Program-made: the position numbers and the translations under genes
Shown here: positions 1 through 64,000 of the stretch, piece by piece
Layout: every line of letters begins with the position of its first letter
Position numbering within the stretch: position 1 is the stretch's first letter
Source: a virus
Lineage: Duplodnaviria; Caudoviricetes
Reading direction: 5' to 3' (one strand)
Length of the DNA: 64,000 nt
Virus record (IMG/VR): IMGVR_UViG_3300025601_000007
Notes under the pieces: generated by a model
The model's database searches: none
Seen by the model: the letters and a program-made list of their open reading frames with translations, nothing else
Told to the model about the DNA's origin: nothing

Positions 1-31
1 GTAAAAAAAGGAAAAGTTTTCAACTATTCAA

Positions 32-709
32 CTATTCAACAAATGATACCTCGACAATTGTGCGACCAGGTTTTTGCTCTAGAATAAGAGCCTCTCCTTT
101 TTCTATCGCATCCACGAGAATAATGTTTGGATTGTCAAGAGTTATTGAAAATTGTCTAGTGTGGCCCACAATCTGTTTCCAGTCATCAATTCTGTTGATG
201 TTTAGACTTCTTGGCCTGACCCAAATAGGGCTGGACACAGTTGAATCACCGTGTCTTTGAAAACCAGCGAATGCAAAGTGTGAGATGTGTAGGGAGTTGA
301 TTTTTTTAACAATATCTTTCGTGTCAACTTTATGAATATCGCACCAATCTTTAGTGACTCCTGCATGAGAAATGAGATAGTCATCTATGGAGTGGCACCA
401 TTGCATCAAATCCTTGTTATCCTCTAGAAGTGCTTCAATATTTAAAAATGCTCCAGCTTGAAACCCGCTATACATTCCGCCTATTCCCATATAATGGGCA
501 TCATGGTTTCCTGTGAGCAAAGTTACGTCGTCTGGTCTTTCTTTTTTGAGAGCGATGATGTCTCTGAAGTTGTCCATCTGCTCCAGAGCTGTAAACTCCT
601 TGCTGTCGAAGTAATCTCCGACAAATACGATTTTATCAGGATTAACTGATTTGACATGCTTTTTCCAGGATGGTCCTCCGTGTATGTCTCCTAAAATTAG
701 ATGTTTCAT
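32..709 (-). CDS. Calcineurin-like metallophosphoesterase
   Basis: Ordered motifs GDIHG, GDYFD, GNHD, HAG and GHT, the full metallophosphoesterase signature. Confidence 0.9.
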   Translation of the reverse strand: MKHLILGDIHGGPSWKKHVKSVNPDKIVFVGDYFDSKEFTALEQMDNFRDIIALKKERPDDVTLLTGNHDAHYMGIGGMYSGFQAGAFLNIEALLEDNKDLMQWCHSIDDYLISHAGVTKDWCDIHKVDTKDIVKKINSLHISHFAFAGFQRHGDSTVSSPIWVRPRSLNINRIDDWKQIVGHTRQFSITLDNPNIILVDAIEKGEALILEQKPGRTIVEVSFVE

Positions 710-1254
710 TATTCGCTTTTAAGTGCTGCTTGTTTCTCCAAGGTAATCATGTGACACAGAGCGATGGTGTAGCTGTCGCACATATCGAAATTTTCATCCA
801 TAAGCTTCCTTGACTTCGGACCGTATTTCCAATTCAAAAGAGGCTGCAATTTACATACTTCCTCCCACACTTGAGATTTGCTTTCAGAGCCTTTTTTTCC
901 AAATTTCACATGCGGGTATGCAGTTTTTCGTGCAGAGTTTACGTTGTAGTATACTGGCTCTATTCCCCAGGTTTTATAGCATACAGCCGAAATCATTCCG
1001 TTAAAGAAATTAAGCAATCCGATTGTTGTAGCAGAAGAGAATTTTCCAGCGAACTTTTTAAGCGGTTCCTCTATAGCAATATATGTCAGTTCCATTTTAC
1101 TTATTTCACTTAAATGCTCCTCGAAGTGTTTTAGCTTTTCAAAAAGAGTTTGTTTTGGACGCATTTTAACGTACCCAATCTTGAGCATGTCTCCATCTTC
1201 TGAAAAAAGTGTGTACCCAATACAGGTGGTTGATATATCTAATCCTAAAATCAT
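709..1254 (-). CDS. ruvC: RuvC-like Holliday junction resolvase
   Basis: N-terminal ILGLDISTTCIG, central IAIEEP and C-terminal DMCDS acidic residues of the RuvC/RNase H fold. Confidence 0.75.
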   Translation of the reverse strand: MILGLDISTTCIGYTLFSEDGDMLKIGYVKMRPKQTLFEKLKHFEEHLSEISKMELTYIAIEEPLKKFAGKFSSATTIGLLNFFNGMISAVCYKTWGIEPVYYNVNSARKTAYPHVKFGKKGSESKSQVWEEVCKLQPLLNWKYGPKSRKLMDENFDMCDSYTIALCHMITLEKQAALKSE

Positions 1255-1439
1255 TTTTCTTCTGTATCTTTTTTAAGGTTGTCAACAATCCCAGCCTGTA
1301 GATAAGTAACATGTTCTAGCATAACTTCCTTTATCGTTTTCTTCTCAGGAGCCGTCAGGGTAAGCCCTTCTGATTTGAGGATACTCAAAAGTGTGGAAAT
1401 GATTGTTATTCTTTCTGCAATTGAAATTGTTCTTATCAT
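1251..1439 (-). CDS. Hypothetical protein (62 aa)
   Basis: Its stop overlaps the start of the resolvase gene (ATGA coupling). Confidence 0.65.
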   Translation of the reverse strand: MIRTISIAERITIISTLLSILKSEGLTLTAPEKKTIKEVMLEHVTYLQAGIVDNLKKDTEEK

Positions 1440-1449
1440 GTTTAATGAT

Positions 1450-1482
1450 AAAAAAAGCCTTGACGAATATCAAGGCTTTTTT
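1450..1482. terminator. Bidirectional intrinsic terminator
   Basis: aaaaaaagccttga-cgaata-tcaaggctttttt: perfect stem with A and T tails, just downstream of the minus-strand structural operon. Confidence 0.85.
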
Positions 1483-1499
1483 ATTTGTAGTGTTACTGG

Positions 1500-2612
1500 T
1501 TATACGTCCAGTTCCAATGTAAATGTTAATACTCCAGTGTACCCTTTCTCTTTAGCTCTGTCCAGTTTAGCAATAGCTAAAAGCTCTTCCTCTTTGTTGT
1601 AGAGCCCGATTTCGGTTACATAAGTTGAATCAAAGTTGTTTGTTCCAAGAGTGTACTCTTGAAGGTTTTCAGAGAAGTTCCACGTTGGGTTGTTTGTAAA
1701 GTGAAATTCTCCTGGAAGAGCCATGCAAACGACTGATGTTTTAAAACTAATGTTTAAGTCGTAAAACTGAGCAGTACTTCCTGAGCCAAACCAGATATCT
1801 GTTGTTCCAACCCCAGAGTTTGCATATGCGTGTGGGGTTGTTTTTCCAGATGCCCACGGGATTTGATTTACAATCATCGGGTGAGTTAACACCATATATC
1901 CTTTGTCTAGCGCTGCAAACCCAACAGGGACATCATAGTTGTATCCTTGGTTTGTTGTGGTTGGGTAAATTTCAGGTACTGCGGCGGCAAGATTTACTTG
2001 GCTCCAGGGTCTTTGGTCAGAATTAATGTCGATTTGCACCCCATCTGGGTGCAAGTTTTGATATGCTGTTGCCGAAGGTCTGTCAAGATAGCTTGATGTA
2101 TTCCAAGTGGTTTGACTCGCTTTGTTAACGCCGTTTCCGTCTGTGGTTCCTGTATAAGGAAGGTTAATTTCATCACAAAACAAAAATGCAATATTCTTAC
2201 CTAGAAGGGCGTTTTCGCTCTTCTTCTCCAGTATGTTGTATGTTGACGACACAATTGTTTTAGCGGTCCAATTGGGGTTATCTGCTATTCCATGTTGAGG
2301 AACTGTAAACGTAATGGAACGTCCATCTATCATCTCACTGTAGAAGCTTCTTGGAATAGGCGCTATTACAATTTTACCGACATTTAGCTGATAAATCTCA
2401 GGATGTGCGGAAGCCATTGTACTTCCTGATGCTAAATCTGCTGCAATGTGTGGAAGGTTAAATGACACAAAGTAATTAGCTTCTGTAGAAGTCAGCCCAG
2501 TCCTAAAACACGCAGTGTATGTCAGGTCAGACGTAGCAACAGACTTTAGTGATGCAGTCTCACTCTTTGTTGAAATAACACTCTGTATTGGTTTTTGAAA
2601 ATTACTTGGCAT
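1500..2612 (-). CDS. Virion structural protein with a C-terminal tail-collar-like motif
   Basis: C-terminal YVTEIGLYNKEEELLAIAKL...FTLELDV is shared with 3756-5864 and 5895-8093 and resembles tail-collar/fibre adaptor domains. Confidence 0.6.
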   Translation of the reverse strand: MPSNFQKPIQSVISTKSETASLKSVATSDLTYTACFRTGLTSTEANYFVSFNLPHIAADLASGSTMASAHPEIYQLNVGKIVIAPIPRSFYSEMIDGRSITFTVPQHGIADNPNWTAKTIVSSTYNILEKKSENALLGKNIAFLFCDEINLPYTGTTDGNGVNKASQTTWNTSSYLDRPSATAYQNLHPDGVQIDINSDQRPWSQVNLAAAVPEIYPTTTNQGYNYDVPVGFAALDKGYMVLTHPMIVNQIPWASGKTTPHAYANSGVGTTDIWFGSGSTAQFYDLNISFKTSVVCMALPGEFHFTNNPTWNFSENLQEYTLGTNNFDSTYVTEIGLYNKEEELLAIAKLDRAKEKGYTGVLTFTLELDV

Positions 2613-2675
2613 CGTTTATATTATTATTGATGTTGAGATTTTTTTGTTGGATTTTTTTTGACTATGTACCAGTGA

Positions 2676-3227
2676 TTAACCTTGTCCGAGTCCGACACCA
2701 TCGCCGCCTTCAGTAGGTCCGCCAGGTCCGCCGCCAATCTGTAAACCAGTATAATTAAACCTTACCTCAAAAGTTAAGGAGTTCTCAGACTGAAGTGTTT
2801 GACGTCCGTAAGATGTAAAAACAAGCTTCCTGTAACGAATCATACTAGAATTAAGCGCGGCACGACCATTGTTAATCCATGTTTTTATGTCAGCAATCAT
2901 GCTATCTGGCAAAGCAGTTTCATAATCTCTATACCCGTCTGTATATGTTGCGTCTTTTTTAGCAAAAGTCACATATAAAGTCGAATTTGAGATTGAATTC
3001 GTGTCAGTCGGGTCTGGAAAAGTGAGTTTTAAAAAATGAGACCCTTCTCCTGTGCTATCGGTAAGAGGTATAACTTTCTTGTTTCCTGTAGCCAAAGTAG
3101 AGACAGTAATACCTTGAGCATAAGGCCCAAATATTTTGTGCCCCTCAGAAATAACTGTCTCGTTGTTGGTTGTCGCCAGAGTCACCTTTCGGAAGACTAC
3201 GTTTGTTGGGCTTGGATTGTTAGGCAT
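2676..3227 (-). CDS. Hypothetical (likely virion) protein with a Gly-rich tail
   Basis: 183-aa ORF within the structural operon; ends GGGPGGPTEGGDGVGLGQG. Confidence 0.6.
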   Translation of the reverse strand: MPNNPSPTNVVFRKVTLATTNNETVISEGHKIFGPYAQGITVSTLATGNKKVIPLTDSTGEGSHFLKLTFPDPTDTNSISNSTLYVTFAKKDATYTDGYRDYETALPDSMIADIKTWINNGRAALNSSMIRYRKLVFTSYGRQTLQSENSLTFEVRFNYTGLQIGGGPGGPTEGGDGVGLGQG

Positions 3228-3245
3228 TTTTAGTTTTGTTTATTG

Positions 3246-3719
3246 TTATCCTGCGTTTGGCAATTGAGTTCCACCTGTTCCAGTTCCTGTGCCTACACCA
3301 CCGCCGTCATCTGTACCTGTTCCACCACTAGTGTCACTTCCATTTGGAAGGTCATTAGAGCCTCCAAGATTAACAGATATATCTAAAACATTGTCGGTCA
3401 AGTTTGTGCCGTAAAGAACATCTTGGGAAACAAGTTGGTCAAAGTTTTCAAAAAATAACTGGTTGCGCTGTTCGTAATTCACAGAAGTCTTTAAACAACC
3501 CTCGCTTTTTCCAGAAATATCTGGGACTTCACCTGAAATTAGTGTAATCGTTGTTTTGTAATTGACGTCGGGGTCTCCTAGGGCAAATGACTTAATCTCA
3601 AAGAGGTCATCTCCGAACGCGTCGAAACGAATATTGCTCTTATTGAAAAGATATTCACGACCTTTGTCGGTCAAATATGCTTTCGCATAAAGTGTGTCTG
3701 CTGATGCTATGAATCCCAT
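3246..3719 (-). CDS. Virion structural protein (N-terminal domain of the tail-collar-like family)
   Basis: AYLTDKGREYL...FALGDPDVNY parallels the N-termini of 3756-5864 (KLTNKGRKELA...SDREINY) and 5895-8093 (KLTDTGRRRLA...SDRETNY). Confidence 0.6.
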   Translation of the reverse strand: MGFIASADTLYAKAYLTDKGREYLFNKSNIRFDAFGDDLFEIKSFALGDPDVNYKTTITLISGEVPDISGKSEGCLKTSVNYEQRNQLFFENFDQLVSQDVLYGTNLTDNVLDISVNLGGSNDLPNGSDTSGGTGTDDGGGVGTGTGTGGTQLPNAG

Positions 3720-3755
3720 TTTTTTTATTCTCTTTCTAGTAAATAGTTTCTCTTA

Positions 3756-5864
3756 TTAAAAATCTAGCTCTAATTGGAAGGTTAAATACCTTGCCGAGCT
3801 TTTCTTAATAGGATAAGTAGGCTTCCCTACAGCCACAAGTAAGCCTTGGTCGTTAAGTATGCCTATTTCGGTTATATATGTGTTTGCGTCTTCTGCCCCA
3901 TCAAAACCTCCGTTATTAGAAGCGTTGAACTCGCTGTCTTTTGCTACAATTGTAAACACAGTTTTGTAGGTGGTAGACATTATTTTTGTTTTGATGTTTC
4001 CAAAGAAGAAATCTTCGTTTCCATATGTCATCCCAGTAAGATTTAAATAATCACTGTTGAATGTGAAACCGCTTGAAACCCCATATAAATTATTGCTGGG
4101 TCCAGCAATAAAATTTGGCTGAGTTGTCCCTGATTTTATGTCATCTAGAGAGACAATAAATTGCTGCCCCTGTAAGTATGTTGGGTCGATGGTTGTGTGT
4201 GTTGACTCACCAGAGTAAACTCCATTACCAAACGCTTTAATATCAGAGGCGCCAGACCACTTTCCTGGGTGCAACGCATCCAAGCCTTTGTCTTCATCTT
4301 TTCTAACTTCTTGAACTAAAATCTGAACTTTATTGGCACTCCACCCTGTTCCAGAGTATGTAGTGAACCCTGCTGTGTTCCTTAGGTAGGGGAATGCTTT
4401 AGTTGGAAATGAGCACGTTAAATACTGAGCATATCCGTTTTCGTCAGTAAAGCCTTCAACCTTACTTATATATCCACAATGCATAGCTTGCTTGTAACCG
4501 TAGGAATCTGTTGAGCTGTATGGAGTTTTAGATTGAGTAAAATATGTTACATAGTAGTAATGGTCGCTTCTCAATAGCCCTGACGTATTCATTACTGTAG
4601 AAGGAGACTTTGGTGCAGACTGACTTCCAACAATCAAAGGAGGGAGCGTGTGGTTACGGTCGGTCTTATAAGACATTGCCGTCAATAACTCAGGGTCTGT
4701 AACTACAATAAGTTTTAGCTTATTATAGATTCTTCCCACAATTAAAGCACTACTTGAAGTCCCATCCTTTAATAGGGTGAATGAGGTTTTCGCTGCTTGG
4801 TCAAAATACACATCGCTTCCTTCGTCTGTAAATCTCTGGCCACTCTCATAAGCTTGTCCTGGGTTAGCACTTTTTCGATGCCACATAATGCTGGGCATGT
4901 CAACCTGAGTTGTTCCTGGGACTAATTGTTCAGCATATGTATTTCCCGTGTACTTATTAGAGTAGTGAATAAACCCTACTTGTCTCAAGTCATCTTCGAA
5001 TCCAAAATATTGTTTTGTGCCACTATACTCTTTGGAGGCAAAAGTAGAATAACTATATCCTGTGTTGGCTCCTATAGCCATTTTTGTTTGACCAATCTCT
5101 CTTGACGTTCTTACAATATTTAAGTTCCAGACTGGACAATTTTCCGTTGCTCCAGAGCCATAGTATGTTTCTACGCCATTCCAAGGATATTCATACCAAG
5201 CAACGTTTCTTGTGCCTGAAGCAAATATAGGAACAGGCCTGTCTACTCGTATTGAATCAACAGAAGCATCTGCCGTTCTTATCCTATAAAATAAATCCAC
5301 AAACGGGGCAGTACTAATTAATTGCGGTTCTGAGCCTATAGGTGCAGAATACCTTAAAAGCAGGAGATTTCCGCCTCCTAGCATTACTTCGGTTGAGGAG
5401 CTCCACGTAGCTGGTCCACTAATTAACCCTGTTGTTGTTTGTCCGCTCCTGATGTATCTGCTTGGATGCAATATGTAATCATTAACAGTTGCTGAGTCAG
5501 CTGTTGTTGCAGACCAGAATCCGACTGAGCTAGTTTGAGCCGTAGCAATCTGTTTTGTCACGAACACTTTTGACGTTAAATCTAAAGCATTTGTTCCATC
5601 AAAGTTTAATGTCGGAAGGGCAGGTTGGTTATCGTGTGGTTCCATAACCCTGCTTTTGCAGATGTTAAACATCTCTGTGGCTGGAGGATTAAGGTTTGCA
5701 AAATAAGGTGTATCTGGATATCTTCTATTGAACTCGTAATTGATTTCTCTATCGGAAACCACTGCTTGACTAAAATTTAGCCTACCCAATGCCAATTCCT
5801 TTCGGCCCTTGTTGGTGAGCTTAACACTGATAAATGTGGTTGGTTCTTGTTGCAAAAAAGCCAT
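3756..5864 (-). CDS. Baseplate/tail structural protein, paralog 1 (702 aa)
   Basis: Has both family termini; shares CPVWNLNIVRTSREIG and many other blocks with the adjacent 5895-8093. Confidence 0.65.
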   Translation of the reverse strand: MAFLQQEPTTFISVKLTNKGRKELALGRLNFSQAVVSDREINYEFNRRYPDTPYFANLNPPATEMFNICKSRVMEPHDNQPALPTLNFDGTNALDLTSKVFVTKQIATAQTSSVGFWSATTADSATVNDYILHPSRYIRSGQTTTGLISGPATWSSSTEVMLGGGNLLLLRYSAPIGSEPQLISTAPFVDLFYRIRTADASVDSIRVDRPVPIFASGTRNVAWYEYPWNGVETYYGSGATENCPVWNLNIVRTSREIGQTKMAIGANTGYSYSTFASKEYSGTKQYFGFEDDLRQVGFIHYSNKYTGNTYAEQLVPGTTQVDMPSIMWHRKSANPGQAYESGQRFTDEGSDVYFDQAAKTSFTLLKDGTSSSALIVGRIYNKLKLIVVTDPELLTAMSYKTDRNHTLPPLIVGSQSAPKSPSTVMNTSGLLRSDHYYYVTYFTQSKTPYSSTDSYGYKQAMHCGYISKVEGFTDENGYAQYLTCSFPTKAFPYLRNTAGFTTYSGTGWSANKVQILVQEVRKDEDKGLDALHPGKWSGASDIKAFGNGVYSGESTHTTIDPTYLQGQQFIVSLDDIKSGTTQPNFIAGPSNNLYGVSSGFTFNSDYLNLTGMTYGNEDFFFGNIKTKIMSTTYKTVFTIVAKDSEFNASNNGGFDGAEDANTYITEIGILNDQGLLVAVGKPTYPIKKSSARYLTFQLELDF

Positions 5865-5894
5865 ATGGGAAAGTTTATCTTAAATAGTCTTGGT

Positions 5895-8093
5895 TTAAAA
5901 TTCTAATTTCAATTGGAGCACTTTCCATTCTCCGCTACCTTTTCGAATAGGGCGCGTCGGTTTCCCGACAGCTACAAGTTCTCCATCAGAATTTAGTACT
6001 CCTATTTCTGTAATGTATGTGTTGTCATTTTTTTCTGCATCGAATGAAGAATTCTGTGAGCTGTTTAATTCTCCGCCCTCAACAACTAAAGTGATGTACG
6101 TATCATATCGCACTTTCTTTTTAGCAGTCTTAATATTTCCAAAGAAGTGATTTTCTGAACCCAAAGCTAATCCGTTATTTTTTTCATCATTGTAAAGATT
6201 AAAATAGTCATGCAACTCGTATATGTTTCTGGTTGAGCCACTTAAAAGGAGAGGCATTGTGTCGCCAGATGTTATATCGGCTTGCGAAACAATGAACTCA
6301 GCGTTGTAAAGCTGGGACGGCTCAATTAAGCTTGAGCTTGCATGTCCAAAAGAAAACACTCCTGCAGGGTCTTGGTTTTGCGCATTTTTGTTCAAGCTTG
6401 AACAACCAGACCACTTTCCAGGATGCAAGCTATCTGCACCTCCGTCCCTGTTTACAGGTACTTCTTGAACTAATATTTGAACTTTACTAGCTCCCCAGCC
6501 TGTTCCTGAGAATGATTCAAACGTTTGACTGTTTCTCATGTACGGAAGCTGGCCCTGAGGAAAAGTTCCTTTAAGGTGTTTGTGGTATCCATTTTCGTCC
6601 GTGTGACCGCTTAGTTTTTGAACATAACCACAGTGCATGTAATAGTGATGCCCAAAATTTCTACCTTCAAGATAAGCGTTTGAGCTCAGTTCTCCCAATT
6701 CACCTGGGCTCATGTAATAGGTCATGTAGTAGTTATGATTACTTTTCATAAACCCAGGCTTCTTGCCAGTGTCGAACTGAGGCTTAGGGCTTGACACAGA
6801 AGAGAAATTCATTGGCGGAAGTGTCCAGTTTCTATTTGACTTATATGACAACGCCGTCAATAGTTCTGGGTCTGTTAAAACAATCGTTTTAAGGTCGTAG
6901 TAAACTCGACCAACTGTTAATGGACTTCCTGTAACAGCGTCACGAAGGAGTGTATATGATGTTCCCGCTTTTTTATCTTGATAGATAGTACTTCCGTAAT
7001 CTGTAAATCTATGGCCAGAGCTTATAGCTGTTCCACTTATGAAAAGATTCCCGCTTTCATCTGTGGCTCTGTGCCAAAGTAAATCAGGGATGTCTACCTC
7101 AGTGGCGCCTGGAATTATGGAATCCCAGTAGGTTTGACCTGATGATTCATTGGAGTAATGCAAGAAGCCTACTTGTCTTTGATTTTCATCAAAGTCAAAC
7201 ATTTCTTTTGCCCCTGCGTATGGAACAGAGCCGTAGTTGGTGTAGCTATGGCCTATGTTCCCTCCTACAGCTTTTCTTTTGTGTCCAATTTCCCTTGATG
7301 TTCTTACGATGTTTAAATTCCAAACAGGGCAATTTACTGTTACGGCGGAGCCATAGTAGTTATCTACGGCGTCAAATTCATAGACAAAATATGGTAGAGG
7401 CTTGTCTTGCCCAGACTGAGCAGCAATAAAAGGAGGGTTTCGGTCTAAAGTTCTCCTGCCTGAAGAAATTTCATTTGTTACGCGATACCATTTAGAAATC
7501 ATTGCCACGTCGTTATAGCGAGCATTTGACATCCCTAAGAACCCATTAGCGGTGTTAATAGACGTGGTAGTGCGTAAATACAACAGCTGACCCAATTTTG
7601 GCAATACTCCAGCTAGAAGGTTGGAGGTACCAAAAACGAAGTCAATAGCTCCTTCTTGTATGCTTGTGCTGTTTGAGCCTGAGTAAACCCAGTTATTTTT
7701 TAGCAGGTATCGCCCAATCTTGTGTTTGTTACCATTCGTTAATGCGCTCCAAAATCCTACAGAATCCGTTTGAGCAGTTGTTGTCTCGTTTTTTACGTGC
7801 ACTCTTGAGTTTAGCGAGTAAGGTTGAGAGCCGTCATAATTTATTGGACTTAGAGCAGGGTGGTCATCTTTTGGTGAAAAAATGCTGTTTCCACTTAAAG
7901 CTAGTTCGGTGCCGCTATTTGGGTTTAGATTCCAAAGCGTATCATACCTACGGTCAAAAGAGTAGTTTGTTTCTCTATCCGATAACACGGCTTGGTCGAA
8001 AGTCAAGTTACCTTGAGCCAGTCGTCTTCGTCCTGTGTCGGTTAGTTTTATGTTTATGTACGTGTTGTCGTCCTGAGTGAGAAATGACATCAA
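5895..8093 (-). CDS. Baseplate/tail structural protein, paralog 2 (732 aa)
   Basis: Collinear paralog of 3756-5864; C-terminal YITEIGVLNSDGELVAVGKPTRPIRK. Confidence 0.65.
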   Translation of the reverse strand: MMSFLTQDDNTYINIKLTDTGRRRLAQGNLTFDQAVLSDRETNYSFDRRYDTLWNLNPNSGTELALSGNSIFSPKDDHPALSPINYDGSQPYSLNSRVHVKNETTTAQTDSVGFWSALTNGNKHKIGRYLLKNNWVYSGSNSTSIQEGAIDFVFGTSNLLAGVLPKLGQLLYLRTTTSINTANGFLGMSNARYNDVAMISKWYRVTNEISSGRRTLDRNPPFIAAQSGQDKPLPYFVYEFDAVDNYYGSAVTVNCPVWNLNIVRTSREIGHKRKAVGGNIGHSYTNYGSVPYAGAKEMFDFDENQRQVGFLHYSNESSGQTYWDSIIPGATEVDIPDLLWHRATDESGNLFISGTAISSGHRFTDYGSTIYQDKKAGTSYTLLRDAVTGSPLTVGRVYYDLKTIVLTDPELLTALSYKSNRNWTLPPMNFSSVSSPKPQFDTGKKPGFMKSNHNYYMTYYMSPGELGELSSNAYLEGRNFGHHYYMHCGYVQKLSGHTDENGYHKHLKGTFPQGQLPYMRNSQTFESFSGTGWGASKVQILVQEVPVNRDGGADSLHPGKWSGCSSLNKNAQNQDPAGVFSFGHASSSLIEPSQLYNAEFIVSQADITSGDTMPLLLSGSTRNIYELHDYFNLYNDEKNNGLALGSENHFFGNIKTAKKKVRYDTYITLVVEGGELNSSQNSSFDAEKNDNTYITEIGVLNSDGELVAVGKPTRPIRKGSGEWKVLQLKLEF

Positions 8094-8202
8094 ATTGTTT
8101 TACTGATAAATAATCATCCAAAAAATAACACAGAGTGTTTCTAAAGTAAATGCACATTGAGGTTAGAATCTTTTTGATTAATATTTATTGAAAAGACATT
8201 CA

Positions 8203-10620
8203 ATGCCTATTTTCGAACCAAACACAGCAGATACGATTTCTGTAAACTTCCGCCCAGGACAGGATTTCAGGGATTTCCCTACACAATCCCAGTCAGTGTT
8301 CACGTTTGGCGACTACAGAGTCACGAGAAATCCAAGCACAGACATTGTTAATGGGGATACTCAAGGACTCCGATTTGATGGGTATGAGTCTCTTTCTAGT
8401 CTTAATGTTTCTGGGTTTTCTAGAAACAATTCTGTATTTGTGTCATCTCGTGAACTTAATTTAAAAAAGAAAGACCCGTCTAACTACGCGTATTTTCAAA
8501 CTCTTAAGTTAGACATCGCCACATCTTTGGATAATTCGATTACAGCGTGGCCATATGCTGTGGCATCTATCCAAAAAGAATCTGCTGGAGTAACGGCATA
8601 TGAGTACACAGCTGTTACCACGGGTACCACAGCCTCTTATTGCAAGTTTAAGGTGCCATACTCTGCTTTAACTAACCAAGGCGGTGTAATTCTTAACTCA
8701 GGCTCTACAATTACAGGAAGAAGCCTTTTAATGGATACACAGGACTATGTTATTCAGCTTAGCGGTGTAACGTTATACGATAATCCTTTACATGTAATAT
8801 CCGCATACACATTTTCAGCTGGAACATACTTAGAATTTACTTTAGAAACGCTTTTATTTACTGGGTCAACAGACACAGAACAAACAGCTGCTATATGGAT
8901 TCGCCCAACTGATAGAATTCTAAAGAGCTTTTATAAAGACAGGACTCCTCTGGAGAATCACATATTAACAAGCGGAGCATGGAGGCATCAAAACCCGCAG
9001 TTCGATGACGGAAACTACATCACAACCACATACACATGGCCTAAAAATATTGATGGCTTCAACATTGACATAAACACAGCGGGGTACGTAACTTACCAGG
9101 ACAACCTTCTCACCTTAGCTGAATTGCTAGATTGTGAGAAAACCGATATTATGATGCGAACTATGATTCCAGAAAATTACTTGGACTTAGATTCTGCCGA
9201 CTCTCTTTACAGAAGAACAATCCAAACCTACGCTCACCAGTTTGACGAAATAAAACGTTACATCGATGGAATATCTTATGCTCACACAGTTGAATATGAT
9301 GGGGAGTGTAGTGTTCCAGACAAGTTTATGTTTAAATTAGCTGAACTTCTTGGATGGAAGTTAACCAGCGGTTTTAACGAACTAGACCTTTTGGAGTACC
9401 TCGCTACAAGCGTCGGGTCCACAGGGAGCCCTAAGAAAGAGTACGACCTTCAGCTTTGGAGGAGAATGATGGTGAATCTAACTTGGTTGTTTAAACGAAA
9501 AGGAACACGAGATGCTATGCAGTTTATTTTTAAACTAATTGGTGCACCAGACTGTATGATTCGAATTGAAGAGTTTGTATACGACATCAATAAAGCAATT
9601 ATTACAGGCTCCACGGGAACTATTTTAGAGCTGCAACTGAATAATAAAATTAACGAGCACGGTTACATCAATTATGATGATTCCAATTTTGCTTTTCAAG
9701 AAGGCGGCATGGGTCGTGGAAATGGAGATAAATACATAAATCAGTGGAGAACTGAGTTTGACCCCATTGCTAGAATTGATAACATTAAAATCCAAACAGG
9801 GGCAACAATAAATTGGGGTTCTGAAAACATAATGAATTCCAAGGAGTTGATTGTAGGAATCGACCCCGCTCAAGCTATTGAGTGTGATTTGCATGAATAT
9901 TACCAACTAAGCGGAACGTGTTGGGTGTGGGGCTCTGGAGACCCATTTCAGTTTTCCAACTTAAATGTTCCATTTGAATGGACTATTGAGGATTGCAGTA
10001 AAGTAAACCCTGGAAACATAACGGGAATGACGCTCGCGCAATGGACTGATTTTATTTATAAATCAAATGTAGACCCCGTCAACAGGAAGACGTCTAATGC
10101 GCACAATGGTGGATACCACTACCATAAATTGCGAGAAATATATATGCATTACTATAAGATGACAACCCCTGACCCAAATCAAATTGGATTTGGGAAATTA
10201 GAAAAGTTTCTAGAGCTAATAGAGGTCCAGTTTTACTGTGCGGCGGAACAATTGATTCCCGCAACTTCTATTCTAGAGGCTTTTGGTACGATTTATAGAA
10301 ATACAGTATTTAATAGACAGAAATTTGTTTATCCTGTTGGCATAAATGCTGGTTCTGAATTTCAGATAGCAGTGCCTTTGTCTCCTGATAATCAACTTTA
10401 TCCTATTCGAGTTACTAATACTGTTAACGACATTATAACAATGTCAGGAACTCCCTGGGCCTTAACGTCGCAGGTTGTAGCAGAGATAAAGCTGGATTTA
10501 TGTCCAGTCACATTAAACATTGGAGCAAACGTTGATTTAGTCCAGTCTCAAATTGATACATTTGAAATTGAAGTTGAAGTTGATGATTTTGTTGAAGATA
10601 TAGAAATAATTGATGGCTAA
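8203..10620 (+). CDS. Baseplate wedge subunit (P2 gpI / T4 gp7-like region)
   Basis: VPDKFMFKLAELLGWKL...LWRRMMVNLTWLFKRKGTRDAMQFIFKLIG resembles the gpI/gp7 wedge motif. Start moved to ATG 8203, 15 nt after a TATTTA box; the ORF-track TTG overlaps the end of that box. Confidence 0.6.
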   Translation: MPIFEPNTADTISVNFRPGQDFRDFPTQSQSVFTFGDYRVTRNPSTDIVNGDTQGLRFDGYESLSSLNVSGFSRNNSVFVSSRELNLKKKDPSNYAYFQTLKLDIATSLDNSITAWPYAVASIQKESAGVTAYEYTAVTTGTTASYCKFKVPYSALTNQGGVILNSGSTITGRSLLMDTQDYVIQLSGVTLYDNPLHVISAYTFSAGTYLEFTLETLLFTGSTDTEQTAAIWIRPTDRILKSFYKDRTPLENHILTSGAWRHQNPQFDDGNYITTTYTWPKNIDGFNIDINTAGYVTYQDNLLTLAELLDCEKTDIMMRTMIPENYLDLDSADSLYRRTIQTYAHQFDEIKRYIDGISYAHTVEYDGECSVPDKFMFKLAELLGWKLTSGFNELDLLEYLATSVGSTGSPKKEYDLQLWRRMMVNLTWLFKRKGTRDAMQFIFKLIGAPDCMIRIEEFVYDINKAIITGSTGTILELQLNNKINEHGYINYDDSNFAFQEGGMGRGNGDKYINQWRTEFDPIARIDNIKIQTGATINWGSENIMNSKELIVGIDPAQAIECDLHEYYQLSGTCWVWGSGDPFQFSNLNVPFEWTIEDCSKVNPGNITGMTLAQWTDFIYKSNVDPVNRKTSNAHNGGYHYHKLREIYMHYYKMTTPDPNQIGFGKLEKFLELIEVQFYCAAEQLIPATSILEAFGTIYRNTVFNRQKFVYPVGINAGSEFQIAVPLSPDNQLYPIRVTNTVNDIITMSGTPWALTSQVVAEIKLDLCPVTLNIGANVDLVQSQIDTFEIEVEVDDFVEDIEIIDG

Positions 10621-11860
10621 GAAAAACGATACAAATATTGCTAGAATAAGGAATGGTGTAATTCAAAAAACCAAAACCTCAAAAACCTCTGGTACTAAAT
10701 CTACTAAGGGTCAATCTTTCTATGCCAATACTCACTTAAACCATAAAGCATCAGTCAGTGATGTGTTTGAGTTCGATGCGCCTGTTTACAGCGCAATTAC
10801 AGCAGGAACTCTTCTTTTTGCAGGTCAGACCAATAAGTCAATTTTTGAACTCTACGGCAGGCCTCAAATAAAGTTTGCATTTTCAGCAAACAATGCTGTA
10901 TTTTTGTCAGAGAACTACTTAGGAATGAGTCATGATATATACAAAGTTCCTTATACGGAAATTCTAAAGTATAGAGAGGTTCCAAGTCAGGAAAATTACG
11001 ATATTGTAAAAGGAAGAATAGCTCAGCCTTTTATTTCATTTTCAGCATCAACAGCTATAACTACCACACTTACTAGCGAAGCCGTTCCATATGTGTTTTC
11101 GCCCGAACAAATAGATAAACCACTTAAAGGCAGGTCTGAAGAGATATTTGAGGACAAAGCAATGTATTTTTTCAATACTCGTCACGCTTTCAGAGAAGTC
11201 TTGAATACATATAAAAATGTAATTGGGATGAACGAAAAAAGCTTAAATTACAATCGGCTTCCGTCTTTCAAAACATTTGGTGATGAAAATATTATTGAAT
11301 CTGGTTCTTGGAGCGGATTAACAGCTAAAGGGCTTTTCTTCACTTGTTTTTACCCGCCCTCTGTTCCTAAAGTGGAAAGCCCTAGACCTGAAAGCTATTC
11401 AGCAGAAACATTTACTCCAGAATTCTTTTTCTCTAATGTGTCTGATGGGGATGAGTACTTGATAGAAATTACTTATCAAGCAGTTAATAGTGGGTTTACT
11501 ATATCTAGCGCCACTTCTAAGTATTTCTACTCCAAAGCGGAAACAAACAATAGCACAAGACGTGTAGCAAACGTTGAGAAAACATCGTTCATCTCAGAGA
11601 CAACAAGAAGAGCTTCTGTTCCTTTGGTTCCAGGTTCAACATATTATTATCGGTTAGGAAATGTGAAATATGTTGTAAATCTGTTTGGAGTTAAACAGTC
11701 TATTATTTCATACACAGAGGCAACTCAGAGTCAAGTGTACTCTGGCCAGACAATTGGTTATATTGTGGATTCTCCAGCTGACTCTTCTGCGCCAAGCGAA
11801 GGTACAGGGGGTTCTGGGACTCAGACTACAGAATACGAAGGCTTGCCTCCTCAGAGGTGA
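10613..11860 (+). CDS. Hypothetical virion-associated protein
   Basis: ATG overlaps the end of the wedge gene; beta-rich sequence with a Ser/Gly/Thr-rich C-terminus. Confidence 0.6.
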   Translation: MAKKNDTNIARIRNGVIQKTKTSKTSGTKSTKGQSFYANTHLNHKASVSDVFEFDAPVYSAITAGTLLFAGQTNKSIFELYGRPQIKFAFSANNAVFLSENYLGMSHDIYKVPYTEILKYREVPSQENYDIVKGRIAQPFISFSASTAITTTLTSEAVPYVFSPEQIDKPLKGRSEEIFEDKAMYFFNTRHAFREVLNTYKNVIGMNEKSLNYNRLPSFKTFGDENIIESGSWSGLTAKGLFFTCFYPPSVPKVESPRPESYSAETFTPEFFFSNVSDGDEYLIEITYQAVNSGFTISSATSKYFYSKAETNNSTRRVANVEKTSFISETTRRASVPLVPGSTYYYRLGNVKYVVNLFGVKQSIISYTEATQSQVYSGQTIGYIVDSPADSSAPSEGTGGSGTQTTEYEGLPPQR

Positions 11861-12733
11861 TTAGGAGTTTTGAACGTCGTCAAACGTTTGATTGAAGTCG
11901 ATATTTCTGACTTCTCTCTTAATGTCAATCTCGCCAGTTCCAAACTGATTCTTCTTAGTGAGAAGACTGTATTGTCTCCAAAGATTCCCTTGTTCATCAA
12001 AGTAAGATAGTCGCCCAGTAAGATTGTCTCGGATAGAGTTCCCTGTGAGAACTCTGCCAAGGGTTTTAAGATTTTGGTCCACCATTTCGACTTCAATCAT
12101 AACTGGGTCAAAGAAAGTGTTAGAGATTAAAATCGACTGACCAGCACTTCCAAGGCTTGGTTGTTGAGCATTGGATATTAAAGTGTTTTCGTCTGGCGTG
12201 ACCGTCAAGAATAAACTTGTTCCATTCTGGTCTAACACATAAGATGTAGAGCTTGAGTTTGAGCTGGATGAATTCACAGATACATTTACCAAGTCGCTGG
12301 AAGTAACAATGCGGTGAAAGTTTTTTATTTTTATTCCGTTCTCGTCAATATACTCAAGGCGGTACCCAATTAAGCTTCCTGTGTCTTGAAAGTTTAATTT
12401 TGGAATAATTATTCCTTTTTTAGACATTTGTATTTCAGTGTCTGTATTGGTCACAACGATTGAACAATCAATTATTTGAGTTTGAAATGTCTTTGGTTTG
12501 ATGATTACTGTATAAAAACCAAGCTTATTAAAAATAGTAGCGGGGAGGCGAAGTTTATATGACCCGTCTGCGCCAATCATTTTTCGGAACTCGCTTTCTG
12601 TAATAGAACCAAAAAGAGGTTTAAATTGTAAATCTCCTACGACTTCATGAGAAGGCGTGAATGCATACAAGATGTCCACGTCATTAAAATCGACTGATGC
12701 AAGTGTTTTTGTTCCGTAAAGTCCTGTTGCCAT
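11861..12733 (-). CDS. Hypothetical structural protein (290 aa)
   Basis: Long ORF with a TATTTA box 15 nt upstream, inside the baseplate module. Confidence 0.6.
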   Translation of the reverse strand: MATGLYGTKTLASVDFNDVDILYAFTPSHEVVGDLQFKPLFGSITESEFRKMIGADGSYKLRLPATIFNKLGFYTVIIKPKTFQTQIIDCSIVVTNTDTEIQMSKKGIIIPKLNFQDTGSLIGYRLEYIDENGIKIKNFHRIVTSSDLVNVSVNSSSSNSSSTSYVLDQNGTSLFLTVTPDENTLISNAQQPSLGSAGQSILISNTFFDPVMIEVEMVDQNLKTLGRVLTGNSIRDNLTGRLSYFDEQGNLWRQYSLLTKKNQFGTGEIDIKREVRNIDFNQTFDDVQNS

Positions 12734-12808
12734 GATTCTTATTTTCTATAAATAGTGACGCTGAATTATCTTTCTATGTCTACGTCGAATTTGGTGGATA
12801 AAATATTT

Positions 12809-14563
12809 TTACCCGTCTGTTCCATCGTCAATTGGAGATGCGATTTCAAACGGGATTCCTGTCCATAGTGGAGACATGTAACTTGTATTTGCTCCTCCAC
12901 ACACGGGGTTGAAATCATTGAATTTTATAAATTCAAATCCTCCATAATCAGTTTCAGACTCTGTGTCATCTAATAATATAGCTCCAAGCACTCTAATATT
13001 GTATACATTTTCTTCTCCACTGAATTCATTTGTGCATAAGCTGCCGTTGTATCTGGTTAAAACTGATACGTAATATCCAGCTAGATAGTCTTTGTTGACT
13101 TGGGATTCAAAAACATTGCCGTAATTAGTGAATTCGAAAGTCCCTATCTCGACTTCCCCGCCGCTCCCGTTTTTAAGAACGAAGCCATGTGAGTACATAT
13201 TGTCTCCGTCTGGGTTTGTATATCCTTCATTGTTGTATTTAATGTTGATGCTGTATAAGGATTGAGCGTAAAGCCTCTCGATGGCCTCTGTTCCTGTTTG
13301 AGGAATGATTTCACCAGCCTCAATTAGCTGAGAGTTTGATGGCAGCGAAATTTCAAAATCTACGCCACTTACTGGGACTTCAAAAGTTCCTCCTGGCTGC
13401 ACTAAGGTATTATCCCATAAAATATCAAATTCTCCGTTATTTGTTATCTTTAAAGAAATGTCATCTAACCCACCGTTGAATGATGGCCCAAACCTGTATG
13501 TGGGGAAATTATCATAATTGGCTTCTGCAAAACCATTTTCTTCATTGCTAACATTTTCTAAGTACACATTTCCGTATTTCAGAGCCCATCCATTCTGTGT
13601 CTCGTTTAAGTCTTGTGGGATTTCGCTAGAAACTGGGCTTCTTAACTGGAGCTGGCCGCCTATTGTTGGTCCTTTTTGTCTATAAAAGTCTCCAAAATTT
13701 ATCGTTGTCCATCTTCTGTTTATAGAGAGCGAATTGTTTTCCACATACATTAGTGCGTTTTTATAAGCTCCTTGATTTGTATCTAACTCCACTTTTATAG
13801 TGTTTTCTATTGTGACAACTATGACTGGAGAAGTGTTTAAAACAGAGTTTGCTATATTTTCAATAAGCACATCTTTTGTCTGTTCTCCAATCTCAAATTG
13901 AACAGGTATGGATGTTATTAAGCCTGCAAATCTCCCATCAAAATTAGGTGTACTAAGTCGATAGAGTTTTACGCTTAAACGTTCGACTCCGCCCTCAGAC
14001 TGATTGTTTAAGCCAAGTTTTAATGTAACGGGGCTGTCTGTATCATAGAAGTAGCTCAGATATTGAGTTATTCCATTTGACAAGAGAGAGCTGTCTTCTG
14101 TCTCTAAGAAAGAAACTTTGTTAAATATTGTTTCATCCTCAATGACAACTGTTATTGTAGAGTTTGATTCTTTTGGTAAACAATTTATTGCTCCAACCAA
14201 AGCTAAACTGAAATCTTCGTCTCTTCCGACTTCTAGCTCAAAATCTTTTTTAAGCTCCACAAACACAGTTTTGATTTGCTCTCCCTCTGCCCAATTTAAA
14301 ACAATTGGCAAGTTTATCCCTACGTCTTCAAGTCCAGCTGCGCCAGGAATAAATACCACACTGACGCTTTCTCTCCCTTTTTCAGAAGAAGCAAGTAGTG
14401 ATACATCTATCCTAATGGAGGTGTTCTCTGGAGCTCGTCTAAATGTTTCTGTAAAAAACACAGTCGGAACCTTTGTCTCTGAATAGAGAAAATTCTCATT
14501 TAACTCCAGGTTTGTATCTACGAAACACTGTAGTATTGTTGATATCTTATTTGACTCCTCCAT
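12809..14563 (-). CDS. Calx-beta-like domain virion protein
   Basis: FTETFRRAPENTSIRIDVSL...LNWAEGEQIKTVFVELKKDFELE...EDFSLALV matches the Calx-beta pattern; a second similar unit follows (VQFEIGEQTKDVLI). Confidence 0.55.
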   Translation of the reverse strand: MEESNKISTILQCFVDTNLELNENFLYSETKVPTVFFTETFRRAPENTSIRIDVSLLASSEKGRESVSVVFIPGAAGLEDVGINLPIVLNWAEGEQIKTVFVELKKDFELEVGRDEDFSLALVGAINCLPKESNSTITVVIEDETIFNKVSFLETEDSSLLSNGITQYLSYFYDTDSPVTLKLGLNNQSEGGVERLSVKLYRLSTPNFDGRFAGLITSIPVQFEIGEQTKDVLIENIANSVLNTSPVIVVTIENTIKVELDTNQGAYKNALMYVENNSLSINRRWTTINFGDFYRQKGPTIGGQLQLRSPVSSEIPQDLNETQNGWALKYGNVYLENVSNEENGFAEANYDNFPTYRFGPSFNGGLDDISLKITNNGEFDILWDNTLVQPGGTFEVPVSGVDFEISLPSNSQLIEAGEIIPQTGTEAIERLYAQSLYSINIKYNNEGYTNPDGDNMYSHGFVLKNGSGGEVEIGTFEFTNYGNVFESQVNKDYLAGYYVSVLTRYNGSLCTNEFSGEENVYNIRVLGAILLDDTESETDYGGFEFIKFNDFNPVCGGANTSYMSPLWTGIPFEIASPIDDGTDG

Positions 14564-15312
14564 TATCTTTCTTCTGAGGTTTCAGGGCTGGATAGACTGC
14601 TTCCAGCTGCATTTGTTTCAATAGGAAGCTCTTCTCCAGTGGGGTTTATTAGATTTAAAAATGTTCTCACCATTTCTCCAGACTGAATATCTGTCAAGCC
14701 TTGCGATGTTAAATAGTGCTCTACTGGGTTAAGTCTTGAATCTACGTAGTCGTTGCAAACTTTAAATTTACTTCTAGGCAATTGACTGTGGCTAAAGTTT
14801 AATTTTACAGGGATATAATAGCTGTCTTGAATGTTTATTGGGACAAGCTCTTCTCTAGGTGTGTCAATTCTTATTTGGCTCAAAAGACTTTCAGGGAGCC
14901 CTGTCATTGGTTTTGTTGTAACATCTCCTTCCCACTTAAACCATCCATCATTCACGATTATTGAGATAGTGTTTGCAAGAGATTCATCGATAGCTGCCGT
15001 AACAGACACTTGTTGCCCCTGAAGTTCTGATTCAAAAAATTTATTAAACACCGCTTGAAGCTTTGAGTCGTCATAAAATATTTCCAGAAACTCAGCCTCA
15101 GTTGTGGCTCCTTTAATAAATACAATGAACTGGTCAATAATAAGCTGATTCTGGGGGTCGTTTAGATAAGCGCGTACATTGAACTCACTGGTCAACCCGC
15201 CGCCTAAGTTTTGAGTATAGACATAATAGTTGTTTTGCAGGTCAAGGCCGCTATTGACGACTGGTCCATTTGTTTTAAATCTTTTGTTTATAATTATGTT
15301 GTGCTTCTGCAT
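14563..15312 (-). CDS. Hypothetical protein (249 aa)
   Basis: TAATG-coupled on both sides within the operon. Confidence 0.7.
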   Translation of the reverse strand: MQKHNIIINKRFKTNGPVVNSGLDLQNNYYVYTQNLGGGLTSEFNVRAYLNDPQNQLIIDQFIVFIKGATTEAEFLEIFYDDSKLQAVFNKFFESELQGQQVSVTAAIDESLANTISIIVNDGWFKWEGDVTTKPMTGLPESLLSQIRIDTPREELVPINIQDSYYIPVKLNFSHSQLPRSKFKVCNDYVDSRLNPVEHYLTSQGLTDIQSGEMVRTFLNLINPTGEELPIETNAAGSSLSSPETSEER

Positions 15313-15833
15313 TATCTATTAATAGCTGTTTTCAATACCTCTGCTTTTGAGATAATGTTGGTTAGATTTATCTGAGCCTTTTCTATGTCATATATCGTTG
15401 TGTCGCTCCCAAGCACACTTGCCCACGGCAGCTCATTTCTCCCTCCAGAGTCGAACCAGTTTTTTAATTCATCATCACTTAAAAACGATACATCAAATCT
15501 TACACTTCGAATAAAGTTTAATTGAGAAAAACTTAAATCTTCTCCATTGTTGACTTTGTTTCTGGCGATGTCATCGAAAAAGCCGTATTCCAAAAAGTAT
15601 GGATTTATTTCTTGCCTTGGGATTTTTTTTATACCAGTGTCAATTTGTGTGTCAACATACTCATGTATCTCAAACGTTTGATTGAGGTTTACATTGATGT
15701 AAAAATCAAACTCAGGCCGCATACCTAAGCTTCTAGTTGAGACTTGAAACACGCCGTAGCCTTGAGTGAAGGCTGAACTCGGCCTCACGTCTATGTATAT
15801 TTGAGTTTTTACTATGTCGTTTTGATATGTCAT
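15312..15833 (-). CDS. Hypothetical protein (173 aa)
   Basis: Operonic ORF with a TATTTA box just upstream. Confidence 0.7.
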   Translation of the reverse strand: MTYQNDIVKTQIYIDVRPSSAFTQGYGVFQVSTRSLGMRPEFDFYINVNLNQTFEIHEYVDTQIDTGIKKIPRQEINPYFLEYGFFDDIARNKVNNGEDLSFSQLNFIRSVRFDVSFLSDDELKNWFDSGGRNELPWASVLGSDTTIYDIEKAQINLTNIISKAEVLKTAINR

Positions 15834-15856
15834 CTATTATAAATAACCTGTTTCAA

Positions 15857-18800
15857 TTATTCTATGTTAAATCTAAAGCCTCCGAGACCATTTCTTCCTG
15901 TGTTTAGTTCTCCGACCTCTATTCCAGGCGCAAATTGTTTTGCTTTTAAAGAGAAAGGGTTTATATCAGGCTCTTCTTCAGTCTCTAAATCGAGCACTTC
16001 TTCAAAAATGTCTGATAAAAAATCTCCCAGGGTTTCAATAAGGTTTGCATTTTCTCCCTCATTGTATCCGTCAAAGTTTACTAAATTATCCAATTGAACG
16101 TTGAGTCCTGGAGTTTTGGAAACCAAGGTTAGCTTGTTGTTGGTGACACTTCCTGAAAAAGGTCCTTCTGGTACTTCATTGCCATTCCCCTCGTCGAGTC
16201 TTAGTCTCAGTATCGCATTTGGCTCCAATGGACCATTTTCATCCGACACTGGGATGGGGAAACCATTCCACCAAGTATTTGCAGCCCTTTTTGTAGCAGA
16301 ACTCGAAGGTCCACCAACAGTAAGTGTGTATGCCCCATCGCCATTGCCTAGAGTTATGTCAAATGAACGTGTACCGTTAAAGTTGTTTCCAATATCAGAC
16401 ATGTCTTCAATCTGAACTTCCCATATAGCTCTTGTGTTTTGAGTAGATATGATTTCACTGGTGCATGGTATAGGGACTATGGGGGCGGCTCTAAATTCTC
16501 CCATAAACTCTATTTCATCGTTTTCATTCAGAAAAAACCCTTGCTGTGTTAAGTTTTCTTCGTTGAGAGGCAAAAGGCTTGACGATAAAAGGAGAACCCC
16601 GTTTATGATAACACTTCCATATTCCATAATTTGATTTTGGTCAGGACTGAATGTGGCCTCATAATACGATACCCCTTTTAGGTCATTAGCGTTTAATCTA
16701 AAATTACACTGCTCAAGAGTTGAGTCATATGGGTATAAAATGTCTCGATACCCCGTAACAAGGTATCTATCAACTACCGCCCCCTCCGTAGCTTGTATAG
16801 GAGCAGAAGGTATATAGGTTTCTTTGTAGCCTAATTTGTTGATTGTGAATTTGTATCTAGATTCCTGATTTTGGTTAGAATTGGCATAGAGAGATACCCT
16901 CATTGGCATTTGAGGGTTCAATTGGAAAGTGTTCAAATAATTAACTAATGTGATTGGGTTCTTAGAAAACACAACTAGCCTCACTCCAGGGCTAGTTGAT
17001 GTTAACGTTATTTTTCTTGCATCATCATCGAATACTGCTTTAAATGGTTTAGGGGTGCCATATAACCTATACCAGTCACTTGGTCCATCATCTAGTCGAG
17101 ACTTCATGTTTTCGTATATGTATTGAAAACTTCCGAGGGAAGTGGCAGCTATATCTGTTCCATTTATATTGATGTTCCCAACAGCGCTGATTGGCAAGTC
17201 ATCTAATGAATTAATTAACACATCTTCATAAATAATTTCAACCTTGTGAAGGAGATTGTCTGAGTACGGGGTTTTTATTCTAAATGTCCTTGACTCCTGA
17301 GCCTCTATTGTAGAAGATGCGTCAGTACCTAGGAGTTCATTTGGAGGAATAATTGTTCGAATGCCTTCATTTGTAATCGTGAGGTCAAAGAAGTCATTTG
17401 TATAGAACTCTTCATTTCGGCCTTGCCAAAAGTTTCCATTCCTCAAAATTGAGGGGCCAGGCGCTGTTCTATCGAAGTCTTCATCAGCTGTTATGTCATA
17501 AGAAGTTCTTCCAGTAAACCTTGCTCTGTTTTCCCAGATATTTCCAAAATTGTATCTTACTTCTTTTTGAACAGTATTGTCGAGAAGTGTAAGCCCGTGA
17601 TAAGGAAATACTCCTTTTTCTACTCGGACCGCATTTTCTCCATCAATTTTAAAAAACTCATCTAACTCAATTTCAAAGTCGGTATTTGCTTGAAATGTAA
17701 ACAACTTATTTTGTTCAATTGTGGTCCACTCCAAATCTAAGGGGAGGCTCACTTGATTGCCTTCATGAAATATAGATATATCAGGAGCTGTACCAACAAA
17801 ATACCTTGAACTGTTTGTGTTGTCTGGGATATCAAAAAACTGAGCACTTAGGACTATTGCTGTAAAATCAAATTCTTCATTATCTCCAAAAAACCCTAGT
17901 GTGGATACTGCTTCAATAGTATATGCCCCTTGATAGTCTCCATCTAGTATTCGAAGGTTTTGTCCAACAGTAAAATATTGAAGGTTATCAGGGAGAATAG
18001 GAATTAAAACAAATGCATTACCATTTAGAGCTGCTAGTGACTGGTCTTCTTGTTCAGGCGGAATATTAACCTCAAAAACCCTCTGTGGGTTATCTGCACC
18101 CAAACCAGACAAAACCCCTTGTGAATACCCTGCAAAGGGTGTATTGGGGCTCCATGTTAAAGTTAATCTTTCATTTCCGAAAGGGCTAAGTTTATCCAGA
18201 GACAAAGTGTGGTTCACAGACTGTCCTTCTGACAAGGTGGTTTCAGGGGCATCCCATGTGTATTTAGCAACTTTTTCCTCTATAATATCATAATCCAGTC
18301 TTATCCAGTGTTTGTTGAAGAAGAATGGAAAGTTGTTTTCTATTAACACTGAACTATCAAGATTGATGTCTAGCGTTTCGGTTCCGTATGGTGCAAAATT
18401 CCCTTCAGTATCATAGTGGACTAGCTTTTGACTCCAGCGCTGTTGCTTGTAGCTAAAATTGTCTGAATCTACTTGAAAGTAGACATCATCAGAAAAGAAG
18501 CTATCAACCTCTAAAATATATTTTCCTCTCTTTTTTCCGAACACATTTTCTTTTCCATATGAAACAAGAGTTGTCTCAACAGAGTCTATTTCGTTCAAAT
18601 ACAAAGGGTCCGTAAACACTCTTATAGTTAAATTATTACAATCAATTATTGTACTAGATATTTCTCCGTAAATTCGAAAATTTCGAGACGCATTTCTTTC
18701 TTTTACAAATTGCTCGGCTAAGTCAAAGTTGTTGTCATATCGGCTTTGATTCATGTTTTTATAAGATTGAACCAAATCAATCTCTAAAAACAAATCAACA

Positions 18801-18859
18801 TCCTCAGACGATGCGTTTTTTAAAGCCGTCAGTAATATTTTATGTTTCTTTTTATTCAT
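15857..18859 (-). CDS. Large virion structural protein (1000 aa), with a Calx-beta-like segment
   Basis: YTWDAPETTLSEGQSVNHTLSL and LEWTTIEQNKLFTFQANTDFEIELDEFFKI resemble a split Calx-beta domain; acidic and beta-rich. Confidence 0.5.
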   Translation of the reverse strand: MNKKKHKILLTALKNASSEDVDLFLEIDLVQSYKNMNQSRYDNNFDLAEQFVKERNASRNFRIYGEISSTIIDCNNLTIRVFTDPLYLNEIDSVETTLVSYGKENVFGKKRGKYILEVDSFFSDDVYFQVDSDNFSYKQQRWSQKLVHYDTEGNFAPYGTETLDINLDSSVLIENNFPFFFNKHWIRLDYDIIEEKVAKYTWDAPETTLSEGQSVNHTLSLDKLSPFGNERLTLTWSPNTPFAGYSQGVLSGLGADNPQRVFEVNIPPEQEDQSLAALNGNAFVLIPILPDNLQYFTVGQNLRILDGDYQGAYTIEAVSTLGFFGDNEEFDFTAIVLSAQFFDIPDNTNSSRYFVGTAPDISIFHEGNQVSLPLDLEWTTIEQNKLFTFQANTDFEIELDEFFKIDGENAVRVEKGVFPYHGLTLLDNTVQKEVRYNFGNIWENRARFTGRTSYDITADEDFDRTAPGPSILRNGNFWQGRNEEFYTNDFFDLTITNEGIRTIIPPNELLGTDASSTIEAQESRTFRIKTPYSDNLLHKVEIIYEDVLINSLDDLPISAVGNININGTDIAATSLGSFQYIYENMKSRLDDGPSDWYRLYGTPKPFKAVFDDDARKITLTSTSPGVRLVVFSKNPITLVNYLNTFQLNPQMPMRVSLYANSNQNQESRYKFTINKLGYKETYIPSAPIQATEGAVVDRYLVTGYRDILYPYDSTLEQCNFRLNANDLKGVSYYEATFSPDQNQIMEYGSVIINGVLLLSSSLLPLNEENLTQQGFFLNENDEIEFMGEFRAAPIVPIPCTSEIISTQNTRAIWEVQIEDMSDIGNNFNGTRSFDITLGNGDGAYTLTVGGPSSSATKRAANTWWNGFPIPVSDENGPLEPNAILRLRLDEGNGNEVPEGPFSGSVTNNKLTLVSKTPGLNVQLDNLVNFDGYNEGENANLIETLGDFLSDIFEEVLDLETEEEPDINPFSLKAKQFAPGIEVGELNTGRNGLGGFRFNIE

Positions 18860-18861
18860 TA

Positions 18862-21800
18862 TTAAAAGATGTCATCAAGTAAGTTAGATAGTCCACTAAT
18901 CACTCCGCCTAAATCCCCGTCAAGAGCTAGATTAAACACGCTTTGAACTGTATCGCTATCAATAATTTGATAACCGCTGTCCTCTATACAGGTTAGCTCA
19001 TAAGGAGATTGAGAGCTCCAGTATGAAGCCGCGTGCCTTTTGCTGTTTGCGCCATCCCAAAAAGAGCCTCGATATCTTATGTCAGCAGTGTTTTGATAAT
19101 AACGAGGGCCTCCGTTGCATTTTTGGTTTCCAGTCAAGCTTGACCTTGTTTTTACGTTCTTAGAGATAGAGTGTAAATGAACCTTGTTATGAATGCCGCC
19201 TGGAGGCGTGGACGCAAGCTCTCTAGTGATAATGTAATATGTGTTTGTTTTTCTCAAATTCTGAGAACCAGTAGTTGTTAAGTTTTTATAGAATTTAACA
19301 TTCCTAAACTCAAATTTGTAAACGCATTTTGTGTAATATCTCTCTGTATAATCATAGTCAGCATTGCTTTCTGCTTGACAAGTGAGATGAGACCAGTCAT
19401 TTGCCACTTCAAACAAGCTAAGTTCTATTCCTTGTCCAGCCGCTAAAGAATACGCATTTCCATTCCCAAATTTTATCTTAGCAGTTTTTATACCTAAGTT
19501 CTGAACATACAGCTTGGCGTCATTCACGGTTGACTGGTTTACTTCGCTATGCTCAGCATACCTCCATTCGTCTTGGTTTCCGTCGTCCTCAGTTTGTTTA
19601 AACTGAGGCTTTCTGTTTCCTGCTGTGTGTGACCCTTGAACTCTTGTTGGTCCAAAGTAAAATGTAATGGAAGATTCGTTTTCTTTTAATTTAAGAGGAT
19701 TGAGATTCTCATTTGGGTTCGAATTAACAATTCTGTAAAGGTCTAAATAGCCTGTCTTGATGAACGAATTTGAGTTTGAGCCTAAGTTTAAGTGTGTTTT
19801 TTGCCCCGTGTTAGACGCGATTACAGTCATCGAGTTAAAATGAGGAGATTTGCTTATGGTTCCGCCAACACTCCCTTCTTCTGGAGTCGTAATAGAGTTC
19901 GCATTACTTGCATTTAAGTCTTTGTCAAATGTAGCTTCTGATATTCCCCACCAAGAATATATTGCAGTTCTTGCCCAACCTTCTGGTTTCAGAAAGTATC
20001 CGTAACCACACTCGGTTCTTTGATACTTTTCTCCATTTAATACGCTTGATACGCCAGGCTGTGCTGGAAATGTTGGAATGTTTGGTTTGTATCCATTTGC
20101 ATATTCTTCACTTCTATTCCCTCTGTTTTCATATCGATATAAAGTATTTTTTGACACAAATCTTGAAAAATCAGTTCGGAACCAGTCTCCATTAGTTCTA
20201 TCAGACTCCACGCCATAACCACCAGTGCCTCCACCAAAGCCGTCATCTTGAAATTCTTCCACAAATGGATGTCCAATTCTGTCTCCATCTGTATACAAAG
20301 GGTGTTCTAGTACATATGAACCATCTTCTCCCGCGTTGTCATAAAAGTCTGGATTAGACTGAGATGGGAGCCTTGGTATTCCATATGGCTCAGGGTAATT
20401 ATGACTCCACGCCTTTTCATAGGGAAACACCCCATTTGATGCGCCTTCCGCAGCCGCAGAAATGGGCACTTCATCAAAGTTTTCATATGGAAAGTTTAAG
20501 TGAAAATGGTCTCTTCTTGAAAAGGTATTATCTTCAGTTAGGACTGTTTTTTGACCAGTAGCTCGGTATATAGCTTGCGGGCTATCATAAAACAGCTTCA
20601 TTTGATATGCTGCCAACCATACTCCACGGTTCCCAGTTGGGACTCCTTCTCTGTCAGTCTTTAAGCCTTGTGGGTCATAGCAATTGGCAGGGAGCTTAAA
20701 TGCTTGCCAGCCATCTCTTCTTATTTCAATGCGACTTTTGAGCTGTTTAAACTCATTTTTCCACATAAACTGCTGATTTTCTTCTCGGCTTCTAATGTCA
20801 GGAACTTCTACAACTTCAACATTTCGAATAGGATACCCCTCAGTAGCCATATCTCTAATCTGAACCTGAACAGGTGTTGGAACGCCCTGTGATTGTAATT
20901 GCTCAATTGTTTCCTCGTCTATCGCCACAGGGGGAACGAAGAACGTGCTCCATTTTCTGAGGTCAAGGTTTGAGTTTATGTTTACTTCTGTATATCCAGT
21001 CTGAAAATCGCCCCATGTTGGGACAACGTCAATTGGGAACTGCCGAAAAAAGAAAGAAGGAACAGTGTCAAAATTTGGTTGATTGTCTGCTGGGAATGGG
21101 AAAAAATTTAAAGATATTTCATCCTTAGTCAGCCCTTGCTTAAACATGTCAACTTCAAACACCATCGTTTGTGTCCCAGTAGGGACGTTGTGAATAACAA
21201 ATTCTCCCTCGTCATTCGTGTAGGTCATGAATTTATAATGAGAGGGCACTTGAGTGAAGTTGCTACCATCTTGTAAAAACTGCTCAGTATCTGCAGAGAA
21301 GCTCTCGGTATTAAAGTAGTCACTTTGTTTGCTAGCCTCTTTTAAGTTAAAACTAATTCGACTTCCATTATCATCTACATCAGTTGCGTCTGAAAACACG
21401 TCTGAGGGGGCAAACACGCCAATAGGGACATTTCTAAGCGGAATCTTGATATTGTTACCATTTTCATCTTTCACCTTCTGTATAGCCATTATACGGCCAA
21501 ACACAACTCCTGTGTCAGACTCTTGTGTGGGGAAAGAGTTTCTGAGATTGTTATATATTGATAGAGTGTCTAAAGTTTTTTGAGTTCTCTCTAAACCTAT
21601 TGTTATAAATAAATCATCCACAAGTTGTTCTCGGAAAAAAATGTAACTCTGAGAGTTTCCTGAAAACAGTTCGTTCATGTCAAGAGCAAAATTTCTTCTT
21701 GCTCTTGACTTTTGTGAAGAGGATAATGTGTAATCTAGAGTATTGGTGTAAACTGAGCCCGTAATTGTGCCAATTCCAGCAGATGCAGGATTAACCCCAG

Positions 21801-21984
21801 AGTTGTTCACTCCTTTGTTAATCCATTGTTGATTACCATCAAAAGTGGTAATTTCATAAGGGAGATTTAGGTTGTCAAAAGTCATGTACGCAGGACTCTT
21901 TCCTTCTCCTGGTTGAAGGAAGGTATCGAAGTATACTATTGTTGTACCTGTTTTAGATTCTTTATAAAGGATTTCCTCGCGCAT
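18862..21984 (-). CDS. Large virion structural protein (1040 aa) with a carboxypeptidase-regulatory/prealbumin-like domain
   Basis: GVVFGRI...PLRNVPIGVF...YTNDEGEFVIHNVPTGTQTMVFEV; lies directly after the gp6-like gene. Confidence 0.5.
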   Translation of the reverse strand: MREEILYKESKTGTTIVYFDTFLQPGEGKSPAYMTFDNLNLPYEITTFDGNQQWINKGVNNSGVNPASAGIGTITGSVYTNTLDYTLSSSQKSRARRNFALDMNELFSGNSQSYIFFREQLVDDLFITIGLERTQKTLDTLSIYNNLRNSFPTQESDTGVVFGRIMAIQKVKDENGNNIKIPLRNVPIGVFAPSDVFSDATDVDDNGSRISFNLKEASKQSDYFNTESFSADTEQFLQDGSNFTQVPSHYKFMTYTNDEGEFVIHNVPTGTQTMVFEVDMFKQGLTKDEISLNFFPFPADNQPNFDTVPSFFFRQFPIDVVPTWGDFQTGYTEVNINSNLDLRKWSTFFVPPVAIDEETIEQLQSQGVPTPVQVQIRDMATEGYPIRNVEVVEVPDIRSREENQQFMWKNEFKQLKSRIEIRRDGWQAFKLPANCYDPQGLKTDREGVPTGNRGVWLAAYQMKLFYDSPQAIYRATGQKTVLTEDNTFSRRDHFHLNFPYENFDEVPISAAAEGASNGVFPYEKAWSHNYPEPYGIPRLPSQSNPDFYDNAGEDGSYVLEHPLYTDGDRIGHPFVEEFQDDGFGGGTGGYGVESDRTNGDWFRTDFSRFVSKNTLYRYENRGNRSEEYANGYKPNIPTFPAQPGVSSVLNGEKYQRTECGYGYFLKPEGWARTAIYSWWGISEATFDKDLNASNANSITTPEEGSVGGTISKSPHFNSMTVIASNTGQKTHLNLGSNSNSFIKTGYLDLYRIVNSNPNENLNPLKLKENESSITFYFGPTRVQGSHTAGNRKPQFKQTEDDGNQDEWRYAEHSEVNQSTVNDAKLYVQNLGIKTAKIKFGNGNAYSLAAGQGIELSLFEVANDWSHLTCQAESNADYDYTERYYTKCVYKFEFRNVKFYKNLTTTGSQNLRKTNTYYIITRELASTPPGGIHNKVHLHSISKNVKTRSSLTGNQKCNGGPRYYQNTADIRYRGSFWDGANSKRHAASYWSSQSPYELTCIEDSGYQIIDSDTVQSVFNLALDGDLGGVISGLSNLLDDIF

Positions 21985-22018
21985 CTACTTGCTTTTCAAT
22001 AAATATGCGCGAGGAAAT
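21971..22018 (-). promoter_or_regulatory. 14-bp perfect hairpin sequestering the start codon of 18862-21984, with a TATTTA box at the arm/loop junction
   Basis: mRNA strand reads ATTTCCTCGCGCAT-atttattgaaaagcaagtag-ATGCGCGAGGAAAT; the 3' arm is the ATG plus the next 11 coding nt. Confidence 0.7.
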
Positions 22019-22112
22019 TTATAATCTAAATAAAGCAGCCGTCTAACTTATAGTAGATTTAAGCTTTTTAAGAGAAATCATGTTCGAATCTAAAGGTCCT
22101 GACAAAGAAAAA

Positions 22113-23978
22113 TTAAGAGGCAACTCGCACCCTAATATCTTTATTTGGATTCCTGAGCTCAAACATAGCTAAAGAGCTTCCAAAAATGGCGTTGTCCTGT
22201 GGGTTCATAGCTACTCTGTATCCTCCAGTTCCAATGATGTTTTCAATTGCCCCTGTGGATTGAGCATGTAGCGTCTCTGAGTACCCACCTCCTTGCATGT
22301 TGAAGAAATCAATGTCTACAACGTTTACTACGCCTGGAAGCTCTCTCAACATATCGGTAAGCTGCGATATGTAAATGTTTTGCCCCATTTGCCAATTGTC
22401 TACATCAAAGAATTTTTCGACTTCATCAATAGCGGCTGCTTTAATCTCCCTTGTGTTGAAGTTGTTGTTATCAATGTACAAATCAATGTTCAGTGAAATA
22501 TTTATAACTTTTGCATCGTTTATTTCTACAAAGTCATTTACCATTCTATATTTGGAAAGATAGGTCACGATGTTGCTTTTTATTCTACTGGTGGAATTCG
22601 CAACAAGCTTCCCTTTTCCATTGATGGAAAGAATGTACATTTTAACTTTGTTATCTGAAACTTTAGAATGCAATCTGAATGGAACTCCAAACTTTCCATC
22701 CATCTGGTATGCTCTAGATGTGTAATCACCTATGGTTACACATCTTTCTTGTGCAGCATGGTTAGCTGAGATGTTATATTTTATCTCTTCAGTAGACGGC
22801 AGGCCTTTACCTCCAATCCCAGGAATAGGGTTGTTTGACTTGGTAGATGCAACTACTTCCGCGTTCGTAGCTTCACTTACCCCGTTTATTACTGATTCTA
22901 TATTTGCGACAGAAGTAAGAGTTGAGGCTCCTACGTTTGAAAGCTGCCCTCCTCCTACTCGATATTGAACATAAACAGTTGCGCTCTGAGGAATTTTATT
23001 TCCAAGAGCAGTGTTGTCTAAAATGTCTGAGACATTTAAGTTTGAATTATCCTGACATACGTCTTCTCCAGAAAGAGCGTTAATGTAAGTAGTGTATGCA
23101 GCATAGTCTTCATCTCCTCCGCCAAAAGTAATTCGGCAACTTCCATCCGCTAGAAATTCTTTTTCAAATCGTTTAGGGACATCTTTCCAATAGCCTATTT
23201 GAATTCCATTTACCTGAGAGAAATTATCGTTCTCCATGAATATTTGAGAGGTTGGCAAAAAGTCTACCTCATAGTATTTCATTGTGTCGTCGTTCCACTC
23301 TGAGTAAGTAGGTATCTTGTTGACACCTGCCGATGTGTATACGATAATTGAAATTATTTCCAGCACATTTTTTTCAGGAAGTTCAATCTGGTAAAAAGGA
23401 ACGCCCCCATCGGTTGTAACATCTTGCCTAAATGTCTTTGTTACTCCAGCGCGAATCTCTTCTCTTTTGACAATTCTATATTTTAGGAGGTCTTGGTTTG
23501 CGTTGAGAACTGGTTGAATAGTTCTGTTTGCTATTCCATTATCAGAAAAATCACTTGAAAAATCAATGTCATTGAGGGTTTCAAATATTTGACCAGCCCC
23601 TTTTACCTGCATACCCCTTCTGTATAACGGTAGATAAGTTATGCTTGGCCCAGTAGAGGTAGCGGGAACATCTATTATAACGTCAATCAGCGACACAGCT
23701 GGGCGAACGCCAGGCACTTTATACCCTTTTGTTTTAGCAAGGCGATAAACGGAGACTCTTTCTTGAACTCCATCCAAAAATAATTCATTAAACTTTTTGT
23801 CAGCAACATAGCTAAGCAAGTCGCCAACATAAGCATTTAGCTCAAGCATGGCCATTCCAGGTGACGCGACATTAAAATCTTGCCATTGGTCAGGAAAGTA
23901 TGCTTTTAAATACTTTATTAGGTCCTGTTTTATTGTTTGAAAATCTCTGCTGAGATAGTTTACTTGAATTTGTCTCAT
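22113..23978 (-). CDS. Baseplate wedge protein (T4 gp6 / baseplate J-like)
   Basis: YLSRDFQTIKQDLIKYLK...FNVASPGMAMLELNAYVGDLLSY, later YRVGGG and RCVTIGDY, typical of gp6/J; coupled to the gp25-like gene. Confidence 0.85.
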   Translation of the reverse strand: MRQIQVNYLSRDFQTIKQDLIKYLKAYFPDQWQDFNVASPGMAMLELNAYVGDLLSYVADKKFNELFLDGVQERVSVYRLAKTKGYKVPGVRPAVSLIDVIIDVPATSTGPSITYLPLYRRGMQVKGAGQIFETLNDIDFSSDFSDNGIANRTIQPVLNANQDLLKYRIVKREEIRAGVTKTFRQDVTTDGGVPFYQIELPEKNVLEIISIIVYTSAGVNKIPTYSEWNDDTMKYYEVDFLPTSQIFMENDNFSQVNGIQIGYWKDVPKRFEKEFLADGSCRITFGGGDEDYAAYTTYINALSGEDVCQDNSNLNVSDILDNTALGNKIPQSATVYVQYRVGGGQLSNVGASTLTSVANIESVINGVSEATNAEVVASTKSNNPIPGIGGKGLPSTEEIKYNISANHAAQERCVTIGDYTSRAYQMDGKFGVPFRLHSKVSDNKVKMYILSINGKGKLVANSTSRIKSNIVTYLSKYRMVNDFVEINDAKVINISLNIDLYIDNNNFNTREIKAAAIDEVEKFFDVDNWQMGQNIYISQLTDMLRELPGVVNVVDIDFFNMQGGGYSETLHAQSTGAIENIIGTGGYRVAMNPQDNAIFGSSLAMFELRNPNKDIRVRVAS

Positions 23979-24361
23979 TGTCCGTCATCAAAATTTACTG
24001 TAATTGATACATCGTCTTTTAAACCCCCTAATTCTGGGATTTTATAAATAACATCCACAGTCAATGTATAGCTCTCTTCATTAAAACTGTAGTTGATAGT
24101 ACTTATGCTTATGTTTGGAATAAATTCGATAATTTTATCAGTAAGTTCCTTGTTTAATTCCGATTGAGCCCTTGAGTCCCACGGCTCGAATATATAATCA
24201 TACAGAGGTGAGTACAAGCGGTTGTTCATTACGCGCTGACCTCTCTTGGTGGTCAACAGCGAAATTAAATTCGTGCGTATAGCATCTGCATCTGTTTTTG
24301 TAGTAGAAAACATGCCCCCTTGGCTGGTTTGTTGGAAAGGAAATCGAACTCCGATATACAT
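23975..24361 (-). CDS. Baseplate wedge initiator (GPW/gp25 family)
   Basis: IGVRFPF...IRTNLISLLTTKRGQRVMNNRLYSPLYDYIFEP; 128 aa; adjacent to the gp6-like gene. Confidence 0.85.
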   Translation of the reverse strand: MYIGVRFPFQQTSQGGMFSTTKTDADAIRTNLISLLTTKRGQRVMNNRLYSPLYDYIFEPWDSRAQSELNKELTDKIIEFIPNISISTINYSFNEESYTLTVDVIYKIPELGGLKDDVSITVNFDDGQ

Positions 24362-24434
24362 CTGTAATACAGTTTCTCATAAATAGAGGCGGGAAAAAAA
24401 GACCGCTATCTATTTATTTAAAAAGCACACGTAG

Positions 24435-24455
24435 ATGTCAATTTTCAAGATATGA
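24435..24455 (+). other. Six-codon minigene MSIFKI*, coupled (ATGA) to the endonuclease start
   Basis: ATG TCA ATT TTC AAG ATA TGA lies 18 nt after TATTTA (24411-24416) and mirrors the N-terminus MSTYKI of the 25567 gene. Confidence 0.5.
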
Positions 24456-25570
24456 GGCGATTAACAACAATAGAGTTTATACAAAAATCTACAATGATGA
24501 ATAATTGTAGATATTCTTACAGTAATGTCATTTATAAAAATGCTAGAACAAATGTTGTAATAACTTGCATTAAACATGGTAATTTTTCTCAAAACCCCAG
24601 CGTTCATCTACATCAAAAAAGTGGGTGTCCTAAATGCAAATCTTATGCCAATGGCGTTTTAAAAAAATCAAACACTCACGATTTCACTGAAAAATCCATA
24701 ATTGTACATGGGGCTACATATGATTATTCTTTAGTTGAGTATGAAAATAATCAAAAAAAGGTAAAAATTATATGTAGTTCACACGGAGAGTTTAGCCAAA
24801 CCCCAGCCAATCATTTATTTGGCAGCGGATGTAAACAGTGCGCCGATTGCAAATCGTCCAAAGCTCTAGTTTTGGGTCTTAAATCTTTTTCAGATAAAGC
24901 AAAAATGACTCATGGAGATAAATATAACTACTCCAGCGTTAACTACATTAATACAGCTACAAAAGTAAAAATTATATGCAGTTCACACGGAGAATTTAGT
25001 CAAACTCCAAATTCTCACCTTCAAGGAAATGGTTGCCCTCGGTGCTCAGGAAAAGCTAAGTACAACAAAAAAAAATTTCTTTTAAGAGCTATGGAAGTAC
25101 ATGGAAATCGTTATAAGTATACTGCCATAGGAAAAAATATTACCAATCGCACAAAAATTAATATCGACTGCTTAAAGCATGGAATTTTTGAGCAGTCGAT
25201 TGATGCTCACATAAATAAAAAACAAGGATGCCCTGTATGTAATACATCGAAAGGAGAGCTATTAATACAAGAATATCTAACCCTTAGAAAAATAAAGTTT
25301 TTTCCTCAAAAAACTTTTAATGATTGCATTAACCCAAAAACTGGAAAAAAACTTTATTTTGACTTCTATGTTGACGAGTTAAATACATGCATAGAATACG
25401 ATGGCGAACAACATGAGAAATCTATTGCACATTGGGGAGGGGAAAGAGGTTTTACTAAAAGGAAAGAACTTGATTCTATTAAAAATGATTACTGTGTAAA
25501 AAATGACATATCCTTGATTAGAATCAGGTTTGACGAAAAAATAAACTTAAAGCTTAACAACTTGCTATGA
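24452..25570 (+). mobile_element. Free-standing homing-endonuclease-like gene: repeated Zn-finger-like modules plus a C-terminal PD-(D/E)xK/Vsr-like nuclease
   Basis: Four CxxHG-F-Q-P...GCPxC modules, two of them near-identical at a 204-nt period (24761 and 24965); C-terminal FDFYVDELNTCIEYDGEQH; visibly more AT-rich than neighbours. Confidence 0.75.
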
Positions 25571-26988
25571 GCACTTATAAAATATACCCCTCGAAAGGTA
25601 ATACGATAGCATCGGGAGCTTTCGCCAACTTCAATTCCAGTCAAAATGCTGTGACGGACTTGTTTTATGGTGGAGGTGTTGAAACCTCTGTTAATCTTAG
25701 GAACGCATTCTCTAGATTTCTTGTCCAGTTTGACTTAGCTGGCTTGACCTCAAAGATTGCAAACAGAGAGATTATGTCTGGGTCAGTGATATCTTATAGA
25801 CTTAGAATGAAGAACTCCATCCCTGCAGAAAGACTTCTGGAGAAGAATTGGGAGTTTGATAAGCTACAGCGACAGATAGCTGCTTCTTTTGATTTGCAAG
25901 TATTCCCTGTGAACAAAGCTTGGGACGAAGGTCGCGGGTATGATTTGGTTAAAGAGGATTATCTTGTGAAACAAAAAGGAAATCTCCTTATTTCGGGGTA
26001 CTCGAACTGGAATTCGGCTTCTATCGCAACTGCGTGGGATGCTGCTGGGGTTTACACTAATCCATCTGCTTCCACGACAAGCTACGGAGAACAACACTTT
26101 GCTATTGGAAACGAAGATTTAAACATCGATGTAACCGACATTGTTGCTGACTGGTTGTCTGGTGGTTCCGCAAACTATGGAATGATGGTTGCGTACCGAC
26201 GAGATTATGAGGCTTTAAGTAGCGATACTCGAACGATTGCATCTTTCTTTACCCATAAGACCAATTCAGCATTTAAACCCTATATAGAGGTCTTATATGA
26301 CCAAACTATAAAAGATGACCGAAATCAAGTCACCAACAACAGAGCTTCAAGATTGTTTTTGTACACATTCTCTGGGAATACTCCTGCTAATTATTCGACA
26401 GCGAGCACAGTAAACATTTTAAACTCCGCTGGGTCTGCTGTTCACTCTGGATTGGTTCCAACTCAATTAGAGAAAGGCGTATATTACATCGATGTGTTTA
26501 TGAGCGGTACAACTCGTGGTCAACAATATAGAGATGTTTGGCAAGGCGTTTCTTTTAACACTGTATACGATACTCAAGATATCACTCAATACTTTACGAT
26601 TCAAGACAACTACTACACTGGGACACAGTTCCAGCCAGCTATAAATGATTACGTTCTTGATATTTACGGACTTCCAGAGGGCGGGATTGTTTATACAGAC
26701 CAGCAGATTAGAGTTTACTGTAACATGCGAGCTGCATATTCGACTCAGCCTCCAAAAAATAATTACTCAATCAAATACAGATTGTACATGAACAATCAGA
26801 TAGAGGCAGTTGGGTGGACCGAAGTGAATCAAGCAGTTATTAACAAGAAGAAACTAAACTATCTTACGTTGGACACAAGCTGGCTGCTTCATAATCAAAC
26901 ATATCAATTGCAGTTTCAAATAGAGGAGTGGGGCACCTCAAGAGTTTATCCTAAGACTATTGATTTCAAAGTGCAAAGACCTTTCTAA
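25567..26988 (+). CDS. Virion protein with a DNRLRE-like (carbohydrate-binding-type) domain
   Basis: FSRFLVQFDL...VFPVNKAWDEGRG...LNIDVTDIVADWLSGGSANYGMMV pattern. Confidence 0.6.
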   Translation: MSTYKIYPSKGNTIASGAFANFNSSQNAVTDLFYGGGVETSVNLRNAFSRFLVQFDLAGLTSKIANREIMSGSVISYRLRMKNSIPAERLLEKNWEFDKLQRQIAASFDLQVFPVNKAWDEGRGYDLVKEDYLVKQKGNLLISGYSNWNSASIATAWDAAGVYTNPSASTTSYGEQHFAIGNEDLNIDVTDIVADWLSGGSANYGMMVAYRRDYEALSSDTRTIASFFTHKTNSAFKPYIEVLYDQTIKDDRNQVTNNRASRLFLYTFSGNTPANYSTASTVNILNSAGSAVHSGLVPTQLEKGVYYIDVFMSGTTRGQQYRDVWQGVSFNTVYDTQDITQYFTIQDNYYTGTQFQPAINDYVLDIYGLPEGGIVYTDQQIRVYCNMRAAYSTQPPKNNYSIKYRLYMNNQIEAVGWTEVNQAVINKKKLNYLTLDTSWLLHNQTYQLQFQIEEWGTSRVYPKTIDFKVQRPF

Positions 26989-27909
26989 TGCAAAATCAAA
27001 TTATAGATGAGGGATTGTCGGAAGAAAAAGGCCTAAACGAACTGACCAGCGGCGTGTTGGTGGCTCTAGGTAATCAAATTGCTCAGGAGATTAATCAAAA
27101 CAAAGGGCACTTGGACTTAGGAACATATGGTCTCGTTCATACAGGCGGTATATCTCAAAAGTATCAAGAGAAATTAGGTCCAAAAGTTAATTCATTTTGG
27201 GAACAGCTGGACCTGCTGGTGTCAATTGTAAGAAGTAACGCAACTGGTTCGGCCCAATACATACACTCACCTAAAGCTGATGGCACATATAATTACGGTG
27301 CAACAAAGCGTATTGAGCTATTTGTGTCCCCAGAAGACATGCAAGAACTGGCAGATAAAGTGATTGAGTATAAAGATGAAGTCACAGGAATTGATGTATA
27401 TTTCAAGCTGTACTACTTGTTCCATAGTTTATTGCTGCATGAATTACGTCATGCGTTTGATGACATGCGTACCGATGGAATGATATTTAAGAATAAAAAA
27501 AACTATAAGGTTCCAAGATAAGCACGGCCACATGAATACTGAGCCAACAAGTGATGAAGACCCAGAAGTATTCAAAAAACAAAGAGGAAAAGCTTACCTT
27601 CAGCAACCTCACGAAATATGGGCTAGAGCATCTCAGGCAATGCATAATCTAAGATACACAGTTGGCACAGCCGAGTTTGATGAGACCATTAGAATGATTC
27701 CTTTAAAGCTTGTGGTGACACAATTCAGGACTAACTTTAAATGGTGGAATAATATTTCTGATAAAGCAAAAAGAAGACTTGTTAAAGCAGTTGCAAATCA
27801 GTGGAACGAAGTGGATATTGATTTAAAGCAAAAGAATGCATCAAACAGCGTGGAGCTCGCTGAGCTACGCCGTTACATCAGAAGTGTCGTGGCTGAGGTG
27901 GTCAGCTAA
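26988..27909 (+). pseudogene. Zincin-like (HELRH) protein split by a +1 frameshift at an A8 run; ~306 aa if joined
   Basis: ORF 26988-27521 has HELRHAFD; ORF 27532-27909 has YLQQPHEIWARA. The second frame is open from 27484, across A8 at 27495-27502. Confidence 0.6.
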
Positions 27910-28638
27910 TCGCTTTGTTGCGATTTCGAAATTCTCTTCATCTTTTTCTATTGCAATAAATCTCCTGCTTTCTTTTAAAGATGCTATCGGAGTTGTTCCA
28001 GAGCCCACGCAATTATCCAAAATAAGCTCTCCTGGGTTAGAGTAAGTTCGAATCATGTACCTCACAAGCTCTTCTGGCTTTTGTGTGGATATAAACCTTT
28101 GCTCTGCTCCTGAGTTGTCGTTGTTGACAGTGACCCACTCCTGGACGCTCGTTGGGTATCTATCTGTTTGTCCGCCTCCTTGTATGCCTTTCTTGGTCTT
28201 TCCGTATGTGGTTCCATCGGAAGTGTGCTTCGTGAATGAATTAACAGGCTTGTGTCCTGTTGTTTTCTGAGGATTGTAGGTGCATGGCTTCTTGTAAAAA
28301 ACAAGAACGTTCTCATGTTTTTTAAGAGGCTGGTGTTTTGCGTTCAAAAAGTTAGAGGACCTGTTTTTAACCCAAATCCATTCATACTTTAACCATTTGA
28401 TGTTGGATACTCCAAGAATTTTGTCGAAAGGGGTTGATGCTGTTAGCACATATGCACAGTTCTCTTTTCCAATGCGCTTGTACTCTTTCCACAAAAGCTC
28501 TAGGTCAATGGGTGAATCCCATTTGTTTTTAGTCTGGTTGTAAGGTAAATCACAAAAGACCATGTCCACTGAGTCTTTTGGAATAAGTTTCATCACCTCA
28601 AGGCAATCACCGAAATGAATAGTGTTTTCGTTCAGCAT
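27865..28638 (-). CDS. Orphan N6A/N4C DNA methyltransferase (beta class)
   Basis: GDCLEVMK...VDMVFCDLPYN catalytic motif precedes the ILDNCVGSGTT SAM-binding motif. Start taken at ATG 28638; no restriction gene is adjacent. Confidence 0.85.
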   Translation of the reverse strand: MLNENTIHFGDCLEVMKLIPKDSVDMVFCDLPYNQTKNKWDSPIDLELLWKEYKRIGKENCAYVLTASTPFDKILGVSNIKWLKYEWIWVKNRSSNFLNAKHQPLKKHENVLVFYKKPCTYNPQKTTGHKPVNSFTKHTSDGTTYGKTKKGIQGGGQTDRYPTSVQEWVTVNNDNSGAEQRFISTQKPEELVRYMIRTYSNPGELILDNCVGSGTTPIASLKESRRFIAIEKDEENFEIATKRLADHLSHDTSDVTA

Positions 28639-28645
28639 ATTTGTC

Positions 28646-29176
28646 TTATAGGGCTCTCCCTCTTTCTTCAATAGGAATTGCTTGGTTTACTTCATTATAA
28701 ATCAGTCGAGCCAATTCGTAGATTGCAAAGTAGCGTGCCTGGCTAATGCTTTGCTCTACATCTTCCGTCAACTGAACCACTCTTGTGTAAGTCCTCAAAC
28801 TGCTTACTGCGGAAATAACTACACAGTTTGTTTTTTTGTTGACCTCTGATATGAAAACGCTATAGCTTGAGCCATATTTCAGTCTACTTTTTTTAGCTAT
28901 TTTTTCGGCAGCAAGGTCGGTACATAAAGATGTTTGGATGTTTACTTCGTGAAGTTTAAAAAAAGAACGAATCATAGCAGGCCTTGGGGAGGTAATTCCA
29001 CATTTATATCCAATTTCTATATTTTGAGACAACTCTGACAAAGCAGTTCCAACCGTCCCCATTGTATATATTTCGACAGTGGTAATGGTAATTTTATGTT
29101 CTTCAATAGATTCAGCAATAATGCCTAAGAGTTCTTTTTTGCTGTAGCTATTTATAGCCGTTTTTTTCCAAATCAT
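28646..29176 (-). CDS. Hypothetical protein (176 aa)
   Basis: Operonic ORF between 29148-29405 and the methyltransferase. Confidence 0.6.
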   Translation of the reverse strand: MIWKKTAINSYSKKELLGIIAESIEEHKITITTVEIYTMGTVGTALSELSQNIEIGYKCGITSPRPAMIRSFFKLHEVNIQTSLCTDLAAEKIAKKSRLKYGSSYSVFISEVNKKTNCVVISAVSSLRTYTRVVQLTEDVEQSISQARYFAIYELARLIYNEVNQAIPIEERGRAL

Positions 29177-29405
29177 TTACACTGGGATAACGTAATTCTT
29201 TATTGCACACTTGGCACACTACTTTAAGCTCTGACGAACCCTTGTTTGACGAAACAAACTTTAACTCATCTTTTGGGTGTTCACAAAAGTTTTGAACCTC
29301 TTGCAGCTCTTGCTCTTGTTTTAAGATTCCGCTCTGCAGTTTCTTAGCTTTCCCTTTTAAGATTGTTTCTGCTTCTGTCAAATTGCGTTTTTTATTATCA
29401 GCCAT
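29148..29405 (-). CDS. Small protein with a possible zinc ribbon (CxH...CxxC)
   Basis: CEHP...CQVCNK; TATTTA box 24 nt upstream. Confidence 0.55.
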   Translation of the reverse strand: MADNKKRNLTEAETILKGKAKKLQSGILKQEQELQEVQNFCEHPKDELKFVSSNKGSSELKVVCQVCNKELRYPSVNDLEKNGYK

Positions 29406-29527
29406 TTAGTAGAACTATTGGTGCTCTAATAAATAACAGGCCTAGCGTTGTTTGTGCACCGTTTTCAAAACGTGCGATTATAAGCTATATTACAATTATA
29501 ATATCGAATTCGCAAGAAATCTTTAAT

Positions 29528-30493
29528 TTAATTGACTCTGATGTGCTTCGAAATAAGTTTTTGAAGCTCGCCCTCAACTGTATAATTCAGTAGTTTTTTT
29601 GAATTTGAGTTCGGTGCGAGTGGCGCCTGAGGAGTGTGTACATGTGTTAAAAGAATCCTAATCATCAAGTCTAAGAGTTTTATAAGTTCATCACCGAACA
29701 CTAATGGGTGAAGCCTGCTTGCTAACTCGCCCAACTCTTTTAGGTCGTCATTTATTTCAAATTTTTCTAAACTTTTCTCTCTAAACTTTCCTCTTGGTGA
29801 GTATATGTTTACAACAGTGGAAGTTAGTTCTCCAGCGCTGTATCGTGATATTTCAGCATTATCTCCAGTGTTCACTATTTGTTTTAACCTTAAATAAGAA
29901 GGGTGTTCAATGTTCGCTTTTATTGTTCCTGGGCTGAAAAGACCAGCAGCAATAAATATTTCTTTAGGCCTTAGTATAACGTGAGTGTCATCTCGACCTT
30001 GTAGCGCGACATCGCTTCTTTCAGGGAGAACTAGAGACGGTTCACTCCTAGAAAGAAGAGTCTGGTTAGGGTTGAAGCTAGATTTATCAAATACTCTAAT
30101 TGCGTCTCTATAGGATTGAAAGTTGAATTTAAGTTGAGAAGTAATTACTGGTCCAATCCAATACCTTGGAGCTGTTATTTCTGATGGGTTTTCCATTAAC
30201 AGTATAACCATTTCCCCAGGAATAGGCCTCATGTGAATAAAGCCAGGCATTAGAGGAATGGCATACTGTAGTTTTTCGTTAGAAATATTTCTATCTCTTC
30301 CGCCAGTAATTTCTCCTTTTTCATCTAAAGCAACGATACGCGCAACCAAGCGACCTTGTTCGGTCGGGTCTTCTTCATTTACAACAATTGCAGGGTAAAG
30401 GTTTTTCATGCTTGACAAGTTTGTTTTTGCCTGGTCAAACCTTTGTCCATTATCCTGTTGTAAGCTTTTTGCGTAATCGTCTATTCCTGGCAT
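29528..30493 (-). CDS. Baseplate hub/central spike protein (gp5/gpV-like OB fold)
   Basis: AIVVNEEDPTEQGRLVARI...PLMP...RPIPGEMVILL OB-fold pattern and C-terminal THVHT (HxH metal site of spikes). Confidence 0.75.
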   Translation of the reverse strand: MPGIDDYAKSLQQDNGQRFDQAKTNLSSMKNLYPAIVVNEEDPTEQGRLVARIVALDEKGEITGGRDRNISNEKLQYAIPLMPGFIHMRPIPGEMVILLMENPSEITAPRYWIGPVITSQLKFNFQSYRDAIRVFDKSSFNPNQTLLSRSEPSLVLPERSDVALQGRDDTHVILRPKEIFIAAGLFSPGTIKANIEHPSYLRLKQIVNTGDNAEISRYSAGELTSTVVNIYSPRGKFREKSLEKFEINDDLKELGELASRLHPLVFGDELIKLLDLMIRILLTHVHTPQAPLAPNSNSKKLLNYTVEGELQKLISKHIRVN

Positions 30494-30495
30494 TT

Positions 30496-30699
30496 TTAAA
30501 ACTTATCTAGTAGCTGTTTGTATTTATGTTCGATGTCATCTAATTTCATTCTTGAGGTTTCTATTGCTATTTTTATAACTTCTTTTTGTTTTAAGTCCTC
30601 TTCGGAATCTAGTTGTTCACACATCTCTATGATGGTCGACTTGAGTTTTCCGTGCTCCTTCCCAAGTATTTGTAAATCTTTAAGCGTATCTTGTTTCAT
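30496..30699 (-). CDS. Small coiled-coil hypothetical protein
   Basis: 67 aa, coupled in the operon. Confidence 0.6.
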   Translation of the reverse strand: MKQDTLKDLQILGKEHGKLKSTIIEMCEQLDSEEDLKQKEVIKIAIETSRMKLDDIEHKYKQLLDKF

Positions 30700-31112
30700 C
30701 GTGGTACTCCAATTCCTGTGTGAGGTGCAATAGAGGCTCCGATGGCGGTAACTGGACCACCAGCGTTTCCTCCAGATGCTTGCACTTTAATTCCTGTATC
30801 CACAGCTAAATCTATTCGGCATTGGCTTTGTATGTGGTCAACAATCTCCTCAGAGAATGCTTTTACAAACGCTTCCATGACATTATTCGTACCATCTTCT
30901 ATAGTGCCTGTTGGGATACCGATTTCTCCGAATCTAGAAATCATAGATGAGGCCAAAAGCTCAGACGACATGCCAGCTCTGCTTTTTGCAAAAATGATTT
31001 GAGGCAAAGAGAGCCTTGGAACAGGAAGCCTGTCCTCTTCTAGCATATATAGGAAAAATGTCGCGATTTCCTCGGACAAATTTAAACTTGGGTCTTGTTG
31101 AAATAGTGACAT
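30696..31112 (-). CDS. Hypothetical structural protein (~138 aa)
   Basis: ATG 31112 lies 1 nt after the upstream stop; C-terminal GGNAGGPVTAIG. Confidence 0.55.
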   Translation of the reverse strand: MSLFQQDPSLNLSEEIATFFLYMLEEDRLPVPRLSLPQIIFAKSRAGMSSELLASSMISRFGEIGIPTGTIEDGTNNVMEAFVKAFSEEIVDHIQSQCRIDLAVDTGIKVQASGGNAGGPVTAIGASIAPHTGIGVPR

Positions 31113-31113
31113 A

Positions 31114-32412
31114 TTAAATCGGTGTTTGTCCTGCAAGTATTGGCGCAAGGGATGCGGCTGCCTTAGCATACGCTACGGCTTTCTTGGCGTCCTCAATGGT
31201 GTTTTCTGCTTCTGCCGTTAAAGCAAAGCGGGCTTTGATTTTGTCAAGTTTTCGCTTTCCTCTTTCTCTATAAATTCTTGCGAAGTAGTTTTTTGCTAAT
31301 TTCTTAAATTCTCGTATAGCGATAATTAAAATCATATTCACGAGTAGCTTGTACAGCTGGTTAGCCAAGCTTTCCCCGAATGCTTTTTTGTTTGGGTTGG
31401 GAGATGATTCATTCATAATCTCACACGTGTTGGTGACCAAGTCATCCACACTGGGGTTATAATCTTCTGGGAAGTCTAACTGAATAGAACCCAGCAGTGG
31501 CCCAATAAATGGCTGTACCAGGTTGGTGATGTTCGAAATAAACTTCTCCAAAAAAATCTGCATAAAAGTCTTTCCACCAGATTTTGCGTTCTGCTGGTTA
31601 TTTATTTGCTGTGCAGTGCTTTCTACATAAGTTGCAAGTATCTCAATGCTTTGAGCTGGGGTTGTGGGGTTGCTAGATAGCGTTTGGATTCCTCCGCCTT
31701 CAAATATCCACGAAGGGTCCTCTGGAAGAGTGATTTTTACTTTTTGACAGGATATTTCTAGGATGACTTCTCCTTTCTCCAGCTGCCTGGCCAAAGCTAT
31801 CCTATTGTACTCAACATCTTCATCGCGGATAAAGCCGTTGTTTGAAAGCGAATACGCATCGACTGCACAAACTGCGTTTTCGATGATTCGATTTCTTTCA
31901 TCCGCATTGGGGTTTAGATATTCTGCTGCTGGCCCTTCTTTGGGCCCGAAAACCGCTAGAGTGAGGTCTTTTACTATTTTCTGCTTTGCTGTCTGCAGGA
32001 AGTTTGTTAATCCAGCCTCATCCATTTTTTGATTTATAGCAGATGCGTTCCCTTTTGCAATTGCGTCCCTACTTGCGGGGTCTGACTCGGCAAGGTTAAA
32101 TGTTCCTCCAGGCATTTGAACGCCCGCGTACATAACTTGAGTAGCCAGTCCTTCTACGATTGTTTCCTCTAGGAAAGTTCCAGCTTCATCAAGTACACGA
32201 GAGAAAAATTGTTGGAATATAACCTCTGGGCTGATTCCCATCGACTCAAGTATCCTCAATAAATAATCGAAAGTGGAAACCTGGTCCAGTTTTGGAATGT
32301 TTTTAAACTCCAAAAAAGGCAACTCCAAAAGGCTCTTCATAGAACCTATTTTGGCTGTTAATTCACTTTGTGTGGATGTAAGCGGATTTGATTTTGGGAT
32401 GTTTAGTGGCAT
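31114..32412 (-). CDS. Hypothetical helical protein (432 aa), possibly virion
   Basis: Operonic ORF upstream of the hub gene. Confidence 0.6.
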   Translation of the reverse strand: MPLNIPKSNPLTSTQSELTAKIGSMKSLLELPFLEFKNIPKLDQVSTFDYLLRILESMGISPEVIFQQFFSRVLDEAGTFLEETIVEGLATQVMYAGVQMPGGTFNLAESDPASRDAIAKGNASAINQKMDEAGLTNFLQTAKQKIVKDLTLAVFGPKEGPAAEYLNPNADERNRIIENAVCAVDAYSLSNNGFIRDEDVEYNRIALARQLEKGEVILEISCQKVKITLPEDPSWIFEGGGIQTLSSNPTTPAQSIEILATYVESTAQQINNQQNAKSGGKTFMQIFLEKFISNITNLVQPFIGPLLGSIQLDFPEDYNPSVDDLVTNTCEIMNESSPNPNKKAFGESLANQLYKLLVNMILIIAIREFKKLAKNYFARIYRERGKRKLDKIKARFALTAEAENTIEDAKKAVAYAKAAASLAPILAGQTPI

Positions 32413-32834
32413 TATTCTTCATTTTCATCAGCACCACTATCATTGCCATTATTTCTTCTTTTTTCCCTACGGTCCTTAACAATATTCTGCATCCTCTCAG
32501 CCATGAATCGTTTTTCTTCGTCAGACATAACTGTGTTGTTTATAATTGTTGGTTGGTCTGTCTTATGAATAATCTTACCCATTTCTTTAACGATGTCATT
32601 CAGAGTGTTAGATGCGTTAGAGGCGGCTTGAAGATATCCTAAAGCTGACTTACTCATCGTGAACACTTCTTCTTTAGTCTGCATGTCAGCATCAACCCTA
32701 CGATATCTATCTAGGGCCATATCTCGCTCTTCAACTTTAAATTGAGCCACTTTATTAAGAAGTTCTGCATGGCCGTCTGCGGTCATTTCAATCTTCTTTT
32801 CACTTGTAGCTTTAGGGTTATCTGTTGCGTCCAT
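32412..32834 (-). CDS. Hypothetical protein (140 aa)
   Basis: TATTTA box 14 nt upstream; coupled to the downstream gene. Confidence 0.65.
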   Translation of the reverse strand: MDATDNPKATSEKKIEMTADGHAELLNKVAQFKVEERDMALDRYRRVDADMQTKEEVFTMSKSALGYLQAASNASNTLNDIVKEMGKIIHKTDQPTIINNTVMSDEEKRFMAERMQNIVKDRREKRRNNGNDSGADENEE

Positions 32835-32867
32835 AGCTTCTTTTGTTATAAATAGAGCTTGGAATTT

Positions 32868-33242
32868 TTATGGTATGTTCAAAAATAAGCCCATTCTTAA
32901 AATTGCGTCAGCTCTAACAGACTCTAATGCGCTTTTTACCTCATCCTCTGACATCATGGTTTTGTCTCGCAAGTACTCTACAACAAAAGTATCATATTTA
33001 ATCATGTCAGCCGTTTGTTGTTGGTCCATTTCTGGGAATGATTCTAAAACACTTACAATAGCGTCGCACACTAAAAAATCTTCATCATCCTCCTGAAGAA
33101 GAACTTGAGACTTCGACTCTAATCCATCCATTAGGTAATGATAGAACTTAATGCAATTGTCTTTCGTTATTCCTGTTAGCTCATTCTTAAATAGCGATTG
33201 AGCAAGTGTTATAAATGTGAGCTTTTTTAAGTCTAGTTCCAT
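32868..33242 (-). CDS. Hypothetical protein (124 aa)
   Basis: Starts immediately after the sigma-like gene stop. Confidence 0.65.
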   Translation of the reverse strand: MELDLKKLTFITLAQSLFKNELTGITKDNCIKFYHYLMDGLESKSQVLLQEDDEDFLVCDAIVSVLESFPEMDQQQTADMIKYDTFVVEYLRDKTMMSEDEVKSALESVRADAILRMGLFLNIP

Positions 33243-34109
33243 TTACTCGTTTTTCTTTCGTAGGTACTCTGTCTTTTTTGTGTCGTAGATGCCTTTGATT
33301 CTTGAAAGTGAATAAGTAACCTCTCTAGACTCTAACTTTGTCTCATCAAGTATTGCATGTCTAATAGATTGTTTAGCATACTTTCCTTCTTCGTAAGCAT
33401 CTTGATTCTCCATCACTTTCAGAATTGCGTTTATCACCTTTACGTCATTTGGAGGAATGTTCTTTTTGTTGAGCTCATTTTCCATCATGCTGTGAACATA
33501 TTCGAAAAATTCAAATGTTTCATCCTGTTCCACATCAGCGTCCATTTCAAAACTTTCTTGCCTTTCGGTCTCGTCTTTATGGTCTTCCCAAGAGAGGTTT
33601 ACAGATTTTAAATCATCTAAATCTTTTTTTCTGTTTTGAAGGTAGTGTTTAGCTACTGTTCCATAGTAAGAAAAAGACTTGGCGCCATTATCAGGGTCAA
33701 AATTTGCAAATTTAAGATAAAGGTGGGTGACACACAGTTTCTGAAGTGTCTTCACGTCTACATCGTGACTAAATAGCTTGTAAGTGAAGATGATGTTCTC
33801 TACCAGTCGGTAAAGTGGCTTTTCTATATCATCTCTAAAGATTCGCTCTTTCCTTGCTTGGGTTTCTGGGGAGTACGCACCTGTGATTCTATACTCTAAT
33901 TCAGCTACATAACCGTCATCAATTGTTTCGTCTAATTCCCCACGCTCGATAAGATATTTATCGAGTTTTCTTTCAAGGTAGACTGTGTCAAGGTTTAAAA
34001 AAACTTTAACAGCGTGTTCAGTGCCTTGTGTCCAGTACACTTTGCTCTTCTTTTTCTCAATACCATTATCCGCCGTGGTGCCTGTTTCGGATGGACTAAT
34101 TGTTTCCAT
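33243..34109 (-). CDS. Phage late sigma factor (T4 gp55-like, sigma70 region 2)
   Basis: LYRLVENIIFTYK...HLYLKFANFDPDNGAKSFSYYGTVAKHYLQN resembles region 2.2-2.4 of gp55-type sigma factors. Confidence 0.7.
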   Translation of the reverse strand: METISPSETGTTADNGIEKKKSKVYWTQGTEHAVKVFLNLDTVYLERKLDKYLIERGELDETIDDGYVAELEYRITGAYSPETQARKERIFRDDIEKPLYRLVENIIFTYKLFSHDVDVKTLQKLCVTHLYLKFANFDPDNGAKSFSYYGTVAKHYLQNRKKDLDDLKSVNLSWEDHKDETERQESFEMDADVEQDETFEFFEYVHSMMENELNKKNIPPNDVKVINAILKVMENQDAYEEGKYAKQSIRHAILDETKLESREVTYSLSRIKGIYDTKKTEYLRKKNE

Positions 34110-35053
34110 TATGCTTCGATATATTCAATTTGTTCATCATCCTCTACGAAATAAGCATCAGTTGCTGTTTTGTGCCAGAACTCAGCTTCTTTCTGAGGCA
34201 TGCCACCTTTGTCTATAGGAATCTGGACCAGATTTTGAGGAAGTTTGCAACTAGTGTGGCTGTAAGAGTCTCTTCTTAGAATTCTCTGCTCGTAACCCAG
34301 CCTTGGAACGTTCATTATCAAAATGTCGTTATAAGCCATCCTCAAGAAAAATTCGTAAGGCGATACTAATTTAATGTTTGACTTCATTGGATATAGAACA
34401 TCGTCTCTTTCTTCAATCGCATCCTCTTCTTCGGTCATAGACGAGACTTTGTATAAAGCGCCAAGAGGGGATAGGCAGTTGAATTTCAGAAGAAGATTTT
34501 GGTCATATTTACCAGCTACCTCAGCCATTCCTTCTGCCCAACAAGCTTCGTTATAGTACCCTTGGAATGCTCCATGAACTACGTTTCGAATTACTGGAGT
34601 GAAAATTCCAACTTCTGGATTCTCCGATGCATATATCTTAGCTGTGTGTATCCAGGACGTGCTGTATACGTCTTCTGGCTCCGCGATTGAGAAAAACTCA
34701 TACCCGCTTTCGACTGCGCTTTGAAATCCTAAGTTAAAAGCCTCTGCAAAATTGGTTACATCCACTAAGTGAATTGTGTATTCCAATGGAAACACAGACG
34801 ATACTGGCTCTCTTATTAATTCACCTGGTTTTTTAGGGTCTTCTTTTGTCTGTTGGATAGTCGGTTTATCAATTACGCTTTGAAGCACATCTAGCTCCTT
34901 TTGGCTTAGGCCCCCGTGCATCAAAAGCACATCAACGGGCTCACGTTGCATTGCTAACGAGTAAATAAACTCATGAAGAGACTCCACCATAGGCAGTTCT
35001 CTGAAATACGCTGCAATTAGCGTGTTATGCTTCTTTTGCTCTGTTAAATTCAT
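34109..35053 (-). CDS. GT-A fold (GT2-like) glycosyltransferase
   Basis: NFAEAFNLG...FFSIAEPEDVY (degenerate DxD region), YEFFLRMAY; coupled to the sigma gene. Confidence 0.55.
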   Translation of the reverse strand: MNLTEQKKHNTLIAAYFRELPMVESLHEFIYSLAMQREPVDVLLMHGGLSQKELDVLQSVIDKPTIQQTKEDPKKPGELIREPVSSVFPLEYTIHLVDVTNFAEAFNLGFQSAVESGYEFFSIAEPEDVYSTSWIHTAKIYASENPEVGIFTPVIRNVVHGAFQGYYNEACWAEGMAEVAGKYDQNLLLKFNCLSPLGALYKVSSMTEEEDAIEERDDVLYPMKSNIKLVSPYEFFLRMAYNDILIMNVPRLGYEQRILRRDSYSHTSCKLPQNLVQIPIDKGGMPQKEAEFWHKTATDAYFVEDDEQIEYIEA

Positions 35054-36239
35054 CGATTCTTTCGTTTTTGTATTCTTCTATAATCTCAAGGACTCTTTTT
35101 TCTTCACCTTCTACGGTGTATTTATCAAGCGTTTTTTCATACTCAGCTTGAAGGCTAGTTTCCAAATCTATTTGTCCACTAACCCATTTATCCGCAGCTA
35201 TTCCCAAAAGCTCTGCTAACCCAAATAGATTCCCATTTTGAGACCAGAATCCGTTTTTATCAGTAGCATATTCTCGTCCTCCTGGTGCATCGAATCCAAT
35301 TACGTGGGTTCCGCAAGCCATAGCTTCAAGTGGAAGCGTACCGAATCCAGCAATGTCATCTGTATATAAAACAAATGCACAATCTCTCAGTCTTTCTGCG
35401 AATTCATTTCGGCTCATTCCGCTCATTTCCATGAATCGGAACCAACGCATATGAGGATTGGCAGCATAGAACATTTTAATGATTGTGTGCATTTTCATTT
35501 CTGACTCTGGGCCGCGACCTCTTTGATACCCAATCAAAGGCATTTTGTCGCTGAGCTTTTCAGGCTTATAAAAAATGTCACGATTGATTCCTTGCTTAAG
35601 AGATTTGATTTGAATCCCTGGCATAATAGCTCCTATATATTGACTAATGCAATCGGATACAGAAACTACATCATTGATTCCGAAATTTTGCCACATCTGA
35701 CCGTTCTTCATTCCAGCTAAAACATACAACCAGCTCTGGGCTAGAATGATTCTCTTACACGGTGCGTTTATTGTTCTCTCCATTACATTTGGAAAGCCCT
35801 CTGGGATAAACATAAAGTCCTCAGTAGCTAATTGAAGTGAGAAAGTTTGTTTCACCTTTCCGTCTGTGCAAATTATTTTTCCGTCTTTAGACTCTTTCAA
35901 TGGGAAGAACTCGATGCCTGAGATGTCAAAGTCAACCCAGTTTGGGTTGAATATGTCAAATACTTCCACTTCTTCTTTTGCTTGCTGAGAAGCTTGCATT
36001 GATGCCTCTCTGTTCATGCTTGGTTCATACCAAACCTTGACATTGAACCCTTGTTTTTTGTAAGCTGCGGCGACTCTTAAAAGAACTCCGATTCCGCCAG
36101 AAGGCTGATTCATTGCTGGACAATAAAAATGGATGTTGAACTCATTTTTCTCTAATTTAGAGATGAGTCCATCGATAACCTCTCCTTTTGTAGGTTCGAT
36201 TTTTTCCACCACTTTTTCTTGTTCTACTGCTTTTTCCAT
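35025..36239 (-). CDS. GT-B fold (GT4-like) glycosyltransferase
   Basis: PSGGIGVL near the N-terminus and GFGTLPLEAMACGTHVIGF (EX7E-type motif). Confidence 0.8.
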   Translation of the reverse strand: MEKAVEQEKVVEKIEPTKGEVIDGLISKLEKNEFNIHFYCPAMNQPSGGIGVLLRVAAAYKKQGFNVKVWYEPSMNREASMQASQQAKEEVEVFDIFNPNWVDFDISGIEFFPLKESKDGKIICTDGKVKQTFSLQLATEDFMFIPEGFPNVMERTINAPCKRIILAQSWLYVLAGMKNGQMWQNFGINDVVSVSDCISQYIGAIMPGIQIKSLKQGINRDIFYKPEKLSDKMPLIGYQRGRGPESEMKMHTIIKMFYAANPHMRWFRFMEMSGMSRNEFAERLRDCAFVLYTDDIAGFGTLPLEAMACGTHVIGFDAPGGREYATDKNGFWSQNGNLFGLAELLGIAADKWVSGQIDLETSLQAEYEKTLDKYTVEGEEKRVLEIIEEYKNERIDEFNRAKEA

Positions 36240-36370
36240 CGTTGTGATTAATTCGTTTAGAAAAATGTAGTTGAATAAGACCCTAAAATTAAAGGCACAA
36301 CTTAAAAAAAATGATTTTATGCCCTATTTATTTGCATGCGCTTTAAGTACAGCATCTTAAAAAATATTTC

Positions 36371-36901
36371 GTGAAATCAAATAAACTAAACAACACAGGT
36401 CTGGCAAAGCTCGTTCAAGAGCATGTTTCAGCTAATGGTCGAATCGATGAGATGGAACAGCACTTAAAAGATGTTGACTCTTTAATTGAGCGATTTGAAA
36501 GCGGTGAAGAAATTACTGATGAAGAGCTAAACGAGCTCTTAGGAGGTTTAGGAGCTATTGGTAAGTGGGGTGCAAAAAAAGCAAAATCTGCTATGGGTAG
36601 CGCTGGTAAAGCGATTGGTCAAGCAGCTTCAGATGTTAAACAGCAGTATCAGACAGGTCAGCGTGCTTCTGCAATTAACAAGCAAAGAAAAACTGTAGAC
36701 AAGCAGCAAGGGGCAAACAACGAGAAGGTGATGGATTTAGCTGCAAGAGGAAGGTCTATTAATGATACAATAAAAAAGTATCGAATGGCGTTGAATAAGA
36801 TTGGTGCTGAATATCAACAGCTGACAGGGAAAGAGTATGTTCCAGGGCGTGCTATCGCAAATGCTCAGCGTTATATCGATGAATCCCAAAAAAAAAAGTA
36901 A
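36371..36901 (+). CDS. Putative internal head protein (176 aa); may be extended by a -1 frameshift
   Basis: GTG start; L/I-x-E motifs (LVQE, LIE, LNE); ends CAA AAA AAA AAG TAA. Confidence 0.6.
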   Translation: MKSNKLNNTGLAKLVQEHVSANGRIDEMEQHLKDVDSLIERFESGEEITDEELNELLGGLGAIGKWGAKKAKSAMGSAGKAIGQAASDVKQQYQTGQRASAINKQRKTVDKQQGANNEKVMDLAARGRSINDTIKKYRMALNKIGAEYQQLTGKEYVPGRAIANAQRYIDESQKKK

Positions 36902-37008
36902 GAAAAGTCTATAAAAACAAAGTCGAAGAATCTTATGTTTTAGGTAGCTCAAATATTAGCAATGCGTATGCTAACGAGATTATTTCTATCGCAAAAGACC
37001 TGGACGAA

Positions 37009-37623
37009 ATGGCGCGGGGAATACAAAAACTTCTAGATAAAAAGGCTACACTTTTTATTGAACACAAGCAAAAAATTTCAGAAATACGTCAACAGGTAAT
37101 GAAATTTGACTTCAACCAATTGTTTGCCGTACCAGGTAAATTTGATTCTCCAGACGAAAAGAATTCAGCGGTGCAAGCTGTTTTGGAATCAGTCACAACA
37201 AAACTCCCTAGAGTATACGAGATGTTTCCACACTTATGGGACCAACACCAAGGGTATTCTGATGCTAACCGTAAAATTGGTGGAAGAAAAACTTCAGGTA
37301 TCGTGCCTGGGGCTTGGAATGAAATTGTAAATGACTACGGCGTTATCAACAACGAGAAAGGTTGTATTGAGCTTTTAAGAAAAGTTGAAGAATACAATAG
37401 CACTTGGCAAAATGAATTCGAATTGCGTGACATCCAGGAAGAAAGTAAGTCTGGATTTATTGAACTATCTCAAGCTATAGAAGCCGCAATAGGGGCTATT
37501 GATTCAAGCATGAGTTACGAGACTCTTGCAGACGCAGTTGCGAAAATAATTAAAGATTCATACGGAGAACATCTGTACGAGCCATTCTCAAGAAGGCTAA
37601 TGAATAATCTGTACGGAGAATAA
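37009..37623 (+). CDS. Hypothetical protein (204 aa); its frame is open upstream to 36883
   Basis: ORF track plus manual translation of the upstream frame. Confidence 0.65.
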   Translation: MARGIQKLLDKKATLFIEHKQKISEIRQQVMKFDFNQLFAVPGKFDSPDEKNSAVQAVLESVTTKLPRVYEMFPHLWDQHQGYSDANRKIGGRKTSGIVPGAWNEIVNDYGVINNEKGCIELLRKVEEYNSTWQNEFELRDIQEESKSGFIELSQAIEAAIGAIDSSMSYETLADAVAKIIKDSYGEHLYEPFSRRLMNNLYGE

Positions 37624-37642
37624 TAGAAAATTACATCAATGC

Positions 37643-37679
37643 AAAAAAAAGAGAGCTCTTACGGGCTCTCTTTTTTTTT
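37643..37679. terminator. Bidirectional intrinsic terminator
   Basis: aaaaaaaagagagctc-ttac-gggctctcttttttttt between convergent genes. Confidence 0.85.
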
Positions 37680-37689
37680 GATACTGTGT

Positions 37690-37899
37690 CTATTGCTTGC
37701 CGTGTTTTGAAGTCATAGTTTTATGCAAGGACTCAATCTCTTTAGAGGCTGCTGTTTTAAACATAAACGGAAAAAAAGCGTGAACGATTGAAACCCCCCA
37801 AATCCACCCGCCAGCTGAGGCGGTCCCAAGTGCAAATAACAAATGTTTTAAGTAAGACATTTTGTTCTCGCTAGGGTGATGTGTGAAGGGATTTCTCAT
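37690..37899 (-). CDS. Small membrane-type protein (DUF6356-like)
   Basis: HP...MSYLKHLLFAL...IVHAFFPFMFKTAAS pattern. Confidence 0.55.
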   Translation of the reverse strand: MRNPFTHHPSENKMSYLKHLLFALGTASAGGWIWGVSIVHAFFPFMFKTAASKEIESLHKTMTSKHGKQ

Positions 37900-38732
37900 T
37901 ACTTTTTCCTCTTGTCGTTTTTCTCTTTCTCGTCATCAATCAACTGGTCCAGTGCGGTCATGTTAAGTGATTCTGACATTTGACCATCCACAGTAACGGT
38001 TGATGCAAATAAATCAGACTTCAAGCTGACACCTTTTTTCTTCGCGTACCCACGAGAGTAAAGCGCATTTGAAATCCCTCTTGAGGACTCTGTGTATGCT
38101 TGAGCGCTTGATGTGTCAACGAATGATGTATTCTGAATCCCAAGAGTGTCGGCGGCGTTTAAAGCTGAATCTTTGCTGGCTCCAATGAAAGAAATGGTCC
38201 AGTTGTCTTTTTTGTCAACTTCCTTGATAAGGTCTGCAACATCGCTTCCTTTCCATTCAGCAGAGGCGTTTTCATGTCCATCTGTTAAAATCATAATCAA
38301 AGCTTCGTTTTCCTCTTTCTTTAGCTCTTTCATCTGTCTTTCTTTTAAACTTGTGACAGTGATTCCAATTGCATCATGCAAAGCTGTTGAGCCTCTTGGG
38401 ACATATGTTTCTTCGTCTAAAAGCTCAATCTCATCGAGAGGCTTGTCTTTGTAAATGGTTATGATTTCATGGTCGAACAAGCAGAGAGTAATGAAGTACT
38501 TCTCCTCAGGAGAGTCTTCCTGCAAAGCTCTTAATGTCCCAATTTGCTCATTGAAATTGTCAATGGTTTCTTTTTTGATTGGATTCATCGAATAAGAACG
38601 GTCGACTACAAATGCGTAGTAAGTATTCCCTGGTGTTTTTTCAACAATAGTTTCCTCAACTATCGTCGTCGTCGTCGTTGTGACTTTCTTTGTGGCCTTA
38701 GCCTCTTTCGAGTCCTTTTTCTTTTTTGTCAT
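37899..38732 (-). CDS. von Willebrand factor A domain protein
   Basis: AFVVDRSYSM (MIDAS DxSxS), GSTALHDAIG, ILTDGHENAS. Start taken at ATG 38732. Confidence 0.85.
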   Translation of the reverse strand: MTKKKKDSKEAKATKKVTTTTTTIVEETIVEKTPGNTYYAFVVDRSYSMNPIKKETIDNFNEQIGTLRALQEDSPEEKYFITLCLFDHEIITIYKDKPLDEIELLDEETYVPRGSTALHDAIGITVTSLKERQMKELKKEENEALIMILTDGHENASAEWKGSDVADLIKEVDKKDNWTISFIGASKDSALNAADTLGIQNTSFVDTSSAQAYTESSRGISNALYSRGYAKKKGVSLKSDLFASTVTVDGQMSESLNMTALDQLIDDEKEKNDKRKK

Positions 38733-38763
38733 GTTGATGTTTTGCTGTGTTATTGTTCCAGTG

Positions 38764-38795
38764 CAAATATAAGTAGATAAAAAAATAATTCCCAA
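38764..38795 (-). promoter_or_regulatory. Bacteroidota-type housekeeping promoter upstream of the vWA gene
   Basis: Minus strand TTG-N21-TATATTTG matches the -33 TTG / -7 TAnnTTTG consensus. Confidence 0.55.
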
Positions 38796-38822
38796 GCTGG
38801 GAAGTATAATAATTTATTCACA

Positions 38823-39614
38823 TTATATTTTTTCTTTCAACACAATGTTTTTTAGAGCACCATTTTTGTTTAGAGCTGCAAGGGATTCGAATGAAATCGG
38901 TGTCTTGTCCCACTTGTTCCAAGGTCTTTCAATTTTTATCAATTCTTTACCCATTGGCTTTGAGTGGATGGCTTCTGGGGTGTCATCTATCAAGATGTCA
39001 CACAGGTCCCACTTCTCTTCATTGCTGTCGACAAAATGGATGCTTTGCACTCGGCAGTGGTGAGTGCTTAGGAAGGCGAATGTTGCTGGGATTGCTCCTT
39101 GTTTACATGTTGAAACCAAAATGGTTTTGTAGAGCCCTTTGTCCCGACCGAAAGCTTGGATTTTATTGACAGTCTCCATTGCATCTTTGTACTGGTCTGC
39201 CCTGCCGAATATCTGAAATGGGTAGTCTTCGTAGATAAATTTGTCTAGCACCTCCATAGAGGTTAAGCGAATTGGTTCATCGTCACCTTTGTTGTCATCA
39301 AACGAGATAACTTTTAACTTCTTTGGTTCGAATCGATAGTGATTTGTTAAATCGTCCGTGTCCACTGGGAGAGAAAGGAGTTCGTTTTCTTTTTCTTCAA
39401 TCATTGCAGCTAGTGCGTCCATTTCTTCTTCTGAGAATTCCTCTTTCAGCTGAAAAGTGCTTTCATCTATATTTCCTGATGCAACATCTGTGTGGGTTGG
39501 AATATTTCCATCTACTTCGCTTGCGTTGTGAATGAATTTCTTGCGGTATATGAAATCGAACTTAGAAATGAAGTCTCGAATTGTCCCGTCTATGTTTATT
39601 GCTACTGTTTTCAT
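38823..39614 (-). CDS. 5'(3')-deoxyribonucleotidase-like HAD protein with an Asp-to-Asn change in motif I
   Basis: VAINIDGTIRDF (NxD instead of DxD), ILIDDTP motif IV and the C-terminal RPWNK. Confidence 0.65.
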   Translation of the reverse strand: MKTVAINIDGTIRDFISKFDFIYRKKFIHNASEVDGNIPTHTDVASGNIDESTFQLKEEFSEEEMDALAAMIEEKENELLSLPVDTDDLTNHYRFEPKKLKVISFDDNKGDDEPIRLTSMEVLDKFIYEDYPFQIFGRADQYKDAMETVNKIQAFGRDKGLYKTILVSTCKQGAIPATFAFLSTHHCRVQSIHFVDSNEEKWDLCDILIDDTPEAIHSKPMGKELIKIERPWNKWDKTPISFESLAALNKNGALKNIVLKEKI

Positions 39615-39649
39615 TTGTTTAAAATTAATAGTCCTATTGTCCGATGACA

Positions 39650-40072
39650 CTATATCTCATTCTTAGATTTCATCTTTTCGAACTCTTTTAAAGAAGCGAT
39701 GTAGTCACTTTTTTCGTAATTAGTATCACAAAGAACAAGTAAGACGCTTTTGTCTTCTTTATATTTTTCTTCTGCCCACAGCCCTTTAGGGATTAGTAAT
39801 GCTGAATTTGGTTTATTCAATAAACACTTTTTCCATGTGGTTCCGTCAAAACAATTTACTTCTACACGTCCTGAAATACAAATTAATAATTGATTTGTAT
39901 TATAATGAGCATGCTTTCCTCTTGTTGTGTTGATTGGTACATTGTAAACGTAAAATGTTCTTTTAATTAAAAAAACACTATCAAGTCCTGACTCTATAGG
40001 AACTAAATTGCCAAGCTCGTCTTTAAAGGTTTTTAGCTGTATCTCTAAAACATCTTCAATTGTTGATTTCAT
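39650..40072 (-). CDS. FdtA/QdtA-family sugar 3,4-ketoisomerase (cupin)
   Basis: DELGNLVPIE...IKRTFYVYNVP...RGKHAH...LLVLCDTNYEKSDY. Confidence 0.9.
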   Translation of the reverse strand: MKSTIEDVLEIQLKTFKDELGNLVPIESGLDSVFLIKRTFYVYNVPINTTRGKHAHYNTNQLLICISGRVEVNCFDGTTWKKCLLNKPNSALLIPKGLWAEEKYKEDKSVLLVLCDTNYEKSDYIASLKEFEKMKSKNEI

Positions 40073-41123
40073 TATTATAGTTTGTTAATTCTAATTCAAA
40101 ATCTGGTGCGGACTTCGATATTTCTGATTGATACTTTATTGCTCTATCCATTAAATCTGGAATAGTAATAGCTAGACTATTATCTCCTAGGGAAATCTCA
40201 CAATGTCTACCCATTCTAAAGTCTAAGTTTTTATGATAAAAGCTCTTTGTATTAAATTCTTCACCAGAAGCTCTTGGTAAGTTTTGTATTCGCTTCACGA
40301 GTGTATCAATAGAATGTTCTTCGCTAACATGGTTTTTGATATCATCATGAGGCATGGGAGAAGATTCTAGTTGATTCAGCGCTTTCAGAGTTTGTTCAGC
40401 ATAATATTTATCATGTTGGACACGATAAAAAAAAGGCTCATTATTAAATTTGTTCGGCAGAAATGTAGCTAAATCAGGATGACCTACTACGGGTATGCCA
40501 CTTGCCCATGCGTAGCTGCATAGTCTCGAATGCCGTTCTCCTTTTGCAGCGTGAATGAAAACTTTTGAAGACTTGTAAAAATGAGCTAAATAATACTTAT
40601 CCAATGTAAATGGGTAATCATAATCAAAAAAAAGCGCTACAAAATTTCTTCTCTCTTCTCGTGTGAATTGCTTTAAATATTCTTCTTTAGGGTTTTCAGG
40701 AGAAGCTCCTTCCTCTGGGATTGAGCAAATTAACATTATTTTAATATCAGGCTTCAATCTGAGTAATTCTTTACAAGTGTTAAAAAACACTTGTAAACGC
40801 TTGAACCCAACTGCTCGTGTTATATATAAAACATCAATGTCTTTTGTGCTATCTCCAGGGCGGTAGATTTCTGGAGAAAAATTACAGCAGTCCATATCTA
40901 AACAAGACCCTCCCCCCACTAAATCTCCTGGATTGCAAAGGCTGGCATCAAAAAAAGAGTTGTGACTACAAGGTTGCCAATTGTGATGTATCAGATAAAT
41001 CCATTTATGCTGTTCAGCAATAATGTGGTCAAGTGTTTTATTGTTTATTTGGAGACGGACTTCATTGGAAGTAAAGGAAATCACTCCTTTTGATTCGTCT
41101 GGTGTTTTTAGAATGCAAGCCAT
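40056..41123 (-). CDS. GT-B fold glycosyltransferase
   Basis: DVLYITRAVGFKRL and SKVFIHAAKGE...YAWASGIPVV in the donor-binding domain. Confidence 0.65.
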   Translation of the reverse strand: MACILKTPDESKGVISFTSNEVRLQINNKTLDHIIAEQHKWIYLIHHNWQPCSHNSFFDASLCNPGDLVGGGSCLDMDCCNFSPEIYRPGDSTKDIDVLYITRAVGFKRLQVFFNTCKELLRLKPDIKIMLICSIPEEGASPENPKEEYLKQFTREERRNFVALFFDYDYPFTLDKYYLAHFYKSSKVFIHAAKGERHSRLCSYAWASGIPVVGHPDLATFLPNKFNNEPFFYRVQHDKYYAEQTLKALNQLESSPMPHDDIKNHVSEEHSIDTLVKRIQNLPRASGEEFNTKSFYHKNLDFRMGRHCEISLGDNSLAITIPDLMDRAIKYQSEISKSAPDFELELTNYNNEINN

Positions 41124-41746
41124 TATTTTTTTGTATATATTTCTAAAACGTTATTTTCACCAGCCTGAGCTTTGTGAACTAAAGATAAATTGTATCTTTG
41201 AACTATGTATTCCCAGTAGTTTTTTCCCATTTTTCTTCTAATATATGGTTTAAACTCGCTTTTTGAGTGTGGATTTTTACCAATAGTAACAATGTCGTGC
41301 TCATACTTCGGAGTGTCATACCAGTGAATAGCTACGTAAGTTGCTGCCTTCGACGCTTTGTCCATAATCATATCAGGGCTTTCAATGCATTCAATCATAT
41401 GAGACAATACAGCGAAGTCGTATTTTTCTTTATTCGAGTTCATAAAGTCAAAAATGTCAGATTTAACTATTTCTCCATCACCTTTTACAACTTCCTTAGC
41501 TGCGTTTACCAGCGTCTCTGAATTGTCTACTCCTAAATATTTTATGTCTTGGTTTTGAGATTTTAAAATCGGGTATATTTGAGCGTTTCCACAGCCGATA
41601 TCTATTACCGACGGAGAGTCAGACACACTCTTCATATATTTGCTCAACTCTATCTTCATTTCTTTAGAGTAATAATGTAAGTAGTCTTTAGCAATCTTAT
41701 CTGAAGGATTCCATGAGTCTTTTGTTATATCTGTGTTAATATTCAT
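41123..41746 (-). CDS. Class I SAM-dependent methyltransferase
   Basis: SVIDIGCGNA, LGVDNS, YDFAVLSHMIECI. Confidence 0.85.
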   Translation of the reverse strand: MNINTDITKDSWNPSDKIAKDYLHYYSKEMKIELSKYMKSVSDSPSVIDIGCGNAQIYPILKSQNQDIKYLGVDNSETLVNAAKEVVKGDGEIVKSDIFDFMNSNKEKYDFAVLSHMIECIESPDMIMDKASKAATYVAIHWYDTPKYEHDIVTIGKNPHSKSEFKPYIRRKMGKNYWEYIVQRYNLSLVHKAQAGENNVLEIYTKK

Positions 41747-41759
41747 TACTGTTTTTTAT

Positions 41760-42395
41760 TTATGTTGTTTCATTCTTTTTTAAAACCACCTTAAAAGTGT
41801 TGTTTTTGTTTTCTTTGTGAAAAATTTCATAACCTAAAGATTTGTTAGATTCATAAAAATCTTTCCACTCTGACTCTGTTTTTATGTTTATATGAACATT
41901 ATCAAATCCGTTCTGCCTTGATATACCATCTAAATGAGCTGTCCCCATTGCGTTGGCATGAAATACCCATTTACTAGTTACTCTAAGTTCTTCCTTAAGT
42001 GTTTCTAGCTCCCATTTAACTGGAACATGTTCCATTCCATCTAAATGCTGCACAATGTCATAGGAATCATTTTCCATATCTATTTTATGACAGCTCATGT
42101 GAAATGCATTTATACCTTCTTTTTTAAGTTCTTTTACAACCCAGTCAGAGATATCTATACCAGCATACTTCACCCCTTCTTTGTGTAGGTGTTTAACTAT
42201 TTCACCACTACCTAATCCTACCTCCAGGATACTAGCTCCCTTACTGTATTCTTCCTGCCATATTTTATGAAATTTATCTGAGTCGTTTAAAAGAAGATTT
42301 AGCTGTCTACCATACCCTGTTTGGCTTTCATGAAGCCCTGTGTATTGGTGAATAGAGTTGTATTTATCTTGCTCATGCTTGAATAAGTCAGTCAT
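41760..42395 (-). CDS. Class I SAM-dependent methyltransferase
   Basis: ILEVGLGSG, AGIDIS, YDIVQHLDGMEHV. Confidence 0.85.
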   Translation of the reverse strand: MTDLFKHEQDKYNSIHQYTGLHESQTGYGRQLNLLLNDSDKFHKIWQEEYSKGASILEVGLGSGEIVKHLHKEGVKYAGIDISDWVVKELKKEGINAFHMSCHKIDMENDSYDIVQHLDGMEHVPVKWELETLKEELRVTSKWVFHANAMGTAHLDGISRQNGFDNVHINIKTESEWKDFYESNKSLGYEIFHKENKNNTFKVVLKKNETT

Positions 42396-43041
42396 TTTGT
42401 TTTTTTTGTTGTATTAAAGTTTCTATCATAAACCAATCTTCTGGTTCATCTATTTCTAAATAAGTTTCTGGCGAACACTCTACCATACCAACTTTTCCGT
42501 AAAGCCTGCATGAATTTTCGATTACACCTTTTGCTCTTGAGATATAAAAAGCTCCATTTTCAACTAAAAACCCATCCCACTCTTGTCTTCTAGGGCGCTT
42601 ATGAATATTATATGTAGGCGTCCCGTCTTCGTTCCATATAAATCTTTTTTGCCTAACGACACTTAAAGATGAATCATAGCCTTCGTTTAGCACTTGCTTA
42701 ATTCCTGTATCCAATTCTTCTACATCCACAAGCGGAGATGTAGCTTGTATAAAAACTATAACATCTTCTGGTTGTATGGTTTTAGCAAATTCAATAAGCA
42801 CGATTTCACTAGAAGCTTCATCAGTAGAAGATTCTTTTGACCTAGAAAACATTTCAGCGCCTTTACATTTCTGGAATATATCATCCAAATCTGTTGCTAC
42901 GATTACACTATTTACCAAGGTAGACTTATTTGCTGTGTCAATAGACCATTGTAATAGAGGTTTACCATTTATGAGCTTTATGTTTTTTTGTGGTATACTC
43001 TTACTCCCTGAACGTGCTGGTATAAATGCGTAAATATTCAT
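42388..43041 (-). CDS. neuA: CMP-nonulosonate (acylneuraminate) cytidylyltransferase
   Basis: FIPARSGSKSIPQKNIKLINGKPL, IQATSPL, ENGAFYI, EIDEPEDW. Confidence 0.9.
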   Translation of the reverse strand: MNIYAFIPARSGSKSIPQKNIKLINGKPLLQWSIDTANKSTLVNSVIVATDLDDIFQKCKGAEMFSRSKESSTDEASSEIVLIEFAKTIQPEDVIVFIQATSPLVDVEELDTGIKQVLNEGYDSSLSVVRQKRFIWNEDGTPTYNIHKRPRRQEWDGFLVENGAFYISRAKGVIENSCRLYGKVGMVECSPETYLEIDEPEDWFMIETLIQQKKQND

Positions 43042-43044
43042 AAA

Positions 43045-43740
43045 TTAAAAATAATATTGTGTAATAGCTTTTCTTTCATCTGCTTCAATTACTTTCCCCC
43101 TATGAATATAAGTGGTATCCGCTAATATAACAGTTCCTTTAGGCCCTGTTATGTTAACAAGCTCACAAGATTTATTTGTTTCAACTATACTATCTACAAC
43201 ATCGTCTGCATATCTAGTATTATAAGATGCAGTTCTAGGAGTGGGGTATCCTATGTGTCGTTTAGAAGAATTAGTAATCCATTGAAAATTTCCTTGAGAC
43301 TCGTCAACATCAGTAAGGTACATGATAGATTTAAACTGGCAATCATGGTTGTCTCTGTGCCACCCTCCTCCGCTACTGTTAGTGACTCCTTTTTTAAATT
43401 TTAATTGATTTATCAATGTTTTTTTTAAATTACCAGCCCTGCTTGTATAAGAGTTGCTTAATTTATTTAAAAGAGCATGGTCAGCATAGTTGTCTTTTAT
43501 AAAAGGAGAAAGTTTTTGTGCATGAAAAATACGTTCGTCCTTAGAGCAGTCTTCTTTATCTAAAACATCTATAAGATTCTTGTGTTCGATAAAAATCCTG
43601 TCGAATTCTGATGCAATATCGTCAACAACCTCGCTTGTGAATAGGTTTTTAATTATTACTATACCATCATTATTAAGCGCTTGTAAAAAAACGTCATGAG
43701 AGTTTTGAATAGAAAAATCTATAGCTTGTATTTGTTCCAT
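43045..43740 (-). CDS. PhyH-like 2OG-Fe(II) dioxygenase
   Basis: GWHRD (HxD), IMYLTDV, and distal HRG...R. Confidence 0.8.
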   Translation of the reverse strand: MEQIQAIDFSIQNSHDVFLQALNNDGIVIIKNLFTSEVVDDIASEFDRIFIEHKNLIDVLDKEDCSKDERIFHAQKLSPFIKDNYADHALLNKLSNSYTSRAGNLKKTLINQLKFKKGVTNSSGGGWHRDNHDCQFKSIMYLTDVDESQGNFQWITNSSKRHIGYPTPRTASYNTRYADDVVDSIVETNKSCELVNITGPKGTVILADTTYIHRGKVIEADERKAITQYYF

Positions 43741-43744
43741 ATAA

Positions 43745-45643
43745 TTATAAAATGTTTTTATATTCGTGTAATAGTTTCAAAGCTTTATATGCTCCAGCGC
43801 TTTTATGGAGGTGTCCACTCCATATTTCTGTCACCCAAGAAAAGTTAAAACCTTCCATCTCCTTAATTAGAAGAGGAAAGTTGATGTCCCCAAGGCCTAT
43901 TTGCACACCTTCTCCGTTAATTCCGAGAGCATCTGATATGTGCAAATGCTTAGCAATAGGCATTACAGTTTTTGTGTATTCAATCAAGTCTTTACCATGC
44001 TCTGCGCAATAAAGTTGAGCATGGCAAACATCATATGTCATACCAAGATTGTAGTGGTCGCAGAACATTCGCATATCTTCTGCTGACGCAAATCCATGCT
44101 GGTACCATTCTCCTCCTAAGTACCAGGGTCTTGATGGTAAGTTTTCAGGCATAATATCTACAACATCTTTGTATACATCAAACTCTCTGAAGTTTTTTAT
44201 AGCATTTTCCATCATCTCGGTCGTATCATCCATCTTGCGAATGTTTAACGACATACCGCCTAAGTGGACGACAATTCTAGGCTTTGTAGATGGAAAGTGC
44301 TTATGTAAAAGCAGTGTCTTGCTTATTGTTTTATGCAGAATATCTTGCGACCGTTTTACTTTATCTAAATCGTTAGAACAAATGTCAAATAGCTCTCTGT
44401 CAAATATTTCTGGAGCATGAACTATTAGCTGATGAGGATTAGGGGTTATTTCAGGTTTGAAATCAATGTCTAAATCGTTTTGAGAACAGTGGAATTCGAC
44501 AACTGGAGCAGGTAATGTATCATATGTCTCAAAGTCGTGAAATCTACATTTAAAACCCCAATTATTTGAATATTCGAAATTCTCCCAATCTGCTACCTCT
44601 ATTATATCTTCAAAATTATACTTCGTTATATATTGCTCTTTATTTACAGAGTTGTTCAACACTTTCCCATAATAGCTTTTTATCTCATGAGGGAATATTC
44701 CTTTTCCTGGGGATTTAAACACAACATCTTCTTTTGTGAGAACATGTCCTGGTAGTAATTCTGTTTTTGCTACGGCTGATTTGGCAAACAATTCTTTGTT
44801 CAGGGTTTCAGCTTGGTTTACCTCTTTCTTATTTCCTATTGACAACTCAAGCATTCGAATATTGTGAACCATAGTCTTCCACTCTTCTGGAAGCATTGAT
44901 GCCTTGTGGTCAGGGCCTTTGCTTAAAGTGTCAAAAGTTATATGTTTTTCTATTATTCTGCACCCCAAGCTAACCGCTGCGATAGGAATAAAAATTCCTC
45001 TTTCATGACCAGAGAACCCTACAACTTTGGAGTATTTTTTCAATTTCTGTATAAATCCTAAATTCAAAGATTCATATGGTGATGGATATGTAGATTGAGT
45101 ATGAAGAAGTATGTATTTTATCTTTTTATCTGAAAAAATAGTTGCACATGTAGAAATGTCTTCTTCGCTCCACATTCCTGTTGATATAATAACAGGTAAA
45201 TTATAAGTAGCACACTTTTCTATTAATGGAATATTTGTCATATCCGCTGATGATATTTTAAAAGCAGTAACACCTATGTCTGCACAAAAAACAACTGAAT
45301 TTTCATCAAAAGGGGTTATGATAAGGTCAAGCTCTAGCTCATCACACAGTTTTCTAATTTGTAAATAGTCACTTTTTGACAACTCAGTTTCTTTTAAAAG
45401 CGGAATTAGGTAGTCAAAGCTCCATTCAGAGTTGTTTGAGTCCTCAAGCACATCTGAGCTGTATATGCTTGGTAAATCTCTTTTTTGAAACTTTACTGCA
45501 TCAACTCCAGAATCTTTTGCAGCGTGTATTAGTTTTATAGCTTGAGAAATGTCCCCATTGTGATTTATCCCTATTTCACATATAATGTAAGTTGAGTCTG
45601 ATTTACCCTCAAGTATATTATCTATTTTATTGGTTCTATACAT
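43745..45643 (-). CDS. neuB: Nonulosonate synthase (NeuB + SAF) fused to a C-terminal xylose-isomerase/AP-endonuclease-2 TIM barrel
   Basis: ICEIGINHNGD, AVKFQKR, GFSGHERG, IEKHIT, DHKASM; SAF region; C-terminal MPENLP, TYDVCH, HLHISDA. Confidence 0.9.
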   Translation of the reverse strand: MYRTNKIDNILEGKSDSTYIICEIGINHNGDISQAIKLIHAAKDSGVDAVKFQKRDLPSIYSSDVLEDSNNSEWSFDYLIPLLKETELSKSDYLQIRKLCDELELDLIITPFDENSVVFCADIGVTAFKISSADMTNIPLIEKCATYNLPVIISTGMWSEEDISTCATIFSDKKIKYILLHTQSTYPSPYESLNLGFIQKLKKYSKVVGFSGHERGIFIPIAAVSLGCRIIEKHITFDTLSKGPDHKASMLPEEWKTMVHNIRMLELSIGNKKEVNQAETLNKELFAKSAVAKTELLPGHVLTKEDVVFKSPGKGIFPHEIKSYYGKVLNNSVNKEQYITKYNFEDIIEVADWENFEYSNNWGFKCRFHDFETYDTLPAPVVEFHCSQNDLDIDFKPEITPNPHQLIVHAPEIFDRELFDICSNDLDKVKRSQDILHKTISKTLLLHKHFPSTKPRIVVHLGGMSLNIRKMDDTTEMMENAIKNFREFDVYKDVVDIMPENLPSRPWYLGGEWYQHGFASAEDMRMFCDHYNLGMTYDVCHAQLYCAEHGKDLIEYTKTVMPIAKHLHISDALGINGEGVQIGLGDINFPLLIKEMEGFNFSWVTEIWSGHLHKSAGAYKALKLLHEYKNIL

Positions 45644-46559
45644 TGTTTCTCCAGAATTTTAATGTGTCTTTTATAGTTTCTACTAGAGTGTATCTAAATT
45701 TAAAACCTAACTCTATTATTTTTCTATTATCTGAAAGAAGAATGTTGTTTAACTTATTTCTTTCATTGATTGTCTGACGATTAACTATCTTTACCGCTGT
45801 TGTTACGCCAGATTCTTTTATAGCTGTGTCTAGTAAATGCTGTATTCGTGTAATATTTCCAGAACCAATGTTATAAACCTCTCCTGTGTTTCCTTTCTCA
45901 AAAATTAGTTTATACGCCCTAGCTGCGTCTCTACCATCAATAAAATCCCTTTGACAGGAGAGGTCTCCAACGTTTAAAACAGCCTCAGCTCCTCTTTCTA
46001 TTTCAATCAACCTTGAAGCAAATGCAGATAGCACAAAAGACTTTCTCTGCCAAGGCCCTATAGCATTAAACTGTCGTACATAAACAATCGGAAGCCCTTT
46101 GCTATAGTAATACATAGAAGTGTTGTATAGAAACACTTTACTTAGCCCGTATATAGAGGAAGGGTATAAAGAACTTTCTTCTTTTAACGCTTCTGAACCT
46201 TTCGCATATTCTGCTGCTGAGCCAATGATTATTATTTTCTCAAGAGACTTTAGGTTCTTTAAATTTTCATATAATTGCTCCAAGGCAACAGCTATGGGAG
46301 TGACATTTTCTTTAATTGACTGATTAATCGTGTTGTTGTCTTTTACTAATGAATTTCCCTTGGCAAAAAGAATGTAATTAGGCTGAAATTCCAGCGCATA
46401 GTCATAAATGTTTTTTGAAACCTTCTCTTGCCTGCATTTAAATTTAGGCAAATCATGGTTATGATACAGTACAAACACTTCGTTTTTTGAGTTTGAAAAA
46501 ACATCACTAACATGTCTTGATAAAAAACCTGAACCAATTATAAGGATTTTTTTATTCAT
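45636..46559 (-). CDS. NAD-dependent sugar epimerase/dehydratase/reductase (extended SDR, RMD-like)
   Basis: IIGSGFLS, GSAAEY, YGLSK, RQFNAIGP, RDFIDGRD. Confidence 0.85.
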   Translation of the reverse strand: MNKKILIIGSGFLSRHVSDVFSNSKNEVFVLYHNHDLPKFKCRQEKVSKNIYDYALEFQPNYILFAKGNSLVKDNNTINQSIKENVTPIAVALEQLYENLKNLKSLEKIIIIGSAAEYAKGSEALKEESSLYPSSIYGLSKVFLYNTSMYYYSKGLPIVYVRQFNAIGPWQRKSFVLSAFASRLIEIERGAEAVLNVGDLSCQRDFIDGRDAARAYKLIFEKGNTGEVYNIGSGNITRIQHLLDTAIKESGVTTAVKIVNRQTINERNKLNNILLSDNRKIIELGFKFRYTLVETIKDTLKFWRNNV

Positions 46560-47280
46560 ATTTTATTTTTTCACTCCAATCACTTTCTGGAATGGCATAT
46601 GCCATTCCAGAAAGTGTAACTTCATTGTACAAGTTGGTTAATAATTTTAAAGACTCTTCTTTAGGGCGAATCAAGGAGCAGTCAAGCTTCATTTTCTCAG
46701 TGTCGATTATACTGCAGAAAGTTGCATCAATCAAATCTTTATCATGTAAGTATTTGATTAATGAAATTTCTACATTAGCATTGTGCATTGTTTTGTTGAT
46801 GGATAATTTATTGATTTGGTGGTTTTCATTTTCTTCTGTTTTTATAGAAAACCCTATTATAAAAGGCTTTACACCGCAATTTATAGATTGAGTTATATAT
46901 GAAAATCCGCACCTGAGTTCAAAGTCTATTTTTATCGGTATTTTATTTTTAGTTATTATCTGTCGCATAAAACTTGTATTATTGGAAGGATATGTTACAA
47001 AACTGCTTTTTGTTTCATGAATGTATTCTTTAAAAGAATCTATCACCTCTTTATTTACGATTGAATCATACACAGAGAAGTCTTTATCTAGATAATGCTT
47101 ATACACATGACAGTTCAGCACTTGAACACTAGATTCCCTTGTTCCATATCCAACATTATTCATTAACATGTTATTTCTAACTATTTCTTCAAAAGAGTCA
47201 ACAATACAGTTTAATGATTTTTTATAATGCTTTGACCCGCATATAATCGTTGCATTTTTTTGTAAAATTAAATCAGACAT
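46552..47280 (-). CDS. GT29 (sialyltransferase)-like protein
   Basis: Sialylmotif-like blocks in order: L (IICGS...VDSFEEIVRNN...GYGTR), S (LRCGFSYI...INCGVKPFIIGFS) and VS (HNANVEISLIKYL); sits next to neuA/neuB. Confidence 0.55.
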   Translation of the reverse strand: MSDLILQKNATIICGSKHYKKSLNCIVDSFEEIVRNNMLMNNVGYGTRESSVQVLNCHVYKHYLDKDFSVYDSIVNKEVIDSFKEYIHETKSSFVTYPSNNTSFMRQIITKNKIPIKIDFELRCGFSYITQSINCGVKPFIIGFSIKTEENENHQINKLSINKTMHNANVEISLIKYLHDKDLIDATFCSIIDTEKMKLDCSLIRPKEESLKLLTNLYNEVTLSGMAYAIPESDWSEKIKYE

Positions 47281-48253
47281 GATTCGTTTTTTTTAAACTA
47301 AGCTTTGATGCGAGTTTTTCTACTATTTGCTTCACTTTTTTGCGCTGCTCTGTTGTTGCCAGCGGGAATGGTGCGCGAGTACAAGGTGCTTGTAGTCCCA
47401 TTTCTTGCAGCGCCGTCCTAAAGCCTAAGTGCCATCCTATATTCATAAGAGCTTCAAAGCCCTCAGCCTCGCGAGCTAGGTAGTAACGAGTTGATAAACC
47501 TTGCTGTTTAAGGTCTAAGTAGTTTATAGCATATTCTGGAAAAAGGCTTCCTATACCAGTTAAGAATGAGCATGCTCCATTATCATGTTGCATTTCAAAC
47601 CTGCTCATAGAGCCTTCTGCTAATATTATCGCAAACTCTTCTGTTTTAACATCTTCAATTACTTGAGTAGCTTTCGCCATGTGAGAACTTTCCTCTTTCA
47701 TCCCAATGATGTTCGGGTGAGAAGCTATTTCGTTAATCAAGTTGGCTTCAAAATCTACTGAGTAACCATGTTTTGCATGCTTCATCGGTTTCCCGTCAAA
47801 CAAGCAAGGTCTTTGAGCGTGGTCAGTTAGCTCAAAGAAATAGTCCATAACTATGGCATCGTCGTAATACCTCTCTGGATAAAGCCACATGTAATAAACC
47901 TTGTCCAAGTGGTCTGCTGCAATTCTTTCAAACTCCTCTACAAACTTCTTTGCAGTTCTGGTGTCATACGCAGGGACTCCAACGACCACTTTGCCAGGAA
48001 AATTCTCAACCACAATGCGATTGAACTGCAATATCTCTGAGAACCCTAAAAGATTGTATGCAGATGTTCCCGCTGTCGTCATTACAATTTTAGCTTGTTT
48101 AGAGGCGAGGTGCTGAACATATAACCCAATTTGGGGTAAATCGAGCTCGTTTCCGTGTTTCGCTCCATCATCTCCCAAATAGGTGTCAGTAAATGCTGGT
48201 GGGATTGGGAATATAGGTGTTGAAAATATTTCTTTATGTTGCTTTTTTTCCAT
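47273..48253 (-). CDS. DapA/N-acetylneuraminate-lyase family aldolase
   Basis: TTAGTS, YPERYY and the Schiff-base Lys region HPNIIGMKEES. Confidence 0.75.
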   Translation of the reverse strand: MEKKQHKEIFSTPIFPIPPAFTDTYLGDDGAKHGNELDLPQIGLYVQHLASKQAKIVMTTAGTSAYNLLGFSEILQFNRIVVENFPGKVVVGVPAYDTRTAKKFVEEFERIAADHLDKVYYMWLYPERYYDDAIVMDYFFELTDHAQRPCLFDGKPMKHAKHGYSVDFEANLINEIASHPNIIGMKEESSHMAKATQVIEDVKTEEFAIILAEGSMSRFEMQHDNGACSFLTGIGSLFPEYAINYLDLKQQGLSTRYYLAREAEGFEALMNIGWHLGFRTALQEMGLQAPCTRAPFPLATTEQRKKVKQIVEKLASKLSLKKTNHV

Positions 48254-48267
48254 TTTAACAGTTGTTG

Positions 48268-48604
48268 TCAGTATAATATATTTACTTTTCCTGACTTTTT
48301 CAAGTATAATAGGAATTCTCGTTCTCTATTGCAGCTGTGACAAGACTCGTTTAGGTCTCTATCTTAAAGGTAATGCGTGATTACAGCTCCTTCATTTACG
48401 CTGAACCCGTAAAGGCTTAGTACTATTCCAGGCTCTACGCAAGCATAAACCATCATAATTCCAACAGTGGAAATTTTATTATTTTCAGGGATGCGAGCAC
48501 AGCCTCTATTGAGATATCCGACATCAAATTTATTTACATTTGAACTGCTGCCTACGATTGCGACATTCGTGTGTGAGTAAACTTTAGGATTGGTCCATTT
48601 TCAT
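48268..48604 (-). pseudogene. Decayed GT29-like gene, missed by the ORF track
   Basis: Manual translation: KWTNPKVYSHTNVAIVGSSSNVNKFDVGYLNRG...ISTVGIMMVYACVEPGIVLSLYGFS...THYL*DRDLNESCHSCNREREFLLYLKKSGKVNILY*. The ATG at 48604 is out of frame by one A and there is an internal TAA at 48364-48366. Confidence 0.6.
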
Positions 48605-48906
48605 ATCCATTCACCATTTTCCCAAGACCTAGCATTAATAGCTTTATCATCAATAAAAACATCAAAAGGAGGCTTGTCCAATCTTAAATAATGATATTTA
48701 AGACCTGCTTCGTCAAGCTGTTTCTCCGTCAAGTCTCTCCAATCTATCCCTGTCTTTGCTCCACGCGCTGTCCACACAGTGATGGTGTGGCCTTGGTCAA
48801 ATAGTACGTTGATTTTATTGATATTTTCTGATATAGACGTAGCTCCTTCGTAATCCATACCTTCTGTTTTCATCAGAGTCTCATCTATATCTACATAAAC
48901 ATCCAT
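48601..48906 (-). CDS. Small HAD phosphatase (capsule-biosynthesis type)
   Basis: VYVDIDETL, VWTARG, KPPFDVFIDDKA. Confidence 0.85.
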   Translation of the reverse strand: MDVYVDIDETLMKTEGMDYEGATSISENINKINVLFDQGHTITVWTARGAKTGIDWRDLTEKQLDEAGLKYHYLRLDKPPFDVFIDDKAINARSWENGEWI

Positions 48907-48981
48907 TGTTGTATTATTTTTTTATTGTAAGTCTATTTCTGTATTTATAATTTTTTGCGCTCTCGTATGTAAAACACTTTA

Positions 48982-50142
48982 TTAACCGTTATCTGCGTAA
49001 AAATCTTTAATAATGTTGACAACAAACTCAACTTGCTCTTCGTTCATAAAAGGGTGCATTGGGAGGCTTAGTATAGATTTTGAGTTTTTCTCAGTGTTAT
49101 TGTTTTCATACCCAAAAACCAACCCTTTATTGCAGACGCTGCTTTGAATGGAAATTGGGTAATGGATTACTGTGTGAACGCCATTTTCTATTAAGTGTTT
49201 TTGGAGTTCTTCTCTGTTTTCAACTCTCAAGCAATAGATGTGAAACACTTGTTCTTCTGAATATTCAGCTTCGATAGGTAGTTTTATCTGCTTGACATCT
49301 TTAAGTTTTTCACTGTAAAGAGCAGCGATAGAGCGGCGTTGAGAATTCCACTGGTCTAAGTGAGTTAATTTCTCTTTTAAAAAAATAGCTTGGATACTGT
49401 CCATCCTATTATTCCATCCATCAACAATATGTTCATATTTTTTTATACTACCTAAATTTCTGAGAGCAAGAAGCCTTGTTCGATACTCCTCGATATTAGT
49501 AGTAATAACTCCAGCGTCTCCTATGGCTCCTAAATTCTTTCCAGGGTAGCAACTATATACACAAAGGTCTCCATATTGTCCAACCATTTTCCCTTCGCTT
49601 GTTCGAGCTCCATGAGCTTGAGATGCATCTTCAATCACATAACATTTAAACTTTGATGCAATGCGCGAAACTTCTTTCATATCAGATACGTGTCCATATA
49701 GGTGGACGGGCAATAAAACAATGTTGTCAAAATCTTTTCGACGGTTTTCTAGGTGGGTTTCTAAAAGTTTTGTGTCTATTTGAAAATAATCATCATGGTC
49801 AATAAGCTCTATATCAAAATCTCCGTGTTGATATTTAACAGAGTAGATATCAGCAATATATCCATTTGCTGGCATTATCACTTGAGTCCGACCTTTGAGC
49901 TCAAGTGCTTGAAGAGCTAATTTAAGGCCGTCTGTGCCATTAGAGCACCCGATAGCATAGTTTGTACTGGTATACTCTGCAAACGCTTCTTCAAAAGCCT
50001 CCACTTCGCCTCCGCCGATGTAGTAGCCTTTTTGAAAAAATGCATCCAACTTTGGTTGAACCACATCTTTAATTGCATCCCACTGCGCTCCTAAGTTATT
50101 GAAATCAACTTTAACTTGTTTTCGTACTTTTCCTTTGCTCAT
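48982..50142 (-). CDS. DegT/DnrJ/EryC1/StrS PLP-dependent sugar aminotransferase (FdtB-like)
   Basis: SNGTDGL, PVHLYG, IEDASQAHG, SCYPGKNLGAIGDAG. Confidence 0.92.
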   Translation of the reverse strand: MSKGKVRKQVKVDFNNLGAQWDAIKDVVQPKLDAFFQKGYYIGGGEVEAFEEAFAEYTSTNYAIGCSNGTDGLKLALQALELKGRTQVIMPANGYIADIYSVKYQHGDFDIELIDHDDYFQIDTKLLETHLENRRKDFDNIVLLPVHLYGHVSDMKEVSRIASKFKCYVIEDASQAHGARTSEGKMVGQYGDLCVYSCYPGKNLGAIGDAGVITTNIEEYRTRLLALRNLGSIKKYEHIVDGWNNRMDSIQAIFLKEKLTHLDQWNSQRRSIAALYSEKLKDVKQIKLPIEAEYSEEQVFHIYCLRVENREELQKHLIENGVHTVIHYPISIQSSVCNKGLVFGYENNNTEKNSKSILSLPMHPFMNEEQVEFVVNIIKDFYADNG

Positions 50143-50306
50143 TGTTCTAGAATTTTTAATGTTGTTTTCGTTAGATGATGTTGTTTATCCATGTCTTCTT
50201 TTGTCATTCTAAAAAATGCTTGGATAGAATTTTCTAAAGGAGAAGATTTGGCGTCTGATGTAATGATGTTCGACTTATTTTTCCTTTTTACTACTTTCGT
50301 TGTCAT
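50139..50306 (-). CDS. Small hypothetical protein (55 aa)
   Basis: ATG 50306 overlaps the upstream TAA, and its stop overlaps the DegT start. Confidence 0.55.
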   Translation of the reverse strand: MTTKVVKRKNKSNIITSDAKSSPLENSIQAFFRMTKEDMDKQHHLTKTTLKILEQ

Positions 50307-51253
50307 TATACGTCGGCTGTTTGGCATTCTAATTCTAAAATAAAGTTAGACAACCATCCCCAGGGAGCCAAATATTTTTCCCACAATTGTCTATTATATG
50401 TTTGTAATTTTGTAATTACGAATCTATTTCGTTCCATCCAAGCATCGATATGCTCAGCAATGTTTGGTAGCTCGCTTTCTGGTATAATGATGGCGCAGTC
50501 CTTGTAATTGATTTGGTCTTCGAATGGTAATATTTGGTCGGAATCTATTATTAAAGGAATTCGGCCCATCATCATTGTTTCGTAGAGTCTATAGGAGAAG
50601 TTTCCTGCGCCTCTTGCACAGAGAATAAACACGTTGTTTCGAAGATTGTCTATGAATTCTCTTCGGGCCTGACCCTTGGGGAGCTCTGGTGCCCAGAATC
50701 CTTTTCTCAGAATGAAATCTGTTTCTAGAATGGTTTGTTTTCTGAGTTTTTGTATAGCTTTTCTTCTCACGGGGATAAACGCTTGGCCACAGAATCCAAC
50801 AGACAACTGTTTATTTGGGTTATCGATTATCTTCGATTGGTCGTAAAAATCTCCTGTGAACGCTGGAAATGCATATTCATTCTCTTTTCGGTCTCTGGTG
50901 TTGAATGATGTTCGAAACACATAACCTTGTTCTGGCCTAACATTTATTGGGTTTTCATCGTCATCGTTGTAAATCACAATTATCTTCTTCCCTGCGTCGT
51001 TTGCTTCTTTGATTAACTCTTTGGTCTGAAGGGTGTCTTCATATTTATAAGGAAGGACTGCATAGTCACAATCCTTCAAAGATGCGTATTGAATGATGGA
51101 GTCCCCGCTGGACATTACTCTTGAGAATCTGTCGTTGTGAAGTGGCTCCTGGGGCCAGTTTGATGTATCCTCAAAAGGCATACAGAAGATGGTCTCGGTC
51201 ATCCCTCCATCTTTTCCTTTGAAAGCTTTTTTGTTGTAGTATATTTTGGTCAT
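50306..51253 (-). CDS. Exostosin-family (GT47) glycosyltransferase
   Basis: FILCARGAGNFSYRLYETMMMGRIPLIIDSDQILPFEDQINY, the exostosin C-terminal signature. Confidence 0.85.
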   Translation of the reverse strand: MTKIYYNKKAFKGKDGGMTETIFCMPFEDTSNWPQEPLHNDRFSRVMSSGDSIIQYASLKDCDYAVLPYKYEDTLQTKELIKEANDAGKKIIVIYNDDDENPINVRPEQGYVFRTSFNTRDRKENEYAFPAFTGDFYDQSKIIDNPNKQLSVGFCGQAFIPVRRKAIQKLRKQTILETDFILRKGFWAPELPKGQARREFIDNLRNNVFILCARGAGNFSYRLYETMMMGRIPLIIDSDQILPFEDQINYKDCAIIIPESELPNIAEHIDAWMERNRFVITKLQTYNRQLWEKYLAPWGWLSNFILELECQTADV

Positions 51254-52101
51254 ACCAGTTTTCGTATTAACTCCTTAGCTCCTCCAGCTGACTGGAAGTG
51301 AAGAGTGTTAAAAACGACATTCTCTCCAGTAATTATGTTTTTAATCACGGGCATACCGTCAATCATTTTGAATTTTTTAACAAAAATCTTTCTACCTAAC
51401 CCTATGTCTTGTTCAACCATTTCGTACTCAACTCGCTCTTGGTTCTCTGCCGCGTTGATGTTGTGGTCAAAAGTGGAGCCTTCAAAAACGGATGTCATGC
51501 ATTCGACTTCGTTTTCTTGAGCATACAAATACAATAGAGTCATGTCGCAAATTCCGCCTGGCTGTTTATTTTTGATGTGATGTGCTTGCTTGCGTTTGAG
51601 ACGTTTTCGAGCAGATTTTTCTACATACTGAGCCTTCATAAACACCCAAAGCTTCTCTAACTCTGTAACCGTCATGTAGGACGTGTGCGCGGAGCAACTC
51701 CAGCGATATTCTGGCTGGTGAGTTGGCACGCTCATCCCTATTGAGTTGTGACGAATTCTGGCAGTAATATTCTCGTTTAGGTTTTTGAAAATCAAAACAT
51801 CTGAATCCAAATAAACTGCTGCTATGTGCCCTTTTTCTTTTAAAAGGTTCAGCATCATTTTCCACCTTACAATGCAAATGTGTTCAACCCAGGCTGAGTT
51901 GGTTGACATGTGCGTGTATGTGTCTGTGAATTCCTGAACTCCTTCTAAGTAATCTTCCGATTGGACCACTTCAATTCCTTCGTACTTAACTTTTTGGTCC
52001 GTAATCAAATAGACTGTGTCATGAAATTTCCTCGCTTGCTTCAAGACAGGCTCCAAATACCAGGCTGCTCCAAAATGGATAAAAACTATTGGTAGGTTCA
52101 T
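51250..52101 (-). CDS. GT-A fold glycosyltransferase
   Basis: PIVFIHFG, ICIVRW, YLDSDV (DxD), CDMTLL, TFDHNIN. Confidence 0.65.
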   Translation of the reverse strand: MNLPIVFIHFGAAWYLEPVLKQARKFHDTVYLITDQKVKYEGIEVVQSEDYLEGVQEFTDTYTHMSTNSAWVEHICIVRWKMMLNLLKEKGHIAAVYLDSDVLIFKNLNENITARIRHNSIGMSVPTHQPEYRWSCSAHTSYMTVTELEKLWVFMKAQYVEKSARKRLKRKQAHHIKNKQPGGICDMTLLYLYAQENEVECMTSVFEGSTFDHNINAAENQERVEYEMVEQDIGLGRKIFVKKFKMIDGMPVIKNIITGENVVFNTLHFQSAGGAKELIRKLV

Positions 52102-52898
52102 AATGATAACTCTATTGATTTATGAAAATTCTCTGGGCTCAAGTAGTTGTCGTAAACATCTTTCATCGCAACACGCATGGTATTTATGTCGCTCAAAGAG
52201 AACTCTTCTAATACTTTTGAAATGGTCTTTATCTTTTTCTCTGGGATAGTAACCGAGATTAGGGCCCAATCAATGTCTTCGTGTAAAGGTGGTCTGTATC
52301 CATCTGCTATGATAACAGGTATTGTGCCCATAGCCATCGCCTCAAACATTCTAACCGAGCTTATCCCTGTTCCTCTCGGACAAAGAGCAAACTCACAGCT
52401 AGCCAATGCGTTTGTGTAATTTTTTGAGAACTCCTCTCCCAAGTTTACATCTAGACCCCAGTGGACTCCACTGTCAGTACATTGGTCAGGAAACAACTTT
52501 ACTATTCCCTTCCTAGTGTGATGGGTTGTGGTCGAACCTAGGAATCCAAACAGTTTCGTGCGACCGCAAGGCTGCTCAGAGACATTAACAGGGAAATGCG
52601 GAATAGATATTACATTATTGCTGTCAGTGGCATGTGGGCTACACATGACGCTGTTGTTGTCTACTTGCAGTTGATTCACAAGAATATGCTGACACACAAG
52701 TATTTTTTTCTCCTTCGGGTCCAAAGAGTCTATGACGCTCTGCGTTGCTGGGGCACCAATGTTATTTATCATGTGAGCCAATGGCAGCATGTGAAGAACC
52801 CAGTCATCACTAATAGTGGATTCCTTCAGCTTTTGAAACATTGTTTCTTCTGTCGGAATGTATGGGTCTTTGCCATAATTGTGTTCTACTACTTTCAT
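52098..52898 (-). CDS. Exostosin-family (GT47) glycosyltransferase
   Basis: FALCPRGTGISSVRMFEAMAMGTIPVIIADGYRPP. Confidence 0.85.
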   Translation of the reverse strand: MKVVEHNYGKDPYIPTEETMFQKLKESTISDDWVLHMLPLAHMINNIGAPATQSVIDSLDPKEKKILVCQHILVNQLQVDNNSVMCSPHATDSNNVISIPHFPVNVSEQPCGRTKLFGFLGSTTTHHTRKGIVKLFPDQCTDSGVHWGLDVNLGEEFSKNYTNALASCEFALCPRGTGISSVRMFEAMAMGTIPVIIADGYRPPLHEDIDWALISVTIPEKKIKTISKVLEEFSLSDINTMRVAMKDVYDNYLSPENFHKSIELSL

Positions 52899-53496
52899 AG
52901 TTGAATAAATGTAATCTCTGTTCGTTTAGGGTTTGTTTTCAAAATGACGTAGTCATTTTCCTTCATCATCTCAATCATTTTTTCGGTATCTATTGAGATT
53001 TATCATCCAAACAAAAATGGTGAAACTCTACGCATATTTGCTTAATTCCTACACACTCTTGAAGACACTCATATTCAGAACCCTCTATATCCATTTTGAT
53101 GACGGAAATATTGCTATAACGTTCTCTAAGTTCTTTGAATGAAACACATTTAGCCGTATAAGTTTCTCCCCCAACGCTAGCGTGATTTGGAAGAGCGCTC
53201 TCACTAACCCAGTCGGGGTTTGTATTTTTATGCATCACTATCTCTTTCACTCCGTGTGGGGCCACAGCCTTTTCTAGTAGTTCGAAGTTTTTTGGATTTA
53301 ACTCATTAACATGATTAATGCTTTTTTCAGTTGGGTCCACTCCGACTATTTGTATTTTTCGATGTTCTTGGAGCTCTAAGGGGAAAGTAATGTCTTCTCC
53401 TAGGCCAGCATCGATTATAAAATCGCCGTCTTTAATGTGGTCTAAATCTACGGTCCAACCGCCGTAATCGGTTCCAAAGTGTCTTATATTAGGCAT
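52895..53496 (-). pseudogene. FkbM-like methyltransferase, apparently frameshifted near its C-terminus; ~200 aa if joined
   Basis: GTDYGGW, DAGLGEDITF, KMDIEGSE, EFHH. The ORF stops at 52990, but the -1 frame continues (ISIDTEKMIEMMKENDYVILK...EITFIQL*) to a TGA overlapping the next ATG at 52898. Confidence 0.6.
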
Positions 53497-54136
53497 ATGT
53501 TTTCATTTGTTGCTTTACATACTCAAACATCTCTGCTTTCTTCTCTACTCCAACAGTGAAGTTTGCGTGATGCGCCATTATGTTTCTTGGTAGGATAAAG
53601 TTTTTTTCTCCATTCCAAACTTTCGCTCCGTTAACTGAGGCGATTGTAAAATATTTATCCTGGGGAAGCAATTTATACCGCACTCTACCCTTGTGGACGT
53701 TCATGGCTACTTGGTCGTTTGCAAAGTCAGGAGTAACCTTGTGGATGTGTTTTAAGAATTTCTTCATAACCTTTGTTCCTCTTCCGATGAAAAGTCCAGC
53801 GCATATTGTTCCGTTATCAGATTGAGCAACCATATCAGTCTTGTCATCTATATACGTCAGTATGTCATCGTGGAAATTATCAAAGAACTGAATGTCACAA
53901 TCGGCAAAAACAAATGGTTGGTCTGAATTTTCTTCTGCGGCCCGAATCAAAATATCGACTTTATCAACCATTGTGTCGTTGAAACCTTTTGTTCCGAAAT
54001 CTCCGTTTCCTTTTTGACCCACAACTGTAACGTCTAACTCAAAGTCTTTATCCAAACCCAATCGATTGAATGACTCCAGAAAATAATTTTCGTAGAGCTC
54101 TCTGTGGGACTCGCTATAGAATGTGTAGATTTTCAT
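53489..54136 (-). CDS. Nucleotide-diphospho-sugar transferase (GT-A, GT77-like)
   Basis: MVDKV...FVFADCDIQFF (DxD), ICAGLF, NDQVAMN, HHANFTVG. Confidence 0.8.
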   Translation of the reverse strand: MKIYTFYSESHRELYENYFLESFNRLGLDKDFELDVTVVGQKGNGDFGTKGFNDTMVDKVDILIRAAEENSDQPFVFADCDIQFFDNFHDDILTYIDDKTDMVAQSDNGTICAGLFIGRGTKVMKKFLKHIHKVTPDFANDQVAMNVHKGRVRYKLLPQDKYFTIASVNGAKVWNGEKNFILPRNIMAHHANFTVGVEKKAEMFEYVKQQMKTYA

Positions 54137-54579
54137 CTGAGCTGTCTTTTTATGTTTGATTTAAAATCTTCCGAAACGGTTTTAAGCTCACTTCTCATTA
54201 AGTCTAGCTCAGACGAGTTTGGGTCTCGCTTGATTAATTCGATATTGACGATGTCGTGTTTGCTTATTCTGTTTCTGCATATCATTCTAATTCCAATCAC
54301 GGGAATAAAAAATCTAGCGTTTGGGTCCGCTATGGTGTCGACGATTAAATCCATCATAGTATCTGGGAAAACAGGCATAATTTCTAAGTTGTACTCTTTG
54401 CTTTTCAGCCTTACCGCTGTTTCTAAAATGCTATGATTAATTTGGTCGAACCGTCTTAGCTGTACATAATCGAACTCCCCTGAGTTGTTTTTTACTCCTT
54501 TAATCCAAACTTGGAAATCTGCAAATGTCTTTACAGATTTCAACCGAGTTAGATTTACGATTGAATTACTTACTTTCAT
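54133..54579 (-). CDS. Hypothetical protein (148 aa)
   Basis: Coupled ORF in the operon; no recognisable motif. Confidence 0.6.
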   Translation of the reverse strand: MKVSNSIVNLTRLKSVKTFADFQVWIKGVKNNSGEFDYVQLRRFDQINHSILETAVRLKSKEYNLEIMPVFPDTMMDLIVDTIADPNARFFIPVIGIRMICRNRISKHDIVNIELIKRDPNSSELDLMRSELKTVSEDFKSNIKRQLR

Positions 54580-54581
54580 TA

Positions 54582-55274
54582 TTATGTTTGTTTTAGAGCG
54601 AACCTTTTATTCTTTCTATCTTCAAAAGTTGTCTTATCAACATGAATAGGACCTTCGTTTTTCTGGTAAAGACCGTCCATTTTCCCAAATCCCCACGCCC
54701 AATGCTGGTGCTCAATAATGACCATTGGTGAGTAGTGAACTTTATTTAGAGCCCTGGATACTTCCATGAATTCGTTATCACAATAAAGCGATACGTAAGA
54801 TGGGTGGTATATGTACCCGAACCTATTATAGTATTTTTTTCCGAGTATGCAAAGTGTGTTCAGTTTATCTCCCTGGTGTCCGTCGTTAAAATGGAGCACG
54901 CCATCAAAGTCTGGGAAATGTTTTTTGAAACCTTTTCGAATATGCATGTCATATCCTTGAATCTTTGGCATCATATCATCCGACACCAGCACCACGATAT
55001 TCCAAGGTTCTTCGTGCTCTTGGATGTCTCTGTTGCAAGCGAATATTTTCCCTTTGGATTCTCCCACAACTGCGTTTAGATTCTTGTACTCCGATAATCT
55101 CTCTAACACCTCAGGGGTGTTTAATATTTCATCGTCGTGGTCAATCGAAATAAGGAATGTGAAATTTTTTTTGTCCACCATTAGACCGTAGTACTGGTCG
55201 AGTTTCTCGAAAAGTTTGCCTTTGCGCTCTCGCGCAGGAAACTTAAATAAGATATGTGCGTCTTTCCAACTCAT
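54582..55274 (-). CDS. GT-A fold glycosyltransferase
   Basis: FKFPARER, KIFACNRD, VLVSDDMMP (DxD-like), LYCDNEF. Confidence 0.7.
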   Translation of the reverse strand: MSWKDAHILFKFPARERKGKLFEKLDQYYGLMVDKKNFTFLISIDHDDEILNTPEVLERLSEYKNLNAVVGESKGKIFACNRDIQEHEEPWNIVVLVSDDMMPKIQGYDMHIRKGFKKHFPDFDGVLHFNDGHQGDKLNTLCILGKKYYNRFGYIYHPSYVSLYCDNEFMEVSRALNKVHYSPMVIIEHQHWAWGFGKMDGLYQKNEGPIHVDKTTFEDRKNKRFALKQT

Positions 55275-56083
55275 TCTACAGCTGCGTCTTTTTTACCTGT
55301 GAGCAATCGAAGTATGCCTATATCTTTATGAATCTCTTCCGTTTTTGAAATATCGAAAAAATGAAGCTTGTGACGTTCTCCTTTCATTAGCTGAATATTA
55401 GTGAGCATTTTTGTGAGAAAGGAAGTTTTTTCGTTTTGGTCTGGCTTCTGTGTGAACAAAACGCTTTTTTTTGGACACAGAGATTTATGTCGATGATAAT
55501 TGCCGAACATTTGAAACCCTTCCTGAAGGTCCTCTCGTGTTGTAAACGGAATTGCTTTGATTATTTTGGCGATTTCCTTTTTACGGTAGATACTTCCAGC
55601 GATGGAAAAAGGTTCATTGAAATCAACATAATGGACTGTCCAGTCATATTTAAGAAGCTTCCCCGACTTGCCTTCTGGCTTAAAAATGTTTTCAGCTCCT
55701 AAAGATGAGTTTTTCTTAATGTTCTCACCAAGTCTTGTGTGAATAGATAAGACCTCTTCATCTGAAAAAGTTTTGTCTAAGTCTGGAATAACAAAAGCGC
55801 GATAGAACACATCTTCTGTTGTGCAAAGACAAACATAGTCTTGGTCTGTTCGCTCGTTGATGTCTTTCAGAAAAGCATCTTTGTAACTGTCTACTTTTAC
55901 AAAGTCTAGTTTTTCGCTTTTGTATTCACGAAATATTAGCTCGTACATCAAGGAATAATCCGATGTAGAAGCTTTGTATATTATTGTAGTGGAGTAGTCT
56001 CCAATTACGTTCTCCTTTAAGCTCTGGAGAAAGAGGCGTGTATTAAACGCGGAGTCCTCTGAGAGGGCAATAAATTTCAACAT
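55271..56083 (-). CDS. Glycosyltransferase-like protein (GT-A, possibly degenerate)
   Basis: DYVCLCTTEDVFYR and W...DFNEPFSIAGSIY pattern; sits among glycosyltransferases. Confidence 0.45.
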   Translation of the reverse strand: MLKFIALSEDSAFNTRLFLQSLKENVIGDYSTTIIYKASTSDYSLMYELIFREYKSEKLDFVKVDSYKDAFLKDINERTDQDYVCLCTTEDVFYRAFVIPDLDKTFSDEEVLSIHTRLGENIKKNSSLGAENIFKPEGKSGKLLKYDWTVHYVDFNEPFSIAGSIYRKKEIAKIIKAIPFTTREDLQEGFQMFGNYHRHKSLCPKKSVLFTQKPDQNEKTSFLTKMLTNIQLMKGERHKLHFFDISKTEEIHKDIGILRLLTGKKDAAVE

Positions 56084-56115
56084 TGTTTTCTGCTTGCCTG
56101 GCTGGCAATAAAAAC

Positions 56116-56436
56116 TTAGGAAATGTGCTCGTCGATTTTGTCACTTAACGCTTTTACTGTCTGCATGCCTATAAGAGAAGCTACGCTCTCTCCTTCTTTG
56201 ATTAAGAACATCTGAGGAATACTTCTAACTTTGTACTCTTTTGCGAGCTCAGAGTTTTCGTCCACATTAATTTTAACAATGCGAATGCTATCATATTTAT
56301 CAGCAACTTCATCAAGTACTGGACTAAGGGCTCTACAAGGCCCACACCAGTCTGCATAAAAATCTACAAGAACGAGGGTGTTTTCTTGGATTGTTTGTTT
56401 GAATTCTGCGGTATCTGCATTTGCTACTTCTGCCAT
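56116..56436 (-). CDS. trxA: Thioredoxin
   Basis: VDFYADWCGPCRAL active site; SIPQ cis-Pro loop. Confidence 0.95.
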   Translation of the reverse strand: MAEVANADTAEFKQTIQENTLVLVDFYADWCGPCRALSPVLDEVADKYDSIRIVKINVDENSELAKEYKVRSIPQMFLIKEGESVASLIGMQTVKALSDKIDEHIS

Positions 56437-56656
56437 TTTGTTTGTGTTGTTGTAAGTGTTGTAATCGTAAATAAGATTATAATGCTAAAGTAACAAAATT
56501 CTTTTTCTATGCCTCAATCCGCGTCAACTAAAAAACCTCTATTCCACTTTTCCCAGCTATTTACTTACACAGCCAGAGTTTATATACCTCTAAGCTGGGT
56601 GGAAAGAGAAGCAAAATCAACTTTTTCTTAATATTTATTACAAAACACACACTTCG

Positions 56657-57040
56657 ATGTCTAAGAAATTAAGTCCGACGCTTGTACAGGAAGCTATCCT
56701 TGCAGAAGCAAAGGTAATCAAGAGAAAAAGAGAAATCTACACTCAGCTGCAAGCTTTGAATGAAGAGATTCAACAGCTCGATGAGCGTGGCATGGTAGGG
56801 ACCTTCGGTTTTGAAGGAAACCCTAACGACCGAGTTCATACTTCAAAAACTGGGTTCGTAAACGACTTCCAAAACATTTCACACGTTGCCAGGTTGGCAG
56901 CTGAGTTTGCTGAGGCTGACGCAATAGATGAGTCAACCCAAGAAGAGAATACAAGGCTAAGAGCTAAGCTTGATGAACTGCAGGCTCAGTTGGATGAATC
57001 CAACAAAGCAGTAAAAGCGGAGAAAGCAGAAAAAAACTAA
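56657..57040 (+). CDS. Putative internal head protein (127 aa)
   Basis: TATTTA box 19 nt upstream; LVQE, ILAE, LNEE and LDES motifs. Confidence 0.6.
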   Translation: MSKKLSPTLVQEAILAEAKVIKRKREIYTQLQALNEEIQQLDERGMVGTFGFEGNPNDRVHTSKTGFVNDFQNISHVARLAAEFAEADAIDESTQEENTRLRAKLDELQAQLDESNKAVKAEKAEKN

Positions 57041-57064
57041 GTAATCAATCCCGATAACACAATC

Positions 57065-57853
57065 ATGAAAAAAGTAATTGCAAAATTAACAAAAACAGAG
57101 CTTAATCAGTTGATTGCTGAAGAGTATGCAAACCTTAAGAAGGTAGTATCGCTTAAGGCAAAAAAGGAAGCTATCCAAAAAGAGATTAAGCAGCTAAAAG
57201 AGTCTTACGGGCTTAGTGAGGTTGAGGTTTCTGGTCACAAAGATAAAGGAGATGCCTATTTTATGAAAGGTCTTCCAGTTCAAAAATTCGAAAAGAAAGG
57301 GACTCACTTGAAAGAGATGGACCTTGACGATGAAGAGATGGACACAGAGATGGACACAGAGATGGGTGCAGAAATGGGTGAAGAAGAATGTGGAGAAATC
57401 GAAAGCATGCTTCGCGACCTCGGTAGAAAGCTTGACGCACTAGTTGACGGAAATGAAACACCTGTTGATGCAGGCATGGAAGACATGGAAGACATGGGTG
57501 GAGACGAAGAAGAGCTTGAAGTTGACATGGGTGGAGACGAAGAAGAGCTTGAAGTTGACGAGCAGTCACAAATACCAGTCGCAGGAGGCGATGATTCTTT
57601 TTCTGAGGAAGATATTGTTTCTGATGAAGATGACGAAGACACAATCGACGAACAAGACGGAGAAACTGTGGTTAACGCTGCAAAAGAAGACACCGTTAAT
57701 GATAACATGAGTAAAGTTGATAACAAGAACGCTGAGGCAGACAAACTCTACGAGGGAGCTGGTAAAGGCAGAGGTTCTAGACTTAATCCAAAAGGAAGTA
57801 GGGTTATCAACGAAGAGCTTCAAAGAATGCGAAAACTCGCAAATCTTATTTAA
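57065..57853 (+). CDS. Highly acidic putative head scaffold/internal protein (262 aa)
   Basis: ELNQLIAEE N-terminus, D/E/M-rich low-complexity core, C-terminal RVINEELQRMRKLANLI. Confidence 0.6.
   Translation: MKKVIAKLTKTELNQLIAEEYANLKKVVSLKAKKEAIQKEIKQLKESYGLSEVEVSGHKDKGDAYFMKGLPVQKFEKKGTHLKEMDLDDEEMDTEMDTEMGAEMGEEECGEIESMLRDLGRKLDALVDGNETPVDAGMEDMEDMGGDEEELEVDMGGDEEELEVDEQSQIPVAGGDDSFSEEDIVSDEDDEDTIDEQDGETVVNAAKEDTVNDNMSKVDNKNAEADKLYEGAGKGRGSRLNPKGSRVINEELQRMRKLANLI
57491..57559 (+). repeat. 33-bp perfect direct repeat x2 (DMGGDEEELEV), in frame
   Basis: gacatgggtggagacgaagaagagcttgaagtt at 57491 and 57524; 12-bp gagatggacaca-type repeats also occur near 57334-57380. Confidence 0.9.
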
Positions 57854-57861
57854 TAATAACC

Positions 57862-58173
57862 ATGAAAAAACAGTTTCGGGATATACTGAGAGAGAGTCTA
57901 CAAGAGCAGGCTATTTCTGCTAATTTCGACTCTAAGATAAGCGAAATTGATATTCTTATAGACGCTCATGAGCGTGCGCTTGAAAAGGCTGATAAGGATA
58001 TGAATACTGAGGACCAACCTGCACACAGTGAGGCTTTAAATCGTAGAATCTCGGAACTCGAAAAGCTTATTCCTTTATACGCTAGGAAGGAGCAGTTGAT
58101 GATTCAGACGCTTGATGCAAGCAGGGGAGAGGCAATTGACGCAGTTGACTATGGAGCAGCAGCGGCAGGATAG
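57862..58173 (+). CDS. Putative internal head protein (103 aa)
   Basis: FRDILRESLQEQ N-terminus; last gene before the terminator. Confidence 0.6.
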   Translation: MKKQFRDILRESLQEQAISANFDSKISEIDILIDAHERALEKADKDMNTEDQPAHSEALNRRISELEKLIPLYARKEQLMIQTLDASRGEAIDAVDYGAAAAG

Positions 58174-58191
58174 AACTCTCTTACATGGAAA

Positions 58192-58230
58192 CAAAAAAAA
58201 GGCAACCTTTACGGGTTGCCTTTTTTTGTT
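58192..58230. terminator. Bidirectional intrinsic terminator
   Basis: aaaaaaaaggcaacct-ttac-gggttgccttttttt between convergent genes; same TTAC loop as the 37643 terminator. Confidence 0.85.
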
Positions 58231-58243
58231 TGAACAAATTAAC

Positions 58244-58393
58244 TTAGGTCAACAGCTCTTTTCCATCATCAGTGATAATTTTTTCATCACTTCTTTCGAC
58301 GATGTCGTTGTTTCGTTTTACCTTTTTGGTTATCTTCTTTAGAGAACCAGACTCAATTTCTTCTGGATTTATAAGGTCTTTCTTGTCGCTCAT
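58244..58393 (-). CDS. 49-aa microprotein missed by the ORF track; paralog of 58400-58612
   Basis: MSDKKDLINPEEIESGSLKKITKKVKRNNDIVERSDEKIITDDGKELLT*; begins 6 nt after the upstream stop and ends just before the terminator. Confidence 0.7.
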   Translation of the reverse strand: MSDKKDLINPEEIESGSLKKITKKVKRNNDIVERSDEKIITDDGKELLT

Positions 58394-58399
58394 GATTGT

Positions 58400-58612
58400 T
58401 TATGTTAATAGTTCTCTCCCGTCAAGGGTTTGAATTTTGTAATTTTTCTTCTCTTGTAACTCTGTTACGGAATGGGCCATTCCAAATGATTTCTCCTTCT
58501 GTTCCATCACTCTGTCTTCTTGACTCATTAATCCGTCATGAAGTGTTTTTGCCTTCTCAGCTTTTTCTGGTTGCTGTTGTCCAGCAAAACCATATGCACC
58601 TAAAATGTTCAT
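58400..58612 (-). CDS. 70-aa microprotein
   Basis: TATTTA box 14 nt upstream; C-terminal KIQTLDGRELLT. Confidence 0.7.
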   Translation of the reverse strand: MNILGAYGFAGQQQPEKAEKAKTLHDGLMSQEDRVMEQKEKSFGMAHSVTELQEKKNYKIQTLDGRELLT

Positions 58613-58697
58613 GTTGTGTTTTCATGTAAATAGGCTGATTTTCACAAACATTACCTTATACCCGTTAGTCTCTACTTCTGTGCTTGCTGGGGCGGAG

Positions 58698-60557
58698 TTA
58701 GCTTTTTAATTCAAGTTTATACCTCTTCATAACATCTATTAGAATACCTGAGCGAACGATTTCATCTTCTGTGAATTGTATAAAACCAATTTTTGGAAGG
58801 CCTTGAAACCTATTAAAAGCATCGTCTAATCCTGAGCGCTGACCATTTCTTAGATAAAGGTCTGTTTGGTCTGTGTCTCCGATAATTATAAGCTTTGAAC
58901 TTTCTCCTTTACGAGAAATCCAAAGCTTTAACCCAGCTACTGTTGTATTCTGCGCTTCATCAATTATTGCTACTGAATTTTCAAACGTTTCACCACGAAG
59001 ATATGCAAGAGGAACATATTTAACAACGTCATTCTGAATGAAGTCCTTTGTCTTTGTTGAGCCTACAAGTTTTTTAAAATTTCCCAAAAATGAGTCCATA
59101 TAGGGGTCTATTTTTGAGTCTATGTCTCCAGGTAAGAACCCTATTGATTCGCCAGCTTCTACAATTGGTTTTGTGAGTATAATCTGGCTATATTCGTTGT
59201 CAATTTTCAGTAATTCTAAAGCAGTTTTTAAACTAAGTAAGGTGTTGTGAGTAACATTATAATCTCTTGTCACATATAAATGTCTTGGGTGGTCTATGTG
59301 AATACAAACACACTCTTCTTCTCCTTGTTTTTCGACACCAGTAATATATTTTATTTTCATTCTTTTTTTATCAGAAAATAGTCCTGCTTTTCTTGATAAC
59401 TTAAAAGGGTTAAGCGTTTCAAATAAAACAGTGACAACATAGCATATCTTTCCTTGCTTTTTTTCTCCAAATTTATCTGTAAAAAAGGGTTTTTTAGTTC
59501 TAATTGAAGAAATACCACCAAGGCTTCTAATTAGCTCCATGACTTGACTAGCTAAAATTTGCGACGTGGTGTAATATTCAATAGAAGAGCCATTTTTAGG
59601 GATATGCCCATCTGTATCCATTAAACCCCTTAGTAACTCCACCCTATCTTCAACAGAAGAGTAGAGATATTTATCAGGAATTATTTTCTCATGAGATTTT
59701 TGACCCATTAAACCTAAATCCCTCATCTCAAAGAGGAGTAAATTATTCGCCTTATTTGACCTTGTCTTAGTTGTTATGTAATAATCATAATTATCTCCAG
59801 GTTTTTTACTTATCTTAACAGGGTGAGGGAGGCTTTGCTTAAACTCACAAATAATTTCTTCGTCCGCAGAGCTAAACGAGACAAAATGTTGGCTGTAGCA
59901 CCCGTCGCCTATTAAACAGCCCATTAGATAAGGGTTAATTATTAGTTCTTTATTTGCAAACTGTATAGGATTGCAGATGGGGATTGAGTGGTTTTTCCTG
60001 CCTCGGTTAGTCAGTAAGCTCTCTTTTATTTCAAAAGTAGTTTTTACTGCTCCTGACAGCGGCTCTCTTATTGCAACCCCATTCCTTTTTTTTCTATTAT
60101 TTCTATCAGCTTCTGTTTGTGTTTCCCATAAATGCTCACCACAGCATAGTGTATGCGTTCCATCAGAAAAAGACACCTTATAGACATCTTTTTCTCCTTG
60201 TGGATGAATAGAGTTGACATTTACAGGTGTTCCATCAACCGAAATTACTTTATCTCCAGGACGAATGCTTCCGATTTCCACAAAACCGCCAGGCGTTAAT
60301 ATAGGCTCAGTTAGTGGTTGCGCCTTACCTGTCCCAGCAGCTCCAGCAACAAATGTGATTTCATTTTCCATGATAGTTTTGCACAGAAGCTTTTGCTTAG
60401 CGTTTTTGTGCTTAATATCTTTGTTGATTTGAAAATGAGATATTGCATTAAGCCTATCCATCTGAGCTTCCTTATCTCTCTCTAAGCCCATTTTTTCCAA
60501 GTCGCTTTGTATCTCACGAGATGTTTTTTGGCGTTGTACTTTTCTGTTTTTATTCAT
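58698..60557 (-). CDS. phoH: PhoH-family ATPase containing an intein (259 aa after splicing)
   Basis: GAAGTGK|T Walker A split by the intein; IILTKPIVE, GFLPGD, LRGETF, DEAQN, GDTDQTD, IVRS. Confidence 0.92.
   Translation of the reverse strand: MNKNRKVQRQKTSREIQSDLEKMGLERDKEAQMDRLNAISHFQINKDIKHKNAKQKLLCKTIMENEITFVAGAAGTGKAQPLTEPILTPGGFVEIGSIRPGDKVISVDGTPVNVNSIHPQGEKDVYKVSFSDGTHTLCCGEHLWETQTEADRNNRKKRNGVAIREPLSGAVKTTFEIKESLLTNRGRKNHSIPICNPIQFANKELIINPYLMGCLIGDGCYSQHFVSFSSADEEIICEFKQSLPHPVKISKKPGDNYDYYITTKTRSNKANNLLLFEMRDLGLMGQKSHEKIIPDKYLYSSVEDRVELLRGLMDTDGHIPKNGSSIEYYTTSQILASQVMELIRSLGGISSIRTKKPFFTDKFGEKKQGKICYVVTVLFETLNPFKLSRKAGLFSDKKRMKIKYITGVEKQGEEECVCIHIDHPRHLYVTRDYNVTHNTLLSLKTALELLKIDNEYSQIILTKPIVEAGESIGFLPGDIDSKIDPYMDSFLGNFKKLVGSTKTKDFIQNDVVKYVPLAYLRGETFENSVAIIDEAQNTTVAGLKLWISRKGESSKLIIIGDTDQTDLYLRNGQRSGLDDAFNRFQGLPKIGFIQFTEDEIVRSGILIDVMKRYKLELKS
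59244..60323 (-). mobile_element. Class-3 (Ala1, WCT) intein with a LAGLIDADG homing endonuclease, 360 aa
   Basis: Starts AQPL right after GTGK and ends THN before Thr+1; block B HLW, block F ECVC, block G THN; LAGLIDADG blocks LIGDGC and LRGLMDTDG. Confidence 0.88.
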
Positions 60558-60652
60558 TTAACATTATTATCAGGCATGTGTATCAAGAGTAATCAACCCT
60601 CTTCTCAATATCAATGGATTATTCCAAGCTATTTAGAAGAAACGTTTTATAG

Positions 60653-61744
60653 ATGTCTGAAAAAATTAGCAACGAAGAACTTAAACACAAGATTGTTACC
60701 ACCATAAGAGAGGAAGGTCTTGACGGAATCTTTGGGGAGGAGGTTGTGCTTGCTATTCAAGAAAAAGTTAAGCACATGTACAAACAGCAGCTTGAGAAGT
60801 CTGTATTTGAAGACGTACCGCAAGAAGAGCTTCAAGAGGAAGTTCAGGAAGAGGAAGATGGGCTTCAAGAAACGGATACTAGACCGCCTGTGCAAGGTGG
60901 TCCAAATCAGTTTCCTTATGAAGATGATTTTATTGACTCAAATGCTGTACCAGGGCAAGACGTTGAGCAGGAAGATATAGGGATGACAGCTGGAGAGGCT
61001 GTGTCAAATGTTCCTTACACTCCTGTTCGTGCAAATACTGCACAAGTTCCCAAGCCATTACAAAACCAGGAGCCAGGTGAGATAATTGTGTTTGACTATA
61101 ATGATGTTGCAGCAGTAAGTGGCGAAGGGTTAGCTAACAAACCATTTAGAACAATGGATGACCCAGAGTCTTTGAAGACTATTCACGACTTTTGGATGCA
61201 GGAGGGTAAGACTGATGTTAAAGTGTACGCCGCTAAGTTTGAACAAATAGGGATTGTTAAGTACGATTACCGAAGTGGCACTGCACTGTTTACAGACGAC
61301 AAAGAAGCTCCAGAAGTGATAAAGCCTTCGTATCAAGAAAATCCTTATGCTACACCTAGCACTCCTCATATAGATGAGCCTTCAACAGAAATCGACCTCA
61401 GAAAATCTATTGAGTCATCTGTCGATTTGGAGGCTGTTTTGCTAAAGGTAATGAAAGACATTTTAAAAGATGGACTAGGTGTTGCGCAAGAGCCGACTGT
61501 GCCTACCGAAGTACCAACTGCTCCAGCTGCTCAGCCAGTATATGAGAGACAGACGAAAGAGAACGTTATTAATACGTTTAAAAAAGTTGAAACACCAGAG
61601 GCCATTCAAAATAGACTTCTGGGCGAAAATGATAATCGTGTGGAGTATTTAGGTCAGTCGTCAGAGTATGCGACGTATTTATTTAAAGATAAAAGATACG
61701 TCGTTTTTAATGAGAATGAAAAGACAGCATATCGTCAACCTTGA
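60653..61744 (+). CDS. Acidic, Pro-rich hypothetical protein (363 aa), possibly virion/internal
   Basis: TATTTA box 17 nt upstream; IREE, LQEE and VQEE motifs. Confidence 0.65.
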   Translation: MSEKISNEELKHKIVTTIREEGLDGIFGEEVVLAIQEKVKHMYKQQLEKSVFEDVPQEELQEEVQEEEDGLQETDTRPPVQGGPNQFPYEDDFIDSNAVPGQDVEQEDIGMTAGEAVSNVPYTPVRANTAQVPKPLQNQEPGEIIVFDYNDVAAVSGEGLANKPFRTMDDPESLKTIHDFWMQEGKTDVKVYAAKFEQIGIVKYDYRSGTALFTDDKEAPEVIKPSYQENPYATPSTPHIDEPSTEIDLRKSIESSVDLEAVLLKVMKDILKDGLGVAQEPTVPTEVPTAPAAQPVYERQTKENVINTFKKVETPEAIQNRLLGENDNRVEYLGQSSEYATYLFKDKRYVVFNENEKTAYRQP

Positions 61745-61784
61745 TATTAAGAGGATAATTGACTATTAATTATAAAATAAAAAC

Positions 61785-62060
61785 ATGGAAACAGTTTGGA
61801 AAATAACTAACACAGGAAGATTAGACAAGATTAAGTTCACCGTTGCTATCGCATCGAATAAATCTCCAGGAGTATTCTTAAAGAAAGACGAATTTATTCT
61901 TTCACAAAAAAGAATGACTACAATGCTTGATGCCCAAGCCAAGAGAGGCTACGTGGCAATTGAAGAATTTGAAAATGTAGACAACATCGTTATCGGAGAG
62001 GTAATGAAGATGTCGGATTCTGAGTACGCTCAGAAGCGAGTTCAAGATTACTCTAAGTGA
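61785..62060 (+). CDS. Hypothetical protein (91 aa); its stop codon is supplied by the IS-derived element
   Basis: Ends TCT AAG TGA, where the G-TGA belongs to the element's right end. Confidence 0.7.
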   Translation: METVWKITNTGRLDKIKFTVAIASNKSPGVFLKKDEFILSQKRMTTMLDAQAKRGYVAIEEFENVDNIVIGEVMKMSDSEYAQKRVQDYSK

Positions 62061-62285
62061 ACTACCCACCCACGCCAGAGGCGATGGGATGGGCTTCAAG
62101 GGTCAACGCTCCAACTAGTGTTGGCAACTTACCTTGATTTTTTCTGTCAGTTCCTGACAAAATATTTCTTAATGTACAAAAATACAAAAGTTTAAAGAAA
62201 TAACAAAATTTATTTAAAATAATTAAGATAAGGTCGCTTACATCCCACCCACACTACGTGATGAGTGGGCTTTACGCTCCGTAAT
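62057..62285 (-). mobile_element. Non-autonomous IS200/IS605 (IS608-type) mini-element with no tnpA or tnpB
   Basis: Minus strand: TTAC target, then left end with AAAG guide and hairpin (62244-62269); right end GAAG + hairpin (62065-62093) + TAGT-TCAC. The left boundary is 62280 or 62285 because two TTAC sites lie 5 nt apart. Confidence 0.75.
62177..62207 (-). promoter_or_regulatory. Bacteroidota-type promoter inside the mini-element, facing its right end
   Basis: TTTG-N19-TATTTTTG, an exact match to the -33 TTTG / -7 TAnnTTTG consensus. Confidence 0.65.
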
Positions 62286-62677
62286 GTAAAAATGCAATTC
62301 AAGGTCAAAAAGAAGGAAGGCTAAAATGTGCTCCAGTATCAAAAGCTGAAAGAGAGATAGTAAATAGACTCAGAGAAAAAAGCATAAAATCTGAATCTCA
62401 GTTTTCGTTAGAATCATTCAAGTTCGACATATACATCCCTGATAAAAATCTTCTTATAGAATATAATGGAGACTATTGGCATTGTAATCCTTTAAAATAT
62501 TTACCTAGTTTTATTCATCCTCATAAAAACAAAACAGCTAAAGAACTTTGGAAAGCTGATGATAATAAGAAAAAGCTTGCAATTAAGTCTGGATTCAATC
62601 ACCTTACTATTTGGGAATCTGAATATAATGCAGATAAAAATAAAATAATAGAATCACTGATATCATATGGAGAATAA
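62285..62677 (+). pseudogene. 5'-truncated Vsr/PD-(D/E)xK-type homing endonuclease, missed by the ORF track
   Basis: Open frame without a start: ...SKAEREIVNRL...FKFDIYIPDKNLLIEYNGDYWHCNP...GFNHLTIWESEY...; its stop overlaps the next ATG region. Confidence 0.7.
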
Positions 62678-63956
62678 AAGAATTAAATTGCTAGTTTGCC
62701 CGTCAGATGTGCAAGGCGTCGGGCATTTTCGCTCAATCTGGATGGCTCAGCAACTTAGGAAATCCCACAAAGAGGAGCTCCAAATTAAGATTGATGTCAC
62801 TCCTGATTTTACCAATATAAACTACCTGTCATCATTTGATATAATTCATTTCCACAGACAGCTTGGGCCATTTGAAGCATCTGAGAAACTATTCGCGGAG
62901 CTTCAATCCAAAGGGACTGTGCTGGTGATGGATATTGACGACTTCTGGAGTCCGCCTCCAACTCACCCTCTTTATGATTTGGTGAAAGCTGAAAAAATTG
63001 ACAAGCATATAGAGAACAATTTGAAACTTGTTGATTGGGTCACTACGACCACAGAGATTTTTGCAGAAAAAATCAAAGAGGTCAATAAAAATGTGGTTGT
63101 GATTCCGAACGCTGTAAACCCCGAAGCTAAGATGTGGAGGAGTGAAGCGGTTCCAAACCCTACTGACCGTACAAGAGTTGCTTGGATTGGTGGGTCATCT
63201 CACTTACATGACTTGTTTCTTCTGCGTGACTCAATGGAGATGCTTAATAAGGACCAAGAGCTGAAGGATAAGACACAGATTGTAATGTGTGGATTTGATA
63301 CCAGAGGTAATCTGACCAGCATCGACGACAATGGGAACAGGCACGAAAGACCTATCCAACCACACGAGACGATTTGGATGCAATTCGAAAGAATATTTAC
63401 AGCAGACTACCAGCTTCTAAAAGAGGACAAGGAGTATTTTAACTGGCTGTATAAAATTAAAAATGAAAAGTATCCAAACATGGATGAAAAACCATATTTG
63501 AGACGCTGGACTTTACCTTTGAAAACATATGCAACCCATTACGACCATTGTGATGTTTGTTTAGCTCCTCTAGTAGACCATTACACTCAACAAGTAGGTC
63601 AGGGCCAGAAGGCAAAAATAGTTAAGCGACCTCACATTTTCAACAAAGTAAAATCTGAGTTGAAAGTTATTGAAGCGGGTGTTAAAAGAAAAGCGCTAAT
63701 CGCGCAAGATTTCGGAATCTATTCTAAGACTATTAAAGACGGCGAGACGGGTATTTTGGTTAAGAACAACAAAAAGGGGTGGTATAACGCCATTAAGCAG
63801 GTTGTCGATGACCCTGGGTACCGACAGGAGCTTGCAGACAATCTTCACGACTGGGTGATGGATGAATATTCCATCGATAGAATTAATGGAATCAGAGCAA
63901 GTTTCTACGAGCAAGTTTACGAGGGAATGAAACAAAAAGACAAAATCATCGTATAG
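62667..63956 (+). CDS. GT-B fold (GT4-like) glycosyltransferase
   Basis: GVGHFRSI, MDIDDFW, VIPNAVNP, WIGGSSHLHDL, CLAPL...FNKVKSELKVIEAG. Confidence 0.85.
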   Translation: MENKRIKLLVCPSDVQGVGHFRSIWMAQQLRKSHKEELQIKIDVTPDFTNINYLSSFDIIHFHRQLGPFEASEKLFAELQSKGTVLVMDIDDFWSPPPTHPLYDLVKAEKIDKHIENNLKLVDWVTTTTEIFAEKIKEVNKNVVVIPNAVNPEAKMWRSEAVPNPTDRTRVAWIGGSSHLHDLFLLRDSMEMLNKDQELKDKTQIVMCGFDTRGNLTSIDDNGNRHERPIQPHETIWMQFERIFTADYQLLKEDKEYFNWLYKIKNEKYPNMDEKPYLRRWTLPLKTYATHYDHCDVCLAPLVDHYTQQVGQGQKAKIVKRPHIFNKVKSELKVIEAGVKRKALIAQDFGIYSKTIKDGETGILVKNNKKGWYNAIKQVVDDPGYRQELADNLHDWVMDEYSIDRINGIRASFYEQVYEGMKQKDKIIV

Positions 63957-64000
63957 TTAGGTATAACTACATGAGAACAAAGATACAGCTTAGATAAGAA

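What the first reader, a model, noticed from the sequence alone, without database searches (positions are those of the whole stretch)
34109..56436. Phage-encoded ~22-kb glycan factory: nonulosonate pathway plus eukaryote-type GT29 and exostosin (GT47) transferases, linked to late genes
SEEN: one mostly co-oriented locus with neuA, neuB, a DapA/NAL-family aldolase, a GT29-like gene next to them, two exostosin-type genes, at least six further GT-A/GT-B enzymes, FdtA + DegT, an SDR, three methyltransferases and a 2OG dioxygenase. A TATTTA late-type box precedes the head gene trxA, and two GTs are translationally coupled into the late sigma factor and baseplate-hub genes. KNOWN: NeuB/NeuA make CMP-nonulosonates; GT29 and GT47 are best known from eukaryotic Golgi glycosylation; FdtA plus a DegT-family enzyme make dTDP-3-amino sugars. 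INFERRED: the phage builds its own sialylated or otherwise decorated glycan, most plausibly on the virion. Host-surface remodelling for superinfection exclusion is an alternative.
Basis: partly seen in the sequence, partly recalled or inferred. Interest (0 to 1): 0.85.

Follow-up and report, generated by a model that had tools for sequence, protein, structure and literature searches.

The report
Phage-encoded sialic-acid-like glycan assembly island
An uncultured salt-lake jumbo phage carries about 22 kb of genes that make two activated rare sugars, one of them sialic-acid-like, and at least nine soluble sugar-transferring enzymes, including an unannotated sialyltransferase-like family that works with a dioxygenase; what the glycan is attached to remains unknown.

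Summary
Nearly every gene call was confirmed by HMMs or folds:
- a NeuB fusion, a CMP-ulosonate synthetase, an SDR, a small HAD phosphatase, a DHDPS/NAL-like aldolase and a PhyH dioxygenase;
- three methyltransferases, and FdtA with a QdtB/DesV-type C3-aminotransferase;
- two GT47-type genes and six further GTs.

46552-47280 has no Pfam hit. Its AF2 model (pLDDT 94.8) matches only GT29, then GT42, sialyltransferases. Its family profile aligns to a canonical Pfam-GT29 protein through motifs L/S/III/VS, with H166-x4-E171 invariant.

New here:
- This GT29-like family is always found with a CMP-transferase and a NeuB- or KdsA-type synthase.
- In many relatives it is fused to the same PhyH dioxygenase that is a separate gene here.
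- The 632-aa NeuB-TIM-barrel fusion is a bacterial gene (66% identity to a Bacteroidota MAG).
- No locus protein has a membrane segment.

TATTTA is a real strand-specific upstream motif (16/70 genes against 2.7 expected) shared with structural genes. The GT4 and GT2-like genes are coupled to a phage sigma factor in a separate unit that lacks the box. The "baseplate hub" was not confirmed. "Eukaryote-type" overstates the case. The virion as target is plausible but untested. Another first-stage note in this scan (e1-5363713) covers the same stretch.

The parts
56437..56500 (-). Promoter region of the main operon. The TATTTA box (TAAATA on the + strand at 56468-56473) lies 32-37 nt upstream of the trxA ATG.
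   Evidence: Sequence. Motif enrichment 16/70 genes against 2.7 expected; commonest upstream hexamer and strand-specific.
56116..56436 (-). Thioredoxin, first gene of the operon.
   Evidence: PF00085, E 1.3e-30.
55271..56083 (-). 270-aa protein, unassigned.
   Evidence: No Pfam or PHROG hit.
54582..55274 (-). Glycosyltransferase (phage family).
   Evidence: phrog_14945 'glycosyltransferase', E 1.9e-22.
54133..54579 (-). 148-aa protein, unassigned.
   Evidence: No hits.
53489..54136 (-). GT-A nucleotide-diphospho-sugar transferase.
   Evidence: PF03407, 30.5 bits, above the cut-off of 22. Homologues lie next to GT47, FkbM and GT29-like genes in L012.
52990..53496 (-). FkbM-family methyltransferase.
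   Evidence: PF05050, E 3e-8. Conserved in L004 and L012.
52098..52898 (-). GT47 (exostosin)-type transferase; soluble, no anchor.
   Evidence: PF03016, 81.3 bits (cut-off 33.4), profile positions 151-292 of 293. PDB matches: EXT2 E 6e-8, EXT1, EXTL3, and a weak match to chlorovirus A075L. No TM segment.
51250..52101 (-). Retaining-type GT-A fold (GT6/GT8-like) with invariant D99-x-D101.
   Evidence: 83 homologues with no Pfam hit. AF2 pLDDT 96.3. Foldseek matches ABO transferases, glycogenin, LARGE1 and XXYLT1, all prob 1.00.
50306..51253 (-). Second GT47-type transferase.
   Evidence: PF03016, 47.6 bits, above the cut-off.
48982..50142 (-). PLP sugar C3-aminotransferase (QdtB/DesV type).
   Evidence: PF01041, E 4e-80. 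Among the best PDB matches are QdtB (262 bits) and 2oga, which I take to be DesV; WbpE is lower.
48601..48906 (-). Small cap-less HAD phosphatase with a DxDxT motif.
   Evidence: phrog_1238, E 4.5e-22. Lies directly next to the GT29-like gene in L004-L007.
48254..48600 (-). Non-coding gap. It holds a decayed canonical GT29-like remnant (motifs L, S, III, then a stop, then VS) and two TATTATACT boxes.
   Evidence: The frame-2 translation aligns to the L014 GT29 protein. The VS piece scores z 5.0 (0/500 shuffles); the N-terminal piece z 2.3. TATTATAC occurs 3 times in the window, all on the minus strand in short intergenic gaps.
47273..48253 (-). DHDPS/NAL-superfamily class I aldolase-like enzyme; role unknown.
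   Evidence: PF00701, E 1.8e-5. Weak NCBIfam hits to dapA and N-acetylneuraminate lyase. PDB DHDPS E 1e-5. Conserved near GT29-like genes in L004, L005, L007 and L012.
46552..47280 (-). Divergent GT29-superfamily (sialyltransferase-fold) transferase; proposed CMP-ulosonate transferase.
45636..46559 (-). SDR epimerase/dehydratase-family enzyme, partner of the NeuB fusion.
   Evidence: PF01370, E 4e-25. It sits in the same position upstream of the NeuB-TIM gene in bacterium L015 (45% identity) and in L014 (56%).
43745..45643 (-). Nonulosonate synthase (NeuB+SAF) fused to a xylose-isomerase-like TIM barrel.
   Evidence: PF03102 234 bits, PF01261 56 bits. NeuB_NnaB 299 bits, below the 399.65 cut-off. 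More than 100 full-length 632-aa homologues at 55-72% identity, including Bacteroidota, Campylobacter concisus and Sulfurospirillum.
43045..43740 (-). PhyH-type Fe(II)/2OG dioxygenase, functional partner of the GT29-like enzyme.
   Evidence: PF05721. It is 41-54% identical to the C-terminal domains of natural GT29-like::PhyH fusion proteins.
42388..43041 (-). CMP-ulosonate (NulO/Kdo-type) cytidylyltransferase.
   Evidence: PF02348, 92.6 bits. PseF and KdsB models score below their cut-offs.
41123..42395 (-). Two class I SAM methyltransferases (41760-42395 and 41123-41746).
   Evidence: Several Pfam methyltransferase families. The pair is conserved, with 58-60% identity, in L014.
40056..41123 (-). 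GT-B-type glycosyltransferase.
   Evidence: No direct Pfam hit. It is 57-58% identical to homologues in L002/L003 and L014. The L014 homologue carries a faint Glycos_transf_1 hit and a 354-aa gene at the syntenic position of the P0004 contig a weak one.
39650..40072 (-). FdtA-type dTDP-sugar 3,4-ketoisomerase.
   Evidence: PF05523, 126.6 bits.
38823..39650 (-). 275-aa protein with a weak HAD-like N-terminus; role unknown.
   Evidence: phrog_1238, E 0.0064. A 34%-identical homologue lies in L014.
37899..38795 (-). VWA-domain protein with a Lys/Thr-rich N-terminus, preceded by a TATTATACT box.
   Evidence: PF00092, 24.9 bits. Sequence.
37690..37899 (-). DUF6356 small protein, last gene of the operon.
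   Evidence: PF19883, E 1.8e-15.
37624..37689 (.). Bidirectional terminator-like hairpin (A9, a GC-rich stem, then T8) that ends the main operon.
   Evidence: Read directly from the sequence. The consensus scan did not list it.
35025..36239 (-). GT4-type GT-B glycosyltransferase, first gene of the second transcription unit.
   Evidence: PF00534, 32.3 bits, above the cut-off. A 31%-identical homologue lies in L014.
34109..35053 (-). GT2-like GT-A enzyme. It overlaps the GT4 gene by 29 nt and the sigma gene by 1 nt.
   Evidence: Atlas features 0.98 to viral GT2 clusters. Coordinates.
33243..34109 (-). Phage RNA-polymerase sigma-factor-family protein.
   Evidence: Atlas features 0.98, structural TM 0.64 to viral sigma-factor clusters. 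No Pfam or PHROG hit.

Best explanation
**What it is.** This is a self-contained, cytoplasmic glycan-assembly island of a jumbo myovirus-like phage. It has two transcription units.

**Main operon (56436 down to 37690, minus strand).** It starts at a TATTTA box of the kind that precedes the structural genes and ends at a bidirectional terminator. It supplies two donor sugars.

1. *A CMP-activated nonulosonate of unknown identity.*
   - The SDR and the NeuB-SAF-TIM-barrel fusion make the keto-acid sugar from PEP, probably from a sugar or sugar phosphate that the TIM domain isomerises.
   - The small HAD removes a phosphate.
   - The cytidylyltransferase activates the sugar.
   - The GT29-like enzyme transfers it.
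   - Its partner, the PhyH dioxygenase, hydroxylates the residue or its acceptor. This would resemble Kdo transferase plus the Kdo hydroxylase KdoO.
   - The methyltransferases tailor the product.
2. *A dTDP-3-amino-3,6-dideoxyhexose.* FdtA and a QdtB/DesV-type aminotransferase make it from host dTDP-4-keto-6-deoxyglucose.

**Chain assembly.** At least eight further soluble GTs build the chain: two GT47-type, a GT6/GT8-like GT-A, a Nucleotid_trans, a PHROG GT and a GT-B here, plus a GT4 and a GT2-like enzyme in the second unit.

**Acceptor.** Most likely phage virion proteins, glycosylated in the cytoplasm before or during assembly.

**Shown and inferred.**
- Shown: the gene families, the folds, the co-occurrence across loci, the natural fusion and the promoter motif.
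- Inferred: the sugar identities, the order of steps, what the dioxygenase does and the acceptor.

**Odds.**
- Core claim (phage-made CMP-ulosonate transferred by the GT29-like enzyme): about 0.8.
- Virion as the acceptor: about 0.45. The confidence given for this explanation is that of the whole statement, acceptor included.
For: **Families and folds.**

**GT29-like gene.**
- The AF2 model has pLDDT 94.8.
- hhalign aligns motifs L/S/III/VS to a Pfam-GT29 protein, E 2.7e-5.
- H166 and E171 are invariant in 78 sequences.

**Guilt by association.**
- In most related loci long enough to show neighbours, the family sits with a CTP_transf_3 gene.
- It also sits with a NeuB-type or KdsA-type (DAHP_synth_1) synthase, and usually with the HAD, the PhyH and the DHDPS-like gene.

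**Natural fusion.**
- Eight of ten long family members are GT29-like::PhyH fusions.
- The window's PhyH is 41-54% identical to their C-terminal domains.
- The AFDB top hit is such a fusion, TM 0.84.

**Bacterial module.** SDR, NeuB-TIM and CMP-transferase lie together in a Bacteroidota polysaccharide locus.

**Cytoplasmic action.** None of the 30 locus proteins has a TM-like segment. No flippase, polymerase, initiating transferase or exporter is encoded.

**Late-type expression.** TATTTA precedes 16/70 genes (2.7 expected), mostly 20-26 nt before the ATG. These include the baseplate and large-protein genes, and trxA.

**Precedents.**
- Mycobacteriophage capsid and tail-tube glycosylation (Freeman 2023, as cited in PMC12619734).
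- Giant-virus autonomous glycosylation (PMC9614988).
Against: - No expression or glycan data exist. All 20 runs that hold the locus are listed as DNA (kind guessed, "DNA?") and none is on record as RNA.
- Bacterial O-antigen GTs are also soluble. The lack of membrane proteins therefore does not exclude assembly on a host lipid carrier with export by host machinery.
- The NeuB-TIM/SDR/CMP-transferase module comes from bacterial surface-polysaccharide loci that carry a Wzt-type ABC transporter. That fits host-surface mimicry or remodelling.
- The TATTTA box of trxA lies further from the ATG (-37) than is usual for this motif (-20 to -26).
- The GT4 and GT2-like genes lie in a unit without the box.
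- NeuB and the cytidylyltransferase score below every equivalog cut-off, so the sugar is unidentified.
- No NeuC/PseG-type step that releases a free hexose was found.
Confidence: 0.45

Rival explanations
1. The enzymes are the same, but the product goes to the host envelope. The phage glycan, or its nonulosonate cap, is assembled on a host lipid-linked or protein acceptor and exported by host machinery. This alters LPS, capsule or S-layer glycans during infection. The effect could be superinfection exclusion, prevention of progeny re-adsorption to lysed cells, or receptor masking.
For: - Marine T4-like pelagimyophages and cyanomyophages carry hypervariable islands with tail-fibre genes and many LPS-type GTs. 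These are interpreted as host O-chain modification (PMC7029224).
- Cyanophage S-SCSM2R carries KdsA, KdsB and 13 GTs, interpreted as cell-wall modification (PMC12801897).
- The NeuB-TIM fusion, SDR and cytidylyltransferase have close bacterial counterparts (66%, 45% and 38% identity) inside a polysaccharide locus with Wzt_C/ABC_tran and Poly_export genes.
Against: - About 22 kb of locus holds no flippase, polymerase, ligase, initiating phosphoglycosyltransferase or any membrane protein.
- The operon carries the promoter box shared with structural genes, which is late for an exclusion function.
- Known phage serotype converters are membrane enzymes of temperate phages (general knowledge, not tested here).
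Confidence: 0.35
2. The sugars end up on phage DNA as a hypermodification of hydroxymethylated pyrimidines that protects against restriction or CRISPR. Some of the GTs would act on DNA.
For: - Phage GT clusters have been shown to attach mono- to trisaccharides to 5hmC, including ulosonic (Kdo-like) and uronic sugars (bioRxiv 10.1101/2023.12.21.572611).
- The locus contains a 2OG dioxygenase and methyltransferases.
Against: - Searches of the 76-kb record for thymidylate-synthase/hydroxymethylase and C5-DNA-methylase families found nothing. The TET/JBP search also found nothing, but its control rang in no genome, so it is uninformative. The record is only about a quarter of the genome.
- The dioxygenase is PhyH-type. 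In relatives it is fused to the GT29-like transferase, not to a DNA enzyme.
- The methyltransferases are small class I enzymes, not PF00145.
- The gene content (FdtA, aminotransferase, GT47, GT6/8-like) resembles polysaccharide or glycoprotein assembly.
Confidence: 0.06
3. The island is a recently captured bacterial polysaccharide cassette that is decaying or neutral cargo, or a chimeric assembly, with no coordinated function in the phage.
For: - The locus holds a decayed GT29-type remnant in the 48254-48600 gap.
- The NeuB fusion is very similar to bacterial genes.
- GC content dips to 0.34-0.35 across 40-48 kb, against about 0.38-0.41 elsewhere.
Against: - Twenty-five tightly packed, mostly overlapping intact ORFs lie on one strand.
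- The same sub-modules recur in at least ten other viral or phage-like contigs in varying order. One of them carries a 32%-identical gp6-like baseplate gene.
- The locus is held with 95-100% of its sampled words in 20 salt-lake runs from 2017-2018.
- Phage-type promoter boxes flank it.
Confidence: 0.04

Closest known systems
Eukaryotic and viral GT29 sialyltransferases (ST6GalNAc2, ST8Sia3, ST3Gal1; Pfam PF00777) and bacterial GT42 (CstII/CstI)
   Same: - The same Rossmann-like sialyltransferase fold.
- The same order of L, S, III and VS-like motifs, with an invariant His-x4-Glu.
- A genomic partnership with a CMP-keto-acid-sugar synthetase.
   Different: - 10-16% identity, and no direct Pfam hit.
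- About 240 aa, with no membrane anchor or stem.
- The synthase partner is KdsA-type as often as NeuB-type, so the donor may be an octulosonate in some relatives.
- Frequently fused to a PhyH dioxygenase.
Kdo transferase plus the Fe(II)/2OG Kdo 3-hydroxylase KdoO of Burkholderia and Yersinia LPS (from my own knowledge)
   Same: A keto-acid-sugar transferase working with a 2OG dioxygenase that modifies the transferred residue. This is the logic proposed here for the GT29-like/PhyH pair.
   Different: The protein families differ (GT30 and Kdo_hydroxy, against GT29-like and PhyH). The substrate and site of hydroxylation here are unknown, and nothing was tested.
Glycan and LPS-type gene islands of marine myophages (pelagimyophage 'host recognition cluster', PMC7029224; cyanophage S-SCSM2R with KdsA/KdsB and 13 GTs, PMC12801897)
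   Same: A large lytic aquatic myovirus with a multi-GT island near baseplate and fibre genes. Relatives of this island carry KdsA- and KdsB-type genes.
   Different: - This island adds a NeuB-type nonulosonate route, a GT29-superfamily transferase, GT47-type enzymes and a 3-amino-sugar route.
- A GenBank phage collection of 50,697 records holds no homologue of the GT29-like gene and only three NeuB matches.
Autonomous virion glycosylation: mycobacteriophage capsid and tail-tube glycans (Freeman 2023, cited in PMC12619734); chlorovirus and mimivirus glycans (PMC9614988), including the GT47-like chlorovirus A075L
   Same: Virus-encoded soluble GTs and sugar-nucleotide pathways acting in the cytoplasm on virion proteins. 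The window's GT47 gene gives a weak sequence match to chlorovirus A075L (E 0.04).
   Different: Glycosylation of this phage's virion has not been shown. The mycobacteriophage systems have one or two GTs and no donor-sugar pathway.
Bacterial SDR, NeuB-TIM-barrel fusion and CMP-transferase module in ABC-transporter-type polysaccharide loci (Bacteroidota MAG, L015)
   Same: The three genes lie in the same order with the same overlap, at 66%, 45% and 38% identity.
   Different: - In the bacterium the adjacent transferase is MptE/WaaZ-like, not the GT29-like family.
- The locus there has export genes.
- As far as I could find, the module's product is uncharacterised.

Membership tests
GT29 sialyltransferases (CAZy GT29 / Pfam PF00777), for 46552-47280 | Sequence match to the family model above threshold | tested here: not met
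   There is no Pfam hit at E<=0.01 for the protein itself. Six of 78 relatives hit PF00777, best E 7.3e-6. A profile of PDB sequences gave no sialyltransferase hit.
GT29 sialyltransferases (CAZy GT29 / Pfam PF00777), for 46552-47280 | Sialyltransferase (GT-A variant) fold | tested here: met
GT29 sialyltransferases (CAZy GT29 / Pfam PF00777), for 46552-47280 | Sialylmotifs L, S, III and VS in order, with the catalytic His of VS (H-x4-E) | tested here: met
   hhalign of the 78-sequence profile against a Pfam-GT29 protein (L014:2968-3606) gives prob 74.5%, E 2.7e-5, and aligns all four motif regions. R35, H58, G125, H166, H179, D185 and C189 are invariant and E171 is nearly invariant. The motif-L/S disulfide cysteines are not conserved.
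GT29 sialyltransferases (CAZy GT29 / Pfam PF00777), for 46552-47280 | Type II membrane topology (anchor and stem), acting in a secretory compartment | tested here: not met
   There is no hydrophobic segment, and the protein starts directly at motif L.
GT29 sialyltransferases (CAZy GT29 / Pfam PF00777), for 46552-47280 | Uses a CMP-activated nonulosonate as donor | not testable with these tools
   Only genomic association supports this: a CTP_transf_3 gene and a NeuB/KdsA-type synthase lie nearby in most related loci long enough to show neighbours.
GT47 exostosin family (Pfam PF03016), for 52098-52898 and 50306-51253 | Family model hit above the gathering score | tested here: met
   81.3 and 47.6 bits against a cut-off of 33.4. 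Only the C-terminal half of the profile is matched (positions 151-292 and 159-287 of 293). PDB matches: EXT2 6e-8, EXT1 7e-6.
GT47 exostosin family (Pfam PF03016), for 52098-52898 and 50306-51253 | GT-B fold with a Golgi-type membrane anchor | tested here: inconclusive
   There is no anchor.
NeuB-family nonulosonate synthases, for 43745-45643 | NeuB and SAF domains; equivalog-level match to a synthase of known specificity | tested here: inconclusive
   PF03102 scores 234 bits and SAF is present. TIGR03569 NeuB_NnaB scores 299 bits against a cut-off of 399.65, and PseI 211 bits against 340. It is a family member of undefined specificity. The extra C-terminal PF01261 TIM barrel is shared by more than 100 bacterial and metagenomic homologues.
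CMP-Kdo/NulO cytidylyltransferases (PF02348), for 42388-43041 | Family model hit; equivalog assignment | tested here: inconclusive
   PF02348 scores 92.6 bits, above the cut-off. PseF scores 97.6 bits against a cut-off of 205.7, and the KdsB models are far below theirs.
dTDP-3-amino-3,6-dideoxyhexose pathway (FdtA/QdtA with FdtB/QdtB) | A 3,4-ketoisomerase and a C3-aminotransferase are present; RmlA/RmlB and an N-acyltransferase complete the pathway | tested here: inconclusive
   FdtA scores 126.6 bits. Among the aminotransferase's best PDB matches are QdtB and 2oga, which I take to be DesV. The locus has no RmlA, no RmlB equivalog (the SDR scores 49.6 bits against a cut-off of 365) and no acyltransferase. 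The host would have to supply the precursor.
Phage virion-glycosylation systems (mycobacteriophage type) | Glycans demonstrated on capsid or tail proteins; GT genes in the structural operon | not testable with these tools
   Only indirect evidence exists: a shared TATTTA box, proximity to baseplate genes and soluble GTs.

The most novel reading that the evidence does not exclude
The 46552-47280 family may be a previously unrecognised viral/prokaryotic branch of the sialyltransferase (GT29) superfamily. It would act as a cytoplasmic CMP-ulosonate transferase hard-wired to a PhyH-type dioxygenase, as separate genes here and fused in relatives. With it, this lytic jumbo phage would cap a wholly phage-made glycan on its own virion with a hydroxylated and/or methylated nonulosonate. 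That would be the first sialic-acid-like decoration of a bacteriophage particle, and a possible window on the prokaryotic roots of eukaryotic sialyltransferases.
Probability: 0.3. Interest if true: 0.85.

Novelty: new variant of a known kind. Interest (0 to 1): 0.62.

Why it matters
- Glycan gene islands in large aquatic phages are known, but none has been worked out functionally. This one is unusually complete: two donor-sugar routes and at least nine transferases.
- It yields concrete, testable units:
  1. a roughly 240-aa soluble sialyltransferase-fold enzyme with no existing annotation;
  2. its fused or adjacent dioxygenase partner;
  3. a widespread bacterial SDR/NeuB-TIM/CMP-transferase module whose sugar product appears to be unknown.
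- If the glycan sits on the virion, autonomous virion glycosylation would extend from giant viruses and mycobacteriophages to jumbo phages, with a sialic-acid-like cap.
- If it goes to the host envelope, this would be a lytic-phage route to surface remodelling.
- Either way, the enzymes are candidates for glyco-engineering with rare keto-acid sugars.

Tried and rejected
- **Searches on P0001 that found nothing.**
  - Direct Pfam, NCBIfam and PHROG scans.
  - phmmer and profile searches of PDB sequences.
  - The word-indexed homologue search gave only four hits.
- **GenBank phages.** Nucleotide and protein searches found no GT29-like homologue. NeuB matched in only three records, one of them probably bacterial.
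- **Related-locus scans.**
  - With the NeuB fusion it found no viral locus.
Distribution of the family in cellular genomes therefore remains untested.
- **N,N-dimethylamino-sugar idea for the two class I methyltransferases (TylM1/DesVI type).** Not supported. Their best PDB matches are generic or peptide methyltransferases.
- **'Baseplate hub' for 31114-32412.** No family and no usable Atlas model.
- **DHDPS-like aldolase as the ulosonate synthase in loci without NeuB.** Rejected as a general rule, because those loci carry a KdsA-type synthase as well.
- **Consensus scans.** The sigma-70 promoter and terminator scan gave numbers no higher than shuffles.
- **RNA runs.** None found.
- **Complex prediction.** Not used, because there is no defined acceptor candidate.

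Full report
**Setting.**
- The window is bases 4155-68154 of a 76-kb IMG/VR viral record that CheckV rates about 24% complete.
- It is a tailed phage. 22113-23978 matches gp6-type baseplate-wedge families (phrog_219, E 1.2e-22). 33243-34109 belongs to viral sigma-factor clusters.
- Most large ORFs have no Pfam or PHROG hit, so the lineage is very divergent.
- The locus DNA is held with 95-100% of its sampled words in 20 salt-lake metagenome runs from 2017-2018. None of these runs is on record as RNA.
- Genes lack Shine-Dalgarno sequences and have A-rich leaders.
- The closest named homologue of the NeuB fusion is from a Bacteroidota MAG. A Bacteroidota host is plausible but unproven.

**Checking the observation.** Thirty ORFs between 33243 and 56436 were scanned.

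*Confirmed directly:*
- NeuB+SAF fused to a xylose-isomerase-like TIM barrel (43745-45643)
- a CMP-keto-acid-sugar cytidylyltransferase (42388-43041)
- an SDR (45636-46559)
- a DHDPS/NAL-superfamily protein (47273-48253; weak but consistent hits)
- a PhyH dioxygenase (43045-43740)
- FdtA (39650-40072)
- a DegT aminotransferase (48982-50142), among whose best solved relatives are C3-aminotransferases: QdtB, 2oga (which I take to be DesV) and, lower, WbpE
- two class I methyltransferases and one FkbM methyltransferase
- two GT47 hits above the gathering score. Their solved relatives are EXT2 and EXT1, with a weak match to chlorovirus A075L.
- a GT4, a Nucleotid_trans GT-A and a PHROG glycosyltransferase
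- thioredoxin

*Supported indirectly:*
- 34109-35053 is GT2-like (Atlas).
- 40056-41123 is GT-B: its 58%-identical L014 homologue carries a faint Glycos_transf_1 hit, and a 354-aa gene at the syntenic position of the P0004 contig carries a weak one.
- 51250-52101 had no family assignment, so I modelled it with 53 homologues (pLDDT 96.3). It has a retaining GT-A fold like the ABO transferases, glycogenin and LARGE1, with an invariant DxD.
- 48601-48906 is a minimal HAD phosphatase (phrog_1238, E 4.5e-22).

*Not assigned:* 55271-56083, 54133-54579 and 50139-50327.

*Count:* GT29-like + 2 GT47-type + 6 others = 9 supported GTs.

**The GT29 question.**
- The protein (P0001) has no Pfam, NCBIfam, PHROG or PDB-sequence hit.
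- An exhaustive HMMER search found 157 relatives among 1.84 billion representatives.
- Those relatives show that the true start is the upstream ATG at 47280, which includes the conserved N-terminal motif. The database's own gene call (P0002) begins at residue 40 of the 242-aa reading.
- Six of 78 aligned relatives hit PF00777.
- The AF2 model is confident (pLDDT 94.8). The top Foldseek hits are ST6GalNAc2, ST8Sia3 and ST3Gal1, followed by the GT42 enzymes CstII and CstI.
- The family profile aligns to a canonical Pfam-GT29 protein from a related contig (L014) with E 2.7e-5. Motif L, motif S, motif III and the VS His-x4-Glu are in register. H166 is invariant and E171 nearly so.
- I conclude that it is a divergent member of the GT29 superfamily with a sialyltransferase fold. 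It has no membrane anchor.

**What the neighbours say.**
- I looked at related loci from IMG/VR and metagenomes. In most that are long enough to show neighbours, the GT29-like gene lies with a CTP_transf_3 gene and a keto-acid-sugar synthase.
- The synthase is NeuB-type in L010/L011, the P0004 contig and the window. It is KdsA-type (DAHP_synth_1) in L004 and the P0007 contig.
- The small HAD lies directly downstream in four loci. The DHDPS-like gene, the PhyH, the methyltransferase pair, the 355-aa GT-B and FdtA recur in shuffled orders. So does the trio of Nucleotid_trans, GT47 and FkbM.
- L014 carries most of the window's module: the NeuB-TIM fusion at 72% identity, the SDR at 56% and the methyltransferases at 58-60%. 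Its transferase is a canonical Pfam-GT29 gene instead.
- The record that holds L004 also has a 32%-identical gp6-like baseplate gene. These are therefore related myoviruses, not stray bacterial DNA.

**The fusion.**
- The best AlphaFold-DB match (TM 0.84, 27% identity) is a 430-aa protein named as a phytanoyl-CoA dioxygenase. Its first 235 residues are the GT29-like domain.
- Eight of ten long family members are such GT29-like::PhyH fusions.
- The window's separate PhyH gene is 41-54% identical to their C-terminal domains.
- This is strong evidence that the transferase and the dioxygenase act on the same substrate. I propose hydroxylation of the transferred keto-acid sugar or of its acceptor. 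This parallels Kdo transferase and KdoO, but that parallel is an analogy from my own knowledge and was not tested.

**Origin of the synthase.**
- The 632-aa NeuB-SAF-TIM architecture is shared at 55-72% identity by more than 100 proteins. Sources include Bacteroidota, Arcobacteraceae, Campylobacter concisus, Sulfurospirillum and Desulforhopalus.
- In a Bacteroidota MAG it sits between the same SDR and a cytidylyltransferase. The surrounding polysaccharide locus has Wzt_C, ABC_tran and Poly_export genes.
- The phage therefore captured a bacterial three-gene module.
- NeuB scores below the equivalog cut-offs for both Neu5Ac synthase and PseI. No NeuC/PseG-type step is present. The sugar is thus an unidentified nonulosonate.
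- By analogy with the Kdo and Kdn-9-P routes, the TIM domain may isomerise a sugar phosphate and the HAD may dephosphorylate the product. This is inference.

**Transcription.**
- TATTTA occurs only about as often as base composition predicts across the window as a whole. It is nevertheless the commonest hexamer 11-45 nt upstream of genes: 13/70 genes, against 4 for its reverse complement and 4 or fewer for non-overlapping same-composition permutations.
- Within 60 nt upstream it precedes 16/70 genes against 2.7 expected, mostly 20-26 nt before the ATG. These include the baseplate and large-protein genes.
- trxA has one at -37. No other gene of the 56436-37690 block has one.
- That block is 25 tightly packed minus-strand ORFs ending at an A9-hairpin-T8 bidirectional terminator at 37624-37689.
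- A second motif, TATTATACT, occurs three times in the window. All three are on the minus strand in short gaps, before 47273-48253 and before the VWA gene. It may be an internal promoter.
- The GT4, GT2-like and sigma genes overlap (29 nt and 1 nt) and form a separate unit without a TATTTA box. If this sigma factor reads TATTTA, these two GTs would be made with it, before the late genes.

**Where the glycan goes.**
- No locus protein has a membrane-spanning segment. No flippase, polymerase, ligase or initiating transferase is present.
- Together with the promoter class, this favours cytoplasmic glycosylation of virion proteins. Precedents are the mycobacteriophages and the giant viruses (PMC12619734 citing Freeman 2023; PMC9614988).
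- It does not exclude assembly on a host lipid carrier. Marine myophage GT islands are usually read as host-surface remodelling (PMC7029224, PMC12801897), and the synthase module comes from bacterial surface-polysaccharide loci.
- DNA hypermodification with ulosonic sugars exists in phages (bioRxiv 10.1101/2023.12.21.572611). The 76-kb record yielded no thymidylate-synthase-type or C5-methylase gene; the TET/JBP search was uninformative because its control rang in no genome. The dioxygenase is tied to the transferase, not to DNA enzymes.
- My odds: virion 0.45, host envelope 0.35, DNA 0.06, the remainder other or none.

**Novelty.**
- Phage and giant-virus glycan islands are known.
- Eukaryotic GT29 has been proposed to descend from a proteobacterial enzyme (PMC10225777), so 'eukaryote-type' should not be read as eukaryotic origin.
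- I found no report of a phage nonulosonate pathway with a GT29-superfamily transferase, or of the GT29-like::PhyH pairing. These negatives rest on searches of an open-access library only.
- A collection of 50,697 GenBank phage records has no homologue of the transferase.
- I rate it a new variant of a known kind.

Noticed in passing
window 48254-48600 (minus strand): The 347-bp 'gap' translates in one frame to a roughly 110-aa remnant of a more canonical GT29 gene. It reads VAIVGSS (motif L), STVG...LYGF (motif S) and HY (motif III), then a TAA stop, then H-x4-E (VS). About 100 residues between motifs L and S are missing. The VS part aligns to the L014 GT29 protein with z 5.0 (0/500 shuffles); the N-terminal part only with z 2.3.
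   Followed up: partly
window-wide; e.g. 22000-22005, 56468-56473: cTATTTAt is a strand-specific motif 20-26 nt upstream of 16 of 70 genes (2.7 expected). It precedes most large putative structural genes, so it is a candidate phage late-type promoter. The co-encoded sigma factor (33243-34109) is a candidate reader.
   Followed up: partly
window 38804, 48271, 48304 (minus strand): TATTATACT occurs three times, always on the minus strand and always in short intergenic gaps, before the VWA gene and before the DHDPS-like gene. It may be a second promoter class inside the operon.
   Followed up: no
window 43745-45643; L015:9067-12585: The SDR, NeuB-SAF-TIM-barrel fusion and CMP-transferase form a module that is widespread in bacteria (Bacteroidota, Campylobacterota, Desulfobacterota, Leptospirales). 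As far as I could find, its sugar product is uncharacterised. In the Bacteroidota MAG the adjacent transferase is MptE/WaaZ-like.
   Followed up: partly
window 37899-38795: The VWA-domain protein at the distal end of the glycan operon has a Lys-rich N-terminus with a run of six threonines. It could be an acceptor or a virion-associated adhesin. This is pure speculation.
   Followed up: no
window 46552-47280: The public protein collection holds this gene only as a 203-aa product (P0002) beginning at residue 40 of the 242-aa reading. The homologue alignment shows that the conserved N-terminal motif (IICGS...VRNN) lies upstream of that start, so the database call is truncated.
   Followed up: yes
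window 58698-60557: This 619-aa protein combines an N-terminal P-loop region with a C-terminal PhoH-like domain. The N-terminal region matches families annotated as terminase large subunit, DnaC-like helicase loader and primase. It is probably not the packaging terminase.
   Followed up: no
L008 (IMGVR GVMAG-M-3300005613-29, 5.3 kb): A contig binned as a giant-virus MAG carries the same GT29-like, PhyH and GT-B trio plus a GT47 gene. Either the bin is contaminated by phage DNA, or the module also circulates in giant viruses.
   Followed up: no

Follow-up and report, generated by a model that had tools for sequence, protein, structure and literature searches.

A short stretch of DNA without a gene of its own lies across the 3' end of a 91-aa gene of a salt-lake phage and has ends of the IS200/IS605 kind, raising the question of what this element is, how it arose, and whether RNA made from it could guide a TnpB nuclease supplied from elsewhere. 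The window, i.e., the whole stretch of 64,000 nucleotides that was analysed, corresponds to bases 4155-68154 of a 76-kb IMG/VR virus record with a CheckV completeness of ~24%, and its DNA was also found to be present in 20 salt-lake metagenome runs, all of them DNA runs, with no RNA run among those listed.

Identity and boundaries of the element

The first-pass annotation had described an IS608-like element of ~224/225 bp on the minus strand; the element and its strand were upheld, while its length was revised to 229 bp (62057-62285). The boundaries were set by position weights derived from the family together with an empty site in the related phage locus L232. The element, its ends and the gene into which it is inserted are as follows:

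61785-62060, plus strand: host 91-aa gene, whose final G and TGA stop now come from the element, the protein being unchanged; its homologues in relatives end in AAG-TAA
62057-62285, minus strand: whole mini-element (PATE) of 229 bp, made up of left end, promoter, omegaRNA scaffold and right end, as given by a two-block alignment to L110-like full-length elements
62244-62285, minus strand: left end, with a 12-nt linker (62285-62274), the DNA guide AAAG (62273-62270) and an imperfect 26-nt hairpin (62269-62244), from DNA folding and family conservation
62057-62097, minus strand: right end, with the DNA guide GAAG (62097-62094), a 29-nt hairpin (62093-62065), the tail TAGTTCAC and the cleavage motif TCAC (62060-62057)
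62286-62290, minus strand: target or transposon-adjacent motif (TAM) TTTAC, just 5' of the left end, overlapping the TAA at which the plus-strand 91-aa gene originally ended

The element has the attributes of a non-autonomous IS200/IS605 derivative (PATE), i.e., subterminal hairpins at both ends, all on one strand and without terminal inverted repeats; insertion 3' of a short specific motif; and no protein-coding gene of its own, despite being homologous to Y1 TnpA- and/or TnpB-encoding elements. No target-site duplication accompanied the insertion, as is evident from the window and from the empty allele of L232, in which TTTAC is followed directly by the right flank. The lack of an ORF, as originally claimed, was borne out, the only ORF being one of 41 aa (in a 63-codon open frame) that represents a remnant of the TnpB C-terminus. 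The further claim of a tnpB-deleted cassette is substantiated by the two-block alignment to full-length tnpB elements and by the retention of the whole omegaRNA scaffold, and the mini-element is thus almost certainly a tnpB-deleted IS200/IS605 derivative that retains a predicted promoter and the full scaffold.

Both ends were located on the minus strand in the arrangement first reported, namely AAAG plus hairpin on the left, and GAAG, hairpin and TCAC on the right. The 32-nt left-end stretch that comprises the guide AAAG and its hairpin occurs once in the window and 0 times in shuffles, while the DNA folds of the two end hairpins (62269-62244 and 62093-62065) gave z = -2.3 and -3.4, respectively. 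The pairing of AAAG with TTAC and of GAAG with TCAC by the IS608 rule, which had been proposed for this locus, also stood, and extends to covariation between guide and target across 43 distinct left ends among the matches listed. In these, a conserved flank motif precedes the guide by 12 nt, with TTTAC at -17..-13 relative to AAAG; its last base is C in 9 of the 12 elements with the guide AAAG (TTTAC) versus 1 of the 31 with AAAA (TTTAT), and this covariation of the last guide base with the last target base is the pattern that the IS608 guide rule predicts.

The position of the left cut required correction. It had been placed after a TTAC abutting GGAGCG, but the cleavage site is instead the first TTAC (62289-62286), 5 nt further out; the rule that the TAM equals the transposon target motif (given as TTAC) was kept, while the motif itself shifts by 5 nt and reads TTTAC. 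The gene end in L232, ...CTCTAAGTAAAAAT..., is the joint expected from excision of 62057-62285 and not of 62057-62280, and this empty site and the family left-end motif together establish an element of 229 bp with the target TTTAC.

Elements of 43-48 bp with a single hairpin were also observed, after TTTAT-like motifs, at viral loci L008, L035, L039, L042, L058, L062 and L072. In these, the left-end linker, the guide AAAA and the left hairpin arm lead straight into the right-end arm and TAGTTCAC, without the right-end GAAG guide. They look like the smallest derivatives of the same IS family.

Parent family and origin by internal deletion

The terminal 18 bases of the right end were found in >116 viral contig stretches and in 104 prokaryote genome stretches, which are mostly of Bacteroidota (Chitinophagaceae, Flavobacteriaceae, Spirosomataceae, Flammeovirgaceae, Saprospiraceae and Bacteroidales). 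At many of the viral loci a frame of 391-440 codons extends across the right-end hairpin as far as the TAG in TAGTTCAC. The ORF of L110 encodes a true TnpB with HTH_OrfB_IS605, OrfB_IS605 and Cas12f1-like TNB domains, and members of ~1.78 kb additionally carry a divergent tnpA gene for a Y1 transposase of 132-136 aa (Pfam E = 6.9e-35). A full-length insertion sequence with matching ends, the existence of which had been suggested as a check on the element, was thereby found in both tnpB-only and tnpA-plus-tnpB form. The family was observed to span autonomous elements with both genes, tnpB-only elements of ~1.3 kb, mini-elements of ~190-300 bp and the single-hairpin elements of 43-48 bp.

BLAST of the mini-element against L110 aligned positions 2-109 to 5072-5188 and positions 107-224 to 6260-6377. 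The counterpart of the first 109 nt in full-length elements is their left end, which is matched almost as far as the tnpB start; the counterpart of the last 118 nt is their 3' end, so that ~1.07 kb, nearly all of it tnpB, is missing from the mini-element. Two features mark the event:

62171-62174, minus strand: deletion junction, with a 3-nt CAT microhomology (62174-62172) common to both sides, from BLAST and alignments
62065-62175, minus strand: remnant of the TnpB C-terminus (not a gene), 37 residues, 89% identical to residues 355-391 of the L110 TnpB

The remnant frame stops at the TAG of TAGTTCAC, as it does in full-length elements. As read from these alignments, the mini-element is a tnpB-only insertion sequence after internal deletion at a 3-nt microhomology. 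A junction-specific scan of viral_contigs returned no second copy of the exact deletion junction, and the six hits returned by a junction scan of the metagenome contigs were all unrelated chance matches. Since the junction is a singleton, the deletion may have happened in place, in which case this copy may never have been mobile as a mini-element.

At another viral locus, L044 (~4128-4330), a mini-element was observed whose deletion junction lies inside GATGTAA. This heptanucleotide is common to the left-end tail (GGGATGTAAGCGAC) and to the tnpB sequence for the RuvC-III motif (GAGATGTAAATGC), and could act as a built-in microhomology from which gene-less derivatives repeatedly arise.

The omegaRNA scaffold

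The last 150 nt of 35 distinct TnpB-linked elements were aligned, the mini-element being left out. RNAalifold analysis of these 35 elements identified three modules, i.e., stem-loop A, a nested stem-loop B and the right-end hairpin, and predicted no structure in the upstream coding part. Compensatory changes were found in 18 of the 30 scaffold pairs; furthermore, paired cells amounted to 92.9%, versus 36-41% when the partners were slid by 1-3 columns, and the covariation score was 0.509, versus <=0.094 in the slid controls and 0.181 in shuffles. In the window the two upstream modules are located as follows:

62142-62162, minus strand: omegaRNA stem-loop A, 5 of 5 pairs with compensatory changes (35 elements), also present in the mini-element RNA's own fold
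62096-62137, minus strand: omegaRNA stem-loop B, with outer stem CAAGG/CCTTG and inner stem GCCAAC/GTTGG, compensatory changes in 12 of 13 pairs and no non-standard pair

Alignment to a covariance model, which had likewise been suggested as a check, was performed with a model built here from the same 35 TnpB-linked sequences, again without the mini-element. The model returned a single hit in the window (62057-62205, minus strand; 129 bits, E = 8e-25), in which 30 of 30 pairs of the mini-element are standard; for scale, elements of the model's own alignment score ~106-161 bits and the single-hairpin elements of 43-48 bp score 36-63 bits. The full-length elements whose scaffold is most similar to that of the mini-element are those of the L110 or L018 type. 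Consistent with the definition of an omegaRNA, the last 118 nt of the mini-element align to the tnpB 3' end and right end of the 35 full-length elements. The predicted RNA of the mini-element alone folds into the same three modules (-49.2 kcal/mol, z = -5.05), and this fold contains both of the nested stems (caagg..ccttg and ccaac..ttgg) that the first-pass annotation had assigned to an RNA of ~115 nt. The fit to the covariance model and the RNA's own fold together indicate that the mini-element keeps every structured part of the family omegaRNA scaffold. An Rfam search of 61500-62800 with E up to 10 returned nothing meaningful, the best match being to the group I intron at 18 bits.

A second omegaRNA scaffold with right end was observed where the record begins, 4 kb ahead of the window (G000:C1:1-120; L002 9-120, plus strand). 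It belongs to another subfamily, scores 93 bits with model R1 and is cut by the record start; with its flank ACTATAAT... it would carry a different guide.

Promoter and comparison with other gene-less derivatives

62177-62207, minus strand: promoter of Bacteroidota type, exact motif, with the -33 element TTTG (62207-62204), a 19-nt spacer and the -7 element TATTTTTG (62184-62177)

The exact TTTG-N19-TATTTTTG promoter that had been noted to point toward the right end was located at 62207-62177. The motif alone is not rare, with 3 matches in the window versus 1.65 expected, and a sigma-70 promoter scan was uninformative for a promoter of Bacteroidota type. The motif is, furthermore, conserved in the left ends of L070, L075, L032, L110, L031 and L037, where it lies 16 nt before the tnpB ATG, and its retention upstream of tnpB in these full-length relatives identifies it as the element's own tnpB promoter. 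On the basis of the motif and its conservation, the promoter of the mini-element is predicted to be active for minus-strand RNA. Downstream of its -7 box, the deletion junction follows after 5 nt, stem-loop A after 14 nt and the right end after 120 nt.

A second class of mini-elements, of a different subfamily and with a different junction, occupies five different insertion sites on other viral contigs (L007, L022, L024, L038 and L103), and the distance from promoter end to right end is 116-123 nt in this class versus 120 nt in the mini-element of the window. Such equal spacing in two independent mini-element lineages hints at the natural 5' end of the omegaRNA. In total, eight gene-less classes were set apart by eye among the matches listed, and the full scaffold is kept in seven of the eight so defined; by analogy with IS608, TnpA should need only ~50 nt of the right end. 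No recognisable promoter was found in three of the classes (L044, L056 and L028), while L079 has a promoter-like left-end stretch below the strict motif and is without stem-loops A and B. This pattern across classes, which was judged without a formal test, favours selection on an expressed guide RNA.

Predicted guide, empty allele and putative target

62037-62056, minus strand: predicted 20-nt guide in the flank on the 3' side of the right end; it is antisense to the final codons of the 91-aa gene and has a 19/20 match in L232

In TnpB systems the guide is the flank 3' of the transposon right end, while the TAM equals the transposon target motif. An empty allele in relatives had been put forward as something to look for, and was found in L232, where TTTAC is followed by 19 of the 20 guide bases, the first 19 being consecutive. 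This allele was reached through homologues of the 91-aa protein in Logan, JGI and ENA contigs, among which the neighbouring gene in L232 is the closest homologue (86% identical to the 91-aa gene). Two other loci have GTTAC plus 18 of 20 guide bases (L233) and ATTAC plus 15 of 20 (L234). It is plausible, based on this match, that the related phage lineage of L232 holds a target for the guide of the mini-element.

Exact empty-site scans returned no match in viral_contigs (using a pattern from the 224-bp boundary) or in metagenome_contigs (using a pattern spanning both boundaries), and neither TAM-plus-guide sequences nor relatives of the 91-aa protein were found in viral_contigs. The near-identical contigs (about 21, judged from the one contig given for P0001, which stands for 20 similar places) have the occupied architecture, and there is no sign of recent excision of the mini-element among them.

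In the predicted RNA, the right-end tail AGUUCA was observed to pair with UGAACU, which corresponds to guide positions 15-20 (window 62037-62063, minus strand). This pairing could partly mask the guide, or could be due to chance.

Possible sources of TnpB and TnpA

The 76-kb record, which represents ~24% of the genome, holds no tnpB beyond the remnant and no Y1 tnpA. In salt-lake contigs from the same samples, left-end and scaffold sequence nearly identical to that of the mini-element is attached to starts and 3' coding ends of tnpB, these joins being seen as loose contig ends at 62172 and 62174. Contig depth over the right-end hairpin (62057-62110; runs X1, X18, X19 and X20) was 200-460, versus 3.5-17 on the phage flanks, while the run assemblies break at the element hairpins and contain no contig joint across the element, and are thus uninformative as to empty alleles. 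The high depth over the hairpin indicates that the IS family is abundant and highly repeated in the salt-lake communities, thereby fragmenting assemblies. A further possible source of the enzymes is Bacteroidota, in whose genomes the family is common.

The host gene and its neighbourhood

It had been claimed that removal of the element restores AAG-TAA at the end of the 91-aa gene and that the element itself supplies a TGA stop (62058-62060), which holds under either boundary. The homologous gene was found to end in AAG-TAA in three relatives, and a contig of 447 kb was found to contain an identical copy of the 91-aa gene.

Downstream of the insertion, an endonuclease-like ORF (window 62285-62677, plus strand) was observed, with a below-cut-off match to Pfam REase_MTES_1575 (31 bits). 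A search for relatives in the phage record collection returned none, the only hits being 66-bp matches of this ORF to homing endonucleases of Pseudomonas jumbo phages. The ORF lacks a standard start codon (ATG, GTG or TTG), also when the empty site is rebuilt with either boundary; the ATG at 62292, which directly precedes an A-run (CAAAAAG), is in another frame. The ORF is therefore either a frameshifted pseudogene or a case of slippage. Three related phages are without the ORF and have instead a spacer of 18-100 bp with a terminator hairpin, followed by a glycosyltransferase gene. This classical spacer terminator is lost in the window lineage; on the plus strand, the only terminator-like site in 61700-62700 is made up of the stem-loop A complement and a T-rich run behind it (62145-62175).

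A PhoH-like gene (window 58698-60557, minus strand) was also observed, encoding 619 aa with a LAGLIDADG_3 hit, compared with 259-260 aa in two relatives, which suggests that phoH carries an intein or a homing-endonuclease insertion.

Proposed function and alternatives

The best-supported reading, and one that we regard as probable, is that the mini-element works as a guide-RNA-only cassette which is used in trans. The promoter would start a minus-strand RNA near 62172, comprising ~115 nt of scaffold and reading on into the flank, with the guide beginning at 62056. A TnpB of the same family, encoded elsewhere in the phage genome, by the Bacteroidota host or by a co-infecting phage, would then bind this RNA and cut DNA that carries TTTAC plus the guide sequence, i.e., the empty allele, whether it arises by excision or occurs in related phages. 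With an occupied copy as repair template, the insertion would then be put back or spread. A Y1 TnpA acting in trans (e.g., of the L086 type) could furthermore excise and move the mini-element. This reading is favoured by the two-block homology, the intact and covarying scaffold, the promoter spacing in a second mini-element class, the scaffold retained in seven of eight classes, the covariation of guide and cleavage motif, the L232 allele and the possible enzyme sources; counting against it are the lack of tnpB and tnpA in the 76-kb record, the singleton junction, the occupied contigs, the statistically ordinary promoter motif and the pairing of the right-end tail with the guide.

The most serious alternative, albeit an unlikely one, is that the mini-element is an inert remnant in decay, i.e., that a full-length tnpB element inserted, that its gene was lost by a random microhomology deletion, and that any RNA is of no consequence, promoter and scaffold surviving only through the recency of the deletion. 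The singleton junction in both the viral and the metagenome collections is in keeping with such a history, as are the 3-nt microhomology, which is typical of random deletion, and a TnpB C-terminal frame that has stayed open with 89% identity to a full-length copy, suggesting that little time has elapsed. A record of 76 kb without a nuclease or transposase gene also fits it, and other derivatives of the family have come to be without promoter (L044, L056 and L028) or without scaffold (L079). Against decay stand the extent of the loss, in which the ORF was removed between a point directly behind the promoter and one directly ahead of the first scaffold stem, and an unrelated mini-element class with equal promoter-to-end spacing that has spread to five sites. 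The whole scaffold in seven of eight classes (assigned by eye) and the 30 of 30 intact pairs in the present element also argue against it.

Far less probable is a domesticated regulator in cis, whereby the plus-strand hairpins terminate transcripts of the 91-aa gene and the minus-strand promoter makes an antisense RNA. The sole terminator-like site of the region is indeed formed by the element, in a phage that has lost the classical terminator of its relatives, and the predicted RNA is antisense into the 3' end of the 91-aa gene; however, the T-run is weak, no tie was found between features of the element and the neighbouring genes, mini-element copies of other phages lie in unrelated contexts, and conservation of the scaffold is explained by the TnpB-linked relatives. 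A fragment of a group I intron or IStron can be dismissed as extremely improbable, as the Rfam Intron_gpI (RF00028) match behind it (62144-62273, minus strand; 18.1 bits, E = 0.074) is weak and far under the gathering threshold of 50, its matched helices are the IS left-end hairpin and stem-loop A, the element is antisense to the flanking genes, and every part of it is explained by homology to tnpB elements.

The reading of the mini-element as a guide cassette used in trans admits a bolder extension, which we consider rather doubtful, namely that the phage carries guide cassettes only and no nuclease, borrowing TnpB from its Bacteroidota host or from co-infecting phages in a nuclease-free gene drive. 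If this were true, the drive would cut phages with an empty TTTAC-plus-guide site (e.g., those of the L232 lineage) and either convert or exclude them, and selection would keep the promoter precisely where the scaffold begins.

Relation to known systems

IS608 of Helicobacter pylori inserts 3' of TTAC without duplication and has subterminal hairpins, each with a 4-nt DNA guide on its 5' side; its left end pairs AAAG with TTAC and its right end GAAT with TCAA, and left cleavage occurs 19 nt from the hairpin foot. The mini-element is alike in its left AAAG/TTAC pair, in insertion without duplication and in the guide pairing rule, but differs in its right-end pair (GAAG/TCAC), in a left cleavage site 16 nt from the hairpin foot, in a family target that appears to be the pentanucleotide TTTAY, and in the lack of both tnpA and tnpB.

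With regard to guide RNAs, those of the ISDra2 TnpB (reRNA; Karvelis et al., in 2021) and of the OMEGA systems (Altae-Tran et al., in 2021) are reportedly derived from the tnpB 3' end and the transposon right end, and effector-less omegaRNA loci are said to have been seen among OMEGA systems. The mini-element resembles them in the predicted origin of its RNA, in a predicted guide taken from the flank and in a TAM that equals the target motif; it differs from known omegaRNAs in having no similarity to an Rfam family and in a scaffold of ~115 nt with three stem modules.

The term PATE is said to have been coined by Dyall-Smith et al. in 2011 for elements of Haloquadratum walsbyi, reportedly short, non-coding derivatives of IS200/IS605 type with palindromic ends that were presumed to be mobilised in trans. 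These archaeal elements reportedly predate knowledge of TnpB guide RNAs, and no guide-RNA role is said to have been considered for them. The mini-element is likewise short, non-coding and bounded by palindromes but, unlike them, is borne by a phage.

The closest precedent is provided by the PATEs of Geobacillus stearothermophilus, which 'often encode omegaRNAs' that would need TnpB in trans from other IS copies (Meers et al. 2023, PMC10055086); omegaRNA-encoding PATEs are thus already published, and the mini-element adds an example rather than a principle. The two are alike in their protein-less IS200/IS605 ends, in their architecture and in the proposed trans logic. While the G. stearothermophilus elements lie in a bacterial chromosome, the mini-element lies in a giant salt-lake phage and belongs to a different, Bacteroidota-associated subfamily; furthermore, the deletion has brought its promoter right up to the scaffold's 5' edge, and no cognate tnpB is present in the 76-kb record. 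It represents a well-resolved natural derivative of a TnpB transposon inside a phage that would be reduced to its guide RNA. Its merits are that the boundaries are exact, that the parent family includes autonomous elements, that the promoter has come to lie alike in two independent mini-element lineages, and that a natural empty allele combines the TAM with 19 of 20 guide bases. The idea of a trans-acting guide can therefore be put directly to the test with three parts, i.e., the cassette, a TnpB of the family and a target of the L232 type.
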